A stretch of DNA of 64,000 bases from IMG/VR virus record IMGVR_UViG_3300031918_000006, positions 1 through 64,000 of that record. The stretch is one strand, 5' to 3'. Under the pieces are notes generated by a model, which worked only from the letters and a program-made list of their open reading frames with translations, was not told the DNA's origin and made no database searches. This stretch comes from a virus. Shown here one piece after another: positions 1 to 64,000 of the stretch. The translations under genes were made by a program, and so were the position numbers. The stretch's first letter is position 1. The number at the start of each line of letters is the position of its first letter.

Positions 1-1
1 C

Positions 2-427
2 CAACAAGTAGCAATTAATCCACCAATACCAAGTCTTTACAATCCTATACAGACACAGAATCAACCTATACTTAATCAAAGAGCTATGCCAACATTTGCA
101 GAAGATGGTGCTAAGTTAAAGAAACTAAAAGACTTAAAGAAATTCAAAAAGTTTCAAGCAGGAGGAAGCGTAGATGCTATCTCTGGGAAAGTAGGGACTT
201 TTGACACAGAAAAATCTGATGATACTTTATCTTTTGGACAAGCTTTTAGAAAGAATAGAGCTTCTGGTGCAAAGGAATTTACTTATAAAGGTAAACGTTA
301 TACAACTAAAACTAAAGAAGATGATGCTCCAGCTAGAACTTCTAATACCATTGGGGAAGTCTCAGTAACTGCTAAAAAGAAAACTAATATGTTACCTGAG
401 GTTACTGTTACCGCAAAAAAAAAATAA
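2..427 (+). CDS. 5'-truncated putative virion cargo/internal protein (crAss-like)
   Basis: The frame is open from position 2 (QQVAINPPIP...) through the ATG at 86 to TAA 425-427, so the true start may lie upstream of the window. Contains KKFQAGG, SFGQAF..NR..G...F.Y.G..Y.T and two EV(S/T)VTAKKK repeats. Confidence 0.7.
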   Translation, partial: QQVAINPPIPSLYNPIQTQNQPILNQRAMPTFAEDGAKLKKLKDLKKFKKFQAGGSVDAISGKVGTFDTEKSDDTLSFGQAFRKNRASGAKEFTYKGKRYTTKTKEDDAPARTSNTIGEVSVTAKKKTNMLPEVTVTAKKK

Positions 428-588
428 TGAGGGGAGGAGGTCCCCTTGATGAACCCTCAAACAATAAATTATCTTTCGGACAGGCACTCTTAAAAAATAG
501 AGAAAGAGGAGTGCCTACTTTTAAGTGGAGAGGTAGACAATTTCTAACAAAGGAAACTACTAAAACTACAAAAAATATGCCCGAGTAA
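427..588 (+). CDS. 53-aa ORF paralogous to a domain of the upstream gene (or its -1 frameshift extension); absent from the ORF track
   Basis: TAATG overlap with the upstream stop. Translates as MRGGGPLDEPSNNKLSFGQALLKNRERGVPTFKWRGRQFLTKETTKTTKNMPE and repeats the LSFGQA..KNR..G...F...G motif. Confidence 0.7.
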   Translation: MRGGGPLDEPSNNKLSFGQALLKNRERGVPTFKWRGRQFLTKETTKTTKNMPE

Positions 589-602
589 ACTTATAAGAAA
601 TA

Positions 603-1172
603 ATGGAACTATTTATAGTTAATGAAAATATGCAAGCTGAAATAAATAAAGCAGATGTATTCTTAATCAAAGAATTCAAAGCTTTATTTGAAACTCAGCG
701 CTGTAAAATTGTAGGAGATGCTAAAGGCATCACAAAATTAAGAGCACAAAAAGAATTAGCTTTTATATATTTAGTATATGATTGGAAAACACCATACTCA
801 GAATATTCTGCAAAAGAAAAATTAGAAGCAGCTTTATTAGATAGTGGTATAGAACGATCTTGGATTGAAGACCCTGTGTTAAAAGCAGCCTGTCAAAAAT
901 ATCAAGATCTACAAGACTCTCGTATTTTAAGATTATTACAATCTGCTTATAAAGCAGTTGATGAACTACGACTTTATTTTGATACTCTTAATTTACAAGA
1001 AAGAGACGCCATGACACAACGTCCTATATTTCAAACAAAGAATGTATTAGCTGAGATTGCTAGTCTTGGTAAAACTGTGGAAGGTCTACAACAATTAGAA
1101 TTTATGGTTATGAAAGAAAAAGAAAAGGCTACTAATTTACGTGGAGATCAACAACTTGGAATATTTGACTAA
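603..1172 (+). CDS. Conserved helical protein upstream of TerL, putative terminase small subunit
   Basis: 189 aa, coupled to TerL by a TAATG overlap. Function is inferred from position only. Confidence 0.5.
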   Translation: MELFIVNENMQAEINKADVFLIKEFKALFETQRCKIVGDAKGITKLRAQKELAFIYLVYDWKTPYSEYSAKEKLEAALLDSGIERSWIEDPVLKAACQKYQDLQDSRILRLLQSAYKAVDELRLYFDTLNLQERDAMTQRPIFQTKNVLAEIASLGKTVEGLQQLEFMVMKEKEKATNLRGDQQLGIFD

Positions 1173-3277
1173 TGGCTAAACAAATACACTGGGATATAAC
1201 TACTGAGGAAATATGGAAATTACACAAAGATGGGAATGCATTTTTTGATCCTTCTCTATCTTATGAACTTACTGGTTATAGACCAATCACAGCAACACAA
1301 GGATTAGATTTTGATCCAAAACCTTTTATTGAGATAGGCAGGAAATATGATTTAACAAAAAGATTTGTTGATTTACCTACACAATCTAAAGCTTTTAAAG
1401 ATTGGTGGTTAGAACAACATAGACTCTCTAATGACGGAGTTACATTTAATGGTTATAGAATTACTGGAGATCATTATTTCTTTTTGAATTTCTATACTAT
1501 GCCTAAATCTAAGGATACTAAAAAAGCAGGAGGAGGACGTTTAGAAGGACGACCTGATTTCTGGGCAGCTCACTATGAATTATTTCATTACATAGAATTA
1601 TGTGAGGTTTTAGGATATGATGCAGTAATATTAAAATCTCGTGGGGTAGGTCTCTCTGAGATTGCAGCCTCTTTAGGAGTCCGTCCTTATATAACCATTA
1701 AAGGGTACTCCTCTTTATATGTAGCTTCAGCAGTTAACTTCCTAGAGCCACCAAAAGGTATCTTAGGTAAATGCTGGAAACAATTAGATTGGTTAAACTT
1801 AAATACTGGTGGTGGAATGCGTCGTGTACGTATGTCTGTGGATAGTATCTATCAGAAACAAGCTGCTAAAAAAGATAAAACAGGTACTGTTCATGGACAT
1901 CTCTCTATGATTTCAGGACAAGTAGTAGATACTCCAGATAAGCTTAGAGGAGACCGTGTGGATAGATTATTTTTTGAGGAATCAGGTAGTAATAAATGTC
2001 TTACGGATACTTGGATTGTTGGAGGAGCCCTTGTAATGATTAATGGTAGACGACATGGAATGCGTATGGCTTTTGGAACTGGTGGTTCTGAAGGTCCTAA
2101 TCTTGAGGGATTAGAGAAAATGTTTTTAAATCCAAAAGGTTACACTAGTTTACCTTTGAGACACACTCATACTCTTAAAAAAGAATTAATATCTACTGGA
2201 TATTTTATACCAGCTTGGGTAACTGTGATGGACTCTATGGATTCCAGAGGAGTTGCTGATGAAATTTCTGCAAAAGCCTATTATGAAAACCTACGTCTTC
2301 TACAAAAAGACGACTTTAAAGAATATTCTAAATTTTGTGCAGAGTATTGTTTTTATCCAGAAGAGGCTTTGTCTCGACAAGGTAATAATAACTTTGACCA
2401 AGAAAAATTAGCCGACCAATATACTGAGATTGTTTTTAATAAATCTACTCCTAAAATAAAAGATGGTTTTACCAAGTGGACTTATGAGGGAGATAGTAAT
2501 AGAATAATTGGTGTTAAATTTATGGAAACCCCTGGGGGAACTATGCATATAGCAGAAGACCCAATACTAGATAAAGATGGGAAGTTAATTAGAGACTTAT
2601 ATGTAGCTGGAATTGACTCTATTGATAAAGGTGTGGGAGATTCTATTACTACTAATGGTTCTCAGTTTTGTGTCACTATTAAAAAAAGGACTTTTGGCCT
2701 TGATGGAGACAAGTATGTGGCTTATTATATGGATAGACCCTTTGATGTTAGAGTGGCTTATGAAAAATGTGCACAACTCTTAACTATGTATGGATGCAAA
2801 GCAAACTTAGAAGACACAAAAATCTCAATCATTGGATATTATAGAGAGAAACATTGGATGCATTTACTTATGCCCAGACCTCAATATGCTATTCAAGGAG
2901 ATACACGAAGACCTCCTAATGCAATTGGTACTCAAGGTACTGATAAAATGATTTTACATGGTATAGATTTAATTGAGAACTATGTGAAAGACTATTGTCA
3001 TAATATTAATTTTCTGGAGATGTTGGAACAACTTCAAAATTGGAGTTGGGAAAAGAAAGGAAAGTTCGATATAATTTCATCCATGGTTATGTGTGAGATT
3101 GGAGATGAAGAACTCATGGGAATTACCCCATTAAAAGAAAGACCTCCTACTGATATTTGGCATGACATAGGATATTGGAATGATTCCAATGGAGTTAAAC
3201 ATTATGGAGTTATTCCACATAAAGGAGAGATGAATATTTTAATAAATTCAGTAATAAATGGACACAACAGTTTTTAA
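1172..3277 (+). CDS. terL: Terminase large subunit
   Basis: ATPase motifs ILKSRGVGLSE (Walker A-like) and LFFEESG (Walker B), a GTGG motif, and RNase H-like nuclease motif YVAGIDS. Size and position are typical of crAss-like TerL. Confidence 0.93.
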   Translation: MAKQIHWDITTEEIWKLHKDGNAFFDPSLSYELTGYRPITATQGLDFDPKPFIEIGRKYDLTKRFVDLPTQSKAFKDWWLEQHRLSNDGVTFNGYRITGDHYFFLNFYTMPKSKDTKKAGGGRLEGRPDFWAAHYELFHYIELCEVLGYDAVILKSRGVGLSEIAASLGVRPYITIKGYSSLYVASAVNFLEPPKGILGKCWKQLDWLNLNTGGGMRRVRMSVDSIYQKQAAKKDKTGTVHGHLSMISGQVVDTPDKLRGDRVDRLFFEESGSNKCLTDTWIVGGALVMINGRRHGMRMAFGTGGSEGPNLEGLEKMFLNPKGYTSLPLRHTHTLKKELISTGYFIPAWVTVMDSMDSRGVADEISAKAYYENLRLLQKDDFKEYSKFCAEYCFYPEEALSRQGNNNFDQEKLADQYTEIVFNKSTPKIKDGFTKWTYEGDSNRIIGVKFMETPGGTMHIAEDPILDKDGKLIRDLYVAGIDSIDKGVGDSITTNGSQFCVTIKKRTFGLDGDKYVAYYMDRPFDVRVAYEKCAQLLTMYGCKANLEDTKISIIGYYREKHWMHLLMPRPQYAIQGDTRRPPNAIGTQGTDKMILHGIDLIENYVKDYCHNINFLEMLEQLQNWSWEKKGKFDIISSMVMCEIGDEELMGITPLKERPPTDIWHDIGYWNDSNGVKHYGVIPHKGEMNILINSVINGHNSF

Positions 3278-3569
3278 AGAAGGTATCCTTCAATTTTTTA
3301 AGGATACATATAATGTAGAGTATATCTCAGATTTCACAATTGATTATTATTATGATGGTGATATCTATAGATTCACAGCACAGTTCCAATTAAATCAACA
3401 AAATAAACCCATTACTATCTCTGGACAATTCACTACTATAGAAGATTTCACTATCTTTGCAGTAAAGGAATTAAGAGCAAGGAGATTTCCCACAGTAGAT
3501 TATTTTAAATTAATCCATGCGGAAAGTCCTGATGAACAGAAACTTAGAGAAGAATGCGAAAGCAAATAA
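3258..3569 (+). CDS. Hypothetical protein
   Basis: 103-aa ORF overlapping the TerL end, with no recognised motif. Confidence 0.65.
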   Translation: MDTTVFKEGILQFFKDTYNVEYISDFTIDYYYDGDIYRFTAQFQLNQQNKPITISGQFTTIEDFTIFAVKELRARRFPTVDYFKLIHAESPDEQKLREECESK

Positions 3570-3586
3570 CAAATTAATTTAATATT

Positions 3587-6500
3587 ATGGGTGAACTGAT
3601 AACTAAAGAGTCCTTAATGGGGGCTCAAAAAGTAATAGTAGGAGATGGTACAGCTGATGTTATCTTACGGACTTTAGGGAAAGTATATATACAAGCGGGT
3701 GCTAGACTGAAATTACTAGATGATTTCATTAAGGAATTGGCTACTGTAACTAGTTCACCAGTAGCTATAAATAACCTAACAATTCTCCCCACAGATGAGG
3801 ATTTACTTACTTTAGTTTATCCAGGAGATGGACAGTTTGTTTTTATAAGTGCATCTCAGAATTTATATATCACAGTAAGTGGAGAATATCTCCCAATCAT
3901 TGCAAAAAATGAAGCTACTATTAATTGGGATACTTTAAATAAAGCTTTTGTTTCAAAATCTGGCGATATAATGACAGGAAGTTTAAAAGCTACTGAATTT
4001 ATTGTAGATGAAAAAATTACAGCTCATGGTCCTATAGTCTCAGATATTTCTGAGAGTCCTTTCATAGTAAAATCTACCAAAATGGTAGAGAACTTAAATG
4101 TAGAACAATTAGGTGGATTAAAGAGAGAGAACTATGCTGTAAAAGCAGAAGATGAAGCAATTACAGGGCAGTGGGATTTTGAAAATCAAACTAATTTTAA
4201 GGAACTCACTACATTCAAAAAAGATTTAGTGAGTGCAGATGGGTTTGCTTCAGGATATTCTGGATTTGGATGGAAATTAGACACTAAGACTAACACTTTA
4301 ACAGTGGATAATCTTATTGTCCGTAGAATCATGCAAGTATATGAGTTAGTAGTAGCTAAAATTCGTGCTACTAATGGAGCTTTATGGGTTGCAGATGCAG
4401 ATAAAGTAATGGAAGTTACTAAGTTAACTTCTCCAGAGGTTTTAACAGTCTTTGGGGATGATAGATTCTCAAATTGGAAACATTATTCTTATGATGGACA
4501 GTATTTATGTTCAGGATATGATTTAGATGGAACTCGTATTGAGTTTTTTGAAGGAGCTCCTATAAAAGATGTAAATGGAAATGTAATTACACCACAATCT
4601 GGTTATGATAGTACAGATGATTTAGATTTAGTAATAGCCTTGGCTATTCCAGGTAATCCAAAACGATATTTAAGTTCATATTTTACTGGAGAATTCTATA
4701 GAATAGTTATAGAGAATCCTAAGATGTATCCATTCAGAGTTAATGATATTGTAAGATGTCAAAAATTCACAGGATCTTCTATTAAAACCTATGATGCATT
4801 AGTAACTAATATAGCTCCTGATAGTCATATCATTATAAGATTATCCGTCTTTAATATAGATGGTTTACTTTATGAGATAGAACCAGAAGTTACAGATGGT
4901 CTAGTTCGTATAGGAAATATAAATAATCAAAGTAGACAGGGTGCTATTTACATGACCTCTTCAGAACAGAATAGTCCTTATATGGATATTCTCACAGATG
5001 TTAATAGACCAGATTTTGCACATCCTCTATTAAATGATAATGGAGATGTTATTGCTACACCTAAAAATTTAAAATTAAGATTAGGTAATCTCTCTGGTAT
5101 TTACGACCCTGCTTTTGGGCCAAGACAACCTAGTGGTATGGGATTGTACGGGGAGAATGTATTCTTAAAAGGAAACCTAGTACAAGTTACTGCTGGAGAA
5201 GAAATTAGAGTTCCTGTATACAGAGGAGTGTGGGACTATACTAAAATTTATTGGATAAATGACCAAGTTACTTTTAATGAAGTTATTTATACTTGTATAG
5301 GAGATATTTTAACAGGTGTACCACAAACACAGAATCCAGAAGTAGATAGTAGATGGGAATCATCTGTATCTTCTTTAATGGTCACTCTGTCTAATCCCTC
5401 AGTTGTAATAGGACTTGATAAAGATGGAGTATTAAAATCTGGAGAGATTGGAATCAATGGTAAGTCTACTTTATTCACTGTTTATAAAGGAACTTTAGAT
5501 GTCACTTCTCAATATAGTTTACGCTTAGGAAGTTATAGTGGAGTAACTTTAGATATCTTATCTAATAAATTATATATTAGTGCTCTTTCTGATTTTACTC
5601 CAAAATCTTTATTAGTTACTTTAACAAAAGGTGGAGTAGATGTTAGAAGTTTGTTTTGGAGTCTTAGTTATTCAAAAGATGGACAAGCTGGTGCTCCTGG
5701 AAATGATGGTGCACCTGGTAAAGATGGAACAAATGGAACAAATGGTTCTCCTGGTGCAAAAGGAGATGTAGGGCCTTCTTTAACTTATGAGGGAGAATGG
5801 AGTTCTACAACACATTATTACAATAGAGTTACTGTACGCACTGTAGTTAAAAGAACTATTGCCTCAGTTATTACTTATTATATTACTAAGTTATCTACTA
5901 CAGGAAATGATATAGATTTTGGCACTGCTCAGAATCCAGAAACACATCCAGCTTTATGGGAAACTTTTGCTGGACAATTTACTAGTGTAGCCACTGGTTT
6001 ATTATTAGCTGAGAATGCTGTAGTTAATATAGCTGCTAATAATACTTTGTACATAGGTGCAAGCGGTGCTGCAGGAATTTCAGCATTAGGATGGAAAGGA
6101 GATAGTAATGGATTTCAATCTATGAGGACTGATAGTGGAGGAATAACTCCTTTAACTATTCTTAATGTAGATGGAAGTTTCATTACACAAAAAGGAACTA
6201 TTGGAGGATGGACTATTGATGCTACTAGTATTTCTAGTCCTGGTAATTTAATTAAGTTAAATTCTGCGGGACATATTGATATTCAAAGTACTGGTTATTT
6301 AAACATTGGGAGTAATATCTCTTTAAAAGGAAATAGTGTCTCAAATTTTGGAGGGTTAAATATTGGAACTGATGGTACTTTATATGCTGATAAAGCTGGT
6401 ACTCGCACATTTCAAATTAGTCCTAATGGGGATTTTCTATTCAATGGTAATTTTTATTTATCTAATCAGGCCGGTGGTAATGTTACTGCTGCATTCTCAG

Positions 6501-9097
6501 ATTTATTTGATGTTATTTTAAACCCAGATGGTGTTACCATTAAAGTTTTAGTAAGTAAAGTAAATTTTGCTTCTAAAGGAGATATTACAGCATATCAAGT
6601 AGGTGCATTAGATTCTACTACAAATGGTGTCTTAGCTTTATTAACAGGGACAGGTCCTATTTATAAACCATCTGATACAGAAGTGGGTTTAAGATATGAT
6701 ACAGGACAATTTCAATTATCAGGAGGAAATACTTTACAAATAATTCCTTCAGTTCTAATACCACAAAGTGCTTTAGATTTAAAATTAAACGTATCACTAA
6801 AAGGTTCTGCAAATGGTTTAGCAGAATTAGATGCGAGTGGATTTGTAAAGAACACACAGTTACCTAGTTATGTAGATGACGTTTTAGAGTTCTCAACAAA
6901 ACCTTCTTTTCCTACAATAGGAGAGACTGGTAAAATTTATGTTGCATTAGATACAAATGTTACTTATAGATGGAGTGGTTCAGTATATGTTGTCATTGGT
7001 TCTGACTTAGCTCTTGGAGAAACTTCTGCTTCAGCTTATCGTGGAGATAGAGGAAAGATTGCTTATGACCATACATTCTTAACAACAAATCCTCATGGTG
7101 TTACTAAAGCACAAGTGGGTTTATCTTTAGTTGACAATACAGCCGATTCAACTAAATCAGTTAGTTATGCTTCAGCAGCAGGTACTGCAACAAATTGGAG
7201 TGGTTCGGGTGCATTAGGTTCAGCAGCATACGTTAACACTTCAAGTTTTGCACCTTCAGGTTATGGTGTTGGCGGTTCGCCTGTGGTTACAACTGATGCA
7301 GACAATTATAAATTAACTGGAGATTATTATTTTGTAACACCTATAGCACATTCACCACAAGCATATTTTCAAGCTCATGTTATGGGTTCAAGCAATGGCG
7401 ACTTTGCTCAAATAGGAGTAGCTTCGACTAATGAATTTCATTTTAGATGGGGCACAGGTACATGGCACAAAGTATGGAATGATGGAAATTTAAACCGTTC
7501 AGACGTTGCTTTTGCTGCAAGTACAGGGTCATTTTATAGCAATGTGATAGTAAATAGCAATGCTGCTGATATTGTAGCATTAACACTAAACGCAAATACA
7601 AATCACGGAGTCAGACAAAATTTTTATAATCAAAATGCTTCTGGTTTATATAATTTTCAGATTGGAAGTAATATAACTGCGAATAATGCTTTTGAAATTT
7701 TAGCATCTACAGCATTGGACGGAAGCGGTTTTAGTAATGTTTTTAAAATTACAAATACAGGTGTAGCAACTTTTGCAAGTAGTATTAATCTTGGAGCATT
7801 ACAACAAATAATTTGGGGTGGTGGTTACGGTTCAGGCAAACCATTGATTGAAGGTTCAGCCGCTGGAATGAATGTTTATCCCAAAGGAAATTTAAATGAT
7901 GGTATATTTAACGTAATTGGTACAATTAGGGCAACTGTAGCGGCATCTGTTGGGGGGTTCAGGGTTGATGGGGGTAATCCGCCAGATGGTTATGGATTAG
8001 AAATATATTATGATGCCGCATCAAAGGAAACGAGATTTAATGCTCTTGATAGAGGTATAACCTATACTTGGCATCCAATGGTTTTTAATGCTTCAAATTA
8101 TGCATTTGGAGGTGTTGCAGTTTTTAATAATAGTGTTACTGTGCCTGTTTTACAAATTAATACAGCAGCTGGTGCAAATTCTCAAGATGCAATACTATTA
8201 ACAAAAGCAAATGGATATGGAACGGCAGCAATCCAACAGTATTATAGTACATATTTAGATTATGGTCTTGGATTATCAATACAAGGTGAAAATAAATTTA
8301 CACTTAATCAATTAGGTAATGCAGTTTTTAATGGTTCAGTTGCAGCAAAAAATTTAGCATCAGTTGGTGATTCAGGTGTTGCAGCAGGTGTTGCAAGTAG
8401 CTCAATAAGATTACTAGGTAATGGTTTAGCACATTCAAATATTGCTTGGCAACCAAATGAAAGAACAATATCTTTTCATACATCAATAGCAGGATTGGGA
8501 TTAGATGATTATTGGGGTGCTGTTAGTCTTTATGCAGGTGGCGTTATTACAACTAATTCATCTTTTAAAACGACTTCACCTGTTTCATTAGTCGGTAATT
8601 ATGATACAAATACAACAGAAGATAAATGTATTTGGACAATTGGAACAGGATGGAATACAGTTGCAACAATGTACGGTATTGGCTACGATTACGAAGTTCA
8701 ATCAGGTTTTGGACATTCAATCTTTTTTAAAGCTGCTGGTAATAAGCATACTTGGATTAGTTTATCAACTGGTAATATCTATACAACTGGCTCATTTGTT
8801 GCAGGCGGTGAAATCACAGCCTATAGCGACAGACGTTTAAAATCAAACATTCAACCATTAACTTTAAGAGGTGATTTAAAACCAATGACATATGAAAAAG
8901 ATGGTAAACAGTCAATTGGTTTTATTGCTCAGGACGTACAAGAACTTTATCCTGAGTTGGTGAAAGGTGAGGGTGAAGAAATGTTGAGTTTGAATTATGG
9001 GCAATTAACAGCAGTTTTATATGCTGAGATATTAGAGTTAAAAAATAAGATTAAGAAACAAAATAAAAAACTTAAAAAATTAAAAAATGGAAAATGA
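3587..9097 (+). CDS. Long tail fibre / receptor-binding protein with collagen-like segment and C-terminal peptidase S74-type intramolecular chaperone
   Basis: 1836 aa and G/S/T/N-rich. Has Gly-X-Y repeats, the fibre module QLPSYVDDVLE...GETGKIY...AYRGDRG, and C-terminal YSDRRLKSNI...GFIAQDVQELYPELV...LNYGQL followed by a coiled coil. Confidence 0.85.
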   Translation: MGELITKESLMGAQKVIVGDGTADVILRTLGKVYIQAGARLKLLDDFIKELATVTSSPVAINNLTILPTDEDLLTLVYPGDGQFVFISASQNLYITVSGEYLPIIAKNEATINWDTLNKAFVSKSGDIMTGSLKATEFIVDEKITAHGPIVSDISESPFIVKSTKMVENLNVEQLGGLKRENYAVKAEDEAITGQWDFENQTNFKELTTFKKDLVSADGFASGYSGFGWKLDTKTNTLTVDNLIVRRIMQVYELVVAKIRATNGALWVADADKVMEVTKLTSPEVLTVFGDDRFSNWKHYSYDGQYLCSGYDLDGTRIEFFEGAPIKDVNGNVITPQSGYDSTDDLDLVIALAIPGNPKRYLSSYFTGEFYRIVIENPKMYPFRVNDIVRCQKFTGSSIKTYDALVTNIAPDSHIIIRLSVFNIDGLLYEIEPEVTDGLVRIGNINNQSRQGAIYMTSSEQNSPYMDILTDVNRPDFAHPLLNDNGDVIATPKNLKLRLGNLSGIYDPAFGPRQPSGMGLYGENVFLKGNLVQVTAGEEIRVPVYRGVWDYTKIYWINDQVTFNEVIYTCIGDILTGVPQTQNPEVDSRWESSVSSLMVTLSNPSVVIGLDKDGVLKSGEIGINGKSTLFTVYKGTLDVTSQYSLRLGSYSGVTLDILSNKLYISALSDFTPKSLLVTLTKGGVDVRSLFWSLSYSKDGQAGAPGNDGAPGKDGTNGTNGSPGAKGDVGPSLTYEGEWSSTTHYYNRVTVRTVVKRTIASVITYYITKLSTTGNDIDFGTAQNPETHPALWETFAGQFTSVATGLLLAENAVVNIAANNTLYIGASGAAGISALGWKGDSNGFQSMRTDSGGITPLTILNVDGSFITQKGTIGGWTIDATSISSPGNLIKLNSAGHIDIQSTGYLNIGSNISLKGNSVSNFGGLNIGTDGTLYADKAGTRTFQISPNGDFLFNGNFYLSNQAGGNVTAAFSDLFDVILNPDGVTIKVLVSKVNFASKGDITAYQVGALDSTTNGVLALLTGTGPIYKPSDTEVGLRYDTGQFQLSGGNTLQIIPSVLIPQSALDLKLNVSLKGSANGLAELDASGFVKNTQLPSYVDDVLEFSTKPSFPTIGETGKIYVALDTNVTYRWSGSVYVVIGSDLALGETSASAYRGDRGKIAYDHTFLTTNPHGVTKAQVGLSLVDNTADSTKSVSYASAAGTATNWSGSGALGSAAYVNTSSFAPSGYGVGGSPVVTTDADNYKLTGDYYFVTPIAHSPQAYFQAHVMGSSNGDFAQIGVASTNEFHFRWGTGTWHKVWNDGNLNRSDVAFAASTGSFYSNVIVNSNAADIVALTLNANTNHGVRQNFYNQNASGLYNFQIGSNITANNAFEILASTALDGSGFSNVFKITNTGVATFASSINLGALQQIIWGGGYGSGKPLIEGSAAGMNVYPKGNLNDGIFNVIGTIRATVAASVGGFRVDGGNPPDGYGLEIYYDAASKETRFNALDRGITYTWHPMVFNASNYAFGGVAVFNNSVTVPVLQINTAAGANSQDAILLTKANGYGTAAIQQYYSTYLDYGLGLSIQGENKFTLNQLGNAVFNGSVAAKNLASVGDSGVAAGVASSSIRLLGNGLAHSNIAWQPNERTISFHTSIAGLGLDDYWGAVSLYAGGVITTNSSFKTTSPVSLVGNYDTNTTEDKCIWTIGTGWNTVATMYGIGYDYEVQSGFGHSIFFKAAGNKHTWISLSTGNIYTTGSFVAGGEITAYSDRRLKSNIQPLTLRGDLKPMTYEKDGKQSIGFIAQDVQELYPELVKGEGEEMLSLNYGQLTAVLYAEILELKNKIKKQNKKLKKLKNGK
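5681..5779 (+). repeat. Collagen-like (Gly-X-Y)11 coding repeat within the tail fibre
   Basis: GQA GAP GND GAP GKD GTN GTN GSP GAK GDV GPS. Confidence 0.9.
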
Positions 9098-9389
9098 AGT
9101 AAAAACAGAAATTGTGAAAACAACATTAACAGGCACCATTGAAGGTAAGAGTGTTGTGATTAATTATGAGAATGAATTAGGAAAATTACCAACAAATGTA
9201 GGTGCTACTTGTAATATTCCAAATACAGAGAATCCTATGGAAAATACAAACATTAATGTTAGTGTAAATATTATGGGCAATAAAAATATCATTGTTAATG
9301 GAGCTCCTGCTCTTGGAAATATTTCTATGATATTATCAGGAATAGAATCTACTATACAAGGAATTTTAACTAATCCTCCAGTAGTATAG
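9087..9389 (+). CDS. Hypothetical protein, possibly tail-fibre associated
   Basis: 100 aa, overlapping the fibre stop. Ends in TAG with an in-frame TAA at 9396-9398. Confidence 0.65.
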   Translation: MENEVKTEIVKTTLTGTIEGKSVVINYENELGKLPTNVGATCNIPNTENPMENTNINVSVNIMGNKNIIVNGAPALGNISMILSGIESTIQGILTNPPVV

Positions 9390-9396
9390 ATAAATT

Positions 9397-9429
9397 AAAA
9401 TAAAGGGCACTTATGCGCTCTTTATTTTT
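9397..9429 (+). terminator. Probable intrinsic terminator
   Basis: Imperfect hairpin AAAATAAAGGGCAC-TTAT-GCGCTCTTTATTTT with a T-rich tail. Confidence 0.6.
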
Positions 9430-9439
9430 AAAATATTTG

Positions 9440-9447
9440 TATCTTTG
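9440..9447 (+). promoter_or_regulatory. Bacteroidota-type -7 promoter element
   Basis: TATCTTTG matches TAnnTTTG. It is intergenic, just after a terminator and upstream of ATG 9474. Confidence 0.7.
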
Positions 9448-9473
9448 CACATTAATGAATTAATAATTTTAAT

Positions 9474-9914
9474 ATGACACACGCAGACATTAGATTCCTA
9501 TGGGAAGCCTTGAACGTATTTATTAAATACGTCGCAGATAATGATATAAAAAATCACTATCTAAATTATGGATTAAAAAAGAATGGTATAATTCTTGAAA
9601 AAGAATTTAAGTTAATACAAGAAAGTACATCTCAGAGACTTATTGAATTAGAAAGAAAAGCTATTGAATTAGGTAATGCTAAACTATCTGATTCCACAGA
9701 AAGAACTGATAGTACTCCATACCTTTTAGGATATGTAGAATTAACAGAAGAAGAAAAAGTAGAACATACTGTATTAGCACAGGAATTCAACACATTTTTA
9801 CAGACTAAAAATGACACAAAATTATATATGTTGAAGTTTAGTGTAGAAGAAATGAAGAAATTACCTTTAACTTGGCAAATGAGTAATATTTTAGCCAATT
9901 TTGTAGAAGAATAA
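9474..9914 (+). CDS. Hypothetical protein
   Basis: 146-aa helical ORF downstream of a promoter. Confidence 0.65.
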   Translation: MTHADIRFLWEALNVFIKYVADNDIKNHYLNYGLKKNGIILEKEFKLIQESTSQRLIELERKAIELGNAKLSDSTERTDSTPYLLGYVELTEEEKVEHTVLAQEFNTFLQTKNDTKLYMLKFSVEEMKKLPLTWQMSNILANFVEE

Positions 9915-9941
9915 AATTAAACCCCTTAATACCAATTGATT

Positions 9942-10472
9942 ATGAAAGAATTTAATGATTATTTTACAGTAATATTAGGTCATGAAGGGGGATTAGTGAA
10001 TAACCCAAATGATCCAGGAGGTCAAACTAAATATGGAATCTCTTTATTATTTATAAAGGGACTTACTTTAGCTGATGGAGATATAGATCATGATGGAGAT
10101 ATAGATAGTAATGATATTAAAGCACTTACTATAGAAGATTCCAAGGAACTTTATAAAAAGTTCTTTTGGAATCCTTTGCATTTAGAGAAACTTGTAAATG
10201 AGGAACTAAAACTAAATTTATTTGATCACGGAGTAAATGCAGGGACTAAAACAGCAGTTAAATTACTACAAAGGATCCTATCATTAGATGATGATGGATC
10301 TATTGGTAACATGACTATTACTGCTGCCAATAATTACACAGGAAATATTATTGAGGAGTATAAGAAAGCACGAGAAAATTATTATTTAGCCATTATAGCT
10401 AAAAATCCTAAACTTAGTGTATTCAAAAATGGCTGGTTCAATAGAATAAAAACAACAAAATTTAACTCATGA
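9942..10472 (+). CDS. Glycoside hydrolase family 108 muramidase (endolysin-like) with C-terminal peptidoglycan-binding domain
   Basis: HEGGLVNNPNDPGGQTKYGI catalytic signature, FDHGVNAG, DGSIG..T and F.NGW.NR. ATG 9942 preferred to TTG 9936. Confidence 0.9.
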   Translation: MKEFNDYFTVILGHEGGLVNNPNDPGGQTKYGISLLFIKGLTLADGDIDHDGDIDSNDIKALTIEDSKELYKKFFWNPLHLEKLVNEELKLNLFDHGVNAGTKTAVKLLQRILSLDDDGSIGNMTITAANNYTGNIIEEYKKARENYYLAIIAKNPKLSVFKNGWFNRIKTTKFNS

Positions 10473-12700
10473 ACATTTTCAACTACGATAGTTCCGCTAC
10501 TTATACTGAAAAAGAAAAACAATCTGAAGATTATCTAAAAGGATGTATTGATAAAGCTATTACAGAGTTAGTCTATGATAAAGACTATTTGCGTAAAGCA
10601 TATAATTATTACAACTGTACTAGAGATAAAGATCAGTTCCGACATCTAGAAGAAAACTTTGGAATTGGAAGTTCTACAGCAGTAGAATTCATTCCTTTAG
10701 TACGTAGACATATTGATGCCCTAATTGGAGAATTACTTCAATCAAAACTTAGACCAAAAATTACATGTAAGGATTCAGAGACACTTTCTAAAATAGAAAG
10801 AGAGGCTCAAAAAGCTATTTACTCAGCAGAACTTAATAGAATTAAAATTCAACTCTCTGATAATATACAAGCTATATTTGGAGAAGGAAAAGAAGCAGTA
10901 GATAAAGCAAATGAAGAGGAACTTTCTAAACTAAAAGAAATTACTAAAAGGGATTTTATCTCAGAGTATGAAATAGCTGCTCAGAATATGATAGAATTTT
11001 TTTTACAATCAAGAGAAGTAAATCTTTCTTTAAAAAGAGAAAATCTTTTTAAGGATATTCTTATTGGAGGACAGTGTTATTATAAATCTAAAACTAAAAA
11101 AGGATCTCCTGTACCAACAGTAGAAGTATTAAATCCTTTTGATGTGTTTCCAGAGTTAAATGTAAACTCCACTTATATTAACAAAAGTAGAAGAATTGTA
11201 TATGTGAAATACATGTGCAAGGAAGAAATTATAAACGAGTTTGGAGATGATATGTCTAAAGATGATTTAGATCTTTTACAAGATGTAAATCTAGATAGTT
11301 TCTCACATAATGTTTATTATATACGGGCTGAATCTGGCGGTATTGTTTCTAATGTAGAGGCTACTATTCCAGGAACTTATCCGTACTACAATGATAGTTA
11401 TGCTGGAAATAATAGATATCCAGTTTACTACGTAGAATGGTTAGAAAATAATAAAGTAAAAGTGGGAGAAAAAACTTTCTTTAGAATGGACCGTTATAAA
11501 GGTGCTAGAATTGGAAGTGAAATTTATCTTAATATGGGAAAAGATGATACTGTATGTAGATCTATAGAAGATCCATATAATTGTACTCTCTCTATTAATG
11601 GTGTACAATTAACTACACGTTCTGGTAAACCATTTTCCATGGTATTGTCCACTGCTAATCTACAGGATAAATATGATATACTTCATTGGTATCGTGACAC
11701 TTTAATTGCAAATTCTGGAGTAAAAGGTGACTGGATTGATGTGGCTTTAGTTCCTACATTCTTAGGAAATACTCCTGAGGAAAGACTTCTAAAACATGCT
11801 GCTTATAAAAAAGCTGGAAAAGCTTTATTTAATTCTGCCCAAGAAGGTAGAGGTGTTCCTATGAATACTACATTTGCAGGATTTGATGATACTGTTTCAG
11901 GACAATCAATCCAGGCAATACAACTTGCTATTACACAAACAGAAGATATATGTAGTGCTATTACTGGAGTATTTAGAGAAAAACTAGGAGATATAGAACA
12001 ACATGATGCTGTAACGAATGTTGCGGTAGGAATGAGAAATTCTGCAGTAATTACAAAACAATATTTCAACACATTAAATGGAGTAGTAAAAGAGCTTCTC
12101 ACAGATATGCTAAATCTATCAAAAGCTTCTTTAAAAAAAGAATTTAAAGGATCACTTATTTTAGGTAATAGATTAACTAGAATCTTTACAGTACTCCCAG
12201 AAAACATTTCTTTTACAGATCATGATATACATATTGGAGATTCTGAAGAAATTACTAGAGATATTGAGTTGATTAAAAATATGACTATGGAATTAATGAA
12301 AGCAGGTCTTGTGGAACCAGAACTTATGTTCGAGACAATCACAACAGAGAGCTTGACTGAGTTTAAAGAAACCGGCTTAAATTCACTACATAGACAGAAA
12401 GAGGCACAAGGAGTTATGGCAAATCTACAACAACAAGTTGCTCAATATGAACAACAAATGAAAGAAGCCCAAACTCAAATCCAACAACTTTCCTCTAAAG
12501 TACAAGAAAAGGAACAAGCTGAAATTCAATTAAAACAAGCAGAACTTAAGATGAAAACTGAACAAGGTGCTGCTAAAATAAAGAATGATAAAGACTTTAA
12601 TGATCAGACTGTAGGATTAAAAGAAAAACAAATACAAGCTGAAGTTCTACAACTTGCAGATAGTAACAAGAAAAATGACGAAATTAAAAATATAGGATGA
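10469..12700 (+). CDS. Portal protein
   Basis: 743 aa with KAYNYYN, FIPLVRRHIDALIGE, ITGVFREKLG and a C-terminal Q/E-rich coiled coil. Lies between TerL and the MCP as in Crassvirales. Confidence 0.88.
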   Translation: MNIFNYDSSATYTEKEKQSEDYLKGCIDKAITELVYDKDYLRKAYNYYNCTRDKDQFRHLEENFGIGSSTAVEFIPLVRRHIDALIGELLQSKLRPKITCKDSETLSKIEREAQKAIYSAELNRIKIQLSDNIQAIFGEGKEAVDKANEEELSKLKEITKRDFISEYEIAAQNMIEFFLQSREVNLSLKRENLFKDILIGGQCYYKSKTKKGSPVPTVEVLNPFDVFPELNVNSTYINKSRRIVYVKYMCKEEIINEFGDDMSKDDLDLLQDVNLDSFSHNVYYIRAESGGIVSNVEATIPGTYPYYNDSYAGNNRYPVYYVEWLENNKVKVGEKTFFRMDRYKGARIGSEIYLNMGKDDTVCRSIEDPYNCTLSINGVQLTTRSGKPFSMVLSTANLQDKYDILHWYRDTLIANSGVKGDWIDVALVPTFLGNTPEERLLKHAAYKKAGKALFNSAQEGRGVPMNTTFAGFDDTVSGQSIQAIQLAITQTEDICSAITGVFREKLGDIEQHDAVTNVAVGMRNSAVITKQYFNTLNGVVKELLTDMLNLSKASLKKEFKGSLILGNRLTRIFTVLPENISFTDHDIHIGDSEEITRDIELIKNMTMELMKAGLVEPELMFETITTESLTEFKETGLNSLHRQKEAQGVMANLQQQVAQYEQQMKEAQTQIQQLSSKVQEKEQAEIQLKQAELKMKTEQGAAKIKNDKDFNDQTVGLKEKQIQAEVLQLADSNKKNDEIKNIG

Positions 12701-13266
12701 ACATAACAAATTATAAAACAGGCTTTACTATTGCTCCGTCAATACTAACAAATCAAATGGCAGTTACTATTGTAACCTATTTGTCAACAACAAGTAGTAC
12801 TATATTAGCATCATTTGTTACTAATGATGAGATCAATTACGATTTTTTAAAAGACGGACTCTATGAGTTCTCCCAAATAATATTTTCTACTATAGTTACT
12901 CCTACTGGATATTATATTGCTAATAACAAAGTGTATTTAAACACAGTACTTGTACCAGATATGGTTACCTTATTAGATAATACAGCTATCACTAAAGACT
13001 CTGTAAAAATTGTAGTTATTAATGATATAGAAACTTGTTATTCTAATTTAATAAAAAAAGTCTTATCTAATAAATTATCTAAGATTTGTGATATTACACA
13101 TCATGAAGAAGAGATAAAAGATATTCTTCAAATGGCAATAACAGCCATCAAATATGCCTCAGAATTAGGTCTGATTTATCAAGCACAACGTATCGTTGAA
13201 TCTATAATAAGTTCATGTGATATATGTGGTACTACTAATATTGAAAATTGCGGATGTAATGCGTGA
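12697..13266 (+). CDS. Putative structural protein with Cys-rich C-terminus
   Basis: ATGA-coupled to the portal. Ends SSCDICGTTNIENCGCNA. Confidence 0.65.
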   Translation: MNITNYKTGFTIAPSILTNQMAVTIVTYLSTTSSTILASFVTNDEINYDFLKDGLYEFSQIIFSTIVTPTGYYIANNKVYLNTVLVPDMVTLLDNTAITKDSVKIVVINDIETCYSNLIKKVLSNKLSKICDITHHEEEIKDILQMAITAIKYASELGLIYQAQRIVESIISSCDICGTTNIENCGCNA

Positions 13267-13426
13267 ATTAGAACTTAAATTACTAAATAGTTTTATAAAA
13301 ATTTTAGAATCTTATGAGGGAGGGAATCCCCTTCCTTATAAAAATTTAAAACTTTATATGGAATCTTATGAGATGAATATATTAACAGACCAAAAATACT
13401 ATGAATTCGTATGGGACAATTTATAA
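13259..13426 (+). CDS. Small hypothetical protein (55 aa)
   Basis: ATG 13259 overlaps the upstream gene end, and the ORF bridges the gap to the next gene. Confidence 0.55.
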   Translation: MRELELKLLNSFIKILESYEGGNPLPYKNLKLYMESYEMNILTDQKYYEFVWDNL

Positions 13427-16017
13427 CAACAGTTGGTAATGTTACAATTACCACTCCTACTAGTGTTTCTATGCCAGATTATAATCTAGCAGAGAGCATT
13501 CTTATACCACTACAAAATCCTTATAATCCAGCTACTCTAAGTGTAACACAGGTTACAGGAACTTCCACAAAAGATCTAATGAGTCAAAAGGCTACTACGG
13601 ATGCAATTAATGGGGTACAAAATAATTTAACTAATGCTATTAATGCTTTACCTGCATTTCCACCAGAGACAGAGCCTGCATTTAATGCTTCTATTGCATT
13701 TAATTTAACATCTTCTGATCTCACTAATTTTAGAACAGCTTATGGATGGGGTAATCATGCGGGATTATATAGACCGATTGGTTATGTACCAGCTTGGAGT
13801 GAAATTTCTTCTAAACCTGTCTTTGCTACAGTAGCTACTACAGGAAGTTACAATGATTTAATAAATAAACCTACACTATTTAATGGAACATGGACCAGTT
13901 TAACTGGAAAACCTACTGCCTTAAGTGCCTTTACTAATGATTTATTATTTATTTCATCTTATACGGAAACTGACCCAACAGTTCCTTCCTATGTAAAATC
14001 AATTTCCTCTACTAATATAACCAATTGGAATACAGCAGTAACTAATTCGCATTTGCATGCTAATAAAACTGTACTTGATGGTATAGATGCTACGGCAGTA
14101 AGTAATTGGAATGGAAAACAACCTGCTGGGGCTTATTTAATTGCCTCTGATATTACAGGTAAAGAAAATATTTCTAACAAAGAAAATACAACTCTTGATA
14201 CTTCTATCACTAAATATCCCACAAATAATTTAATCAAAACTTATGTAGATAATAAAACCACATCTTTAATTCCTACAAATAGTAAAATAATTCCTACAGA
14301 TTTTATATGGACTGGAGTTTTAACTGGATCAAATCAAACATGGATAATCACATTTAATCATGTTATTAGTGGAAATGTAACAATTCCTGCAAATGTAACT
14401 TTATATTTTATGGGAGGGTCTATTACAGGTATTACTACATTAACAGGAAACAATACTAAAATTATTGCGGATGATGCTAATATAATTTCAGCCACAACTA
14501 TAGCTGGAACTTGGACCACAGATCATACGTGGTTTAGATGGTTTGGGGCCAAAGGTGATGCTGCTACAGATGATTATGTTAAAGGTCAGCAGTTGCTTGA
14601 TTGGGCATATTCTAATAATAGGATGAAAGTATGGATGGGTACTGGACGTTATAGGGTAGCAACAAGTGGTTTTACAATAAAAGTAGATTTTGAAGGACAA
14701 GGGAATCATACATATGGTAATTCTAGTGAAATATACAACAGAACTACAAGTGGTTATGGAGTAAAAGTAGCAGAAAATTACATTACCCTACAGAATTTTA
14801 CAGTTTATGGAAATGCTACTGCTAATTTTGGAGTAGGTGCTACTTGTGGAGATGGTATATTAGTAGATGGTACAATCTATACTGGAATTCAGTATGTAAC
14901 TTTTAAGAATGTAATTGCAATAAGAAATAGTTATGGATTTAGATTTACTGCAGGTGCCTGGTTAATAAACTTTTATGATTGTTATGCAGTTGAGAATCTC
15001 TATGATGGATTTAATGCAGATTCAGGGGATGGTGGTGTAGTAAATACAGGTCAGAAAAATCATATAAATTGGTTTGGCTGTACATCTACTGGAAATGGTC
15101 GTAATGGCTGGACTCTATGGGGAATGTCACTTCATTTATATGGATGCGATGCTGAATTAAACTACGCTCAAGGAGTTGACTTGAATAATGTACTCTCAAA
15201 AGATAGAACTTTTGATGTAGATTGTTTAAATACAATGATTTCAGGTTGTCACTTTGAAGGCAATGGTTATGGGGCTATCCATGTTAGTGGTGGAATATAT
15301 AATACACACTACATGTATGTTAGAGGATTGATTATAGAGGGATGTTATATTTATGATGGCACAGCTTTAATGAAAGATAGTAGAGTAAATTCTTTACTAT
15401 TTGAAAGTTATGGTGCAGTAAATGAAGGAACAGGTGCTATACGTAATGTCAGAGTAGCTAATAATACATTTGCGGGAGACATGGCTGTACTATGTAATTT
15501 TAATGGATTACTTGATGCACAATCATATATCGATTTACCTACTGATACTCATTTTATAAACTTTGGTAGAGCTACTAATCCAAATCAATATCGTACTTTA
15601 GTTATTAATGGTTATTTTTATGCAAAAGGAGTTACTTGGACTAATCCATTAAGATCTGAGACAGTACCAACTGGAACTACAGTATCTTTTCCAATAACAT
15701 TACCTTCAAATTGTAATATTCAACAATATAAAATTTGGGTACAAACAGATGCTACTAATTATACAATTACTTTTAATACAATGGCTCGTGATGGTTTAAC
15801 TGGAATTGGAGCATATGGTAATTCATTGATTTATACAGATGCTATTGCAGGAAATTCAGGAAGTAAACTTATAAACTCTTCCACTACTGGATCATACACA
15901 GCTTCTAATAGAGTTATTGAGAGTAAAAATGATATGTATCTTAACATTACTGTTACGATTACTACTCCTGGAACTTATCTTTATTTAGGTAATCCTGTTA
16001 TACTTTACAAACCTTAA
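13411..16017 (+). CDS. Tailspike/fibre with pectate-lyase-like right-handed beta-helix (putative polysaccharide depolymerase)
   Basis: N-terminal fibre motifs (MSQKATTD, AYGWGNH, ATTGSYNDL.NKP, ETDPTVP), then WFGAKGDAATDD and repeated G/N/C-rich beta-helix rungs. Confidence 0.8.
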   Translation: MGQFITTVGNVTITTPTSVSMPDYNLAESILIPLQNPYNPATLSVTQVTGTSTKDLMSQKATTDAINGVQNNLTNAINALPAFPPETEPAFNASIAFNLTSSDLTNFRTAYGWGNHAGLYRPIGYVPAWSEISSKPVFATVATTGSYNDLINKPTLFNGTWTSLTGKPTALSAFTNDLLFISSYTETDPTVPSYVKSISSTNITNWNTAVTNSHLHANKTVLDGIDATAVSNWNGKQPAGAYLIASDITGKENISNKENTTLDTSITKYPTNNLIKTYVDNKTTSLIPTNSKIIPTDFIWTGVLTGSNQTWIITFNHVISGNVTIPANVTLYFMGGSITGITTLTGNNTKIIADDANIISATTIAGTWTTDHTWFRWFGAKGDAATDDYVKGQQLLDWAYSNNRMKVWMGTGRYRVATSGFTIKVDFEGQGNHTYGNSSEIYNRTTSGYGVKVAENYITLQNFTVYGNATANFGVGATCGDGILVDGTIYTGIQYVTFKNVIAIRNSYGFRFTAGAWLINFYDCYAVENLYDGFNADSGDGGVVNTGQKNHINWFGCTSTGNGRNGWTLWGMSLHLYGCDAELNYAQGVDLNNVLSKDRTFDVDCLNTMISGCHFEGNGYGAIHVSGGIYNTHYMYVRGLIIEGCYIYDGTALMKDSRVNSLLFESYGAVNEGTGAIRNVRVANNTFAGDMAVLCNFNGLLDAQSYIDLPTDTHFINFGRATNPNQYRTLVINGYFYAKGVTWTNPLRSETVPTGTTVSFPITLPSNCNIQQYKIWVQTDATNYTITFNTMARDGLTGIGAYGNSLIYTDAIAGNSGSKLINSSTTGSYTASNRVIESKNDMYLNITVTITTPGTYLYLGNPVILYKP

Positions 16018-16032
16018 AACTACAAATAAAAA

Positions 16033-16072
16033 ATCCATGGTTGTTTATTTTAAAAAGTAAATAATCATGGAT
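16033..16072 (+). terminator. Long intergenic RNA hairpin (terminator or processing site)
   Basis: ATCCATGGTTGTTTA...TAAATAATCATGGAT. Both stem mismatches are G-U pairs on the + strand. The T tract follows at a short distance. Confidence 0.45.
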
Positions 16073-16096
16073 AAATTAAATTTTTTTTAAATAAAG

Positions 16097-16128
16097 TTTG
16101 TGTTTGTAAATTAAAAAGTTTACATTTG
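16097..16128 (+). promoter_or_regulatory. Bacteroidota-type promoter for the scaffold/capsid operon
   Basis: TTTG at 16097-16100 and TACATTTG at 16121-16128. Confidence 0.75.
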
Positions 16129-16152
16129 CAAAATTAATTAATAGGAAATAAT

Positions 16153-17274
16153 ATGACACAACCCACAATGAAAGTTCTTGATGATAGTTATCTCACGGAC
16201 GACGATGATTTTGCAACTGGAAATCAAGATTTAAGTCCCATCGAACTAGACCCTATAGATCCTATAGAGGAAGGTGATGAAGGAGATATGACCATCCGCC
16301 AACTAAGCGCAGATGAACGTGATGCACCAGCACCCATACAAACACCCATAGACACAGATATTGTAGCACTTTTACTTAAAAATAAAGGTATAGTAGATCC
16401 TACTCAAATTCTTTTTGAAGAAGAAGATGGTACTGAAACTACTCGTGATTTTAACACTTTAACTCAAGAAGAACAATTAGAACTTCTAGAAGCTAATGAT
16501 AGTGAAATTAATTACGGCCTGGAAGATACAGAAGTAGAAGCTGTAAATTATTTGAGAGAAAATAATGTAACTCTAGATGAACTTATTGCTTATCATAGAA
16601 GAACAGCAGTAGAAGAATTTCAAAACTCAGGAGAAACCTCTTTTGAAATTGACGCCTTCACAGATGAAGAATTATATGTATTAGATTTAAAAGCTGAATT
16701 TGAAGATTTTACTAATGAAGAATTAGAAATCAAGTTGACTAAAGCTTTAGAAAGCCCTGATTTATTCAAAAAGGAAATAGATAAAATAAGGAGTAAATAT
16801 AAAACCTTAGAAGAAGAAGATAGAACAGCCTCTGCCGCCCTATTAACACAGGAACAAGAAGAAGCTTTTCAACAGATTACAAATGCTATAAGTGACGTGG
16901 CAGCACGTACAGACGATATGTATGGCATAGACCTAGAAGAATCCGATAAGGAAGATATAATTAATTTAATAACAGATAGAGATTTAAACGGTGTAACTCC
17001 GTTAGTTAAGGCACTTGATGATCCTGATAAATTATTTAAAGCAGCTTGGTTTATTGCCAAGGGAGAAGAGGCTTTTGATATTCTGCATAAATATTACACA
17101 AAGCAGATTGAAGAAGTTAGAAAAACCTCACTACAAAAAGGAAGAGAAGAAGTTACGAAAGGTTTACAAACTAAACCTGTAAATAGAATTCCAACTACCT
17201 CTACTACTAGACAAACTGCTCCAGCTAAAAAAGTCATGACAATGGATGACCTCTACAATAATATAAACGATTAA
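16153..17274 (+). CDS. Acidic protein upstream of the MCP, putative scaffolding protein
   Basis: Very D/E-rich and helical, with a basic low-complexity tail. Immediately precedes the MCP. Confidence 0.65.
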   Translation: MTQPTMKVLDDSYLTDDDDFATGNQDLSPIELDPIDPIEEGDEGDMTIRQLSADERDAPAPIQTPIDTDIVALLLKNKGIVDPTQILFEEEDGTETTRDFNTLTQEEQLELLEANDSEINYGLEDTEVEAVNYLRENNVTLDELIAYHRRTAVEEFQNSGETSFEIDAFTDEELYVLDLKAEFEDFTNEELEIKLTKALESPDLFKKEIDKIRSKYKTLEEEDRTASAALLTQEQEEAFQQITNAISDVAARTDDMYGIDLEESDKEDIINLITDRDLNGVTPLVKALDDPDKLFKAAWFIAKGEEAFDILHKYYTKQIEEVRKTSLQKGREEVTKGLQTKPVNRIPTTSTTRQTAPAKKVMTMDDLYNNIND

Positions 17275-17293
17275 TAACGTAACAAATTAAATT

Positions 17294-18718
17294 ATGGCTT
17301 TAGTAACAAGTTTTGTTAGTCAAGGTCCCTCAATGGGCCAAACTAAGACTTATGAAGACTTTGGAAAATTCCTTGGACTTCGCCCTCATAGACTAGGTAT
17401 CGTCTCTAAAATGTATCCAAATCTAACAGCGTCATTCTTAACTGAATCGCTTATGAACATCTACTACAATGAAAACAAAGCTTCCAAATTCCAAAACATT
17501 GATGCAATGGTATTTGAGTGGGAGATTGATGTTAACTTCATCAAACGTGTAGAATTTGCAGCTGTACCTACGGGAACAGGATTGAATGGTTCAGATATTA
17601 TCATGCCATTCAAAGAAAGATATTACGAAAAATATGATACTTTTCGTATCGAAGGTTCTCGTCAGCAATGTTTTGTAAAGAGTTCTCCTATTCGTAAAGC
17701 TGATAACTACTGGGAAGTTGTTGTACAGTTAATCGATGCTGATTATTCATCAGTTCTTGATACTACTGCTACACAAGTAGGAAATACAACTCGTTGGATT
17801 TCTAACTACCATCCTGAATTATCAGAAGAAGGTTACACTAAGTATCAATCAAATATTGAAAGACATAGAAATCACATTTCTCTTCATAGAAATGATGTAT
17901 CTTTCTCTAGTCAGTTCGCTGCTTTAGAAGATGTATTTATTTCAATTGGACAACCAGATGCTGCTAATAACGGTAACTTCAAAGAAGTGGTTTACAAGAT
18001 GAAGAAAAAAGAACAAGAATGTCTTGAATCTTTCATGTTGGCTAGAAATCAAGGAATGCTCTTTGGGAAATCTAACTTTGATAAGAATGGTAAATGCACC
18101 ATTACTGATCCTAAAACAGGACGTGCTATCCCAATGGGAGATGGTCTTATTGCTCAAATTGAAAGATATGCTAACAAATATGCTTATGCTAAGTTAACTA
18201 TCAATGCATTCGATACGATGATTGAAACCATGCGTGAACGTGCAAAAGAACCAACGGGCAACCAATGGGTATTCGTTTGTAACGAGAAAATGTGGACACA
18301 AATCCAAAGAACTCTTAGAGATTATCTTAAAGACTGGAAAACAAATGGTGTGTTCTTCTACTCGAAGAAAGCCGGTGGTATGGTAGAAGTAGGGGCAACC
18401 TTCGATACTTATAACTTCGGTGGTAACCAATTAACTTTCCACGTTGATAGAAGTTTAACATACGAATATCCTGATAAAGGCTACGGTTTATGTATTGACT
18501 TAACATCAGATAAAACTTCAGGTGTTCCTGCAGCTCAGATGTTCACACTTAAGGGTGGTGAATTCATCAGAGGCGTACTAAAAGGTGTTGGTGGAATGGA
18601 TGGTGTAACTTCAGGTGATGTAAATACTGCTGTCGCAGGTAGTAAGATTATTCACATGGGTTATGCAGGTATTGGAATTTACAATCCTTACCGTTCATTT
18701 ATCATGATGGAACAGTAA
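17294..18718 (+). CDS. Major capsid protein
   Basis: 474 aa with crAss-like MCP-type motifs (FEWEID, PELSEEG, GDGLIAQIE). Codon usage differs from neighbours (TTC, AAC, CGT), and a strong terminator follows. Confidence 0.88.
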   Translation: MALVTSFVSQGPSMGQTKTYEDFGKFLGLRPHRLGIVSKMYPNLTASFLTESLMNIYYNENKASKFQNIDAMVFEWEIDVNFIKRVEFAAVPTGTGLNGSDIIMPFKERYYEKYDTFRIEGSRQQCFVKSSPIRKADNYWEVVVQLIDADYSSVLDTTATQVGNTTRWISNYHPELSEEGYTKYQSNIERHRNHISLHRNDVSFSSQFAALEDVFISIGQPDAANNGNFKEVVYKMKKKEQECLESFMLARNQGMLFGKSNFDKNGKCTITDPKTGRAIPMGDGLIAQIERYANKYAYAKLTINAFDTMIETMRERAKEPTGNQWVFVCNEKMWTQIQRTLRDYLKDWKTNGVFFYSKKAGGMVEVGATFDTYNFGGNQLTFHVDRSLTYEYPDKGYGLCIDLTSDKTSGVPAAQMFTLKGGEFIRGVLKGVGGMDGVTSGDVNTAVAGSKIIHMGYAGIGIYNPYRSFIMMEQ

Positions 18719-18733
18719 TATATACAATAGATA

Positions 18734-18765
18734 AAAGGGGGCAGAAATGCTCCCTTTCTTTTTTT
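18734..18765 (+). terminator. Intrinsic terminator after the MCP
   Basis: AAAGGGGGCA-GAAA-TGCTCCCTTT followed by CTTTTTTT. Confidence 0.85.
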
Positions 18766-18808
18766 ATAAATTTTTTACAAATCCTGCATCTATTTGAAAA
18801 ATAATTCT

Positions 18809-18816
18809 TATATTTG
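18809..18816 (+). promoter_or_regulatory. Bacteroidota-type -7 promoter element
   Basis: TATATTTG upstream of ATG 18844. Confidence 0.7.
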
Positions 18817-18843
18817 CGGAATTAACAATAATATTGAACTAAT

Positions 18844-19707
18844 ATGGAAAACAGAATTATTATTCGTAGTGTCTTTAAAATTACGAAATGTTACATGGAA
18901 CCTGCTAAGGATCCAAAAACCAACCGATTCCCTGACTCAGTAAGAGAAGTGAATTCTGCTGGTGATATGATCCTCTCAGAAGAAGATCGTAAATCAGGAA
19001 AATTTTTCGTGAAATCTACGGATGTCATTGAAATTACTGATGGTAAAGAATTTAACTTGGATGACCCAATCGATGTAGCACAGTGGGATTCTATTAAATT
19101 CTCAAAAAGAATTGCACAGGATAGAATGGAAAAAGATATCTTAGGAAATCTTTCAATTGATGGAAATGCATTACGTTATGGTACTGCAGAATTTTACATC
19201 GAACATCCTGGACAAGAAACAAAACAAAAAATCAACAGAAAACTTATTATACACAAGGCCATTGGTTTTATCTTTGGAGATTCTCCAGAAGGTTTATATC
19301 AGAAAGTTAGAATTCTAGGTCATGAAATGAAGGGCAGCTCAATTAGTGATGTGCAAGATTACTTGCATGCTATCGCAGAGAAAGATCCCGAAAAAGTAAT
19401 TGATCTATATACAGGAGGTGATACTCAACTAAGAATTTTCTTGTTAGACTCAATTGATAAGAATGTAATCTTAAACAGAAATGGTTTATTCTATTATGCT
19501 GATACTATTTTAGGAAGTGCTGATTCTGCAGTAATTAACTGGTTCAAGCAACCTGCTAACAAGACAATGGTAAACATTATTAAAGCAGAGACTTATCCAG
19601 ATTTAGTACTAAAAAATTATGCTACTAAACAAGAAGGAGTAACAGAATCTTTACCAATTAAAGAAGAAGTTTCTAATACTCAAACAACAAAACCAATTAA
19701 AAAATAA
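18844..19707 (+). CDS. Conserved crAss-like protein downstream of the MCP, function unknown
   Basis: 287 aa with its own promoter. Confidence 0.7.
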   Translation: MENRIIIRSVFKITKCYMEPAKDPKTNRFPDSVREVNSAGDMILSEEDRKSGKFFVKSTDVIEITDGKEFNLDDPIDVAQWDSIKFSKRIAQDRMEKDILGNLSIDGNALRYGTAEFYIEHPGQETKQKINRKLIIHKAIGFIFGDSPEGLYQKVRILGHEMKGSSISDVQDYLHAIAEKDPEKVIDLYTGGDTQLRIFLLDSIDKNVILNRNGLFYYADTILGSADSAVINWFKQPANKTMVNIIKAETYPDLVLKNYATKQEGVTESLPIKEEVSNTQTTKPIKK

Positions 19708-19712
19708 GAATT

Positions 19713-20483
19713 ATGACAGTAAGAGAAGTTTATGATTATCTTTTGACCGAGAGCAATAAAGTAGAAGCTCCTTCTATATTACTGGATTCTTTCAATTATT
19801 TTTTAGGGAAAGCAATAAATGAAACAACTAATCAATGGTATGCTTTTTATGAGCAAAACCAATTAGTTACTGATAACTTAAGGGTACTCACACGCCCGGC
19901 CACATTAGTTAATGCAAATATATCTACGGGAGACTTTTACAAGCTTCCTGTAGATTACTGGCATCTTTTACCAGGTGGTATAGTGAATTTTGTACAAGCA
20001 GATGGAGCAACTCCCTGTGATGCAACTTGGCAATCAACTCCTATTAAATTAGATAGTCAAATAAACTCAGGTATACTTAAAGATTATTATACAAAGCCAT
20101 CTTATAAGAGGCCCTATTTGTATATGCATGAGTTTCATAACACTACAACAGTTGGAGGAGTTACTACCACAACCATTTATGAAATTGAGATTAAAGCCGG
20201 TAAAAAAAATATTTATAAACCGACTACTCTATATATAGATTATTTAAAAAAGCCCAATCTCCCTAATAAAACTCTAAAGGAGACGGACCCAACTAACCTC
20301 TACCTTACATTTGAAGAGTTAGAGTCAGATACAGATATCTCTCAAAAACTAGAATTCCCAGAGAATTATTGTTATGAGATTGTCAACAAATTAACAGCAC
20401 TTGTTCTGGAGCAAACTGGAGATCCTAGATTGCAAAACAATATTCCATTAAATCAAACAATGGTGCCTCCAAAACAGGGATAG
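19713..20483 (+). CDS. Putative tail ring / head-tail structural protein
   Basis: Motifs NK.EAP, YIDYLKKP, LEFPE...EIV and GDPRLQ, in the structural operon. Ends in TAG with an in-frame TAA at 20496-20498. Confidence 0.6.
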   Translation: MTVREVYDYLLTESNKVEAPSILLDSFNYFLGKAINETTNQWYAFYEQNQLVTDNLRVLTRPATLVNANISTGDFYKLPVDYWHLLPGGIVNFVQADGATPCDATWQSTPIKLDSQINSGILKDYYTKPSYKRPYLYMHEFHNTTTVGGVTTTTIYEIEIKAGKKNIYKPTTLYIDYLKKPNLPNKTLKETDPTNLYLTFEELESDTDISQKLEFPENYCYEIVNKLTALVLEQTGDPRLQNNIPLNQTMVPPKQG

Positions 20484-20516
20484 ATAATGCTTTATTAATT
20501 TAAAATATTTTAAACT

Positions 20517-21494
20517 ATGTTTAATTTTACAACTGAAACAATTTTAAACGACCTATCTAAAGTTAAAGGTCTAATTGGAGCTCTTACTGCTCCAGCATCA
20601 GGATTCAACTGGGATCCAGGTATTGAAGCTACTAAAAAAGCTCTTTACGTAGAACGTATTAACAAATTTATCGTTGGTGGTACTGACGATTACGTTAAAG
20701 GTGCAAAAGTATACAAACGTGTAGCCACTGCTGCTACTCTTGCTCAAAGTAAGATCACTATTCCAACAGTCGTTGTTGGTAATCTATACAGAGTTGGTGT
20801 ACAAGTTTCTACAAACGGATATGCAGACGGACAATTTGCTCGTGACAGGACTACTTATGGTAAACCTTTCTACATTGAGCAAATAGCTACTGCTACTACT
20901 GCTGCTACTTTAGCTACAGCTCTTGCTGCTGCTTGGAACAAGACTTTTGCAACTTATGATAACTTTATCACTGCTACAGTTTCCACAGCTGATTTGATTT
21001 TTACCTCACTAGGTAATCCATTCATTCAGTTCAAAACAATTACATTTGAACAATTAGATTTAATCACAGGATTAGCAACTGATCAAGGACTTGCTGTTAC
21101 TAACGTTGCTGTAGGACAAGCTTCTTTCGGAGATTACACAGATTTACTTAGAAATCATAGATTACCTACTCTTGATAATTTCCGTCCATTTGGTGAAAAC
21201 CAGGAAGAATTACCAGCAGTTGGAGCAACCTATAATCAATATACTTTAGAGTATATTGCAGCACGTGGATCTATGGACCCATCTAGTGTTGGTGGACTTG
21301 CAACTTCTAAAACAACACACGTTTTCTATGTAAACGCAGCTGCTCCAACAGTTATTCGTCACTTACAAGGAACTACAGGACAGACAGGAGCATATTCTTT
21401 TGATATGATTCTAAAAGCACAGGGTTTAAGCATCATTGATGCACAGACTGGAGCTGATTTAACTGCAGGTGTTACTCTTCCAACTGAAGCATAA
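20517..21494 (+). CDS. Putative auxiliary capsid (high-copy structural) protein
   Basis: A/T/G-rich beta protein with MCP-like codon bias, motif GATYNQYTLEY...TTHVFYV, and a terminator downstream. Confidence 0.6.
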   Translation: MFNFTTETILNDLSKVKGLIGALTAPASGFNWDPGIEATKKALYVERINKFIVGGTDDYVKGAKVYKRVATAATLAQSKITIPTVVVGNLYRVGVQVSTNGYADGQFARDRTTYGKPFYIEQIATATTAATLATALAAAWNKTFATYDNFITATVSTADLIFTSLGNPFIQFKTITFEQLDLITGLATDQGLAVTNVAVGQASFGDYTDLLRNHRLPTLDNFRPFGENQEELPAVGATYNQYTLEYIAARGSMDPSSVGGLATSKTTHVFYVNAAAPTVIRHLQGTTGQTGAYSFDMILKAQGLSIIDAQTGADLTAGVTLPTEA

Positions 21495-21520
21495 GATTAT
21501 TTTTATAGACTAATTAACCG

Positions 21521-21553
21521 AAAGGTAGGTAGGGTAACCTATCTACCTTTTTT
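21521..21553 (+). terminator. Intrinsic terminator
   Basis: AAAGGTAGGTAGG-GTAA-CCTATCTACCTTT-TTT. Confidence 0.85.
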
Positions 21554-21565
21554 AATATAACACCA

Positions 21566-22243
21566 ATGACACTAGAACAATTAACTTCTGCTGTATATAA
21601 TAACATAGTCTCTGGTTTAAAAGGAACAAATGCTAACGTACCTGTGGCACATGAACATATAGAAGATTCAATCATTGCGGAGAGGCTTTTAATAATCAAG
21701 GAATATATGATTAAGGGAATTCTCCCAAGAAGGGATCTTTTAATTACAATTCCTTGTTTAGCATTAGAGTGTTTTCCAATAGAGAGATGTCCAGCTTCAT
21801 GTGGAGTAACTAAAGCTGGGACTAATTATTTACATTTTGAACTTCCACAAATTATACAAGACTTTGGAGAAGAAGCTATCGATTTTATAGGTTCTAAGGA
21901 CCATATGAATCCTTTTAAAGTTTACTTGGACAATAGTTTCATCTATAATAAATATCGCACTAGAAGGTCTAATAAGCCCTACGTTTGGGTAGATACTACT
22001 CCTAATAGAAATGGAAAATATGATGTATATGTATTTAATGCACCTTTGATGAAGGAAATTACAGCAGTGATTATTCCAAAGGATCCTAGGCAAATTTCTG
22101 AGTATGCTTGTTGTCCAGATGAACTTGACTACTTCTCATTCTTTTCTGCTGATATAGAGAAAAGAGTATCCGAAAAGTTTTTGAGATATTACAGAGAAGT
22201 CGTATATTTGCATCAACCAAGTGATAATTCAATTAAACCTTAA
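21566..22243 (+). CDS. Putative tail ring/structural protein
   Basis: 225 aa with a Cys cluster (C...CP..C). Sits before the tubular protein. Confidence 0.55.
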   Translation: MTLEQLTSAVYNNIVSGLKGTNANVPVAHEHIEDSIIAERLLIIKEYMIKGILPRRDLLITIPCLALECFPIERCPASCGVTKAGTNYLHFELPQIIQDFGEEAIDFIGSKDHMNPFKVYLDNSFIYNKYRTRRSNKPYVWVDTTPNRNGKYDVYVFNAPLMKEITAVIIPKDPRQISEYACCPDELDYFSFFSADIEKRVSEKFLRYYREVVYLHQPSDNSIKP

Positions 22244-22245
22244 CT

Positions 22246-22935
22246 ATGGAAAAATTTCCCTTTTATACTGCAATGACTATGGTAAAAGATTTCTGGGGAG
22301 TCTCTTTAACTCCCGATGATTTTGAATCTTATGCTTACAATGCATGGAACCACATAGGTAATAAAGACACTAAACTTTATAGATATACCACAACTATTTC
22401 TGGGGGATATATAGATCTCCCTTGTAATGTAGATATTATAGAATCTGTAAACTCTACTATGGAAGATTTTTACAAACCAGAAAATGTTACTAGAGAAGAC
22501 TATTCTAATTTAACAGCACAGTCCTATATAGAAAGTAGAAAAACAGATCAATCTCCTTATTATCAAAGAGGAAAACAACTTAAATATGAGCGCTCAGGTA
22601 ATACATTGTATTTTCCCACAGCAAATCAAATAGACGTTGTTATACTTTATAAAGGAGTGCTAGTAGATGATGATGGATTACCTTCATTAAATTTTAAAGA
22701 AATTGAAGCAATTGCAAACTATTGTGCTTTTATATATTACAGAAAAAAAGGATCAATGACTAAAGATAGTGCTCTGTTGCAAGTATCACAATTAGCCCAA
22801 ACAGCTTGGCAAAAAAGCTGTGATGATGCCAGAACTCCTATTGAATTATCTCAAAACTTTATGAATGATCTTTTAGATGTACAATCTAGTTGGGATCGTA
22901 AACGTTTTGGTAAATCATTTAAACCACTTAAATAA
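22246..22935 (+). CDS. Putative tail tubular (ring 1, P22 gp4-like) protein
   Basis: LPCNVDIIE and YKG..VDDDGLP...EAIA.YC, as recalled for crAss-like tail tubular proteins, plus synteny. Confidence 0.65.
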   Translation: MEKFPFYTAMTMVKDFWGVSLTPDDFESYAYNAWNHIGNKDTKLYRYTTTISGGYIDLPCNVDIIESVNSTMEDFYKPENVTREDYSNLTAQSYIESRKTDQSPYYQRGKQLKYERSGNTLYFPTANQIDVVILYKGVLVDDDGLPSLNFKEIEAIANYCAFIYYRKKGSMTKDSALLQVSQLAQTAWQKSCDDARTPIELSQNFMNDLLDVQSSWDRKRFGKSFKPLK

Positions 22936-23384
22936 TGTATAGACAAGCACACGCTTTTTCTCAACTAGATTTATTTCATACTTATGATGTTAATAATTTA
23001 AAGTTTAAGGAAAATTGTGGAACACATAGAGAAATCAAAGCAATTTATAAATACGAATCAAAAAGTAACTTAGTTGCTAAGATTTTTCTAGCTTTAATAA
23101 AGCTAATAATAAAAGATATGGTTAAGGGTGGGCATACATTTCATTTACCTACTAAAACTATAGCAATGTTTACCTGGAAGAAAATGCAAGATGATAGATT
23201 TAAAAGAGCATATACGGGAGGTAATTTTCCTAATTTAGATTTCATACAGGCCAATTTTACAATATTTACTCCTATTATGAAATTCTATTATAGAAAACAA
23301 TTTGTAGAAAAAGATATGATTCCTTCGTCAGATTTAAAAGGAGAAATTATAGAAAAAACTAATAATGGATTTAAATATTGTTGA
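22935..23384 (+). CDS. Basic protein, possibly a divergent IHF/HU-like DNA-binding protein
   Basis: Helix followed by F.LP strands. Crassvirales carry IHF-like genes between the tubular and stabilization genes. Confidence 0.45.
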   Translation: MYRQAHAFSQLDLFHTYDVNNLKFKENCGTHREIKAIYKYESKSNLVAKIFLALIKLIIKDMVKGGHTFHLPTKTIAMFTWKKMQDDRFKRAYTGGNFPNLDFIQANFTIFTPIMKFYYRKQFVEKDMIPSSDLKGEIIEKTNNGFKYC

Positions 23385-23386
23385 GG

Positions 23387-23944
23387 ATGGCACAAAAAAA
23401 ATATGAAGATTATGCACAAGAACTCTATAAATTATTCCCGCACATAGAAGAAAAATCTATAGATGATATAGCAAATTTTGGATTAAAAAAAATTTATCAT
23501 TATGCAAAAACAGGAGGAGATATATTCTTAAGAGTTCTATCATTTTATTTATTTATTGGGAATTATAAAAAAGAGGGAGAAAATCAGTGGATTAGTAGTA
23601 CACACAGAGAACATATTAAAAGAAGAAAGCTATTTAAAGAGAAAAAAATTGCTTGGAATAGAAAGCATTATTTTGGACTCACAGAAGAAGAAAACTCTGA
23701 GTTTTTGAAAAATAAAACTCTTCCCATTATTTCTCTTTATAAATTAATGAAAGAATGTGCTATAAGAAAGGATATTAGATATATCTATCAAACTGATTTA
23801 GGTTACACACAAATTGATAAAAAAGTCCTTTGGTCTGAAAAAAGAGAAAACTTTTCCATAGATGATTGTATTCCCTCTAAAGAAGGGACTATACTATTAG
23901 AGAAAAGAAAGAATAATAGGGAGTTAAAATTAAAAACTTTATAA
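23387..23944 (+). CDS. Basic hypothetical protein (possibly IHF-like N-terminus)
   Basis: ATG 23387 preferred to TTG 23378. K/R-rich, and abuts the next gene. Confidence 0.5.
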   Translation: MAQKKYEDYAQELYKLFPHIEEKSIDDIANFGLKKIYHYAKTGGDIFLRVLSFYLFIGNYKKEGENQWISSTHREHIKRRKLFKEKKIAWNRKHYFGLTEEENSEFLKNKTLPIISLYKLMKECAIRKDIRYIYQTDLGYTQIDKKVLWSEKRENFSIDDCIPSKEGTILLEKRKNNRELKLKTL

Positions 23945-26900
23945 ATGAAAAAAATCACACAGAATAGTTTTGGTAAAGGCATGAACATGGATCTTAATCC
24001 ATTATCTACACCAAAGGATGTACTAACAGACTGCTTAAATGGAACTATCATCACATATAATGGAGATGAATTTAATCTTCAGACTGAATTAGGAAATGTA
24101 CAAGTAAGAGTTACTGGTGCAGACACAGAAGATCCAGATGCTCTTCCACAAGGATTTATTCCTCTGGGAATTAAAGAGTATAATGGAATCATGTATATAG
24201 TAGCCCATAATCCATTTACCAAGGAAACGAGAGTTGGAAGTTTACCTTCTCCTCAAAGATATGTGGTTGTTAGTGATGGTGATAACTTAACTACTAAAAC
24301 TATAGCTGATTTATGGGGAGATTCTGCTGGACTAAAACAATCTATTAGTATAAACCATGGAATGAATTTATTAACTTCATTTATTACAAGTGGAGATAAA
24401 TTTAGAATTGCTTTAACTCTTGATGGATTAACTTGGGCTCATGCACACGAACTTTTAACTAAGTTTGTGAATAACTATGCCCCTACCTCAGTAAATGGAA
24501 AAGACAGGGGAACTGGTTATTTTAACTTCAACTATTATGTCATGGACATAGATGGTAATTTAACTCCTATTCCATTAAGTCTTTCTCCTAATTTTACAGG
24601 TGATTATTCTGATATAGATTTCACACCATCTCCTGGTTTAGGTGGAATAAATGGTGTTTATAAAGTATACAAAGATGATGCTAAGGCTGTTATTGTAGTG
24701 ATAATGACTCCATGTACTTTAGAGGCATTTGATTTTACACTTGCTGGGGATAATACAGGAAATATTTTAAAATCTAAAATTATTTTCAATAAAAGTTCTA
24801 TTATTGAGAACTCTGCTATTAAAGTCAAGACAATAAAAATAAAAACAACTAGTTCTGAGGGAACTACTATTGCTGATAAATATTTTGATTATGAAGCATA
24901 TCAAAATGGCACAATGGAAGTTATCATTACTAAAGAAGATGTGCCAAATACTGCTGTGTCTTTTACAGCAGGTACTGTATTAACAGTAACTTGCACTCCT
25001 ATAGATCAATTTGGTAGAGAATTGATTGATCTTACTGTGACCAAAACTTATGAGATCAGTTCTTTACCTTTAGGTATAGACGCTCATAGTCATTTTACTT
25101 ACGTTTTAAATGATAATGATACTATTACAATAAAATATAATTTCTTGTATAAAGGACAGGTAGGAATTGTAAATACGAATATTGAGTTTTATGATTTTTG
25201 GTCCAACATAAGTACTTTAAAGATGGATATACCAATAGTAGATGGTGAATGCTCAGTGACCCTTTCTTTATCTGCTGCTCCTGCTTCTAAAATATTTGAT
25301 GGAACTACACAAGGTGGTTATCCTACCTCAGGTATAGAAACTTCTGTATCTACTCAAAAAATAATGGCCTCTGGTAATAGAAAAACTAGAACAACTATTC
25401 TTAGAAAAAATCACTGTTACTTAATTAGAATATTTGGAACAGAAACTGTTGATTATAATATCTTTCAGTTATTATATACCTTACCAATTCCTAAATTTGT
25501 AAATACAAATGCTAAGAATTTTGGTTCAATTGATATTGTACAAGGTTTACTTCAAAATGGCAATTATGATCTTGATTTTGTAGGAACACAATTAGCAGAC
25601 AGTACTCAGGGACTATTAACATTAACAAATACTCCAGTTTTTACTGCCAATACAACAAATTATAATCCAATTTCTGGAGATCCTACAGATGCATATCGTT
25701 TATATGGTGGCCCAGTTTTTAATGAATATTACAAACCATCTACAGAAGCTTTAAAAAAGACAAATTGGTCTTATGTGGACTCTTATTATAGAAATCCATA
25801 TGATGGACTTTTCTATAACGGATTAGATAGTGTTATTACTAATATAGGATATCATAATTTCTCAGAAATATCAATGAAGTTAGGATTTACAAATTCTAAT
25901 GTAACTTTTAGTCCAACTTTATTTCCAGCTGGTAATGCATATCTTTCAACTCCTTTAAGTACTGGAGGATCTCCTAAAGACTTTAAATTTAAACTCTTAA
26001 GTAATTGTAATATTACCACTGCAAATCAAACAGGAACTATTAAATTAATACCTTATAGTAAAGTGAATTCTGGTACTCCTCTTTTATTTGGAGAAGTGGA
26101 CCATACTTTATTTAAAAAGAGTATACAAATAAAAGGGAACTTAATAAATTTTACCACTAACATATTTGATAAAGACTTTACTTATAGTAATTTCCCAGAC
26201 ATAGTTACTAATTTTACTTGGTTAAAAGGAGGGGTAGATAATACTGCTAGTACTTCAGCTACAGTAAAAGCAAGTTTAACTACAACTGATATTTTAGACA
26301 CAGTTACTCTCTCAAATATTACCTTAGCATCACAAAGATTAACCACTGCCCCATCTCTATTCTCTTCTTATAATAAAACTTTTGCAAGAAATAAGAACTT
26401 TAGATATTTTACATGGGAATCTGCTCAAACTGCTAAATCTAAAAGATACAATGCTAACTCATATGCTACATTAAGTGATTATACTGATTTTAAATTAGTT
26501 GGAGGAGATGATAATGCCAGAAGTTTTACTATTATAGTTCCACCGACTGGATCATTAGTAAATAAAATTGTTACATATGCTTGTACCTTAGGTATAGATA
26601 TTAATCTTTCTTTAGAATTATCTGATATTTATAGTACAGATTTAATTTACACAGCTATTCAAAATATAGGAGTGCTTGTAGATCAAATTACTGGAAATAA
26701 AATCTCAGAAGTTAGAACAGGTGTTACCTTTACTCCTACTCAATTCGTAATTGGTTGTAACTCATCTTCTGCGGGAAATAATGTTTTGCAAACTATTTAC
26801 CAAGTATACAAAACTAATACTCCTATTTATGTAGATCTATTAGTATCAGATCCAGCAATAGCATTAAATGTCTACAATCAATTATGGCTTTCTGATTTAG

Positions 26901-28138
26901 TAACTAGACCTTATATTGGTATGGTAGGGTCAACTTATTTAGATGATCTATGTGTATATCAAAGTTATAAGGAAACTATCTTAGCACAATATGCTGATAG
27001 TGCAAATATTGATTATGTGTCTACAGGAACAGATACTTTAGATTTAACGGCCAATAATGTAATTTATAATACTAATACTCCAGTAATAGATAAGTCTCTT
27101 AGATACTTAACTAAAACTTGTTTTGGATCTGCTACTTTAATGCCATTTACTCTTAAATCCATGGATGATATTATAACTAATTGGAAGAGTAATAACGCAA
27201 GTTTCCAAATTTTGTATAACTTTGCCAAAGTAGATGGGGGAGATAGAAACATTCCTTGGAATTATATAAGTCTTCCTATCTGCACAGTACCTCTTAGAAA
27301 CACTAGAATACAATTGAATGCTGGAAGTCCTGTAGCAATGCAAAATATCTTTACAAATAGTAAAACACGATTAGAAGCTTCTACTCCTTTAATTTCACAA
27401 ACAGGAATTACTCCAGTAATTAAATCGGTATTATCAGGTGATCTATATACAGTACAAACTACAAATCCTTATTTCTCTTTAATAGATAGTAATGCCTCAA
27501 ATAATATAAATAATACTGTACTAAAAATTCCTGTAATTAATACCACAACTTTAGCTGGTAGAATTATGCAAACAGAAAATGCATATGGAATTGACAAATA
27601 TTTAGTAGATCCTCCAAGTATAACAGAAATTACAAATGGAAGAACCTATACAGCAGGAGAAAGTTTTGGAGGAGGAATTATATTTTATGTAGATGGCACA
27701 GGAAAACATGGTTTAATAGTAGCAAAAGAAGATTGCAGTGTTGGTATATTCTGGGCTAGAAATTCTGGATGTACTTGTGGAGCAACTTATACAACAGGAG
27801 CTTCAGGTACAGTCATTGGAACTGGTTATACAAATACAAATATTATTAGTGCTAATTGTTGTGCTAGTCCATATGCAGTTTCAACTTGTTTGAGTTACAG
27901 TTCTAATGGTTACATTGATTGGTTTTTTCCAAGTGTCTCTGAGATGCAAAGAATGTATACTGCAGGAATGTTAAGTAAAGGAATTGGAATTAGTACAAGT
28001 CAAGATTACTGGACTTCAAGTGAATCTACTGGAGGTACAAGTGACCATTATGCTTTTATGTATAATTTTGGAAGTAATACTTCTGCAGCAGTATTAAAAA
28101 ATAATGATCGTAGAGTAAGAGCAATTAGAAAATTTTAA
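23945..28138 (+). CDS. Large tail protein: stabilization-protein-like N-terminus, C-terminal DUF1566/C-type-lectin-like domain
   Basis: N-terminal NSFGKGMNMDLNP...DCLNGT...ELGN. C-terminal GGGIIFYVD..G.HGLI...DWFFPS..E...YWTSSE...VRAIRKF. Confidence 0.75.
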   Translation: MKKITQNSFGKGMNMDLNPLSTPKDVLTDCLNGTIITYNGDEFNLQTELGNVQVRVTGADTEDPDALPQGFIPLGIKEYNGIMYIVAHNPFTKETRVGSLPSPQRYVVVSDGDNLTTKTIADLWGDSAGLKQSISINHGMNLLTSFITSGDKFRIALTLDGLTWAHAHELLTKFVNNYAPTSVNGKDRGTGYFNFNYYVMDIDGNLTPIPLSLSPNFTGDYSDIDFTPSPGLGGINGVYKVYKDDAKAVIVVIMTPCTLEAFDFTLAGDNTGNILKSKIIFNKSSIIENSAIKVKTIKIKTTSSEGTTIADKYFDYEAYQNGTMEVIITKEDVPNTAVSFTAGTVLTVTCTPIDQFGRELIDLTVTKTYEISSLPLGIDAHSHFTYVLNDNDTITIKYNFLYKGQVGIVNTNIEFYDFWSNISTLKMDIPIVDGECSVTLSLSAAPASKIFDGTTQGGYPTSGIETSVSTQKIMASGNRKTRTTILRKNHCYLIRIFGTETVDYNIFQLLYTLPIPKFVNTNAKNFGSIDIVQGLLQNGNYDLDFVGTQLADSTQGLLTLTNTPVFTANTTNYNPISGDPTDAYRLYGGPVFNEYYKPSTEALKKTNWSYVDSYYRNPYDGLFYNGLDSVITNIGYHNFSEISMKLGFTNSNVTFSPTLFPAGNAYLSTPLSTGGSPKDFKFKLLSNCNITTANQTGTIKLIPYSKVNSGTPLLFGEVDHTLFKKSIQIKGNLINFTTNIFDKDFTYSNFPDIVTNFTWLKGGVDNTASTSATVKASLTTTDILDTVTLSNITLASQRLTTAPSLFSSYNKTFARNKNFRYFTWESAQTAKSKRYNANSYATLSDYTDFKLVGGDDNARSFTIIVPPTGSLVNKIVTYACTLGIDINLSLELSDIYSTDLIYTAIQNIGVLVDQITGNKISEVRTGVTFTPTQFVIGCNSSSAGNNVLQTIYQVYKTNTPIYVDLLVSDPAIALNVYNQLWLSDLVTRPYIGMVGSTYLDDLCVYQSYKETILAQYADSANIDYVSTGTDTLDLTANNVIYNTNTPVIDKSLRYLTKTCFGSATLMPFTLKSMDDIITNWKSNNASFQILYNFAKVDGGDRNIPWNYISLPICTVPLRNTRIQLNAGSPVAMQNIFTNSKTRLEASTPLISQTGITPVIKSVLSGDLYTVQTTNPYFSLIDSNASNNINNTVLKIPVINTTTLAGRIMQTENAYGIDKYLVDPPSITEITNGRTYTAGESFGGGIIFYVDGTGKHGLIVAKEDCSVGIFWARNSGCTCGATYTTGASGTVIGTGYTNTNIISANCCASPYAVSTCLSYSSNGYIDWFFPSVSEMQRMYTAGMLSKGIGISTSQDYWTSSESTGGTSDHYAFMYNFGSNTSAAVLKNNDRRVRAIRKF

Positions 28139-28147
28139 AAATAAAAT

Positions 28148-31100
28148 ATGATAAAACTTTATTACACAGGGTTAGATCTACCTGAAATAGATCCAAATAC
28201 ATATACTACTCTGTTATTAGATTTAGCTAGTAGACTTTCTTACACTTTACCAGTGGATTTTAAGTTTGAATTTAATGTATTACTAGATAAAAATTTAATT
28301 GAGGGAGATCTCTCTTATGTTTTTAAACCATTCCAAAACATTAGATATTCTGGAAATACTGATGAAATAGCTGGGAAAATTAGTGGAGAGTTAATTGATT
28401 TTTCTACTACTAAATTGGATTATTCTATTAACTATCCAGTAGAAATTGAAATTCAACCCTCATATGATGGAACTGTAAACTTAATTCTCTCTGATAATCA
28501 CACTCCTCCTAGGTTAATTAACTCTAGATTTAGTGTAACTGAGGGTCGTCGTTTCTATATTGTAGATAGAGAAGGTAATAAAGATACTAATATTTATGAT
28601 GATGATAAAATTGATAATCAAACTCGCTTATATAAAACCATTAATAGAATTCCCAAACTTGAATTTTTAGGATTAGATAATGATGGTAAATTAAATGTGG
28701 GTAATTATGTTTTTTATTTTAGATTAGTAGATGCTGATGGAAATGAAACTGATATAATCACAGAAAGTGGTATAATTAGTTGCCACATTGGTAATATTAA
28801 TGATCCTAAATCTATTAGAGGAGGAATGGGTAATGAAAACAGTGGTAAAGCATTAACATTTAGACTGACCAATCTAGATAGTAATTATAATTTTTTAAAC
28901 ATTTATTACTCACGTAGTACCTCAGATTATTCTGAAAAAGAGATTACTACTTATTATAAAATTGATACTAAATTTACTATTAAATCTCAGTCTATTGATT
29001 TAAAGATTACTGGTTTTGAAGCCATTTCTCCAATTACTAAAGAGAGTATTAATGTTCAATATAATATAATTGATAGAAATAAAACTCTAGCTCAAGCTCA
29101 GAATATGTTATTTCTCTCAAATATTCATAGAACTACAATTCCATATAGAGAATTAAAGGACCTATCTTTAAGAATTTTACCTTTTCCAGAACAATCTATG
29201 AATATTGGGGCATTAACTCCAGAATACACACCAATTTCTGAGGGTAAATTTGCTTATTTTGATAGTAATAATGTGTATGAATACACAGGATATTGGGATG
29301 AGGAAATGTATAGATTAGCTATAGTCTACATTATGAAAGATTATTCTTTATCTGATCCTTACAATATTAGAGGTAAAGATTTTAGTAATAATTCAGTTAT
29401 GACTATTTCCCCAAGTAATCCTTACACTAATTTCTATTCAGAAAAACCTTTATATGATGGTAAAGGAAATAGACTTTATATTGAGGAAGAAGATAATTTA
29501 TTAGTGGGATCTAAATATAAATTGGAGAATACTAAAGGTGTAATTAAAATTGGAGGTATGGGAATTACCTCACAAATTACCAATTCTGAAACTAAACCTA
29601 TTACTATTAAAGTAGTGGTTCCAATTGATGTACAAACAGAATTAAAAAAATATACTAAAGGTTTCTTTCTTGTAAGACAAAAAAGGATCCCAACTATCTT
29701 GTGCCAAGGTTTATCTATTGGCCATGATAAAATGTCTGGATTACCTTTACTTCCTGAATATAGTAATGACGTTAAAAAATTAGTACATACTGTACAAGGA
29801 GTTCATATTTATAAACCAAAATACTCTTCAAATTATGCAAATACTTCTTATACAAGTATTAATGCAGCTTTAAAAGACACTTCTTTCTATAGACTTCCTT
29901 CAAAAGGCGAGAGTTTTTTTACCTTTGTAAATGATAGTATTTTAAAGAGTGCCTCTATAGAAAATCTAAATCCAGGAGGTGCACTTTTAGTACCAGATGC
30001 TTTATTAAATTCTGAGTATCTCTCACAAATGTTTAGCGGTTCAGATTTCTCATTAACAAGTGCTAAATTTAAAACTATAAGTGGTGGATTTCAAAGATAC
30101 TTCTCAGCCACAGATGTTCCTGTAAATAAAACTTTAGAGGAATTAGATGATTTAGCCACACATTTCGTAATTACTGATTACACTGAAAACTTAATACCTT
30201 CCTCAGAAAAATCAAAATTAATTTTAGTTCCTGAGGATACTACTTCTATTAGTTTGGATACTTCCTACTATTCTACACGCGCTGGAGAAGCAGAGGAAGC
30301 TTGGAGATTTTCTGCATTCTTAAAAAAAGAATTAGAAATTGTTGAAACTGATGTAACTCTAGATGGAGTTACTTATAAAAAAGAATCTAATGATTTAATT
30401 AGAGGAGTATTTACACCTTTTATTGGAGCTTTGGGTACTTTAAAAACTTCCGGGGGTTTTTATAATATTAGAACACTTGGTTACTCAGATAATAATGTCT
30501 CTGATTATTTCAAAGTACGTTATAATGATAATTCTCCATTCATGGCTATTTCAGATAGATATGATTGGGATCGTTTTGATATAGATGCTGTCCCACAAGA
30601 CACTTATAAAACTTTAAGTTTATACAGAGGAGATTGTTTTATTAACCAGGTTTCTGTAAGAATGTTAAGAAATTTTCAAGATCCTGAATCACCTGTAAAT
30701 GATATAATAGTAGATGTTAATACTTTAGAAAATTTTAAAGGATATGGAGTAAAACTTACTGATACATTAGAGCTTAATAAAGAAAGTCTTGAGAAAATTA
30801 ATAGAGGAGATGTAAATGCTGTTAGATTAGGATACTGGGCAACTTTTAAATTTTGTAGTAACATTAATTTTGCTTTTAGATGTGTTGATCCTACTTATAT
30901 CTCAGAGTATGCTCTAGCAGGCAGGCCCAGGTCATTCCATCCTTTATATAGTAGAAGTTTGTCGGGTACAGCTAAGATAGCAGATTCTGGAGCTATGAAT
31001 GTAGGTTATAACTCAACTACTTCTGATAAATATTATTATTCAGTCACAGACATTCCTGCTATTAAAAATGATTTTACAAATCGTGTAATGTACTCACAAG

Positions 31101-33481
31101 TACATGTAACAGATGCTTTTAAAAATGGTTTTAGAATTTTTGAAGGATTAAATTATAGAGATTATACAATTGAATTTGGAGCTATTACTAAGATTATTTC
31201 TTGGTTTGGTAACTTAATAGTTGTGTTTGAAGCTGGTGTAGGTATTCTCCCAATCAATGAGAGAACTTTAGCTGGACAATCTGAAGGTGAGAATGTTTAT
31301 CTTCGTAATGCTGGTGTACTTCCAGAAAAACCAATGATGGTTTCTCATGGTATAGGCAGTGCTTGGTCTGATTCTATTCAGATTTCTAAAAATTATATTT
31401 ATGGAGTAGATGCTGTTGCAAAAAAAATCTGGAGAACTGATGGTAAGAAATTCGAAGTAGTTTCTGATTTTAGAGTACAAAAATTCTTGAATGATAATAT
31501 CTCTTTTACTATTTATGATAAAACTCCTTTAATTGGTTTACGTAATGTAGTTACCCATTATAATATATTTAAAAATGACTTAATGTTTACCTTCTATGAT
31601 CAAACATTTAATGAGGAGGAAAAAGCATGGAGTTTATGTTACAATGAACAATTAAATAATTGGGTTACAAGATTTTCTTGGATGCCTGCATTCTCTGAGA
31701 ATATTAGCAACACCTTCTTTACATTTGCTAGAGGTACTTGTAAAGTGACTTCAATGATTTCTAAATCAATTGATACAGCAGATGGTCTTGGTAATATCTA
31801 TATTAATTCTATACAAGAGAACAAATTAAATACAGGAGATTATCTCTCATTATTTTATGAGAAAAATTTAGAGGACACTCTCCCAGTTGTTACCGGCACA
31901 ATAGTACAAGGAACTGTTTTATCAACTCCTCTCTCTATTGTAGAAACTACTCCAATTTTATTTTCAGATGGGCCTTCTTCTAATAAACATCCTATGTATT
32001 CTGGAACTAATTACTCTTCTGGATATGATAAAGTTTGGACATTTACTCCAGAATCAGGGAAATTACTAACAGTATATGATAAACAGAATATATTATTAGC
32101 TCTTTCTGATAATAGTAAACTGTATTTTTACAGGTCTGCTAATAGTTTAAATACAATAACTTATGGACAAGATGAATTAATAGATATTCACGTTAATGGT
32201 GATGTAATTTCCAATATGCAAACTACTTTAGCTAAGCCTAATTTAAAAATTAATTTTGTAGTAGCTCCTGTTACTTTATACAGTACTCCAGAGTTAAATA
32301 AAGTACAGGCAGACTCCATTGCAAGAGATGGATGGTTATTTGCAATAGGTTGTATAAATTCTGCATCTGCTTCCCTTGATACTCAGGAATATTTCCTAAC
32401 TTTGCAGGGAAAAGAATTGTATAAGAATCCTACTTTTAATTATAGTTTCGCAGGTAATGCCAGTACAACTGTTTATGATAATCAGTATTTTGAAATTAAT
32501 AAAAACACAGCTATTGTAGATGGTAAAACTGTAGAGAGTAGTTATATAGCTATTAATCCACAAGCACTTTATGCAGATACTCCTGATGTGAAATTTACAA
32601 AATTGCTAAACTTCTTTGATAGAATATATTTTGCATTTTTAGTAAACTTAAATGTAATTTTAAATCCTCTCGGAAATCAAGGTACTACTGGAGTTTCTGG
32701 AAGTGATAAATTTCAAGATTCTTTATATATTAGACCTAGTTTAGAAACATTAACTAGCTTACTTACTTTATTTAGTAATAGTTTAACTTGTCCTCCTTTA
32801 AGAGGAACTAGAGGTGTTTTAGCCCCTGATATTCCATTAACAGAAACTCAAAGACTTGCTTTAGTAAGTTCATTAACAAAAACTATTGAGAGATATAAAG
32901 CTAATACTACTACTAATTTGTGGAAACATGGACAATCAGGTATTTTTGAGCACGAAGGAGAATTTCTTCCAGCTAATTGGTATGGTGAACAACATTCTTT
33001 TGAATTTGAGTTTGTAGTAAATGGTGATGAATTAGGTATACATAAAATGTTTGATAATCTTAAAATTATCTCTAATAAAGTACAACCTTCTTCCTTTGAA
33101 TTTCAAATAGTAGGAGATGTTTATGATTTTACCTCAAATAATGGAGAAATAACTAAAGATCCTATGTTCCCATATGGAGATAAATATACTTTAATGAATG
33201 CTTTACAAGTAGAATATGTAAAGACAAAAGAAAAGAGATTGCTCATGCATCAACCCGCAATTAATGTAGATACAGTGGGTTTACGTAAAGGAAATGTTTA
33301 TTATAAAGAAGATATGTGGGAAGTTCAAATACAACCTATTAAAGTTAAAAAAGTATCTTCTGGAAAAATGACAGAAACTAAAATCAGAGATAAATATTGT
33401 ATAGTAAAAATACAATATACTGGAGATCAGTTAGCAATCATTACTGCACTCCAGACTTTATATACATTAAGTTACTCATAA
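28148..33481 (+). CDS. Tail stabilization / muzzle-like protein
   Basis: 1777 aa and beta-rich, with motifs DGTVNLILSD...PRLIN, GYWDEEMYR, IYGVD...KIW, YNE.LN.W and IRDKY..VKIQY. Confidence 0.7.
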   Translation: MIKLYYTGLDLPEIDPNTYTTLLLDLASRLSYTLPVDFKFEFNVLLDKNLIEGDLSYVFKPFQNIRYSGNTDEIAGKISGELIDFSTTKLDYSINYPVEIEIQPSYDGTVNLILSDNHTPPRLINSRFSVTEGRRFYIVDREGNKDTNIYDDDKIDNQTRLYKTINRIPKLEFLGLDNDGKLNVGNYVFYFRLVDADGNETDIITESGIISCHIGNINDPKSIRGGMGNENSGKALTFRLTNLDSNYNFLNIYYSRSTSDYSEKEITTYYKIDTKFTIKSQSIDLKITGFEAISPITKESINVQYNIIDRNKTLAQAQNMLFLSNIHRTTIPYRELKDLSLRILPFPEQSMNIGALTPEYTPISEGKFAYFDSNNVYEYTGYWDEEMYRLAIVYIMKDYSLSDPYNIRGKDFSNNSVMTISPSNPYTNFYSEKPLYDGKGNRLYIEEEDNLLVGSKYKLENTKGVIKIGGMGITSQITNSETKPITIKVVVPIDVQTELKKYTKGFFLVRQKRIPTILCQGLSIGHDKMSGLPLLPEYSNDVKKLVHTVQGVHIYKPKYSSNYANTSYTSINAALKDTSFYRLPSKGESFFTFVNDSILKSASIENLNPGGALLVPDALLNSEYLSQMFSGSDFSLTSAKFKTISGGFQRYFSATDVPVNKTLEELDDLATHFVITDYTENLIPSSEKSKLILVPEDTTSISLDTSYYSTRAGEAEEAWRFSAFLKKELEIVETDVTLDGVTYKKESNDLIRGVFTPFIGALGTLKTSGGFYNIRTLGYSDNNVSDYFKVRYNDNSPFMAISDRYDWDRFDIDAVPQDTYKTLSLYRGDCFINQVSVRMLRNFQDPESPVNDIIVDVNTLENFKGYGVKLTDTLELNKESLEKINRGDVNAVRLGYWATFKFCSNINFAFRCVDPTYISEYALAGRPRSFHPLYSRSLSGTAKIADSGAMNVGYNSTTSDKYYYSVTDIPAIKNDFTNRVMYSQVHVTDAFKNGFRIFEGLNYRDYTIEFGAITKIISWFGNLIVVFEAGVGILPINERTLAGQSEGENVYLRNAGVLPEKPMMVSHGIGSAWSDSIQISKNYIYGVDAVAKKIWRTDGKKFEVVSDFRVQKFLNDNISFTIYDKTPLIGLRNVVTHYNIFKNDLMFTFYDQTFNEEEKAWSLCYNEQLNNWVTRFSWMPAFSENISNTFFTFARGTCKVTSMISKSIDTADGLGNIYINSIQENKLNTGDYLSLFYEKNLEDTLPVVTGTIVQGTVLSTPLSIVETTPILFSDGPSSNKHPMYSGTNYSSGYDKVWTFTPESGKLLTVYDKQNILLALSDNSKLYFYRSANSLNTITYGQDELIDIHVNGDVISNMQTTLAKPNLKINFVVAPVTLYSTPELNKVQADSIARDGWLFAIGCINSASASLDTQEYFLTLQGKELYKNPTFNYSFAGNASTTVYDNQYFEINKNTAIVDGKTVESSYIAINPQALYADTPDVKFTKLLNFFDRIYFAFLVNLNVILNPLGNQGTTGVSGSDKFQDSLYIRPSLETLTSLLTLFSNSLTCPPLRGTRGVLAPDIPLTETQRLALVSSLTKTIERYKANTTTNLWKHGQSGIFEHEGEFLPANWYGEQHSFEFEFVVNGDELGIHKMFDNLKIISNKVQPSSFEFQIVGDVYDFTSNNGEITKDPMFPYGDKYTLMNALQVEYVKTKEKRLLMHQPAINVDTVGLRKGNVYYKEDMWEVQIQPIKVKKVSSGKMTETKIRDKYCIVKIQYTGDQLAIITALQTLYTLSYS

Positions 33482-33495
33482 TAAATTAAATAAAT

Positions 33496-34533
33496 ATGGC
33501 AGATCCATTGACATCAGATCCTAAACAGCAACAATATACACCATTTAAAGCTTCCGATATTTTAAGTATCGGGAGCATATTTGGAGATGGTTCAGCTGGA
33601 GGAGGAAAAAGAGCATCATTAGTAGACGGATTAATTAATTCTGGAGTTACAGGAGCAATGGCTTATGAACAGAATAACACTAAAGGTGGTACTAAATTTC
33701 AACAAGGTTTAAATAAGAACGCTGCTATTTTTAGTGGCGTTACTGGAGCAATTAGTATGATTCCAGGCGTAGGTACTGCTATTAGTGCAGGATTAACAGG
33801 AGCAAATTATTTATTAGGTAAAACAGCTAAAAATGCCAATAGAATTGGATTAGGTTCTACTTTAGGAACTTCTTCTGGATACGGGGGAACTGCTTCTAAT
33901 ATAGGAGAGCAGGCTAGTAACATTTCTGCTTATAATAATGCAGGAGGTACTAAATTGTTTGGGGGAAATAGAGGAAAACTTAATGAAATTACAAAAAAAC
34001 TAAAAGGATTTCAAAGTACAGCAACAGGAATAGTACAAAATGCTCAAAGACAAATGGCAGCAATTCCAGGAGCAGCACAAAATATTGGTATGCAAAATGA
34101 AATTAATTTTAAAGGCCTCCCAGAAGTAGCAATTGGTAAAAAAGGATTAAAATTAAATACAGAATTCTTAAAAGAATTTAGAGCTTTTAAAGCTGGCGGT
34201 AGTATTGAACTTATTAAAGGTTCTCCTCAAAATGTGATTGTTGATGGTAAACTTCATAAAGAGTTAAATCACATGGAAGATGTTACTGATACTGAAATTA
34301 CTAAAAAAGGGGTTCCTGTTTTAGAAATGGAAGAGGGAGGTCAACTAGGAGAGTAGACTGCTGAGTTAGAAAGAGATGAAATTATTTTTCATCTTCAATT
34401 AACAAGAACTCTAGAAGAACTAGAAAAAGAAGGTACAGATGAGGCTATGATTAAAGCTGGTAAGATTCTTGCAAAAGAAATCTTAAAAAATACCAAAGAC
34501 TCTAGAAGTAAACTATTAAAAAATATACAATGA
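33496..34533 (+). CDS. Putative cargo/ejected protein; 345 aa if the TAG at 34354-34356 is read through (286 aa if it terminates)
   Basis: Gly/Ala-rich hydrophobic segment (AISMIPGVGTAISAGL). The frame continues for 58 codons past the TAG to TGA 34531-34533, which overlaps the next ATG. Confidence 0.75.
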
Positions 34534-35132
34534 TAACAATAGAAGTTAACGATAAAGTCTATAAAGTAGAAGTGGCTCAAACAGATGAAGAAAAAGAAAA
34601 GGGATTACAAAATGTACAAAGTCTCCCAGAAGATGAAGGATTACTATTTGATTATGGTGAACCACAATCTGTGTCTTTTTGGATGGACCAGACTTTAATT
34701 CCCCTGGATATCATCTTTATTGATGAGTATGGAGAAGTAATATCAGTAATAGAAGGAAAACCAAATGATAGAACTCCTATTACAGAGGAAAACGTATGTT
34801 ATGTATTGGAATTAAATGCAGGATCAGGTGTTAGTAAAGGAGATGATGTAGATCTTTCTGAATTAGAAGAGGATTATCAAGACGAAGAAGATGAAGAAAC
34901 TGCAGAACCTACACCTAATAAAATGCATGTATTAACTGAGAATGGGGAATCTCAGATGGAATTGGACGGTGGAGAAAGAATCTTTTCTAGAATTCACACT
35001 AGAAAATTAATATCTCTCTCAAAAAAAGCTACTAAATCTAAGAAAGATTCAGATTATAAAAAATTAGGTAAAAAAGTTTTCGATTATATTGACAAACAAA
35101 ATACTCAGAAACAGGAATTCACGCAAGTATAA
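34530..35132 (+). CDS. DUF192-family domain protein with acidic linker and C-terminal ELDGGE domain
   Basis: VEVAQT.EE..KGL, GLLF, FWM..TLIPLDIIFID and YVLELNAG. Confidence 0.85.
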   Translation: MITIEVNDKVYKVEVAQTDEEKEKGLQNVQSLPEDEGLLFDYGEPQSVSFWMDQTLIPLDIIFIDEYGEVISVIEGKPNDRTPITEENVCYVLELNAGSGVSKGDDVDLSELEEDYQDEEDEETAEPTPNKMHVLTENGESQMELDGGERIFSRIHTRKLISLSKKATKSKKDSDYKKLGKKVFDYIDKQNTQKQEFTQV

Positions 35133-35134
35133 AC

Positions 35135-35243
35135 GAGAAAAGCCGGAGACTTTACTCCGGCTTATTGCTTTGAGATATTTAAATGGGTTAAAGAGAGTCT
35201 ATTAAGACATACCTACTTTCTGTTTTGTAAACTCAAAGTCTAT
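35135..35243 (-). ncRNA. Candidate ~105-nt structured small RNA
   Basis: Bounded by a minus-strand TATATTTG (35248-35255) and the terminator at 35138-35163. Has closing stem CTTTGAG/CTCAAAG and no meaningful ORF. Confidence 0.4.
35138..35165. terminator. Probably bidirectional intrinsic terminator
   Basis: Perfect 9-bp stem AAGCCGGAG-ACTTTA-CTCCGGCTT. The A-run on the left gives a U tail on the minus strand. Confidence 0.75.
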
Positions 35244-35247
35244 ACCA

Positions 35248-35331
35248 CAAATATAAGTATTATTTTCAAGTAACCTCTTGAAAATATTATTTATTTACTA
35301 TTGTACTTTACCAAAAATTTGAGTACTTTTG
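35248..35331. promoter_or_regulatory. Divergent promoter pair with central inverted repeat
   Basis: Minus-strand TATATTTG at 35248-35255, palindrome TATTTTCAAG-N6-CTTGAAAATA at 35261-35286, and plus-strand TACTTTTG at 35324-35331. Confidence 0.6.
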
Positions 35332-35377
35332 GCATCGTATATATACAACAGAATGTTTAATTAAACTATTATTTACT

Positions 35378-35809
35378 ATGAAATTTAAAGTCAAGTATTT
35401 ACAAGAAGGAGGCCCAGTTGCCCCAGAACAAGGTGGAGCACCTGCTGCACCAGAACAAGGTGGAGCTCCCGCAGAAGGCGGGGCACCAGCTGAAGGAGGT
35501 GGTGGACAAGATCCTCTAATGCAAATTGCAGAAATGTTTTCACAAGCACTACAATCACAAGATTGCGCAGCGTTATCACAAGGAGCTCAAATGTTTCTAC
35601 AGTTGATTTCTCAAGCACAAGGTGGTGGCGCAGGCGGAGCACAAGGTGGAGCACCTCCAGAACAACCAGTCTATATGAAAAAAGGTGGAAAATTTGTTCT
35701 AAAAGGTAAAAAACCCGGAAAATTTACTAAGTTCCAAGATGACGGAACTAAAGGGGCCAATTCTACAGAAATGGAGAAAAAAGGTGGTAAAATGAGCAAA
35801 AAATGCTAA
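35378..35809 (+). CDS. Low-complexity Gly/Ala/Pro/Gln protein with basic tail (putative internal head protein)
   Basis: Has its own promoter and terminator. Contains (PEQ/AE)GGAP repeats and motifs YLQEGG, YMKKGG and EKKGG. Confidence 0.75.
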   Translation: MKFKVKYLQEGGPVAPEQGGAPAAPEQGGAPAEGGAPAEGGGGQDPLMQIAEMFSQALQSQDCAALSQGAQMFLQLISQAQGGGAGGAQGGAPPEQPVYMKKGGKFVLKGKKPGKFTKFQDDGTKGANSTEMEKKGGKMSKKC

Positions 35810-35829
35810 TTATTAAAACAAGGAAAGAG

Positions 35830-35855
35830 AGCAGGGAAATATCTCTGCTTTTTTT
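35830..35855 (+). terminator. Intrinsic terminator
   Basis: AGCAGGGA-AATA-TCTCTGCT followed by a T tract. Confidence 0.75.
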
Positions 35856-35874
35856 CTATTAAATTAATTTCACT

Positions 35875-38800
35875 ATGGGACAAGTACCAAAAAATATAAT
35901 ATATGCTGAAGCCGGGACTAAATTAACTTTTAATGTTAATGGAAAGGATGTTGCTTTAGATAAAGAAGCAGTTGAAGCTGCAGGAGCACAGAGTTTTGAT
36001 GAATTGGTAAAAGCAGGAGAATTGACTGAGAGGGATCGTCCTTCTTTTATGAAAACTGTTGGAAATTTTTCTTCACAAGCTCAAACTGGTAAATATAAAT
36101 TAAATACAGCAGGACCATCTTCTCTTATATCTATGGATTATGAAGGCCCTACTACTAATGCATTAATGGGAAAAACAGAAACTGGAGAAGCTTCTGAGAG
36201 AACCGCTGCTGGCAGATTTCTTTCTAAAAGACTTAAAAATGATGAGGCTAGCCATATGGGTAGACTTAATACTATTTTAGGCACTAAGATAGGCGCAATG
36301 GCATTAGGAGAACAAGAAAAAACTAATAAAGCTGAGGAAGCTACAAAAGTTAAAGCTGATTTACAAGCTAAAACTGCAGCTGATGCAGAAATTACAAAAT
36401 ATGCAGGAAAACCTCAACAATTTGCTGAGTATATGAATGCAAAATTAGGAGGTGGTCATAATGATGCTGTTGTTGCAGCAATGTCTCCTGATGAAAAATT
36501 AAGACATGCCAAAGAATATTTTGAAACTGTTTATCCTCAAGTGGGTAAATATGAAAAAAGTAAAGGCATTGATTTCTCAGAAATTGAAAAAAGTAAGAAA
36601 CCTGATGGAACCTATGATTACAATTCAGATTTCTTTACTAATTTTTATGGTAGATTATATGAGGATGAGGGTAGAAAACAAATGCAAGATTATTTTGGAA
36701 TCTCTCCAGTTCAAAAAGAACAAGAGACTCAAGATTTACTTAAAAAAGCCACAGAAGAAGCAGATGCAAATGCAGCAACAGCTAATCCTAATTATCATGC
36801 AGTTGGAGAAAATTTAGTAAGTAAATCTCCCCGTATTAATATAGGAGGTTTAAATTATCATGCAGTACTTTCTAAGGATCCTAAAACAGGCAAACAATCT
36901 TTAGAGTATGTAAGTCTCCCTGAAAATTTAGCTAGTGCTAAACATGATGCAATGTATACAGAATTAAAATCTGCTAAACGTATTCAAACTACACCGGGAG
37001 CTAATGGGGAAATCTTATTAAGAATGGATGGCAAATTATATCATATTCCAAAAGTAGGAGAAAATATTAAAGCAAGGCCTTCTGAAACATTTACAGGAGA
37101 AAGTCCAATTAAAACTGATATAACACAGTTAGTTCCTAGTTTAAAAAATTTTAGTTTAAACCCAACTAATGCTAATATTGCTAAACCTACAAAAAAATAT
37201 ACACGCACAGAAGATCCAGTTAATAAATGGTTGCATTCTGCAATAGGGATGGATAAAGATGGGGGAGTTATTACCTTACAAGCAGGTGGTGTTTTTGAAA
37301 ATAATATTCAAAAAAGACTTGCTGAAGAAGATGCTTATGAAGCAACTTTAAATAAACCTGAAACTACAACATCTCCAGAAACTTCTCCAGCAGCACAAGT
37401 AATTGCTAGTACAAAAGGAAAGACTTTACCAGGAGTAAAAGGAAAAGGAGCTCCTACTATTAAAGATTTATATGGAGCAGCTACTGATGATAATGTAGAA
37501 TTATCTGAGGCAGATAAACTAGATGCAGGAGCATTAGCCAGTGACTTTGCAGGTCTTGTTATAGGACTTACAGCAGGTGGAATAGGTGGATCTGCAGTAT
37601 CATCTGGTTTAGGATTAGCCTCTACTATTGCTACTGCTAAAGCTGATTATTTAAGGGATGGTACTTTTGGTATGGATGATCTTATTAAAACGGGTCTATC
37701 TTTAACAGCTGATGCTGCCACTTTATTTCCTTATTTAGGAGAAGGAGCTCAATCTTTAAAAATTGTACAACATCTTCCCAAAGTTGCTAAACTTTTAAAA
37801 TATGCTGGTTATGCAGGATTAGGAGCAGGAGCTTTGCAATTAGCTGATAAAATTCAATCTGGAGAAAAATCTATTACAGACTTAGATACTAATGATTTAA
37901 AATTAATTATTGGTGGTTTAAGAATGGCTTCTGCTGGAACTAGTATGGGAAAAACTGTTAAAAGTCAACCTGTAGAAGAGTTTGAGGGAAGAGTTATAAA
38001 TCCTGCAGGACAAGAAGTTCCAGCTACTTTTAAAAGAGTTGGAGATAGTTTTGTAACAGCTGATGAGGCTTTAAAAGATATGAAACCTGTGATGGAAAAA
38101 ACTAAATTTGGTTTAGGTAAACCTAGAATTGCAGGAAGTGCTGCTAGTGAAGTAAAAGTAACTCCAGAAGAAACAGAATCCTCTTCTTTCTTAGGAAGAA
38201 AAGCTATGGAAAGAAGGAATACTATGAGGACTGGTTTGAATAAAGAAGATAAAGCTAAAGAAATTGAATCTTTAATGCAGACTCAAAAAGCTAAAGATTT
38301 AGAAGCAATGACTACTAGAAAAGCAAAAAGTGCAGAAGGAGAAGCTCTTAAAAAAGAACCACCTAAAACACCTATCCCTACTATTATTAGAAGTAATAAA
38401 CGTGTTCCTCCTGTAGATAAAACGCCTATTACACCAGCACCTACTAGAGAAAATATTTTACAAGATATTTCTAAACAACCATTATCTCCTAAAGTACAAC
38501 AAATATTAGATAGAGTATCAGTACCAGTTCCTACCACTTCATCTGTGAATAAACCTACAGTGAAAGTTCCTAGAGTTAGTCCTGGTTCTAAAAAAGAGTG
38601 GGAAGCTGCAAAACAGTCTGAAAAAGAAACTGTTAAAATGCATAAAGCAGAAAGAAAAGGAATTAAAAACAAAACAATAGCTCCTAGACATCAAGATTCT
38701 ACATTAGCTTCTATTAATAGAAAATATCATAAAGGTGGTATCTTATATGCACAAGCTGGTACTACATTAGGAATGCAGTATGATCCAGAATCAGATTATA

Positions 38801-39969
38801 TAACACCAGGAACTGGAAAGTCTAATTTTATAATGAATACTTTAATTCCTAAATTAGCAGGATTTTCTATTAAACAACCTTTAAATACTAAAACTCCAGA
38901 CACCTTACTAGAATCTACAGCAAGAACTAGAAGGGCCACAGCAAATGGTGGATTCCCAACTTTAATGCAACAAAGATTAACACCTCAACCGATTGTATCA
39001 CATCCAGTTATACCAACAAAAAGTAGTGCTTTAGTGCAACCAAGTTCTGGGGGTTTAGGTAATTTAAAAGTAAATCTTAATAATAAATCTGCTATACAAG
39101 CAGCAGAAGCTATGAGAGTACTACTTTTAAATAAAAAAATAGGTCAGAGAGACACAAGAGTAGAAGCTCCTTTAGTATCAGCACCAGCCGAGGTAGCAAT
39201 GCCTGTGAGAGGTGATATGTTAACAGAAGCTGCTTTTGAGCAACAAGCCAATCAAATTAGAGGAAGTTATAGACCTACTTCAGATGCTACTAGAAATTTA
39301 GCAGAACGTTCTTCTTTAGAACAACAAGCTGGACAACGAATGGCACAAGGAGTTGCAGCTGATGCACAAGCTAGACAAACTTCTCAAGGTAGATCTATAG
39401 AAAATCTACTAAGAAATAATGAATTAAGATCTAGAACAACTGGTCAAAATACAGAGAGTTTAGCTAGAGCAGTACAAGGACAAAGACAAGCAGAAATTGC
39501 AAAAGGAGAAGAACAGACTGCAAATACAGATACTCTTTTGGCTTCTCAAATAACTGATAAGAAAAGTGAGATGCAACAAAAAGAGGGAATCATTAAAAAG
39601 ATGAAGATGGATCAACTCCAAAGGACTCTTGATATGTCCCCTGAATTTAGAGGATTACAACAACAATATTATCAAGAAAGTTTAAAGGGACAAGTTTCTC
39701 CTGAAACTCAAGCACGTTATGATAGATACCAACAAGCATTAGATAGAGGTACTAGCCAAGTTTATGGTTTACCTACATTTAAAACTGGAGGTTCTACTGA
39801 TGAAGTAGCCAAGTATGAAATGGATATGTATAAAGAAAGAAAAAAAGATAATAAAGAAGTAAATCAAATTTCTAATAAGTGGAAAGAAAAAGTTTCTGAT
39901 AAAAAACAAGATATCTCTGTTAAAGTTTCTAAAGAACTCACAGATTTTATCGCAAAAATTTTGAAATAA
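35875..39969 (+). CDS. Putative ejected cargo protein with membrane-inserting helices
   Basis: 1364 aa with Gly/Ala hydrophobic segments (FAGLVIGLTAGGIGGSAVSSGLGLA; AGYAGLGAGAL), a Pro-rich linker and a Q-rich coiled coil. Confidence 0.65.
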   Translation: MGQVPKNIIYAEAGTKLTFNVNGKDVALDKEAVEAAGAQSFDELVKAGELTERDRPSFMKTVGNFSSQAQTGKYKLNTAGPSSLISMDYEGPTTNALMGKTETGEASERTAAGRFLSKRLKNDEASHMGRLNTILGTKIGAMALGEQEKTNKAEEATKVKADLQAKTAADAEITKYAGKPQQFAEYMNAKLGGGHNDAVVAAMSPDEKLRHAKEYFETVYPQVGKYEKSKGIDFSEIEKSKKPDGTYDYNSDFFTNFYGRLYEDEGRKQMQDYFGISPVQKEQETQDLLKKATEEADANAATANPNYHAVGENLVSKSPRINIGGLNYHAVLSKDPKTGKQSLEYVSLPENLASAKHDAMYTELKSAKRIQTTPGANGEILLRMDGKLYHIPKVGENIKARPSETFTGESPIKTDITQLVPSLKNFSLNPTNANIAKPTKKYTRTEDPVNKWLHSAIGMDKDGGVITLQAGGVFENNIQKRLAEEDAYEATLNKPETTTSPETSPAAQVIASTKGKTLPGVKGKGAPTIKDLYGAATDDNVELSEADKLDAGALASDFAGLVIGLTAGGIGGSAVSSGLGLASTIATAKADYLRDGTFGMDDLIKTGLSLTADAATLFPYLGEGAQSLKIVQHLPKVAKLLKYAGYAGLGAGALQLADKIQSGEKSITDLDTNDLKLIIGGLRMASAGTSMGKTVKSQPVEEFEGRVINPAGQEVPATFKRVGDSFVTADEALKDMKPVMEKTKFGLGKPRIAGSAASEVKVTPEETESSSFLGRKAMERRNTMRTGLNKEDKAKEIESLMQTQKAKDLEAMTTRKAKSAEGEALKKEPPKTPIPTIIRSNKRVPPVDKTPITPAPTRENILQDISKQPLSPKVQQILDRVSVPVPTTSSVNKPTVKVPRVSPGSKKEWEAAKQSEKETVKMHKAERKGIKNKTIAPRHQDSTLASINRKYHKGGILYAQAGTTLGMQYDPESDYITPGTGKSNFIMNTLIPKLAGFSIKQPLNTKTPDTLLESTARTRRATANGGFPTLMQQRLTPQPIVSHPVIPTKSSALVQPSSGGLGNLKVNLNNKSAIQAAEAMRVLLLNKKIGQRDTRVEAPLVSAPAEVAMPVRGDMLTEAAFEQQANQIRGSYRPTSDATRNLAERSSLEQQAGQRMAQGVAADAQARQTSQGRSIENLLRNNELRSRTTGQNTESLARAVQGQRQAEIAKGEEQTANTDTLLASQITDKKSEMQQKEGIIKKMKMDQLQRTLDMSPEFRGLQQQYYQESLKGQVSPETQARYDRYQQALDRGTSQVYGLPTFKTGGSTDEVAKYEMDMYKERKKDNKEVNQISNKWKEKVSDKKQDISVKVSKELTDFIAKILK

Positions 39970-41787
39970 ATGAGAATAAATATACAGAAATTACAAGCAG
40001 GAGGAGGTCTATTAACTTATAGACCAACTCCTTCCTTTCAGCAACAAGAAGCTCCTCCTGCTCCTCCAGCAGAAGCTCCAATCAGTGATGATCTATTAGA
40101 TAAGATGGTAGGAGCTGGTATCACTAATGATGTTATGGAATATGCTAATGAGGTCAATGCAAAATTTAATGCTTATAGTACAATGCCTGAGTCATTAAGA
40201 AATTCTAGTGTGGGACGTACCATCAGACAGAGTTTAAAGGGAGATAGAGGAAGACTAAATGAAATTCTTAGGTCTAAAAAATACTTTGATGATACTATTG
40301 AAACTAAGAAAAAGGCTATGTCAGAGTACGCTATTAAAGATGGCCAAGTACTTGTAAAAGATGCTGATAATAATATAGCCAATATGTCTTTAGCCCAATA
40401 CTCTCAAAATCTTCAAAGTGAAGAACCTAAATATAAAGCAATGACTAATGATGAGTTAAGAATTGCTAGAGAAACTGATCCCAGATTTGCTGGTAATAAC
40501 ACATTAATTGATATACTCTCCCATGCTACATCTACAGATGAAGTTACTGAAAGAGTTAGGAAAGCTTTAACTGATATAGGTAGTTTTACTAAAGGTCAAG
40601 CAGATGTATCTTATGAGCAACAGCAGATAGCAGATGGAGCCAATGCAGCTCTTAATAAAGGACTATCTTACGTTAAAACATCAGAGGGTGAATTTAAGCA
40701 ATCTAACGCTGAGAATTTAAAAAGAGCTGGTAATGCTATGTGGGCTAATTTGGATCCAGATTCTAAGGATTTACTTAGAATGAAAGTAGTTCAAACTAAT
40801 TTGTATAAACCTGAACAAATAGAGAGCGCGGCAATGGGATTAGCGTTATCTTTGTTGCACCCAAAAGAAACCGAAATAGACAAATCAACTTCTGGGGAAG
40901 GTAAACCTGGTACTACTAAAACTGGTGGTGCAGGTTCTGCTAATAAAGCAATCTTAGGATATTGGAAAGCTTCCGTTACGGGAGAAGGAGTTCCTGAAGA
41001 AATTTCTGTATTAAATGGAGATAGTAATAGAGTAGTGATGAAGGGTTGGACTATGGGACCTATGGAGACTGATAAAAAAATGCTAAAAGGTCCAACAAGT
41101 ATTGATAAAATTCCTGAATTAGGAAGTATTGGTGAGATGAATAGTGTATACTTCGGTGATAAACGAGTAGATTCAAGTAAATTTGATTCAGTTATATATG
41201 ATAATACTAAACCAGCTATAGTCATGATGCCTTTTAAAGAACAGGATGATGGAAGCATTATGCCAGACTTAGAAAGAGCTAGTGATTTAGAAGATGCTCA
41301 ACAAATCATCAAAAAACAAAATATTACATCACCAGAGATTAAAAAAGAAATTTACAGACAGCATAATTTTAATAGTTTTGATAGTAAAGGAGAACCTACA
41401 CAAGATGTAGAAGTAAGACCTTTCTTTACTTTCTCTGCTTTTTCAAATTCTAATGCTATTGAAGGAGATTCTAAATGGTTTAGTCCAAAAGATGATAGAT
41501 ATGATTGGTATAAAAAACAATTCGAAGAAGGTCCTAAAAAGACGGTTTCCTCTTCTTATTTTGACACCTCAATGTTTGCAGGATGGGCTAAACCAGATGT
41601 ATTAAAAGGAATGATTTATATACCAGTAAGAAAGGGAGCTGCATTCCTCTCAAATTATGCAGATCAAACAGAAGTTAAATTGCCTACTGAATTTGAAACA
41701 AATGAAGCATACGCAGGAAGCAAAAGAGCAGCTCCTGAATTTAGACAATTAGACAAAAAAACAAACTTAAGTTCAAGCACATTATAA
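39970..41787 (+). CDS. Putative ejected cargo protein
   Basis: 605 aa, starting MRINIQKLQAGGG. Directly abuts both neighbours. Confidence 0.65.
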   Translation: MRINIQKLQAGGGLLTYRPTPSFQQQEAPPAPPAEAPISDDLLDKMVGAGITNDVMEYANEVNAKFNAYSTMPESLRNSSVGRTIRQSLKGDRGRLNEILRSKKYFDDTIETKKKAMSEYAIKDGQVLVKDADNNIANMSLAQYSQNLQSEEPKYKAMTNDELRIARETDPRFAGNNTLIDILSHATSTDEVTERVRKALTDIGSFTKGQADVSYEQQQIADGANAALNKGLSYVKTSEGEFKQSNAENLKRAGNAMWANLDPDSKDLLRMKVVQTNLYKPEQIESAAMGLALSLLHPKETEIDKSTSGEGKPGTTKTGGAGSANKAILGYWKASVTGEGVPEEISVLNGDSNRVVMKGWTMGPMETDKKMLKGPTSIDKIPELGSIGEMNSVYFGDKRVDSSKFDSVIYDNTKPAIVMMPFKEQDDGSIMPDLERASDLEDAQQIIKKQNITSPEIKKEIYRQHNFNSFDSKGEPTQDVEVRPFFTFSAFSNSNAIEGDSKWFSPKDDRYDWYKKQFEEGPKKTVSSSYFDTSMFAGWAKPDVLKGMIYIPVRKGAAFLSNYADQTEVKLPTEFETNEAYAGSKRAAPEFRQLDKKTNLSSSTL

Positions 41788-41788
41788 T

Positions 41789-44700
41789 ATGGAAAATACT
41801 AAAGATACCAATGATTGGGTAGCCGCTAATTTAGCATTACCTGGAGCTCCTATAGAGGAATTTAAACAGAATAATATCACTCCAGAGAATACTACTTTAA
41901 AAGACAAAGACTTCTATAAAGGGACAAAAACAATACAAGAAACTTTCACTAATCCCGAGAATGGTAAATTTGATGATGATAAATACAATCAATTTTATAA
42001 TTCTATGCTATTCACTTATAATGAATATGCTAATCAAGATGCAGTAGGTAAAGCAGATAAAGACTTTGACTACGCACCCTTTGACATGTTTGCACCGCAA
42101 AATGCCAAAAGAGTACAGGATTTATATAAAATAGAAAAAGTAAGAAATCCTTTTAAAACAAAAGTTGGTATTGAGGATTTTAATTATAAAAGTAAACCCG
42201 CACTTTCTTTAGAGGAAATAGCTCAGGATAATAATGTTAGAGACCATCTTACTGGAAAAGTATTAGATTGGACTCCTAATGATGATAGTGCCACAGGTAT
42301 TTTTGATTTTCTAAAAAGACCTACTTTAGTAGTGGGGCAATATGATGAAGATGGGGAACACTATGATGAGTTTGAAGGAAGAAAAATTAAACACAGAAAA
42401 GGCGATTATAAATTAGATGCAGATGGTAAACCTTATTTTGAAACTTTAGGAGATAGAGAAGTTTATAATAGAGAAGTTTTAAATTGGTCTGATACTCTAA
42501 CAAAAGAAGGTACTTGGTTAAATAAGTATGACTTCATGGATTCAGATGGTTTAGATAAATCTCATATTGGCAGTGTTATGAAAATGGCTGCCAAAGTAAC
42601 TCCTTTATTCATACCTGGCGTGGGTGAAATTTATGCTGCTGGTATTTTAGGAGTAGATTTAATGAATGTAGTCCCAATTCTATTAAAAGCTGGAATAGGT
42701 TCTGTAATTGGAGATAGAGATACTGATAAAGATTACTGGAAAACAATGAATAAAGTACAAGGAGTTGGTAAAACTCTCTCTGCTAATTCTGTTTCAGATT
42801 ACGCTAAAACCAGTACATTTTCTTTTGAGAATATAAGTTCTATGTTGGGTGATGTATTTACACAATTATACACACAAAGAGCTATAGCCTCTATTCCTAA
42901 ATATATAGGAATGAATAAAGCTAGTGTAGAACCTTTAAAAGAAGTAGCTGAGCATTTTGATGATGCTACTATAGCTAAAATATTTGAGGGGTCTCTTACC
43001 ACTGGTGAACGTCATATGATACTTGAAAAAGTACCAGAAGCTGCTAATTACATTGATAGGGCAGTTAAATCTGCTAAGTTATCTAGAGCACTAGCTACAA
43101 CTTATATGTCAGCTACGTCGGCTGCAGGTGTCGCAGATCAAGCCAAAGCAATAGGTCTTGATGAGAGAGACACAGGTCTTTTATATTTAGGAACTTCTTT
43201 AGGCTTTTTTGGTATGATGACTTCATTGCCAATTGGAGAATGGGCTTTGAAAGGAATTGGTCTTGAAGAAACTGGTTTATTAGTTAATAGAGGTATTAAA
43301 GATGCTGCACAACCTTTTGTAGAGGATCTTAAGAAACTAGGTAGTACTATGGTAAAAACACCAAGAGATTTTCAAAAAATCTTTAAAATAGGTAAAGCCA
43401 TTGGTGATGCTGTAGGAAAAAAACTTAGTCATGTGGATGGTTATTTAGGAGCTATGGCTTCTGAGGGAACAGAAGAAGTCACAGAACAAGTTATGCAAGA
43501 TTCTATTACTAATATTTATAATGGATTAGCTTCCTTAGGAATAACTTCAACTCAAGATCCTAAAAAACAGTTTACTTACGGAGATACCTCTGATATAGTT
43601 GCAAACTATGCCATGAACTTTTTTGGTGGTGTAGCAGGTGGAGCTATGTTTAGATTTCATGATCAAATTGCAAATGGCAGTAGAGAAAATGATGAATCTA
43701 CTAAAGATATTTACTGGTTAATTAGAAATGGTTATAAAGATAAATTAGATGCTGCTACTAATAAATTAATTCAAAAGGGATACTTTGGAAGTACTACATT
43801 AACAGCTGAACAGGTAGATATAGATCTTCCAGGAGCTGGGAGAAAGACAGTTATGCGTCCTAAAAGAGATGGTGATTTATCTCAAAATGAAGTTATAGGT
43901 AGAACTATGTTGGGGCTATTTAATAATGTCCAGAATCAAATATTTCAAGAAGGAATTCAACCTGATAGTGCTCTTACCAGAGTGCTTGATGCTAGATACG
44001 ATTTAATAGTAAAAGATTTAAAAGTGAATAGTTCTCTTTATGAGGACCATACTGCTCTTGTAAATGATATTTTAGGATTAAATAATGATATTGCTAAAGC
44101 TTTAGCAGTTCCAGCAGATTTAAACTCTCCTGAATCAACTGTATTAGCTACTGCAGAATCTGTAAATGCTATGCAGATAAAATTAGCAGAAAAAAGAGAA
44201 GCTTTAAAGTTGATTACTTCAGGAGAGGCCTTTCCCTCATATCAAAGCCAGGCTTTATTTAATATGAGTCAGGTACTTAATGGTGCTTTTGGAAATACAT
44301 CTGCTGATGATTTAGCTTGGAATAAATATAAAAAACATTATAGAGGACTTAATGAAACTGAGAAGAAAGACATTGATGAAGAATATGTTGCTTGGAAAGC
44401 TGCTAATAAAAAAGATGCACTTAAATCGGGTTATCGTACATTTAATTTTCTTAATGAAAAATTCTCTCCTAGATTAGCAGAACTAGCTAAATATGCAGAA
44501 CAAAGAAAAGGACACTATACATTAGTAGATGAATTAGGTAATAAAAATAAGTTTAATCTCTCTGCAAATACATTAGCTGAGATTAGCAAATCTAAAAGTT
44601 ATTTAGGTAAAACTTTAACTGTTAGTGAAGCATTAAATGATGCTATTAAAGGAAAAAAAGATGTTAATTCTATTTTAAAAGCAGTGGATGATATTATGGG

Positions 44701-47700
44701 ATTTGTTACCAATCCTAGTATTGACAGACTTGATAAGAATTTTACCAATGAAATGAGGGATGTATTTGACGGGCTCACTTTAAATGATTTAATTGGAGAA
44801 AATGCATCTTTATTTGATACATTAAGTGAGGATGAAAACTTTAATGAAGAGGGATTACCTGGAACTGATTATGACTTATTAAGTATAGATGATCTTTTAA
44901 ATGAGAATCTTACAAGTGTTTTTAATAAACTAGACGCTGCTAAATTACATAATAAAGATAATCAACGTGCATTAAATACAATCACTAAAATCACTTCTTA
45001 TATATTAGGTAATCCTAATGTTAATTTGATGAATAGTAAAAAAGCAGAATTTGAACAAGCTGTGCACGGAAGAACTATTAATACTTTAAATGAATTATTA
45101 GACCAGTTTGATTTTTTACAAAATGGAACTAAATCTACTATTACTCAATTATTAACAAATGAGTTTGAAGCTTTAGGAAAAGTAAATGATATCAATGATT
45201 ATCAAATATATAATCCTAATACTATTGAAAATTTAGAAAGTGCTAAAGTATTACTTGAACGTTTACAAGCTTTAGTTATTGCCTCAACAGAATATGATCA
45301 TAAAAAACATGGTATCTCAGGTTATAATAGTATAATCAATAATACATTTAAAGGATCTCAATTAGGAATTATCACACAAGAACAAGCTACTCCTTTATTA
45401 AAAGAAATTCAACAAATTAATGCAAAAATTGAATTATTTTTAACACTCTCTGCATTTAATAAAGAGAGTAAAGTGAAAAATAATATAGCTTCTGGTATAA
45501 ATATGGAGACTCTGTTCTTTGGACATTTACAAGAAGGTTCTTTTAGAAATATGTTGGATAGTTTAAAAATAGAAGAAGAAGAATTCATTACTCCTGATAT
45601 GGCTAAATCTATCGAGGATGCTAAAACCATAAAAAGATCTTTAGAAATTAAACAATCTAAAGAAGGAGAACTTCCATCTTCAGATGAAGAAGTATTTCAA
45701 TTTGAAGCAGAACGTTTAAAAATAAATAAAGTATTCTTTGAGAGAGTAAAAGAACTTAATTTAAAATATGGAGAAGATAAAATACACGAATTACTCTTTA
45801 ATAATACGTTAGCTAAACAATTATTTCCAGTAGCACAAATGAGTCATGCTACTCCTACTAATTTTAATACTACTACAACTCAAATTCAACCTTTAGATTT
45901 ATTTATATGGTGGAATACAATGGTTACAGAGGATCCTGCAGAATTCTATACTGAATTAAGAGGAGATGAAACAGAACCAGGTAAATATGATGGAATAGAA
46001 ACAAGTAAATATGTTCCATTTTATGCACAAGAGTATTCTGCTAAAATTATATTAAGTTTTCTTGATAATAAAAGTTGGATAAATAAATCTCTTAATTATT
46101 TAGGAGGAGTTGATACAGAAGGCGCTGCTATTACTGGTACTTTTATGGGTAAATTACATGAAACCTTTAAAAATCTGGTATTTGTAAATGGTGTTCCTGG
46201 TGCTGGTAAATCATCTGCTGTTGGTTATACCGTAGCTAAAATATTGAAAAAGAGAGGTAAAACTTTCTGGACTGCTGGCGCTTATGATACACAAGCAAAA
46301 CAATTGGAAACTCTATTAGAAAATCCAACTGCAAATGTTTCTTTTAATAAAACACGCTTATTAGCACAATTTCTTATTCCAGAAGCTGTTACAGAAATTA
46401 CTAATTCTAATGCTTCTTGTTTAGGCAAAGGAAGTATGACTGATATTGTAACTAAATTAGCTGAAAATAAATTAATTAAACTTAATAGAGTAGTAGAGAA
46501 ACAAGAGGGAAAAGAATATGAAAAACTTAAGGTAGGTGAAATTAAACCAGAAGCATTCTTAGAAATAAACAGAAGTACTTTACCAGCAGCAATTTTTTTA
46601 GATGAGATTACTCATTTATCTATGATTGAATTAGAAGCATTACGTCAATCCTTAATACGTTTAGGAGAAGATGCTCCTCTTATAATAGGTTTAGGAGATT
46701 CACTTCAAAATGGTTTTAGAATTGCAGGGGAAGATCATAATATGGATATGTTTAGAACTTGGAATACTCCAAAATTAGCCGGATCATTAAGAACATCTAA
46801 TGATTTAAAGAATACTAATCTTATCAATACAGTTGCTAGATATAGTATGATTACAGAGGCTTATGATAAAGTATTTACTGAACAAAGTGTAGACTATGCT
46901 GCAGTTAAAGCTAATATTGAAAGCATGCATAATCCTGATGATGAATCTACTTGGTATAAATTAGGTCACCATACTAATGAGATGGGAATTGTATTTGGAG
47001 AAAAGGTATCTAATGCTTTAGGAGTGTCTAAAGATTTAAAAAATATCTTAGATAATACAATTGGAACTGTGGGATTTATCACTGATAATAATACCTCAGA
47101 AAATGAAATTTTATCTGGATTAACTCCTTCTCAAAAAAGTAGATTAGACATTAAAAGTATAACTGATGTACAAGGTTTAGAATATGATCACATAGTAATA
47201 GATGTGGATTGGAATGCTTTAGCTCAAGATACTCCTATGGGTCCGCTTAACTTTATTTCAAATGTTTATACTTTAACTACTCGTTCTAGAGTTGGGAGTT
47301 TAATATTGGATAGAAATTTTAGTACCAACAATTATTTAGTAGTTAAATCTCAAGAAGCTAATCAAGTAATTGATGTTACTTTAGATAAAGAAATTCTTAA
47401 AAAATTTAAAGAAAAAAGAGTAGAAGATGTAACTAAATTAGCTAATTTTTTTGAAGGTACTACTTCTGTGACTCCTAAGATTAAATCTAAAGACGTTACT
47501 CCAGCTATTCTTCCTGTATCTGCTACTGAAAGTTTTGCTCAAGAAATTAAGAGAATGGACGAGGAAATTGAGGCAGCTGAAGCTGGTAATAGTTCTACAA
47601 ATAGACAAATGCCCACATTAGATCTAGCTCAAAAAAATACTCATTTAATGACTTACCCTTACTATGAGAGAGTAGGAGTTCCTGGAGAAGATGCTCTTAT

Positions 47701-49945
47701 CTTTGGTTTAGAAGATGGAGAAAAACCTGATTTAAAATTCCTTATGGATATTAAAAACTCTGTATTCTATGGGGCAGGTGAAGATAAAATTATGGAAATC
47801 CTTAAAAATAAAGGAATTGATAATATTGATAGTTTAAAAGTAGTTGTGAGAGCTTCTATGTATAATCCTGTTACCGATACTGACAATTCTAAAGTTGTAA
47901 GTGGTAAAAGGGATGCTGATCAAGAGTTAACTACAAAAGATGTGTTTTTAAGGACGGCTTTAAGAATTGAACGTTCTGATAATACTGGAAAGTTATCGCC
48001 CTTTTATATTACTTTAGGTGTATTTTCTTCTCCTAAAAGTACTTCAAAATATGATTATAAAAATGATGCTAAATTAAGTGATGTACTTAAAGATGTTACT
48101 GCTAAAGCAGAATTAGCTTTAAAAACTTCACCTAGTGTTGATTTAACAATTAATCATAGTAATCCTCTTGAGTTATTAAAATATACTACTAATATTCAAC
48201 TTGATTATTTAGAAAATCCAATTAGTTTTAAAGATTTTAAAGAAGATCTTAGTAGATCAGCTGTAGTTTCTCCTATTCATATTTTTACTGGACATAACAG
48301 TGCAGTAGCAGGCAGTCCCTCACAAAATCAGAGATTAAATGAGTGGATTAAAAAGGGAAATAACTCAGCTAAAGAAAGATCATTGGCCGGGAGGGCAGTA
48401 GTATTTGTATCTTTTGATAATAATTTAAAGTCTAGTGAATTAGCAGATAAATTTGCAGAAGAGATTATGACTAATAGTCCTAATCCTAGAGTAAAAGCTG
48501 TGATGTTAAATTCTAAAGGAACTGATCCTAAAATTTGGTTCGAAAATGCTTGGAATACTTTAGCAGATGCTAAAAAGAAACCTACTGAAAGAGTTGCGAT
48601 GGGAACTTTAGCATCTCAACATATGGCTACTTTTATGGCTAGTACTATTAAAATGATGGCAGACTCTTCTAAATATACAGGAAAAACAGAGATCATTAAG
48701 ACTATTGCAAAGACTATAATTGAGAGACTTGGTACTGGTGAGGGTAATATGAATATTTTAGAAATAGATAGAAATGCAGAAGAAGCATTTAGATGTAAAG
48801 TTAAAGCTTATACGGATGATAAAATTAAAAATCCAGAAGAGTACTTAGCCTCAGCTGCTGCTGGTTATCTTAAATTAAAACCAAATCAAAGAATCTCTGC
48901 TTTTAACTTTAACCATACTTATAGATTATTAGTAGGCATGGGTATAGCAATGAATGGAGGTTTACACTCTGAAAGTGCAGAAGTTAAGCAGTATTTTGAA
49001 CCTATTTCTAAATATACAACTCAATATGGAGAATTTTTAGAAGAATTTTATAGTTTACTTAGAAAGGAATTTGTACATGGTATATTTTCACATCCTTCTT
49101 ATAATATTAGAGGGCCACGTACTAATAATGATTATGCTCAAATAGTAGAAAATGAAGAGGATGATTTTGAAGTAACAGCTCGTGCTACACTTCCTAATTC
49201 ACTTTTAAATCTTCAATTAGTTATGGATAATAAACAGTCTTTAAATAAAGAACAAACTGAAAAATCTAGAAATTTATCAAGTATCTCTGATTATATAACT
49301 TTAAGACAAAATAGTATGTCTACAGAAATGATTGAGGAATTTATTAGAGGAGCTGGTGCCATTAGAAACTTATATGATGTAGGAAAAGAAACCTCTGTTG
49401 CTGCAATTATGTCAAATATTGACGCTCTTTATGATAAATTATCAAAAGCAGTGTATACTACCTCTAATTTAATAGACGGTATTAATAAAATGCAATGGAC
49501 TAATACTGAAGTCTCTCAAAAAGATGTAAGTAATCCTGAGAATAAAATTCAGAATAATGGGGATGGTTCTTTTGTAGTTACAGGAAATAATGGTAAATTT
49601 GACTTCGAAATAAAATATAATATGAATGAATCAATCGAAGAAAATAAAATGAAAATCACTACTAATGAAAGACCTATTCCTTTAGAAGAAGTTGGTAACC
49701 TTATACAAAAAACTACTGATTTAGTAAATAAATTTAAAATGCAATACTCAGACATTATTCCTGAGGATATATTTGCAAATGTATTAAGTGCTCTATCAAC
49801 AGGAACAAGAGAAATAGTACCAGGAAGTGCAATGCAAATGGCATTTGCACAATTATCTGCACAAGCTCTTACATTAGATGATGAAGCATTACTAAAAACT
49901 TTACATGACTACACTAATACAAAAGACATCAATACTTGTAACTAA
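41789..49945 (+). CDS. Giant virion protein with hydrophobic N-terminal region and SF1 helicase-like P-loop domain
   Basis: 2718 aa with motifs GVPGAGKS (near 46190), IFLDE (near 46600), LGDSLQ, VQGLEYD and YTLTTRS, plus an EGTEE..EQ..Q motif and candidate TM helices. Confidence 0.8.
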   Translation: MENTKDTNDWVAANLALPGAPIEEFKQNNITPENTTLKDKDFYKGTKTIQETFTNPENGKFDDDKYNQFYNSMLFTYNEYANQDAVGKADKDFDYAPFDMFAPQNAKRVQDLYKIEKVRNPFKTKVGIEDFNYKSKPALSLEEIAQDNNVRDHLTGKVLDWTPNDDSATGIFDFLKRPTLVVGQYDEDGEHYDEFEGRKIKHRKGDYKLDADGKPYFETLGDREVYNREVLNWSDTLTKEGTWLNKYDFMDSDGLDKSHIGSVMKMAAKVTPLFIPGVGEIYAAGILGVDLMNVVPILLKAGIGSVIGDRDTDKDYWKTMNKVQGVGKTLSANSVSDYAKTSTFSFENISSMLGDVFTQLYTQRAIASIPKYIGMNKASVEPLKEVAEHFDDATIAKIFEGSLTTGERHMILEKVPEAANYIDRAVKSAKLSRALATTYMSATSAAGVADQAKAIGLDERDTGLLYLGTSLGFFGMMTSLPIGEWALKGIGLEETGLLVNRGIKDAAQPFVEDLKKLGSTMVKTPRDFQKIFKIGKAIGDAVGKKLSHVDGYLGAMASEGTEEVTEQVMQDSITNIYNGLASLGITSTQDPKKQFTYGDTSDIVANYAMNFFGGVAGGAMFRFHDQIANGSRENDESTKDIYWLIRNGYKDKLDAATNKLIQKGYFGSTTLTAEQVDIDLPGAGRKTVMRPKRDGDLSQNEVIGRTMLGLFNNVQNQIFQEGIQPDSALTRVLDARYDLIVKDLKVNSSLYEDHTALVNDILGLNNDIAKALAVPADLNSPESTVLATAESVNAMQIKLAEKREALKLITSGEAFPSYQSQALFNMSQVLNGAFGNTSADDLAWNKYKKHYRGLNETEKKDIDEEYVAWKAANKKDALKSGYRTFNFLNEKFSPRLAELAKYAEQRKGHYTLVDELGNKNKFNLSANTLAEISKSKSYLGKTLTVSEALNDAIKGKKDVNSILKAVDDIMGFVTNPSIDRLDKNFTNEMRDVFDGLTLNDLIGENASLFDTLSEDENFNEEGLPGTDYDLLSIDDLLNENLTSVFNKLDAAKLHNKDNQRALNTITKITSYILGNPNVNLMNSKKAEFEQAVHGRTINTLNELLDQFDFLQNGTKSTITQLLTNEFEALGKVNDINDYQIYNPNTIENLESAKVLLERLQALVIASTEYDHKKHGISGYNSIINNTFKGSQLGIITQEQATPLLKEIQQINAKIELFLTLSAFNKESKVKNNIASGINMETLFFGHLQEGSFRNMLDSLKIEEEEFITPDMAKSIEDAKTIKRSLEIKQSKEGELPSSDEEVFQFEAERLKINKVFFERVKELNLKYGEDKIHELLFNNTLAKQLFPVAQMSHATPTNFNTTTTQIQPLDLFIWWNTMVTEDPAEFYTELRGDETEPGKYDGIETSKYVPFYAQEYSAKIILSFLDNKSWINKSLNYLGGVDTEGAAITGTFMGKLHETFKNLVFVNGVPGAGKSSAVGYTVAKILKKRGKTFWTAGAYDTQAKQLETLLENPTANVSFNKTRLLAQFLIPEAVTEITNSNASCLGKGSMTDIVTKLAENKLIKLNRVVEKQEGKEYEKLKVGEIKPEAFLEINRSTLPAAIFLDEITHLSMIELEALRQSLIRLGEDAPLIIGLGDSLQNGFRIAGEDHNMDMFRTWNTPKLAGSLRTSNDLKNTNLINTVARYSMITEAYDKVFTEQSVDYAAVKANIESMHNPDDESTWYKLGHHTNEMGIVFGEKVSNALGVSKDLKNILDNTIGTVGFITDNNTSENEILSGLTPSQKSRLDIKSITDVQGLEYDHIVIDVDWNALAQDTPMGPLNFISNVYTLTTRSRVGSLILDRNFSTNNYLVVKSQEANQVIDVTLDKEILKKFKEKRVEDVTKLANFFEGTTSVTPKIKSKDVTPAILPVSATESFAQEIKRMDEEIEAAEAGNSSTNRQMPTLDLAQKNTHLMTYPYYERVGVPGEDALIFGLEDGEKPDLKFLMDIKNSVFYGAGEDKIMEILKNKGIDNIDSLKVVVRASMYNPVTDTDNSKVVSGKRDADQELTTKDVFLRTALRIERSDNTGKLSPFYITLGVFSSPKSTSKYDYKNDAKLSDVLKDVTAKAELALKTSPSVDLTINHSNPLELLKYTTNIQLDYLENPISFKDFKEDLSRSAVVSPIHIFTGHNSAVAGSPSQNQRLNEWIKKGNNSAKERSLAGRAVVFVSFDNNLKSSELADKFAEEIMTNSPNPRVKAVMLNSKGTDPKIWFENAWNTLADAKKKPTERVAMGTLASQHMATFMASTIKMMADSSKYTGKTEIIKTIAKTIIERLGTGEGNMNILEIDRNAEEAFRCKVKAYTDDKIKNPEEYLASAAAGYLKLKPNQRISAFNFNHTYRLLVGMGIAMNGGLHSESAEVKQYFEPISKYTTQYGEFLEEFYSLLRKEFVHGIFSHPSYNIRGPRTNNDYAQIVENEEDDFEVTARATLPNSLLNLQLVMDNKQSLNKEQTEKSRNLSSISDYITLRQNSMSTEMIEEFIRGAGAIRNLYDVGKETSVAAIMSNIDALYDKLSKAVYTTSNLIDGINKMQWTNTEVSQKDVSNPENKIQNNGDGSFVVTGNNGKFDFEIKYNMNESIEENKMKITTNERPIPLEEVGNLIQKTTDLVNKFKMQYSDIIPEDIFANVLSALSTGTREIVPGSAMQMAFAQLSAQALTLDDEALLKTLHDYTNTKDINTCN

Positions 49946-52900
49946 TGAGAAATAACTGCGGTTTAATATCAACGAACGCGTCCATCGAACTGATGGGCGT
50001 GTTTAATAATTTTATAAAAACACTCTATAAAAAAGGAGCAAAAAATAACTATGCAAGATTAGAGGATAAAATTGCAGAATATCTATATGACAAACATAGG
50101 AAAGACGACAAAAATGATGCTTTAACTCCTGAGGAGAGTCATTTTATTGAACAACAGTTTATTTTATATACAGCTGCTGTTAAACCTATTTTAACTAAAA
50201 GTAGAATAGATACAAAATTTGCAGAAAAAATATGGGGAGATTCTACAGCCGTTAAACCTATAGAATTGTTTTTGGCTGATGTACAGAAAGCATTAATAGA
50301 GGGGAGTGAAACTACATTAACAGAAAAAGTTAAAAATTTATATGAAGTTTCTCCAGAAGATACTTCTTTAATTCCAGCTCCTAAAGAAGAATTAATTCCA
50401 ACACCTCCATTAGAAGGTGAAACTAAAATTACTAAATTCACAGATATTAGTAATAAAATGGATTTAAAAGAAGTTTTTGCAAATGCAAATACTGCTTATT
50501 TATTATTAGAGAGAAGAGTTTCTAATCATATTGTTAGGAATTATTTAATCAATCAAGAAACAGGAGTGTATAACTCTTCAAGTAATTCTGTTGATAAATC
50601 TGTAAAAGCTAATAAAACAAGAATCTATAAAGAACTTATTAAGAATTTTGAGCAAAAGGGAATTAAATTTGTTGATAGTGAGAGAGATTATTACGTTAAT
50701 GGAAGAATTAATGATAACATTAAGAGTGTATTAGATAGAATTGCTGATTATTATAAAAAATATGATGGGACTGGTATAACTAATATCAAATTAGAAGAAT
50801 GGACACAAAATAATATAAATGAGATTTCTGATTTTATAAATTTTGTTACTATCTCTAACTTTGATAATTTGCTTTTATCTTATGGGAAAGGTATATTCAA
50901 AATTTCTGATAGTTACCTAAACTCAGCTAATGAAAAGTATGATGAACCTAAATATGTTTTAGATATTGCTAGTAATATCAATGATAGTATATTTCAAACA
51001 GGTGAATATAACTTATCTGATGAACAATCATCATTGTTTAAGATGTTTATCTCATCTATGCCTTCTGTTACATTTGATAAACAAGTTTCTCATGATAAAG
51101 AAATTGATTTGAATACTGTAAATACAGTAATGGCTAAATTATTACATGGAAATCTATTAGAAGGGGCTCCTATATATGATCCAACAAATAGTATGGAAAG
51201 TATGAAAGCTTTACTTGAATTTGCCATCAATAATTTTACAGGAGAAGGTAAAAAAATAAAGAGTTTTGATAAAATTGAAAAAGACACTTTACTCTCAGTT
51301 TATATGTACTTTTTCAGAAATAATGATGAACTTACTACTAAACATCCTAAAGTTCTATTAAATAACTCATTAAGATCAGCTATACAAGTAGCTTATGGTA
51401 ATGATACTGAATCTGGATTTAAAAATATCCCCTCATTTTATCATTTAGCCTCAAATAGTGAAGTTATTTCTGGGATGGACTACTTTAATGTTATAGTAAG
51501 TAACTTTGATAAAACATACTTAAATGAGTACACAGAGTATACCTACGATAAAGACCGAGGAACCATTACTGTAAATAGTCCTACTGAAAGATTAATTAAT
51601 AGTTCAGAAATTCAATTCACTAATAATTTAAATAATTTTATTAATCAAGAGTTTAATAAGACTTTCTTAGAAAATAGATATAAAGATGTTACTATTGAAG
51701 GTAAAGAGTCTGATATGCCTACAGTAAGATTTGAATTATCTAAAGGAGTATTTATTACAGCTAATTTAGCAAACGGTGGTATCTCAATTACAGATGGTAT
51801 TAAAACTACTGATTCTAAAGCACTTGATTTTAAAATAAGTCCTATACAAGAACAAAAATTAGTAGAAATTTTAAATAAAATCTTACCCCAATTACAATTA
51901 AGAGATGATAAAGGAAATGACTTTTATTATCCTCTTTTTACTCAAGTATTTTCTCCTACTCTGGATGATCATGTAGAAGCATTAACAGCTCTAGCTAAAG
52001 TGGCTGGATATGTAGCTTATACTTCATCTATGGTTAATGAAATAGGTAAAGATGGTTTATTAGGTAGTAAATGGATGAAAAATTTTGGAGCAGACAAGTC
52101 ACCTTATATTAAAGATGATGAGGAGTTTTCTATTGCCAGAATGTTTCCAGGTTATAGTGATATAGCTAAAAATATTGGTAAAGGACTCTCTATTATTAAT
52201 GGTGAAACACATAAAGCTGTAATTAAAGTAGGTAATGTTACTGTTCCTACAATTGGAGAAGTAAGACATTTATATGCTCTTCCTAAATGGAGGAATTGGT
52301 TAATCAAGCAAAATGGTAATAAATTAACTGGAATGCCTATTGCTAGTAATCTATTTATGAGAAATCCTGATTTTTTAAAAGGATTTAAAATTAGAAGTTT
52401 TGTAAAATCAGGTGATAATGTGAAACATTCCTCAGAGATGGCACCACTTGAAATAGCAACTACTTTCATAATGCATGACTATATAGCAGCTGCTAATAAA
52501 TACAATGAAGTTTACATTCAATCTACAGTATTCGCTGATAAAAATAGCCATAATAGTGTAGTTGTAAAACTAAATGAAGAAATTCAAATCCCAGGAATTA
52601 CTAATAAAATCTCTCTCTCAAATGTAACAGCTACTGAATTAAAACAAGCTGCTTTTTTGAATAATGCTACTTATTATAAAGCTATCTCAGATAAGTTAAC
52701 TTCTACTTATATACCAGTGCTACAGACTCTATTGCCTGGGACTACAATTGAATCTACTTTACAAGGAGTTCATGATGCCATGAGCAAAGTTCAAGAACAG
52801 GATTTTAGAAATGCTTTTTATAAACATTATAATGGAAGTGAGTATATTATTGAAGATTTAGGAATAGAAAAGAATAAAAAAGATGGCACATGTGGTTTAT

Positions 52901-55900
52901 CTCCTTTATTAATTTACTATACTGAAATGTATACTGATAAATCAAAAACTACTCCTGCTTTTACAAAAATGATGAAAGCTAACGAATTGCTTTTTGCTAA
53001 AAGTTTAAACTCATATAATATGAATATTGAGTACATGGATGGTAAAGGAAGTCTTAATCCTTTATTTATTCGTAAGGGTACCTCAACTATTTTTGATACT
53101 TTAAAAATAGCAGATGAAAAAACAGGAGATAGAATTACTAAAGAGAATTTTGAAAAAAATTGGGTAGATCCTTCTACAAAATACTTAACCATTTATAAAG
53201 GAGGAGAATTAAATCCTTTGCTTAGACATTATTTTTACATGGATAACTATATTTCTGAGAATTTATCTCAAGCTAGTATGGGGACTATTCATAATCATCC
53301 ATTTAAAGGAAAAGCTAAGGCTAAACCTGGTACTTTTGAGTTCTTTACTGAAATAGAATCTGCTAAAACAGCTGCTATGTATAAAAGACAACTTCAAGGT
53401 ACTCCCATGAAACCTTTGAATTTAAATTTAATCAATGGTGTACGTGAAACTATGAGTTCTGTATTTTTAACTGATATAAATAATCCAGTTTATACTAGTT
53501 TTGGAATTAAAGATAAGATGACAGTAACTGACGGTTCAGCGCAAGTAACCCCTTTACAATATATTCTACAAAACAATTCATTACTAGAAAATTCAGTTGG
53601 TCCTAATGCTAAGATGTTTAGTTTATTTATGGATCCAAAGTATAACTCATATGGTTTAACTAAATATGCAGAATTTGGTATTACTAATGAAATGATTCAA
53701 AATTCTAAAGGTTCTACTTATGATCTTATGAATTTAATAGAAAAAAGTTACAGGTATAAACCTTTTACTAGGAGTATTACTATTGAGGAATTTAATCCTA
53801 ATACATTTGATTATGATAAAACTTTAGTACAATATACTCCAGATATCTTAAAAGATTTTAAGGGTAATAATATAACTATTGAAACAATTGCTCCTAATGG
53901 ATTATTCTATGTAAAAAATGATCAAGTATATGAGATTAAATCTTTAACAAGAGGTACTACTATAACTCAACCTTCTGGAGAAGTAATAGTAGCAAAAGGA
54001 GAATCAAATGATTTTCAGGTGCAGGCTATAAATTTAACCACTGGAATGGCCGAAGTTCCTAAATCTGTTAAAATAAATGATTTATTTGATTTATGGCAAG
54101 CTTTGGGGGCCGAAAATTCAGTATCTATTGATAAAGAAGGACAATATTCTGGTAGTAGAAATCCTGGAGAGACATTAAACTTTACTGAATCTGATGCTTC
54201 TCATTATGCTTTAGCAGAATTTGTAAATAGAGTAGGCCATAAAATGGATTCTAATCAAAAGGTTAATTTAATCAATAAATATGGTTTAAGAGATCTATCA
54301 GATCCACATACTAATGCTATATACTCTAAAGAAACTGAGGCTAATTTTGTAAAATTATTTCCAGAGTTTAAAGTAAATAAAACTGACTTTAAAGTACACA
54401 ATCAGACAAATACATGGCAACCTTTAAAAGCAATGTTCATTGGAAAATATATCCACACATCTGCACAAAAGTCAGGTGCTATAAATGTGCATAATATCGA
54501 TGATGTGTATAACCAAACAAAACCAATTTATCCAGTAGATGTTCCAGCAATTTCTACAGGATTACTTATGACTACAGAGCATGAAGTAGAAGGCTCAGAG
54601 ATCACTAAAATGACTCAAATCTATAGTGCTATAGAATTTATGGGTGATTCACATAATGTGTCTAGTGGGGTTTATAATGCCATTGCTGACGTCTTAAATA
54701 TTAAACTTAAATCTTTATTTGATGCTACTGAATTCCAAAATGTAAATAAAGAGGCATTATATAAAGAAGTTACTGACAATTTGATTCGCACATTTAACTC
54801 TAAAGACCAACAATCTATTGGTAAGTTCATTGGACAGATGGTAGAAAGAAATTCAGACGAGATAAAAGCATTTACAGCTCAAGCCAAAGAAGCCGAAGCT
54901 ATCACAGAAGATGCTACAGGTGAAGAGCCTGGAGTAGCTAGTACTATGAGTATGAGTATAGTTAGAGATGGTAAAAGAATGCCTTTTAGTACTTATATGT
55001 ACAGTTCTTTTATATCTCTTATGAGTAATTTTTTAAATAAAGAGGCTATTAAAGATAAACAGTCTGGCATTGCCTCTCCTATTAAACCTTCTGGAGGTAT
55101 GCTTCAAGTGTATGATTCAGAAGATATTAATGGTAAAAAAGATGTACTTTTAAGAAAAAATTACGATAAATTAAATGCTGCTGAAAATATAGTGGAAGCC
55201 CCAATTACTATTGGAGAGATTTCTTTAAATGATTGGGTAAGAGAAAGTGATGGTAAAACTATGAAAGAGTATCAAGTAAATACTCCAGAAAAGTTAATTG
55301 CACTTAAAAGAAAGGATACAGGAGAATCTGTTCCAGTTCAAACTTTTAAAGGATTTTGGACAAGAGGTACAGTACAAAATGATACTAATAATGTTTATCT
55401 ATTTGGCGATAATACTAACGATAGGATGGTTACTAAATATATTCCTGGGGCAACCCAAGCTGTTATTAGAGGACTTCCTAATGCTATAGGAATTGATACA
55501 AAGAGAGATAGAGGTACTACAAGTAAATCATTCTTAACAGATGCTGATCTTCCTTGGTTTAAATCACATGTAGACGAGCAATTAAAGAAAGCACAAGCTT
55601 TAGGTAAACCTATTATCCTTCCAGAAGATGGAATTGGAACTGGAAAAGCTATGTTAAAAGAGAAAGCTCCTGCATTATTTGCATACTTAAATGAGGCTCT
55701 ATCTAAATTAGAAACAACTAAACCTTCAAAAGTAAAATTTGTAAAATTATATGGTAAACCAAGAGATTTACAACCACCACTTTTAACTTTTAAAGTTATA
55801 GGTAAAGGAATGAAAGAATCTCCTATGTCTATTTATGAATTACCTGATTTTGCAATGGTTTATGACTATAAAGAAATTTTGGAAGATAAAAAACCCATGA

Positions 55901-57549
55901 CTGCAGAGTTAGGTTCTTTTTTAACTAAGAGATTTCCAGGAGAAAATATTGAGAAATTAATGAAGAATACCAAATTAGTAAACAATGCTTTACGAGTTAA
56001 TATTCAAAGTATTTTTAATAGAATTGATACTCAACATAATGTCTTAATTAACGGAAAAGAGTATCCAGTAGAAGTGTTAACACGTTCTTCTGGGGAAGCC
56101 ATTGGCCCAAATATTTATAGAACTATGTTTGACTTACCTAAGGGAACTTCAGTTAATCAAGTTACTGAAGATTTCTTATTTCAAAGAATGTATGATAAAT
56201 CTAAACCTGCTATCAATGATAAAAGTTGTTATGCTTACGTACAGAATCCAAATGGAAATCATATCTACATTTTTAATAAAGTTCCAACTGAATTTACAGA
56301 ATATACTCAAGGTAAACAGATAAAAGAAATTAATGGACAGTATTGGGTAGTAGATGGTAATGGTGATCCCAGATATATAGCCCCATCAGGTCTTACAGGT
56401 ACAGCACTTATTGGTGGAAAAAGAGTAGAAGTAATTGTCACTAATGATTTACCAAGTCTTCAAAAAACTCTTCAAGAGACTAAAAATTATGACAAAAGTT
56501 TACAAACTGGTAGAATTTATAATGTCAACGAAAATAATGATGCTATTCTTAAAGAAGAGTGTGCTATTCTAGCTAAAAAAAGATTTTCTAGTTTTAGAAC
56601 CACTTTAAATTATATTGCAGCACGTATTCCCGGACAAGGTTTCCAATCATTTACTGATTTAAAACTTGTAGACTTTATTCATACAGAAGGTAATACAGTT
56701 ATGACTAACCATTTTACTTCCTGGTTAAAAGGAGAGGATTATGATATTGATAAAGGATTCTGGCTTGGATTAACTCTTAAAAATGGAATTGTAGTAGGTT
56801 GGGCTAATGAATTTGATTATAGCTCAGAAGAATCTCTTATAGCTTCTATGTCTCTGCCTTATCCTGATAAAAAATGGAGAAGTTTAGACACAGAAGATAG
56901 TATTGATGATCCTGCAGAAGTTACACTTACTAACGAAGAAGTAGATAGCCTATTTGAAGAAAATATGTCCAAATTACGTAGTGATACTTTAGTTAAATTA
57001 GGTAATATTGATAATTATAATTTCTTAGGAGAAAATCACACAGCTTATGAAGTACAAGAAAAAGTTAATGAATACTTTATGCAAACTATACCTTTAAATG
57101 CTATGGAAGATGCTGTTAAGAATAAAATGGCTTGGGGTATTAGAGATGCTGTAGTTAAACCTGTAAACTTAAATCATACAGAGTCTCCTATTGGAATGGA
57201 AGAACTTAGAGATGAAGCCACGGAAGCTAATAGAGTTGTAAGTAATAATAATCCAATGAGTAAGGCTGATTTTCAATATGCAAACATGGTTGGTAAGAAT
57301 GTAATTGGTATTGCAGCTGTTGCATTAAAGATTTGGAGTGCTGCTTCTTTCTACGGAAATGATAAAGTAAAAAAGGGAGAATTTGCTTCTATATTAATGG
57401 ATAAAAATCTCAAAATTAACGGAAAAAATCGTTATATTGCGAGCCAAGCAAACCTTAACTTTAGTGCGAAGGCTTCTACTGTAATTACAGATGAATATAT
57501 TGCTGATCAAGTAGGTAAAAATAATATTGAGGAAAATTGTAATGGATAA
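49945..57549 (+). CDS. Virion RNA polymerase, catalytic (double-psi beta-barrel) polypeptide
   Basis: 2534 aa with TDG (near 53527), RIPGQ..QS, and the metal-binding DxDxD motif in GEDYDIDK (DYDID at 56737-56751), comparable to DFDID of phi14:2 gp66. GKNVIGIAA lies near the C-terminus. Confidence 0.88.
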   Translation: MRNNCGLISTNASIELMGVFNNFIKTLYKKGAKNNYARLEDKIAEYLYDKHRKDDKNDALTPEESHFIEQQFILYTAAVKPILTKSRIDTKFAEKIWGDSTAVKPIELFLADVQKALIEGSETTLTEKVKNLYEVSPEDTSLIPAPKEELIPTPPLEGETKITKFTDISNKMDLKEVFANANTAYLLLERRVSNHIVRNYLINQETGVYNSSSNSVDKSVKANKTRIYKELIKNFEQKGIKFVDSERDYYVNGRINDNIKSVLDRIADYYKKYDGTGITNIKLEEWTQNNINEISDFINFVTISNFDNLLLSYGKGIFKISDSYLNSANEKYDEPKYVLDIASNINDSIFQTGEYNLSDEQSSLFKMFISSMPSVTFDKQVSHDKEIDLNTVNTVMAKLLHGNLLEGAPIYDPTNSMESMKALLEFAINNFTGEGKKIKSFDKIEKDTLLSVYMYFFRNNDELTTKHPKVLLNNSLRSAIQVAYGNDTESGFKNIPSFYHLASNSEVISGMDYFNVIVSNFDKTYLNEYTEYTYDKDRGTITVNSPTERLINSSEIQFTNNLNNFINQEFNKTFLENRYKDVTIEGKESDMPTVRFELSKGVFITANLANGGISITDGIKTTDSKALDFKISPIQEQKLVEILNKILPQLQLRDDKGNDFYYPLFTQVFSPTLDDHVEALTALAKVAGYVAYTSSMVNEIGKDGLLGSKWMKNFGADKSPYIKDDEEFSIARMFPGYSDIAKNIGKGLSIINGETHKAVIKVGNVTVPTIGEVRHLYALPKWRNWLIKQNGNKLTGMPIASNLFMRNPDFLKGFKIRSFVKSGDNVKHSSEMAPLEIATTFIMHDYIAAANKYNEVYIQSTVFADKNSHNSVVVKLNEEIQIPGITNKISLSNVTATELKQAAFLNNATYYKAISDKLTSTYIPVLQTLLPGTTIESTLQGVHDAMSKVQEQDFRNAFYKHYNGSEYIIEDLGIEKNKKDGTCGLSPLLIYYTEMYTDKSKTTPAFTKMMKANELLFAKSLNSYNMNIEYMDGKGSLNPLFIRKGTSTIFDTLKIADEKTGDRITKENFEKNWVDPSTKYLTIYKGGELNPLLRHYFYMDNYISENLSQASMGTIHNHPFKGKAKAKPGTFEFFTEIESAKTAAMYKRQLQGTPMKPLNLNLINGVRETMSSVFLTDINNPVYTSFGIKDKMTVTDGSAQVTPLQYILQNNSLLENSVGPNAKMFSLFMDPKYNSYGLTKYAEFGITNEMIQNSKGSTYDLMNLIEKSYRYKPFTRSITIEEFNPNTFDYDKTLVQYTPDILKDFKGNNITIETIAPNGLFYVKNDQVYEIKSLTRGTTITQPSGEVIVAKGESNDFQVQAINLTTGMAEVPKSVKINDLFDLWQALGAENSVSIDKEGQYSGSRNPGETLNFTESDASHYALAEFVNRVGHKMDSNQKVNLINKYGLRDLSDPHTNAIYSKETEANFVKLFPEFKVNKTDFKVHNQTNTWQPLKAMFIGKYIHTSAQKSGAINVHNIDDVYNQTKPIYPVDVPAISTGLLMTTEHEVEGSEITKMTQIYSAIEFMGDSHNVSSGVYNAIADVLNIKLKSLFDATEFQNVNKEALYKEVTDNLIRTFNSKDQQSIGKFIGQMVERNSDEIKAFTAQAKEAEAITEDATGEEPGVASTMSMSIVRDGKRMPFSTYMYSSFISLMSNFLNKEAIKDKQSGIASPIKPSGGMLQVYDSEDINGKKDVLLRKNYDKLNAAENIVEAPITIGEISLNDWVRESDGKTMKEYQVNTPEKLIALKRKDTGESVPVQTFKGFWTRGTVQNDTNNVYLFGDNTNDRMVTKYIPGATQAVIRGLPNAIGIDTKRDRGTTSKSFLTDADLPWFKSHVDEQLKKAQALGKPIILPEDGIGTGKAMLKEKAPALFAYLNEALSKLETTKPSKVKFVKLYGKPRDLQPPLLTFKVIGKGMKESPMSIYELPDFAMVYDYKEILEDKKPMTAELGSFLTKRFPGENIEKLMKNTKLVNNALRVNIQSIFNRIDTQHNVLINGKEYPVEVLTRSSGEAIGPNIYRTMFDLPKGTSVNQVTEDFLFQRMYDKSKPAINDKSCYAYVQNPNGNHIYIFNKVPTEFTEYTQGKQIKEINGQYWVVDGNGDPRYIAPSGLTGTALIGGKRVEVIVTNDLPSLQKTLQETKNYDKSLQTGRIYNVNENNDAILKEECAILAKKRFSSFRTTLNYIAARIPGQGFQSFTDLKLVDFIHTEGNTVMTNHFTSWLKGEDYDIDKGFWLGLTLKNGIVVGWANEFDYSSEESLIASMSLPYPDKKWRSLDTEDSIDDPAEVTLTNEEVDSLFEENMSKLRSDTLVKLGNIDNYNFLGENHTAYEVQEKVNEYFMQTIPLNAMEDAVKNKMAWGIRDAVVKPVNLNHTESPIGMEELRDEATEANRVVSNNNPMSKADFQYANMVGKNVIGIAAVALKIWSAASFYGNDKVKKGEFASILMDKNLKINGKNRYIASQANLNFSAKASTVITDEYIADQVGKNNIEENCNG

Positions 57550-60049
57550 AGGATGTATACATACATACAAAGGCGTAGAATATAGGAATTATCAAGATTT
57601 AAAAAATGCATTAATTGAGGAGCAGAGTAGTCACTACTTTGCTCCTTTTATGGCTGCAGTTTTAGAAAAATTAAAGAATAATCCCGATATAACGGGCGTG
57701 CAAGAGATTGAAAAGGTCGTGAAAGAAATTTCTGATCAATTTATGTTGAAAGAAGATGTTAGTTTAACTTTGAGTCAGTTATTAAGTGCTGCTACTGATA
57801 ATGCTAAAGAATTAATCTTAGCTAAAATTAATGCAGGACCTGAAACTGCTGGAGTTTATGCATACTTAACCATGTTAGGAGTTCCTTTTAAAGAAATTGC
57901 TCAAATGATGAAGAGTGATGCAGTTAAATGGGTTATTGAGAATTCTCGTAAAAATATTTTTGATAAACAAACTGATTTTAATAGTATTAAAAGTTCTATT
58001 AAAGAGTTTGAAAATGGCCCTAACGTATATAAATATTTAGATTTTGATAGGGCCAATATTTTTTCTAATATTCTAAGAGATAGTTTAAAAAATAGTACTT
58101 TTTTAGGAGCACTTCCTTATGGTAATATATTTAAAGATCCCGAAGTAATTAAGATTCTCTCTAATACTGATAAAAAGAAAGGCCCAGTCGTAAAAATGCA
58201 TTCTATAGGTGCTTTAATGTCTCCTATAGATATTACAAGTAAAGTTGGAGATACAATAGTAACTAAATCTTTAGATTTTAATATTTCTAGAGAAGATATT
58301 AGTGAATTTTACAAAACTTTGCAAGAAGGTAATTTTATAAAAGAGTCATATGAACCTGTAGTTAATAAATATACAGAAGACGAGGATATGGATATGGGTT
58401 GGGAAGATGGTGAAATTAGAAGTAATAAAATTCCTGTAAAAATTGAGGTATCTAGATTTATACAAAAAATGATAGAATATTTAGATAAAGCTCCAGAAGG
58501 AGACATATCTGAATTTGCTAATATTATGGAAGATTCAAAAGAAGTTCTTATCTTAGGTAGAATGCTTTCTATAAATCAAGGTATTAAAACTGATAGTTAC
58601 TCTCAATATGCTTTTTTTCAGAGAGTTACTGATTATATAATTGAAAAAAGCAAAGGTAAAATGTCTTTAGAAACTCCAGAGAAAATGATGTCTGAGATGA
58701 TGGAAGAAATGCCTACTCATAGAGTAGACCCTAAATTTTTAGAAGAAGTTATGAAAAGATTCGATTTTAAAAAATTTTTAGGGATAGGTTTAACACAAGA
58801 AGACGCTACTATTTATAGAGAAACTAGTAAATTGTGGTATAATAAGATTAAATCCTCCTTTAATATTTTAGCTATTGTCTCTGATACTCCCCATTTTAAT
58901 GCAATGCTAGGAGTTTCCTCTTTAATGGAAAATATGAAAAGCATGCTCTCAGTTAAAGCAAAATTAGTTGATAAATTAATTAAAGATGTTTATGATAAAC
59001 ATATTATAGCTTCAGATTTAACTGAGGAACAGATGGAGTATAAAACAATTGCTGATAAGGACTATTTTAAAATTATGGATTTTGCAAATGATTCTATTAT
59101 ATTAAAGTGGATTCGTTCTTTAGACGACTCTAAGAGAATTTTTGCACATGATTCAAATACTTATCACACTATTGTTGATAATAAGATTGTTAAAGTTACT
59201 GAAGAAAATAGGGAGAGATATCCACGTAAAATTGATGTTAGTAGTGCTGAGGGAAGACTAGATTTTATAGACATGGTTCATGAGATGATGTCTGTGTTAA
59301 AAGATGGAAAATTCTTAGTTAATGGTGAGTATAAAGAACATCCTCTTCTAAAAAACAATGCTTTTATACATTCATTCGATATTGATAAGAAAAGAGATCC
59401 TTTAACTGGTAAAAACAATAAGTTCTATAAGCTTCCTATGAATATATTAAATGTAAATGAAGCTAATACTCATAAGTTTAATAGTTACTTAATTGGATTT
59501 TCAGACTTAGCTAAAATTGAGTATAATGGAGTTAATATACAGAATTTATTATTCTTATATAATACTTTTATTCACAGGGATAAAATTAATAGAGACTCTT
59601 TAACAAAATTGTTTGAATCTTCTACCTCTGGTATTGAACATACTATGATGGGTGATTTTATTAAATGGGCTGGAGATTTTGATTGGAATGAAAAAGAATT
59701 ACAATCTTTATCCGAATCTAAAGAGTATGATTATGATATAGACGATATTATAATTAAAGGATTGGCTACTAAGATCTTCTCAAAAAACTTGGATAGAAAT
59801 GTAGGAAAATATGCTTATGCAGTCTTGTATAATGCTTCTACAGGAGAGTCTACAAAGCAATATTATGAGTGGAACAATAGTGCTAGTACTTATCAAAAAT
59901 ATGATCACTTTAGTAGTGATTTAGCAATAGCTTCTAGTGCGGGATCACAAATTGGAGTACAAAGAGGAAATGCAAATGACTTTAATGCTACTTTAAGAGA
60001 AATCTCAAATAGAGGAATAATAATAAACAATGTAAAAATAGAATGTTAA
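57542..60049 (+). CDS. Virion RNA polymerase, C-terminal part (separate ORF)
   Basis: ATG 57542 (MDKGC...) overlaps the upstream gene end and is preferred to TTG 57527. Contains LLSAATDNAKELIL, the motif that normally follows the catalytic barrel in crAss-like RNAPs. Confidence 0.75.
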   Translation: MDKGCIHTYKGVEYRNYQDLKNALIEEQSSHYFAPFMAAVLEKLKNNPDITGVQEIEKVVKEISDQFMLKEDVSLTLSQLLSAATDNAKELILAKINAGPETAGVYAYLTMLGVPFKEIAQMMKSDAVKWVIENSRKNIFDKQTDFNSIKSSIKEFENGPNVYKYLDFDRANIFSNILRDSLKNSTFLGALPYGNIFKDPEVIKILSNTDKKKGPVVKMHSIGALMSPIDITSKVGDTIVTKSLDFNISREDISEFYKTLQEGNFIKESYEPVVNKYTEDEDMDMGWEDGEIRSNKIPVKIEVSRFIQKMIEYLDKAPEGDISEFANIMEDSKEVLILGRMLSINQGIKTDSYSQYAFFQRVTDYIIEKSKGKMSLETPEKMMSEMMEEMPTHRVDPKFLEEVMKRFDFKKFLGIGLTQEDATIYRETSKLWYNKIKSSFNILAIVSDTPHFNAMLGVSSLMENMKSMLSVKAKLVDKLIKDVYDKHIIASDLTEEQMEYKTIADKDYFKIMDFANDSIILKWIRSLDDSKRIFAHDSNTYHTIVDNKIVKVTEENRERYPRKIDVSSAEGRLDFIDMVHEMMSVLKDGKFLVNGEYKEHPLLKNNAFIHSFDIDKKRDPLTGKNNKFYKLPMNILNVNEANTHKFNSYLIGFSDLAKIEYNGVNIQNLLFLYNTFIHRDKINRDSLTKLFESSTSGIEHTMMGDFIKWAGDFDWNEKELQSLSESKEYDYDIDDIIIKGLATKIFSKNLDRNVGKYAYAVLYNASTGESTKQYYEWNNSASTYQKYDHFSSDLAIASSAGSQIGVQRGNANDFNATLREISNRGIIINNVKIEC

Positions 60050-60050
60050 C

Positions 60051-63000
60051 ATGGCATGTACACTAACGTTCACTTTAGGTGGAATAAAATATAATATACC
60101 TGCAGAAGGTAATCTTGCTGATTATGACGGAAAAAACCTCACAGATATATTAGGATCTTTAGATTCTCATACACAAATTAATTTATTAGAGAATATTTTA
60201 AAATATTCTAACATTCAGCCGTATGATTATGAAGAAAATCCAACTGTAACTAATTTAATAGCTTCTAATAATATTCCGAATATTAGTGTAAGCAAGTTAA
60301 CAGAAAAATTAGGAGATTTAGTTTTACCTGATGGATCTAATCATTTTAAATTACGTCAAGTAGTTTTAAGTATGTTAAATGAAAAGACTGATAAAATATC
60401 TTTAGTTTCTGCACAAATCACAGATGGTTCCAAAAAAGGACATGGAGTATTTATTTCACAAACTGGAAGTATCTATGTGCATGCTAAACCTAATGATAAA
60501 ATTGATACTCTTGAGGATTATTTTTTAGGAAAGGATAGCAAAGTCTTACTAGAACGTCTTGCTCATGAATTAACTCATAGTAAATTAGATGCATTAATGG
60601 TTAATCAACCAGAACTTGCCAAGGAATTAGTTGAGGAATGGAATTCAAAAAAAGGAGGATTATCTGATGAATTTAAGAGTATTAAAAGTAGTATTGACAA
60701 GTTAAAAACAAATGAAGCAAAAGCAAACGAAATTATTGCTTATTACTTTAGTGATTTCCAATTACAAGGGGCTTATCAAAGTAAAACACTAGAAGATGCT
60801 TTTAAAAGTATGGTTTCAAATATAATTCCATTAGAAACAATAGTTTCTACTTCTACTCCTGGCTATTTTGATTCTTCCAATCCATATGAGGATTATGACC
60901 ATTCTAGATATAAGAATCATTGGGATGATCCTGTTTGGCAATATAGACATCCTGAATTAGAACCTCCATTCACAGGAGATACTAATGCTTCTCTTCAAAA
61001 AATGGTTGCAGAGATAGATCCAACTTCTGAGAATTACCAAGCAGATAAAGCTAAACAAATCTTAGCTAGATTTAATGCTAATACCTCTGATATTCAAGAA
61101 AATTCTGAATTTAAATACCAGAAATATGATGTTTCTTATGGAGCACCTATTGTTATTGATGATTTTAATAGAGATATTCAAATCTTAAGATTAGCAGAAA
61201 ATGACTTGGTATTAGTAAGTAAAGATATCTTCCTAAATCCCAAAACAAAAGAATGGGAAGCTAGGCCTACTAAAAAAGGTGAGGAAAAGTCTTCATATCG
61301 TCCTGTTATTAGTACTTATATTAATGCTAATAATGAAGTAATGATTAATCTACCTATTAAAGATGGTAGTGGTAAAACATATTCTCTACCAGCTAAGTTT
61401 GTAGAAAGTTTACGTAAATATGATGGAGATTTAATAGATACTCCTTATAATAAAGAAAAAGCTAAAGAATATGCAGATTGGATGGTTGCTAATGTAAATT
61501 CAGCATATGGTGATGATCCTGCCGATAGTTCTATAATTAGAACTATAGATATTACTTCTAAAACTGGAAAAAGCTTTCAAATTTCAGTGGCTTCTAACTA
61601 TGAATCTTATGGATTTAAATTTTATAACCAAGAATCTGCTAGAGAAATCTATGATGGAGCTGAAGTTGGAGATGTAGTTAAAGTGTTTATAAAAGAAAAA
61701 GGAGATAAGAAAGCGGGAGGATATCGCGCTAAAATACTACGTAAATTTGGAAACTCAGTTGAAGTAGTTACTTCTAAAGGTGCTGTACTTATTGTAAAAC
61801 CCTCTGCTATCAATGAGGTAATCTATTTAAAAGAAAATCATCCAGACTTTTTATCACAAGTAGAAAATATTGATAAAGGGACTATTAGCCAAGATCTTAT
61901 TGATGATGGTAATAGTCAATTTAGAAAATATCGTAAAGTAAATTTTGTATCACAAAATAAAAAAGATGGGGAATTTCAAGATAAGATTAATGATTATTTT
62001 GATATTTATTCAAAAGAAGATTCTGCTATTAAAGTAGAGAGACGTCGCGCTGAAGTTAAAAAACTTAAAGCCGGAGATCTTATAAAGGTTAAATGGTATT
62101 ACACAGATACAAAAACTAAAGAAGATAGAGAAGTGTCACACTGGTATCCAGTAGTTACTAAAACCTCTGATTTAGTTTACTATTACAATTCTACTTCTGA
62201 GAAAGTATCTTCTGTGAATATTTTAGATGGTAAAGGATATGAAATCTATGGATTAGCTATAAATAATACAAATTCTTCTAAATTATTTGATGAATTTAAT
62301 GAAATCAGAAAAAGTATAGAAGGATTACGTAGAGATGATACTGGTACATTACTCTCAGATGATGCTATTAAAAATAACTTAGGAGAAGCTCTTAGAAATG
62401 CAGAACCATCTAGTTTACAAGACATTTATCATATCACAGAAATAGAAGATGTAGATGAAGTAGCAGCTGGAGAAGATAATGACCTTAAATTATCAGTATC
62501 TCAAGTACAAAGAGGTAGTATTGTTAAAGCCTATGTATTTGATATAGATGAAGAAGGTAGAGACAAAAAAACTAAAATTTATAAATGGTTTGTAGTAACT
62601 GGCTTTGATGAAAACACTGGAAGACCTATATGTGTTACACAAACTAAAGATAAAAATGGTAAAACTGGTGTATATAAAGAATATCCAATTGAATTTCAGA
62701 ATATTAAAGCAATAGGTCATAGATTAACTGATAATGCTGATTTAGGAATTTATGGAAATAAAACTCTAAAAGAATACTTAGATAAGTTAAGAAAAACTTT
62801 TGATACTATTAGTGAACCTATTTTTATTACTCAAGCTGAAACTCCTAAATATGAGAGATCAAATAGAACTTTTAACACAGCTTTATATGGTTTACTTAAA
62901 AACGGAAAGATGGGTTATGCAGTGTCTGATAAATATGTAATAGAACAATTTAAAGATAAGACTGATTTTGAAGAATGGAAGAAAAATACACCAGAAGCTA

Positions 63001-64000
63001 AAGGATTAACCTGGACTTATACTGAACCTAAGTTGTATATTTTAAGAGGTAAACAATATATGAAGAAACTCTATATGAATTACTTAGAAGTACACGGTTT
63101 ACTTAATTATGAACCCAACATACATGATAGTGTAAGAATTGGTGATATAGTTACTGAAACATGGAAGTACCAAGGAGATGATGTTAAAATGGACTCTATG
63201 ATTACTGCTAAAACTCCTACAGGATTATGGGTGGAACGTTTAGGAAAAAGTCCTTCAGGGGATTCTATTTCGGTTAGAAAAAAGATATATAGACATAGAG
63301 AAGGAGTTGAATATCCTCAGATCTCAGATGTATACTTACATAAAAAACGTGATACTACCTCAACTTCTAGAGAAGACGCTAAAAGTAGACAAACTAATCT
63401 TTTAATTGGTAATACTCAGTATGAAGAGAAGATTAAAAATCTAGATCAGGAAACTAAAGAAAGAAAAGCAAGTACTTTAAAAAAACCACTTAAAGCTTCT
63501 TTAGATACTGATAATTTCTATAAGAGTAGAGATTCGGAAAGTAAGATTATGGAAATTGTAGATAAACTACAATCTACTTATAATGTGCCTATTATAATGC
63601 TTAGAACTAATGAGATTGCTCAAAGTTTTGGTGATATTTTAGGAACTGATGCTACTAAAGTTAGAGGATTTATAAATGAGGGTAAAGTTTATATAAATTT
63701 AGATAAAGCTTCTTCTGCAGAACCTCTACATGAGATGGCACATATTATATTAGAGAGTATTAAAGCCAATGACTATAATTTATATCAAACGGTTATTAAT
63801 TCTGTTAAGTCTCATCCATACTATGATGCTATAGCTAAAAATTATCCTAATAGGGCCCCGGAAGACTTAGATGAAGAAGTATTTGTTTCTATTTTTGGAG
63901 AAAAATATAGAACAGTTACTCATAATCAATATAATAAGTCTTGGTATGATCAAAATGAAAGTATATTTACAAATATCTGGAATTATATGAAAAATACTTT
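60051..64000 (+). CDS. Giant virion protein with two zincin-like HExxH domains; 3'-truncated by the window and absent from the ORF track
   Basis: Starts MACTLTFTLGGIKY and appears open to the window end. HELTH at 60564-60578 and HEMAH at 63729-63743 are in frame, each with a downstream Glu (ANEIIAY; DEEVFV). Confidence 0.85.
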   Translation, partial: MACTLTFTLGGIKYNIPAEGNLADYDGKNLTDILGSLDSHTQINLLENILKYSNIQPYDYEENPTVTNLIASNNIPNISVSKLTEKLGDLVLPDGSNHFKLRQVVLSMLNEKTDKISLVSAQITDGSKKGHGVFISQTGSIYVHAKPNDKIDTLEDYFLGKDSKVLLERLAHELTHSKLDALMVNQPELAKELVEEWNSKKGGLSDEFKSIKSSIDKLKTNEAKANEIIAYYFSDFQLQGAYQSKTLEDAFKSMVSNIIPLETIVSTSTPGYFDSSNPYEDYDHSRYKNHWDDPVWQYRHPELEPPFTGDTNASLQKMVAEIDPTSENYQADKAKQILARFNANTSDIQENSEFKYQKYDVSYGAPIVIDDFNRDIQILRLAENDLVLVSKDIFLNPKTKEWEARPTKKGEEKSSYRPVISTYINANNEVMINLPIKDGSGKTYSLPAKFVESLRKYDGDLIDTPYNKEKAKEYADWMVANVNSAYGDDPADSSIIRTIDITSKTGKSFQISVASNYESYGFKFYNQESAREIYDGAEVGDVVKVFIKEKGDKKAGGYRAKILRKFGNSVEVVTSKGAVLIVKPSAINEVIYLKENHPDFLSQVENIDKGTISQDLIDDGNSQFRKYRKVNFVSQNKKDGEFQDKINDYFDIYSKEDSAIKVERRRAEVKKLKAGDLIKVKWYYTDTKTKEDREVSHWYPVVTKTSDLVYYYNSTSEKVSSVNILDGKGYEIYGLAINNTNSSKLFDEFNEIRKSIEGLRRDDTGTLLSDDAIKNNLGEALRNAEPSSLQDIYHITEIEDVDEVAAGEDNDLKLSVSQVQRGSIVKAYVFDIDEEGRDKKTKIYKWFVVTGFDENTGRPICVTQTKDKNGKTGVYKEYPIEFQNIKAIGHRLTDNADLGIYGNKTLKEYLDKLRKTFDTISEPIFITQAETPKYERSNRTFNTALYGLLKNGKMGYAVSDKYVIEQFKDKTDFEEWKKNTPEAKGLTWTYTEPKLYILRGKQYMKKLYMNYLEVHGLLNYEPNIHDSVRIGDIVTETWKYQGDDVKMDSMITAKTPTGLWVERLGKSPSGDSISVRKKIYRHREGVEYPQISDVYLHKKRDTTSTSREDAKSRQTNLLIGNTQYEEKIKNLDQETKERKASTLKKPLKASLDTDNFYKSRDSESKIMEIVDKLQSTYNVPIIMLRTNEIAQSFGDILGTDATKVRGFINEGKVYINLDKASSAEPLHEMAHIILESIKANDYNLYQTVINSVKSHPYYDAIAKNYPNRAPEDLDEEVFVSIFGEKYRTVTHNQYNKSWYDQNESIFTNIWNYMKNT

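Follow-up and report, generated by a model that had tools for sequence, protein, structure and literature searches.

The window, i.e., the whole stretch of 64,000 nucleotides analysed here (positions 1 to 64,000 of the IMG/VR record IMGVR_UViG_3300031918_000006), embeds a series of giant genes whose products carry a cysteine at each of the termini facing one another across a gene junction. Sequence comparison strongly supports a pairing of each protein's C-terminal Cys with the N-terminal Cys of its successor, and the giant proteins are very probably joined by a real inter-protein link, most likely a disulfide. We regard it as likely that, in the virion, the proteins P3–P7 (Table 1) form a linear chain, in which each C-terminal Cys would be bonded to the Cys at position 3–5 of the following protein. 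For the rule extending over several junctions in crAss-like phages, no published description was found, while the single disulfide between gp27 and gp26 of cyanophage A4 was already known.

Giant genes of a putative cargo block and their terminal cysteines

Table 1. Giant genes, upstream neighbours, and codons of the Cys residues facing each other at the junctions.
Feature	Positions	Strand	Length (aa)	Cys residues and remarks
P1	35875-39969	+	1364	0 Cys; upstream cargo-like protein
P2	39970-41787	+	605	0 Cys; upstream cargo-like protein
P3	41789-49945	+	2718	Cys 1544, 2336, 2717; putative first member of the chain
P3 Cys2717 codon	49937-49939	+		TGT; second-to-last residue
P4	49945-57549	+	2534	Cys 5, 983, 2095, 2206, 2532
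P4 Cys5 codon	49957-49959	+		TGC; proposed partner, P3 Cys2717
P4 Cys2532 codon	57538-57540	+		TGT; third residue from the end
P5	57542-60049	+	835	Cys 5 and 835 only, both terminal
P5 Cys5 codon	57554-57556	+		TGT; proposed partner, P4 Cys2532
P5 Cys835 codon	60044-60046	+		TGT; last residue
P6	60051-64235 of the contig (60051-64000 in the window)	+	1394	Cys 3, 861, 1392
P6 Cys3 codon	60057-60059	+		TGT; proposed partner, P5 Cys835
P7	64246-68676 (outside the window)		1476	Cys 4; no C-terminal Cys

The translations confirmed what an earlier note on this DNA had reported, that is, a Cys no more than five residues from the end at all six junction termini of the window (6/6) and a P3 N-terminus devoid of Cys; the counts given there for P3, P4, and P5 (3, 5, and 2) proved exact. 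The whole contig contains a fourth junction just beyond the window, where P6 Cys1392 faces P7 Cys4. Over the four junctions, Cys is present at 8/8 termini and is missing from the outer ends of the chain, as well as from P1 and P2. The latter two have no Cys in 1969 aa, with none at the P1/P2 or the P2/P3 junction, and their translations place them outside the putative Cys-linked chain. The spacing at the three window junctions is −1, −8, and +1 nt, the P5 start overlapping the P4 end by 8 nt.

The internal Cys frequency is 0.16% in 165 distinct giant ORFs of the family to which the window proteins belong versus 1.08% in 77 other ORFs of the window genome, used as the control set. With a frequency of 1.08%, the probability of a Cys within five given residues would be about 5% for a single terminus and about 6e-11 for eight; the terminal Cys pattern is far beyond chance.

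The giant genes lie on the structural strand, downstream of the genes for the terminase (phrog_6681) and the portal (phrog_6547) and of a muzzle-like gene; the ORF at 28148-33481 has a weak match to the gp44 muzzle protein. P4 harbors a DYDID catalytic motif (the DxDxD of two-barrel polymerases) at residue 2265 and aligns up to about residue 2500 of the unsplit polymerases of 3100-3500 aa found in relatives. The PHROG scan of P1–P6 gave no match, and DUF7831, at residues 1800-1917 of P4, was the sole significant match of the PHROG and Pfam scans of these six proteins. P5 contains a TDNAKEL motif at residue 85, which is invariant in its alignment (A1). Moreover, an HExxH motif resembling that of zincins stands at residue 172 of P6, and P3 has sub-threshold P-loop matches near residue 1460. 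The candidate membrane helices that had been proposed for P3 are weakly borne out, by one hydrophobic 19-mer (residues 281-299). Sequence searches of the PDB with P3 and P4 retrieved no match. According to these features, P4 and P5 are the predicted N-terminal and C-terminal parts, respectively, of a split virion RNA polymerase, and P3–P7, with 8957 aa and about 1.0 MDa, are the putative cargo block, with the RNA polymerase, of a crAss-like phage from a divergent lineage.

The block, its order, and the terminal-Cys rule are shared with crAss001 (gp47, gp50, and gp49) and phi14:2 (gp078, gp077, and gp076), whose blocks likewise include a DxDxD polymerase and one zincin-like neighbour; the position of P3 matches those of crAss001 gp47 and phi14:2 gp078. 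The window lineage is very divergent, the phmmer matches in a 20-sequence database being marginal (P4 with phi14:2 gp077, E 9e-4; P5 with crAss001 gp50, E 7e-3), and it differs from these two phages in having five chain members, owing to the split polymerase and the separate P6-like protein. The block proteins were detected by mass spectrometry in the virions of crAss001 (PMC10172136) and, according to the annotation of its record, of phi14:2. By position and length, phi14:2 gp078, gp077, and gp076 of GenBank appear to be g067, g066, and g065 of bioRxiv 10.1101/2020.03.07.982082. The crAss001 gp47, gp49, and gp50 proteins represent capsid cargo, whose exit requires partial unfolding (PMC10172136); neither of these two papers mentions cysteines in this block.

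Cysteine pairs in related loci and at gene splits

The co-occurrence of the terminal Cys residues across relatives was checked in 83 related loci, which contain 109 distinct tight junctions where both ORFs have at least 300 aa. Both Cys residues are present at 101/109 junctions, and both or neither at 106/109. Four of the eight junctions without both lie outside the chain (three upstream and one downstream of its last member); as for the others, one corresponds to an in-frame stop, in two the partner Cys falls just beyond the cut-offs (at positions −15 and 10), and the last is a true exception. In locus L004, the upstream Cys is absent, which is among the few exceptions that tell against the rule. 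A C-terminal Cys was found in only one out of 48 distinct last-chain proteins, and that one comes from a truncated locus.

Overall, the C-terminal Cys residues are separated from the protein end by 0-5 residues, and the N-terminal ones occupy positions 3-8; they fall in the final 0-2 residues at 93/101 junctions and at positions 3-4 at 86/101. The hairpin-like pattern that the earlier note had recognised in two N-termini turned out to be general, the N-terminal Cys being followed by hydrophobic residues at +2, +4, and +6 and then by Asn/Gly-Gly. Glu is common at −2 from the C-terminal Cys, and Asn, Asp, or Glu at −1. The surroundings of the junctions have no conserved His and no further conserved Cys, which leaves two thiols per junction. 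P5 Cys835 represents one of the 16 invariant columns of a 40-sequence alignment (19-26% identity, with one sequence at 56%), and P6 Cys3 one of the two invariant columns of the N-terminal alignment A2. TGY codons occur in frame at 101/101 junctions on each side, and at 1-16 out of frame; this in-frame-only enrichment points to selection at the protein level.

The named crAss phages were reached through crAss001 gp49, whereas tblastn with P5 against a phage collection retrieved one distant record. In crAss001, the sole Cys of gp47 is residue 2339 of 2341, the 2412-residue gp50 carries Cys 5 and Cys 2404, and gp49 has its sole Cys at residue 5. The phi14:2 proteins possess four Cys residues in 5398 aa, every one of them at junction termini, so that gp078 Cys1797 would pair with gp077 Cys3, and gp077 Cys2179 with gp076 Cys3. 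In phage Lbo-JY46, there is one Cys per protein; a protein of 1552 aa ends in its Cys, and the one that follows, of 2748 aa, has it at residue 4. The rule also fits cr4_1 (Suoliviridae) and phi17:2, and the pattern was seen in Crassvirales of three families, as well as in two phages that do not belong to this order. In crAss001 and in IAS virus, the gene of the first protein lies on the opposite strand and the Cys pairs are kept; IAS virus, whose record has ambiguous bases, bears a Thr at the position of the window P5 Cys.

Furthermore, the distribution of the pairs appears to reflect how the genes are divided. In the window lineage, the polymerase is split (P4|P5) and a Cys pair stands at the break, where the window proteins have about 46 residues more than unsplit polymerases. 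This pair is restricted to the lineage with the split polymerase and is absent from the homologous stretch of the unsplit polymerases of relatives. Elsewhere, a P6-like gene is split into parts of 334 and 550 aa and an extra Cys pair is found there, whereas unsplit P6-like homologues mostly have exactly two Cys residues, both terminal. In crAss002, where gp33 is a fused form, this protein lacks a pair of neighbouring internal Cys residues, and the polymerase genes interrupted by introns have no Cys at the interruption. From these comparisons, the Cys pairs are seen to follow predicted chain breaks, being gained at new splits and missing in unsplit or fused forms. The head-to-tail partnering put forward in the earlier note fits these data well: the two Cys residues co-occur, are absent together, arise at splits, and do not depend on gene adjacency.

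Nature of the probable link and alternative explanations

The cryo-EM structure of cyanophage A4 (Anabaena phage A-4L, a cyanopodophage) contains a disulfide between two ejection proteins, from gp27 Cys1715 to gp26 Cys5, in the pre-ejectosome inside the capsid (PMC12002296); thus, the claim that no such linkage had been described does not stand. As in the window, a Cys near the C-terminus is combined with a Cys at position 5 of the next-encoded large protein, and our sequence check revealed that Cys1715 and Cys5 are the sole Cys residues of gp27 (1717 aa) and gp26 (1114 aa), respectively. However, A4 has one such junction versus four in the window genome, its pair does not include an RNA polymerase, and PMC12002296 neither generalises the observation nor ties it to gene splits or fusions. 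No similarity between the A4 and the window proteins was detectable (best phmmer E 0.017, in a set of 29 sequences); hence, the likeness lies in the signature, and common descent is not implied. By analogy, the A4 structure, and this structure only, shows that a terminal-Cys signature can be a real disulfide. Inter-protein disulfides are also present in the crAss001 virion tail (PMC10172136).

With one copy each of P3–P7, the chain would be unbranched and would have the N-to-C polarity of a polyprotein. Such a link would secure one-to-one co-packaging; as both Cys residues are terminal, the linked proteins could pass through the tail successively, like a single thread, and the reducing cytoplasm of the host would then separate them. 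In its fullest form, which we advance tentatively, the cargo would be a polyprotein substitute, a thread of about 1 MDa exiting N-to-C in gene order, cut by the reducing cytoplasm with activation of the polymerase, its breaks being patched by Cys pairs. If so, lineages could freely split or fuse the genes, provided that a Cys pair is present at each break. The hosts are gut anaerobes, a circumstance that was counted against a disulfide link.

The link might instead be real but static, a staple within a folded internal body which fixes assembly and stoichiometry, with no ordered thread and no reduction signal. We hold this to be possible, if doubtful: in A4, the bonded gp27 and gp26 are indeed folded and arranged as a pentameric ring about the axis of the portal, in which the authors consider the bond to be stabilising (PMC12002296), but a staple has no need of the confinement of the Cys residues to the outermost positions, which an unbranched thread does need. 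Moreover, the fusion of these genes into polyproteins is tolerated in several lineages (bioRxiv 10.1101/2020.03.07.982082 and the loci analysed here), which also speaks against a staple.

According to a second alternative, the two Cys residues would share a metal ion, e.g., zinc or iron, to which acidic neighbours or the free amino or carboxyl end might also contribute, and no disulfide would be formed. Such a bridge would work in a reducing host, and acidic or amide residues are indeed common before the C-terminal Cys. Nevertheless, we consider it improbable, given that each junction offers two thiols with no conserved His or extra Cys nearby, that the strong avoidance of other Cys residues better fits the evasion of wrong disulfides, and that the sole solved case, A4, is a disulfide.

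It is more improbable still that the terminal Cys residues are not paired across the junction at all, but bind copies of the same protein or another part of the virion, or have a separate role. Homotypic disulfides are compatible with sequence alone; against them stand the both-or-neither behaviour of the junctions, the one-sided ends of the chain (C-terminal Cys only in first proteins, N-terminal Cys only in last ones), and the joint appearance of both Cys residues at new splits. Finally, chance, or some property of the nucleotide sequence at junctions with translational coupling, which could be suspected because neighbouring genes overlap or almost touch and TGT is often near stop and start codons, has a negligible probability, as the enrichment is confined to the reading frame, the Cys stands at varying distances from the stop and start codons, and the pairs are kept with genes on opposite strands and conserved at about 20% protein identity.

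Two further candidates were discarded. Intramolecular N-to-C cyclisation is ruled out by the one-sided Cys residues of the chain ends and by several single-Cys proteins, and a split intein by the closeness of the Cys residues to the ends (0-5 from the C-terminus, position 3-8), where intein fragments, tens of residues long, would not fit.

As for the proposed disulfide-linked chain itself, the earlier note had also imagined each C-terminal strand docking on the next N-terminus. For the P5 C-terminus and the P6 N-terminus, the predicted complex scored 0.35 versus 0.00 for the best control, with a contact agreement between runs of at least 36% and a partner pLDDT of at least 68. In a benchmark, 0.35 was reached by 58/80 solved complexes and 2/110 mismatched pairs, only seven of the 80 solved complexes, plus both mismatches, reaching this mark with a score of 0.60 or under; the prediction thus lends weak support to such a docking. 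With AlphaFold2, the P6 N-terminus (mean pLDDT 59) was modelled with a hairpin at residues 3-18, beginning at the Cys, the model being too weak for a fold search. The whole P5 reached a mean pLDDT of 68, with values below 50 for residues 1-32 and the last 12 residues in coil at low confidence (block means of about 53-56).

Comparison with other systems and significance

Modular polyketide and non-ribosomal peptide synthases use short C- and N-terminal docking domains to order consecutively encoded giant proteins; that docking, however, is non-covalent, serves catalysis rather than delivery, and follows no Cys rule. In Schitoviridae, giant ejected proteins including the virion RNA polymerase (N4 gp50, DEV gp71-gp73) have a Cys content far below that of the proteome, and an earlier suggestion relates this avoidance to the passage through the oxidising periplasm (PMC11445570). 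These ejection proteins are essentially Cys-free, a feature shared by P1 and P2, whereas the window chain keeps one Cys per facing terminus. No published statement of a general multi-junction Cys rule in crAss-like phages was found.

Among the viruses of the human gut, the crAss-like phages rank first in abundance. How a cargo of about 1 MDa, including the polymerase that starts the infection, passes through a narrow tail is a question raised by PMC10172136. A rule of one Cys per facing end could explain an ordered, one-to-one delivery and possibly also a redox-triggered activation of the polymerase, noted to be inactive in phi14:2. Moreover, the rule may serve as an annotation aid, in that it marks the true protein ends, tells genuine gene splits apart from introns and recoded stops, and allows start codons to be corrected, e.g., that of crAss002 gp33.

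Cysteine residues at the termini of the giant proteins

The phage contig is 115,598 bp long, and the window represents its structural arm, with a crAss-type terminase and portal followed by a series of giant genes on the plus strand. These encode P1-P7, of which P3-P7 make up the proposed chain and P4 and P5 are the two parts of the virion RNA polymerase.

Giant genes of the structural arm and length of their products (contig coordinates)
Product	Position	Strand	Length
P1	35875-39969	+	1364 aa
P2	39970-41787	+	605 aa
P3	41789-49945	+	2718 aa
P4	49945-57549	+	2534 aa
P5	57542-60049	+	835 aa
P6	60051-64235	+	1394 aa
P7	64246-68676	+	1476 aa

Translation bore out all the gene and cysteine details reported for P3-P6 in the earlier note: P3 has three Cys, one of which is the penultimate residue; P4 has five, including residue 5 and the third from the C-terminus; P5 has only two, at residue 5 and at the final position; and P6 has Cys3 near its N-terminus. 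From the translation of the contig, P3, the head of the chain, lacks an N-terminal Cys, as had been stated, P7 lacks a C-terminal one, and P1 and P2 contain zero Cys. Moreover, a fourth pair, lying beyond the stretch previously read, is formed by Cys1392 (of 1394) of P6 and Cys4 of P7.

Conservation of the pairs among related phages

The co-occurrence of terminal Cys at adjacent giant genes, which the earlier note had proposed to tabulate, was checked in 80 further IMG/VR loci by scoring every junction between ORFs of at least 300 aa, with TAG/TGA recoding allowed; both Cys were present at 101 of the 109 distinct tight junctions. Of the remaining eight, four fall outside the chain (three on its upstream side and one past its last member), and another is an in-frame stop within a gene; at two, the partner Cys falls slightly beyond the scoring cut-offs, and at the last one (locus L004) the upstream Cys is truly absent. 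A C-terminal Cys was found in just one of 48 distinct last-chain proteins, at a locus truncated by the contig end. In roughly one third of these relatives (various ones among L004, L008, L013, L020, L043, and L051-L083), long ORFs emerge only when TAG or TGA is taken as a sense codon, which indicates stop-codon recoding in those lineages; the giant-gene block of the window reads cleanly with table 11.

The search for P5 homologs returned 120 proteins, with identity down to about 21%, and in essentially all the full-length ones the C-terminus is Cys with 0-2 residues after it; Cys835 of P5 is among the 16 invariant columns of a 40-sequence alignment, beside the polymerase motifs. P6-like proteins, compared over their N-terminal 220 residues, share 14-20% identity (except for one close relative, 74%), and only two columns there are invariant, one of them Cys3.

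The same arrangement was found in named phages. The three proteins of phi14:2 (5398 aa in total) contain four Cys, every one at junction termini. In crAss001, the sole Cys of gp47 is residue 2339 of 2341, that of gp49 is residue 5, and gp50 has Cys 5, 1334, and 2404 (of 2412). In crAss002 (Intestiviridae), gp32 has its sole Cys at 2019 of 2020, and gp33 has Met-Ser-Cys at residues 33-35, in keeping with the junction rule; because of this, its true start probably lies 32 codons downstream of the annotated one (L086, 9270-9375). Between gp32 and gp33 lies a 170-nt spacer that bears a strong inverted repeat. The rule is also obeyed by cr4_1 (Suoliviridae, TAG recoded) and, outside Crassvirales, by Leptolyngbya phage Lbo-JY46 and Cellulophaga phage phi17:2.

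Nature of the probable link

The earlier note, which proposed head-to-tail disulfides (or shared metals) between these proteins, knew of no such linkage. One bond of this kind has been described, without generalization, in the cyanopodophage A4, where cryo-EM of the internal pre-ejectosome revealed Cys1715 of gp27 joined by a disulfide to Cys5 of gp26 (PMC12002296). For crAss-like phages, our literature search retrieved no paper noting the terminal Cys. The A4 genome confirmed that these are the sole Cys of gp27 (1717 aa) and gp26 (1114 aa), encoded by adjacent genes; the two proteins share the terminal-Cys signature with those of the window, whereas no sequence similarity was detected. Furthermore, inter-protein disulfides are present in the tail of crAss001 virions, whose capsid cargo proteins gp47, gp49, and gp50 need partial unfolding for exit (PMC10172136), Cys avoidance is documented in the ejected proteins of N4-like phages (PMC11445570), and the three proteins are fused as one polyprotein in some crAss-like phages (bioRxiv 10.1101/2020.03.07.982082). 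Together, these findings favor, as the most economical reading, a disulfide standing in for a peptide bond. The chain would then exit in gene order, the extreme terminal position of the Cys would keep the thread unbranched, and reduction in the cytoplasm would free or activate the polymerase.

As for the cognate docking of termini also postulated, prediction of the complex between the C-terminal 180 residues of P5 and the N-terminal 220 of P6 gave weak support, with a score of 0.35 vs. 0.00 for the best control. Among 80 solved complexes, 58 reached this mark, as did 2 of 110 mismatched pairs; at 0.60 or under, however, only seven of the 80 complexes reached it, along with both mismatches. The runs shared at least 36% of contacts, with partner pLDDT of at least 68. 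In the monomer models, P6 has a low-confidence hairpin immediately after Cys3, and both P5 termini are of low confidence.

A metal bridge between the terminal Cys is a less likely alternative to the disulfide. Self-cyclization and independent roles for each Cys are both opposed by the both-or-neither pattern and by the existence of C-only first and N-only last members. Lastly, a nucleotide motif at the junction or translational coupling was rejected as the cause, since the Cys codons are in frame at 101 of 101 junctions of relatives on each side (out-of-frame TGY occurs only 1-16 times), their distances from stop and start codons vary, and in crAss001 and IAS virus the Cys pattern is retained with the first chain member on the opposite strand to the other two. 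The family's giant ORFs (165 distinct ones) have an internal Cys frequency of 0.16%, vs. 1.08% Cys in the genome's other ORFs. Judging from these sequences, the terminal Cys are beyond chance and under selection at the protein level.

Split genes, inserts, and other features

The Cys pairs go along with breaks in the chain. In most relatives, P4 and P5 correspond to a single protein of 3100-3500 aa; in the window lineage, the polymerase is divided between two conserved polymerase blocks, GIAAV and TDNAKEL, at a junction (57290-57830) where the two genes overlap by 8 nt and no insert is present. The split site carries about 46 additional residues bearing both Cys, and unsplit polymerases have no Cys pair at the matching stretch. 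In this lineage the polymerase split is genuine, and what is particular to the window is the chain of five members, in which a new Cys pair patches the break in the polymerase. In IAS virus, a split lies at a similar place and the junction sequence is related, with Thr replacing the N-terminal Cys. A P6-like gene divided into 334 + 550 aa has one extra Cys pair; its unsplit homologs mostly have two Cys only, both terminal, and no close internal pair occurs in the fused gp33 of crAss002.

The survey also yielded 28 "loose" junctions without a pair, most of which are polymerase-gene inserts about 0.2-2 kb in length, in most cases sitting exactly at the catalytic DYDID motif. The inserts are allelic with uninterrupted genes (e.g., L021 vs. 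L022), and one of them matches an Rfam group I intron below threshold (23 bits, E 0.0026); the loose junctions are therefore not protein ends. The L021 insert (8016-9100) is about 1.1 kb long; others occur in L003, L033, L038, L059, and further loci.

The sole significant family hit in the whole giant-gene block is Pfam DUF7831 (E 9e-25), inside the polymerase at P4 residues 1800-1917 (55342-55695). Residues 1458-1518 (approximately) of P3 (46160-46340) gave sub-threshold P-loop NTPase matches (AAA_16, Viral_helicase1, and AAA_30; E about 0.02). A 173-nt gap (34356-34530) separates the ORFs 33496-34356 and 34530-35132. P6 contains two HExxH motifs, at residues 172-176 (60564-60578) and at residue 1227 (contig about 63729); the first is kept in several P6-like relatives, and this fits the zincin-like protease reported for the phi14:2 polymerase neighbor.

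Follow-up and report, generated by a model that had tools for sequence, protein, structure and literature searches.

Cysteine-tipped ends at a conserved split in a crAss-type virion RNA polymerase suggest that ejected giant phage proteins may be tied head to tail

The virion RNA polymerase (RNAP) gp66 of phi14:2 (PDB 6VR4; GenBank gp077) is a single chain of 2180 aa, in which about 60 aa separate the bridge-helix motif from the trigger-loop motif; its gene has a zincin-like neighbour, and its cysteines are residue 3 and the next-to-last residue. Virions of crAss001 contain the proteins gp47, gp50 and gp49, which are believed to unfold in part for their ejection, and the study that found them there reports no link between these cargo proteins (Bayfield et al. 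2023, PMC10172136). Zeta-group crAss-like phages have RNAP ORFs broken by stops or frameshifts, with boundaries that vary among close relatives, for which "yet unknown expression mechanisms" were invoked (Yutin et al. 2021, PMC7886860). The ejected virion RNAP of N4-like phages, likewise giant, and its partner proteins (DEV gp71/72/73, N4 gp50) show strong suppression of Cys, which has been attributed to passage through the periplasm (PMC11445570). Those proteins are reportedly all but free of Cys and no terminal Cys pattern has been described for them, whereas in the crAss-type proteins the Cys are nearly confined to the ends of the chains.

Split beta' subunits of jumbo phages reassemble through a native non-covalent interface. 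In archaea, the bridge helix lies in subunit A' (PMC2988716) and the trigger loop in A'' (PMC3737540), where the mutated Pyrococcus trigger-loop residue Y88 is near the A'' N-terminus. The A' and A'' subunits, compared here by description, assemble non-covalently, and terminal Cys are not mentioned in PMC2988716 or PMC3737540. Herein, we describe a crAss-type virion RNAP gene, from a crAss-like phage of peat, broken at the topologically same place. The window is the whole stretch of viral DNA that was analysed, 64,000 nucleotides in length, and the parts of the split gene are as follows.

49945..57549, plus strand: P0001, N-terminal chain of the predicted virion RNAP, 2534 aa, with the DYDID double-psi beta-barrel (beta'-like) and the bridge-helix motif
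56737..56751, plus strand: DYDID, catalytic DxDxD motif, P0001 aa 2265-2269
57292..57318, plus strand: GKNVIGIAA, bridge-helix motif, P0001 aa 2450-2458
57445..57462, plus strand: QANLNF, final conserved motif ahead of a clade-specific insertion ([IQ]ANLNF is kept in the unsplit relatives P0126/8/9)
57463..57546, plus strand: new C-terminal tail of P0001, 28 aa, SAKAS..NNIEENCNG, with Cys2532 encoded by TGT at 57538-57540
57542..57549, plus strand: ATGGATAA, P0002 start overlapping the P0001 stop, 8-nt overlap, +1 frame
57542..57637, plus strand: new N-terminal head of P0002, about 32 aa, MDKGCIHTYKGVEYRNYQDLKNALIEEQSSHY, with Cys5 encoded by TGT at 57554-57556
57542..60049, plus strand: P0002, C-terminal chain of the predicted virion RNAP, 835 aa, with the trigger-loop motif and C-terminal domains
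57785..57820, plus strand: SAATDNAKELIL, trigger-loop motif, P0002 aa 82-93

P0001 ends with ..IEENCNG and a TAA stop at 57547-57549, while P0002 begins at ATG 57542 with MDKGCIHTYKG.. in the +1 frame relative to P0001; the stop/start overlap ATGGATAA is the layout of translational coupling. A Shine-Dalgarno-like GAGGA upstream of the new ATG is probably incidental, such a motif preceding 2 of the 31 genes of the window against a background of 15%. A preliminary description of this DNA had placed DYDID and GKNVIGIAA in the upstream ORF and SAATDNAKELIL in the next one, in a different frame, and the coordinates agree with it, DYDID itself falling outside 57290-57830. It had also likened the two latter motifs to a bridge helix and a trigger loop, and this holds for the two-barrel RNAP of the crAss type, with the gp66 equivalents inside the published ranges: GKNVIGIAA corresponds to GKSGVGITA (1543-1551; GVGITA is 1546-51) within the gp66 bridge helix (1529-1559), and SAATDNAKELIL to AFVDNAKD (1609-1616) within the trigger loop (1598-1636). 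The three Asp of DYDID are invariant in the homologue alignments A3 and A5, and so are T, D, N, A and K of SAATDNAKELIL in alignment A2. In crAss001 gp50, three collinear motif matches to the window RNAP were found, among them GSDFDVDK aligned to DYDID and IGIYA to GKNVIGIAA, and the two N-termini are alike (MRNNCGLISTNASIEL against MSKRCITTNSTIEE). The order of DxDxD, bridge helix and trigger loop, the same as in gp66, is retained across P0001 and P0002.

Structural comparison of predicted models points the same way. The model of P0001 (aa 1935-2534) matched 6vr4_B best among 48,161 chains (Z 8.8, rmsd 3.6, 162 aa), the multisubunit RNAP large subunits following at Z 4-4.5, and its top 50 Foldseek matches were bacterial beta' chains (E 2e-4 to 1e-2). 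The model of P0002 matched 6vr4_A in VIA-align (Z 10.7, rmsd 4.4, 403 aa; runner-up Z 4.6), residues 84-804 covering 1611-2111 of the chain with residue 84 placed on 1611; Foldseek gave no significant match for it, 6vr4_A appearing at E 0.69. Sequence and profile searches of PDB chains (with P0001, P0002, A2 and A4) gave no match, HMMER detected no similarity between phi14:2 gp66 and P0001 or P0002, and the three giant proteins matched no PHROGs RNAP family. In Pfam, DUF7831 was the only match in P0001, P0002 had no significant one, and neither a Hint nor an endonuclease domain was found. With 6VR4 ahead of all other structures for either half and the Foldseek list made up of beta' chains, the models identify P0001 and P0002 together as a crAss-type virion two-barrel RNAP of the phi14:2 gp66 family. 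Members of that family are normally single polypeptides and the window has two ORFs in different frames; therefore, this is a split variant and in this respect not a canonical member. Like its family, the split enzyme may be packaged in the virion, be ejected and transcribe early genes. As to context, the RNAP genes close the structural block and have a zincin-like giant protein as neighbour, and TerL and portal are of the crAss type.

The split is real, conserved in its clade and derived, as judged from the relatives compared. Four IMG/JGI contigs of about 80% identity share the junction, with a TGT>TGC change that is synonymous, and the 8-nt overlap layout is repeated in L003, L004, L006 and L008. 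In L007 (54% identity) the register is another one, ..KEKCNEL before the stop and MSCKYTYKG after the start with an 11-nt overlap (ATGAGTTGTAA), and both Cys are retained. That the frame change stems from an assembly indel, or from a frameshift that recently inactivated a decaying gene, has next to no probability in our judgement. Nothing speaks for it except the frame change itself, and it has to contend with an identical or equivalent junction in at least six independent contigs, with three Logan contigs, assembled from different peat samples, that span 57520-57560 without an indel, with two ORFs that stay intact even where relatives share only about 54-58% identity, and with the fact that the break comes with an insertion of about 55 aa and not a 1-nt slip. 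The earlier view that this is no random indel is thereby borne out. The search for RNAP homologues returned 413 at E<=1e-3, and most among the 150 listed consist of one protein with a length of about 3000-3700 aa. The chain runs continuously across the split site in crAss001 gp50, in phi14:2 gp66, in the RNAPs of MT835470.1 and MT835492.1, and in the closest outgroups, P0126/8/9 (34-39% identity), which have no Cys there. As the preliminary description supposed, the motifs normally lie in one polypeptide, and the split is a derived gene fission, absent from all outgroups, of a homologue of phi14:2 gp66 and crAss001 gp50. One further protein, P0009 (671 aa on a 2.3-kb contig), perhaps a truncated gene call, starts with MNKEVIFGK and no Cys.

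Relative to the nearest unsplit relatives, the clade carries an insertion of about 55 aa, and the two new ends, each with its new Cys, come from it. The sequence ENCNG/MDKGCIHTYKG sits in the middle of that insertion, and neither the new tail (28 aa) nor the new head (about 32 aa) is present in unsplit relatives. About 160 aa separate the two motifs here, with the stop and restart midway. The break had been placed inside the catalytic region; it does lie between catalytic motifs, but in a hypervariable linker, and no conserved motif is cut. The idea of a portable cassette fared worse, since the tail and head have no significant similarity to other tails and heads (local alignments against shuffles, p 0.23-0.42) and only their grammar is common; the L007 head against the head of the next protein gave a marginal p of 0.013. 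The likeness to the archaeal A'/A'' split, with a bridge helix in the first chain and a trigger-loop motif at residue 82 of the second, is topological and not by descent; the fission arose independently, in a two-barrel RNAP only very distantly related. In contrast to the Zeta-group fragmentation, the gene is broken here once, cleanly and in a conserved manner, with a start that overlaps the stop and a Cys near each new end. Many other breaks in the RNAP family are of the intron type: in MT835470.1, a group I intron with a LAGLIDADG gene interrupts DYDID, and truncations within SAATD|NAK are counted with such breaks; these interruptions carry no Cys. Introns, inteins and split inteins interrupt conserved catalytic regions of the same family, whereas the tail and head here measure just 28 and 32 aa. 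Such elements were rejected as candidates for this locus, where the ORFs overlap by 8 nt and there is no intervening DNA, no ribozyme and no Hint domain.

The Cys of the new ends belong to a wider series of giant virion proteins, whose remaining members and boundaries are as follows.

41789..49945, plus strand: giant virion protein of 2718 aa upstream of the RNAP, starting with MENTKDTNDW and ending with ..KDINTCN before the stop
49937..49959, plus strand: junction 1, TGT AAC TAATG AGA AAT AAC TGC, upstream Cys at -2, stop/ATG overlap, P0001 Cys5
60044..60059, plus strand: junction 3, TGT TAA C ATG GCA TGT, Cys835 as the last RNAP residue and Cys3 of P0003
60051..63998, plus strand: P0003, zincin-like giant protein after the RNAP, starting with MAC, HELTH at aa 172, running off the window

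By gene order, the 2718-aa protein would correspond in position to phi14:2 gp078 and to crAss001 gp47, and P0003, by gene order and its zincin-like motif, resembles phi14:2 gp65 (GenBank gp076). The counterpart of P0003 in L003 has 1410 aa and ends with ..KTCNT before the stop, after which MSKC.. begins. The 2718-aa protein, the first of the series, has three Cys, one at residue 2717, and none at its N-terminus; P0001 has five, residues 5 and 2532 among them; P0002 has exactly two, residue 5 and the last residue, 835. If Cys were placed at random, all six terminal Cys would fall no more than 5 residues from the ends with a probability of about 3e-13. The new P0001 and P0002 ends match the grammar of the other junctions, and the Cys-end/Cys-start signature noticed at the outset is thereby upheld. 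Among 114 full-length RNAP representatives, a Cys lies within 6 residues of the N end in 111, of the C end in 112 and of both in 109, about 3-4% being without one terminal Cys; the C-terminal Cys is present in 106 of 119 P0002 homologues and invariant in 40 diverse homologues. Short Cys-tipped RNAP forms were also seen (P0143, P0224, P0227, P0232, P0237), and a search for DNA loci related to P0143 and P0232 found none.

The same pattern of a C-end Cys followed by an N-start Cys is seen in the window, L003, L007, MT835470.1, MT835492.1, phi14:2 and crAss001. Exactly 1, 2 and 1 Cys are found in phi14:2 gp078, gp077 and gp076, every one of the four terminal, and crAss001 gp47, gp50 and gp49 show the same pattern with 1, 2 (plus 1 internal) and 1; crAss001 differs in that gp50 is unsplit and gp47 is on the other strand. 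The middle proteins of MT835470.1 (804 aa) and MT835492.1 (779 aa) have exactly two Cys, one per end, and the window lineage has at least four chain boundaries. First members of a series are without an N-terminal Cys and last members without a C-terminal one. Furthermore, P0254, a natural RNAP-zincin fusion of 3570 aa, has Cys at residues 3 and 3569 only and none at the fused joint.

One conceivable account of these junctions is recoding, by which a +1 frameshift or a ribosome hop from GGA to GGA over TAAA would yield one polypeptide of about 3370 aa. The P0002 frame is open for 32 nt ahead of the P0001 stop and contains GGT AAA AAT, and at all three window junctions the last sense codon repeats near or at the Cys of the next ORF (AAC..AAC, GGA..GGA, TGT..TGT). 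In L007, by contrast, the overlap window is just 20 nt, the A-run lies outside it and the last codon, TTG, is not repeated; a proper ATG start is kept in all relatives, no RNA structure is seen at the junction (fold z -0.73), no Rfam element is matched (57000-58100, E<=1), and the same Cys grammar joins crAss001 gp47 and gp50 on opposite strands. We consider recoding highly improbable. A ribosome hop as the general mechanism was rejected on the missing repeat codon in L007 and the opposite strands in crAss001, as was a +1 frameshift on GGTAAAAAT, a site outside the L007 overlap window and without RNA structure.

A more serious contender, which we nonetheless regard as unlikely, is an ordinary fission whose chains rejoin through their native non-covalent interface. 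The terminal Cys would then be end-specific and not neighbour-linking, serving for instance as a packaging or ejection signal, in portal or tail contact, in metal binding or in thiol modification. Natural RNAP splits at the same site do function without a covalent link (PMC2988716, PMC3737540), and the linker that is broken here is variable and accommodates insertions. Yet an end signal would be expected on every chain, and the outer ends of the series have no Cys; Cys occur at internal boundaries only, always as C-end/N-start pairs, and the P0254 fusion has lost both of them at the joint. In another arrangement the two end Cys of the RNAP would pair with each other, the first and last proteins of the series pairing mutually or with that node, and in the split enzyme the new Cys pair would close a two-chain ring. 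This fits the Cys counts of phi14:2 (1+2+1) and crAss001 (1+2(+1 internal)+1) equally well and still joins the two Cys of the new junction. Against it, the two-Cys middle proteins of MT835470.1 and MT835492.1 and the at least four boundaries of the window lineage favour a simpler chain of neighbours, and the RNAP termini are disordered in the crystal and not placed together by the structure. It appears improbable to us.

We therefore lean, with modest confidence, towards a derived RNAP fission that gave a two-chain enzyme with head-to-tail Cys pairing at its boundaries, likely as disulfides. The pairing is argued by comparison, from the Cys positions in relatives, at the fission and in the P0254 fusion. 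The gene was cut in the length-variable linker between bridge helix (GKNVIGIAA) and trigger loop (SAATDNAKELIL), the insertion supplying the stop, the overlapping restart (ATGGATAA), the tail ..ENCNG and the head MDKGC. Under this proposal, coupled translation would provide P0001 and P0002 in equal amounts for one folded enzyme. Cys2532 of P0001 would pair with Cys5 of P0002, as the C- and N-terminal Cys may do at the other boundaries of the series of 2718-aa protein, RNAP, zincin-like protein and next protein. The likeliest form of pairing would be an inter-chain disulfide formed in the virion. Thus the nearly Cys-free cargo could stay one head-to-tail thread while it is unfolded and pushed through the tail, its chains separating in the reducing cytoplasm, and a chain break would be tolerated only when a Cys pair substitutes for the lost peptide bond.

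Several observations count against such a linkage. Virion assembly takes place in a cytoplasm that is reducing, and both gut and peat are mostly anoxic habitats. Neither the gp66 crystal nor the P0001 and P0002 models have ordered termini (pLDDT <50 for the last residues of P0001 and for residues 1-31 of isolated P0002), which therefore offer no docking geometry. The full-length RNAPs without one terminal Cys, the equal fit of the Cys counts to pairing within the RNAP, and the missing homology of tail and head to the other junctions weigh in the same direction. The predicted complex of P0001 aa 2184-2534 with P0002 aa 1-420 scored 0.25 (mark 0.32), which weighs on neither side. In favour of a linkage, disulfides exist in crAss001 virions (PMC10172136).

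The break shows that a two-barrel RNAP far from the archaeal enzyme tolerates being split in its bridge-helix/trigger-loop linker, and the site could guide piecewise expression of very large RNAPs. For the phages themselves, the split RNAP is a natural experiment, in which a new cut comes with Cys on both ends and a fusion of neighbours with the disappearance of both. CrAss-like phages must store RNAP and partner proteins amounting to about 0.7 MDa and eject them through a narrow tail, and the cargo proteins must partly unfold (Bayfield et al. 2023, PMC10172136). The comparison yields a sequence rule, to which this natural experiment lends weight, namely that this cargo is nearly Cys-free with Cys at internal chain boundaries only, and suggests that the ejected giant proteins may be tied head to tail. 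We tentatively extend this, at somewhat short of even confidence, to crAss-like phages at large: their virion RNAP-module proteins may be disulfide-concatenated C-to-N, ejected unfolded in gene order and released by cytoplasmic reduction, with fission and fusion tolerated since a Cys pair would be interchangeable with a peptide bond where chains meet. If true, virions of the two cultured model phages, phi14:2 and crAss001, would contain reducible species of very high molecular weight with defined cross-linked terminal peptides.

The virion RNA polymerase (RNAP) of this phage is encoded by two ORFs in an arrangement that is conserved, combining a layout of coupled translation, an insertion within which the gene is broken, and new chain ends that obey a family-wide rule, by which a cysteine lies near the C-terminal end of one giant protein and near the start of the next. 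The preliminary description of the ORFs and motifs listed here, including the frame change and the overlapping ATG and stop, proved accurate when the window sequence was re-read.

41789-49945, plus strand: first of the run of giant ORFs, 2718 aa
49945-57549, plus strand: N-terminal RNAP chain (P0001), 2534 aa, ending ..NNIEENCNG, with TAA at 57547-57549
56737-56751, plus strand: DYDID, aa 2265-2269 of P0001
57292-57318, plus strand: GKNVIGIAA, aa 2450-2458 of P0001
57542-60049, plus strand: C-terminal RNAP chain (P0002), 835 aa, ATG at 57542, starting MDKGCIHTYKG..
57785-57820, plus strand: SAATDNAKELIL, aa 82-93 of P0002
60051 to beyond 63998, plus strand: zincin-like giant ORF (P0003), after P0002

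P0002 is read one base forward of P0001, and the stop/start overlap reads ATGGATAA. Ahead of its catalytic barrel, P0001 contains a discrete inserted domain, aa 1800-1917 (window 55342-55695), that matches Pfam DUF7831 (E 9e-25) and phrog_2072. Forty-five nucleotides at window 57790-57834, which encode part of SAATDNAKELILAKINAG, show 3 mismatches to contigs of 42-60 kb that belong to different phages of these peat samples; relatives living side by side thus share this motif even in their DNA. In P0003 (window 60051-63998), HExxH occurs twice, as HELTH at aa 172 and HEMAH at aa 1227, consistent with the zincin-like protein described beside gp66, the crystallised RNAP of phage phi14:2 (PDB 6VR4). 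HExxH, with a Cys 7 residues on, also occurs about 170-180 aa before the C-terminus of the RNAP homologues P0083, P0063, P0201, P0218, P0238, P0243, P0258 and P0260, where it may represent a zincin-like module within the RNAP itself.

Searches of PDB chains with single proteins and with profiles from P0001 and P0002 gave no match among solved structures, which fits the extreme divergence reported for crAss-type RNAPs (PMC7886860). Judged from predicted models, the identity of P0001 and P0002 as a virion-type RNAP is settled by structure. The P0002 model (pLDDT 74.6) aligned with 6vr4_A at Z 10.7 and rmsd 4.4 over 403 residues (model 84-804 to chain 1611-2111; next best Z 4.6). For the model of P0001 aa 1935-2534 (pLDDT 78.3), 6vr4_B was the best of 48,161 chains (Z 8.8), with the largest subunits of multisubunit RNAPs next (Z 4-4.5), and bacterial beta' chains took the top 50 places in Foldseek, at E 2e-4 to 1e-2. 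The gp66 sequence (GenBank gp077) has DFDID at 1361, GKSGVGITA at 1543-1551 and AFVDNAKD at 1609-1616, the latter two falling within the ranges published for the bridge helix, 1529-1559, and for the trigger loop, 1598-1636, respectively (bioRxiv 10.1101/2020.03.07.982082); the homologue gp50 of phage crAss001 gave three collinear BLASTP matches at the same three motifs. TerL and portal of the window phage are of crAss type, its TerL being 44% identical to that of the relative MT835470.1 and 25-29% identical to those of crAss-like phages ranked below the two MT8354xx records, and the window DNA is found in many peat metagenomes.

The break had been described as unlike a random indel, and this is borne out by the recurrence of the junction in relatives and by contigs from other peat samples that bridge 57520-57560 with no indel there. 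One bridging contig comes from a strain of about 95% identity, with indels at 57693 and 57700 and nowhere else. The ATGGATAA junction is also present in IMG/VR and JGI contigs with proteins about 80% identical, where TGC replaces TGT as the codon of the upstream Cys. At 54% identity, the relative L007 reads ..NIKEKCNEL-stop / MSCKYTYKG with an 11-nt overlap, another register with the same logic. That the split is an artefact is unlikely, and the finding is sound.

As had been supposed, the motifs usually reside on one polypeptide. When P0001 aa 1900-2534 was searched against 1.8 billion representative proteins, 413 relatives were found, and most of the best 150 examined run to about 3000-3700 aa as single proteins, with 700-1000 residues after the match; among the matches listed, only P0124 and P0125, the upstream halves in L003- and L007-type relatives, stop where P0001 stops. 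The nearest outgroups, P0126, P0128 and P0129 (34-39% identity, 3104-3178 aa), are unbroken across the split site, as are MT835470.1 and, when read with TAG as Gln, MT835492.1. Fission is, by parsimony, a derived trait of one small clade. The whole MT835492.1 locus has no long ORFs under table 11, and with TAG as Gln yields ORFs of 1555, 3401 (the unsplit RNAP), 779 and 1553 aa, each with 42-128 TAG codons; TAG is therefore read as sense there.

The split had been placed inside the catalytic region; it does lie between the bridge-helix and trigger-loop motifs, but in a permissive linker, and cuts no catalytic motif. This segment is the most length-variable part of the region in the family. In unsplit outgroups, a few residues follow the conserved [IQ]ANLNF before the helix preceding the trigger-loop motif, whereas the window clade has about 55 extra residues, comprising SAKASTVITDEYIADQVGKNNIEENCNG, the stop/start and MDKGCIHTYKGVEYRNYQDLKNALIEEQSSHY. 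The ENCNG/MDKGC junction hence falls within an insertion relative to unsplit relatives, as anticipated, with stop and restart in the middle of it, and the outgroups have no Cys at its position. Archaeal RNAP is split at the same topological place, with the bridge helix in A' (PMC2988716) and the trigger loop in A'', where Y88, the trigger-loop residue mutated in Pyrococcus, is close to the N-terminus (PMC3737540). A split RNAP large subunit is thus a known theme, of which the window case is a new variant.

Breaks of other kinds occur in the family. At or immediately after DYDID, an insert of about 1 kb (11943-13002, minus strand) interrupts the MT835470.1 RNAP gene; in it, two group I intron matches below threshold (RF00028, two pieces) surround a LAGLIDADG_2 endonuclease gene (E 2e-26). 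Many database homologues begin at the first Met (MG..) after this site, which suggests a common intron site. Many others end inside SAATD|NAK or begin at MDNAKELIL (P0110, P0168, P0187, P0191, P0222, P0230, P0252, P0261, P0262 and P0266), ends that mark the trigger-loop motif as a second hot spot for intron-like breaks. None of the breaks of either type carries terminal Cys. At the window junction, there was no intervening DNA, Rfam match, Hint domain or unusual RNA fold, and promoter and terminator signals were not above chance; recoding that joins the two ORFs, which overlap one base apart in frame, is unlikely.

The Cys rule was checked on the window, five relatives and two cultured phages. 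The giant proteins are nearly Cys-free (0.1-0.25%), and at each of the three window boundaries the last 3 residues of the upstream protein and the first 5 of the downstream one each include a Cys, a placement with a chance expectation of about 3e-13; P0002 has Cys at residues 5 and 835 only. Two small window proteins also end in Cys (22935-23384, 149 aa, ..GFKYC-stop; 35378-35809, 143 aa, ..MSKKC-stop), and the genes after them have no starting Cys, hence no evident partner.

Cysteines of the protein series, in gene order, in cultured phages and MT8354xx relatives
phi14:2 (KC821624), 10997-27200, minus strand: three adjacent virion proteins, gp078, gp077 and gp076
phi14:2 gp078: one Cys, the last residue (..SNTIC-stop)
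phi14:2 gp077 (RNAP, crystallised as gp66): two Cys, residues 3 and 2179 of 2180 (MAC....KQECK-stop)
phi14:2 gp076: one Cys, residue 3 (MSC..)
crAss001 gp47, opposite strand: one Cys, 2339 of 2341
crAss001 gp50: Cys at 5, 1334 and 2404 of 2412
crAss001 gp49: one Cys, at 5
MT835470.1 first protein, 2040+ aa, running off the locus: one Cys in the part seen, near the C-end; none in the first residues
MT835470.1 RNAP: Cys at both ends
MT835470.1 middle protein, 804 aa: exactly two Cys, one per end
MT835470.1 last protein: Cys at the N-terminus only
MT835492.1 first protein of the locus, 1555 aa: Cys at 5 and 1550, one per end
MT835492.1 RNAP: Cys at both ends
MT835492.1 middle protein, 779 aa: exactly two Cys, one per end
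MT835492.1 last protein: Cys at the N-terminus only

With 1, 2 and 1 Cys, all at chain ends, phi14:2 is the cleanest testable case. Full-length RNAP representatives have Cys in the first 6 residues (111/114), the last 6 (112/114) or both (109/114); the C-terminal Cys is invariant across a 40-sequence alignment of P0002 homologues, and 106 of 119 such homologues have it. Since neither the positions nor the codons of these Cys are fixed, the constraint is one on the protein.

The new break of the window clade gained Cys on both sides. P0254 (3570 aa) is a natural fusion in which an RNAP continues into the C-terminal portion of the usually following zincin-like protein (E 1e-16 to the L003 homologue), with Cys at residues 3 and 3569 only and none at the fused joint. 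On these sequences, fission and fusion appear as mirror images in Cys gain and loss. The proposal of a portable cassette fared less well: nothing pointed to the insert having been copied from another junction, the grammar alone being common to junctions. The new L007 junction, TGTAATGAGTTGTAAATA, and the canonical MT835492.1 junction, TGTTAATGAGTTGTAAATA, both encode C../MSCKY, a likeness that can seem striking but that in an AT-rich genome follows from the peptide and is therefore no proof of common origin.

One model is that the Cys at the C-terminus of each chain would pair with that at the N-terminus of the following chain in place of a peptide bond, probably as an inter-chain disulfide. 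Both the partners and the bond are inferred. The termini are disordered in the gp66 crystal and in predicted models. Terminal Cys may instead pair in a ring, or may have a non-linking role. Neighbour-to-neighbour pairing fits the gain of Cys at the new break and the lack of any at the P0254 joint. It also fits the Cys-free outer ends of the series in phi14:2, crAss001 and the window, and the closing member of each series studied, which has no Cys at its outer end. Inter-subunit disulfides have been seen in crAss001 virions, whose cargo proteins are thought to cross the tail partly unfolded (PMC10172136); in that state, a covalent link alone would hold the two enzyme halves together, in order. 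The near absence of Cys in ejected proteins of N4-like phages (PMC11445570) matches the scarcity of non-terminal Cys in crAss-type proteins, and scarcity of other Cys would prevent wrong pairings. No report of the terminal-Cys rule was found in the literature searched, and the value of the split RNAP is that of a natural test supporting a general rule on crAss-like virion proteins.
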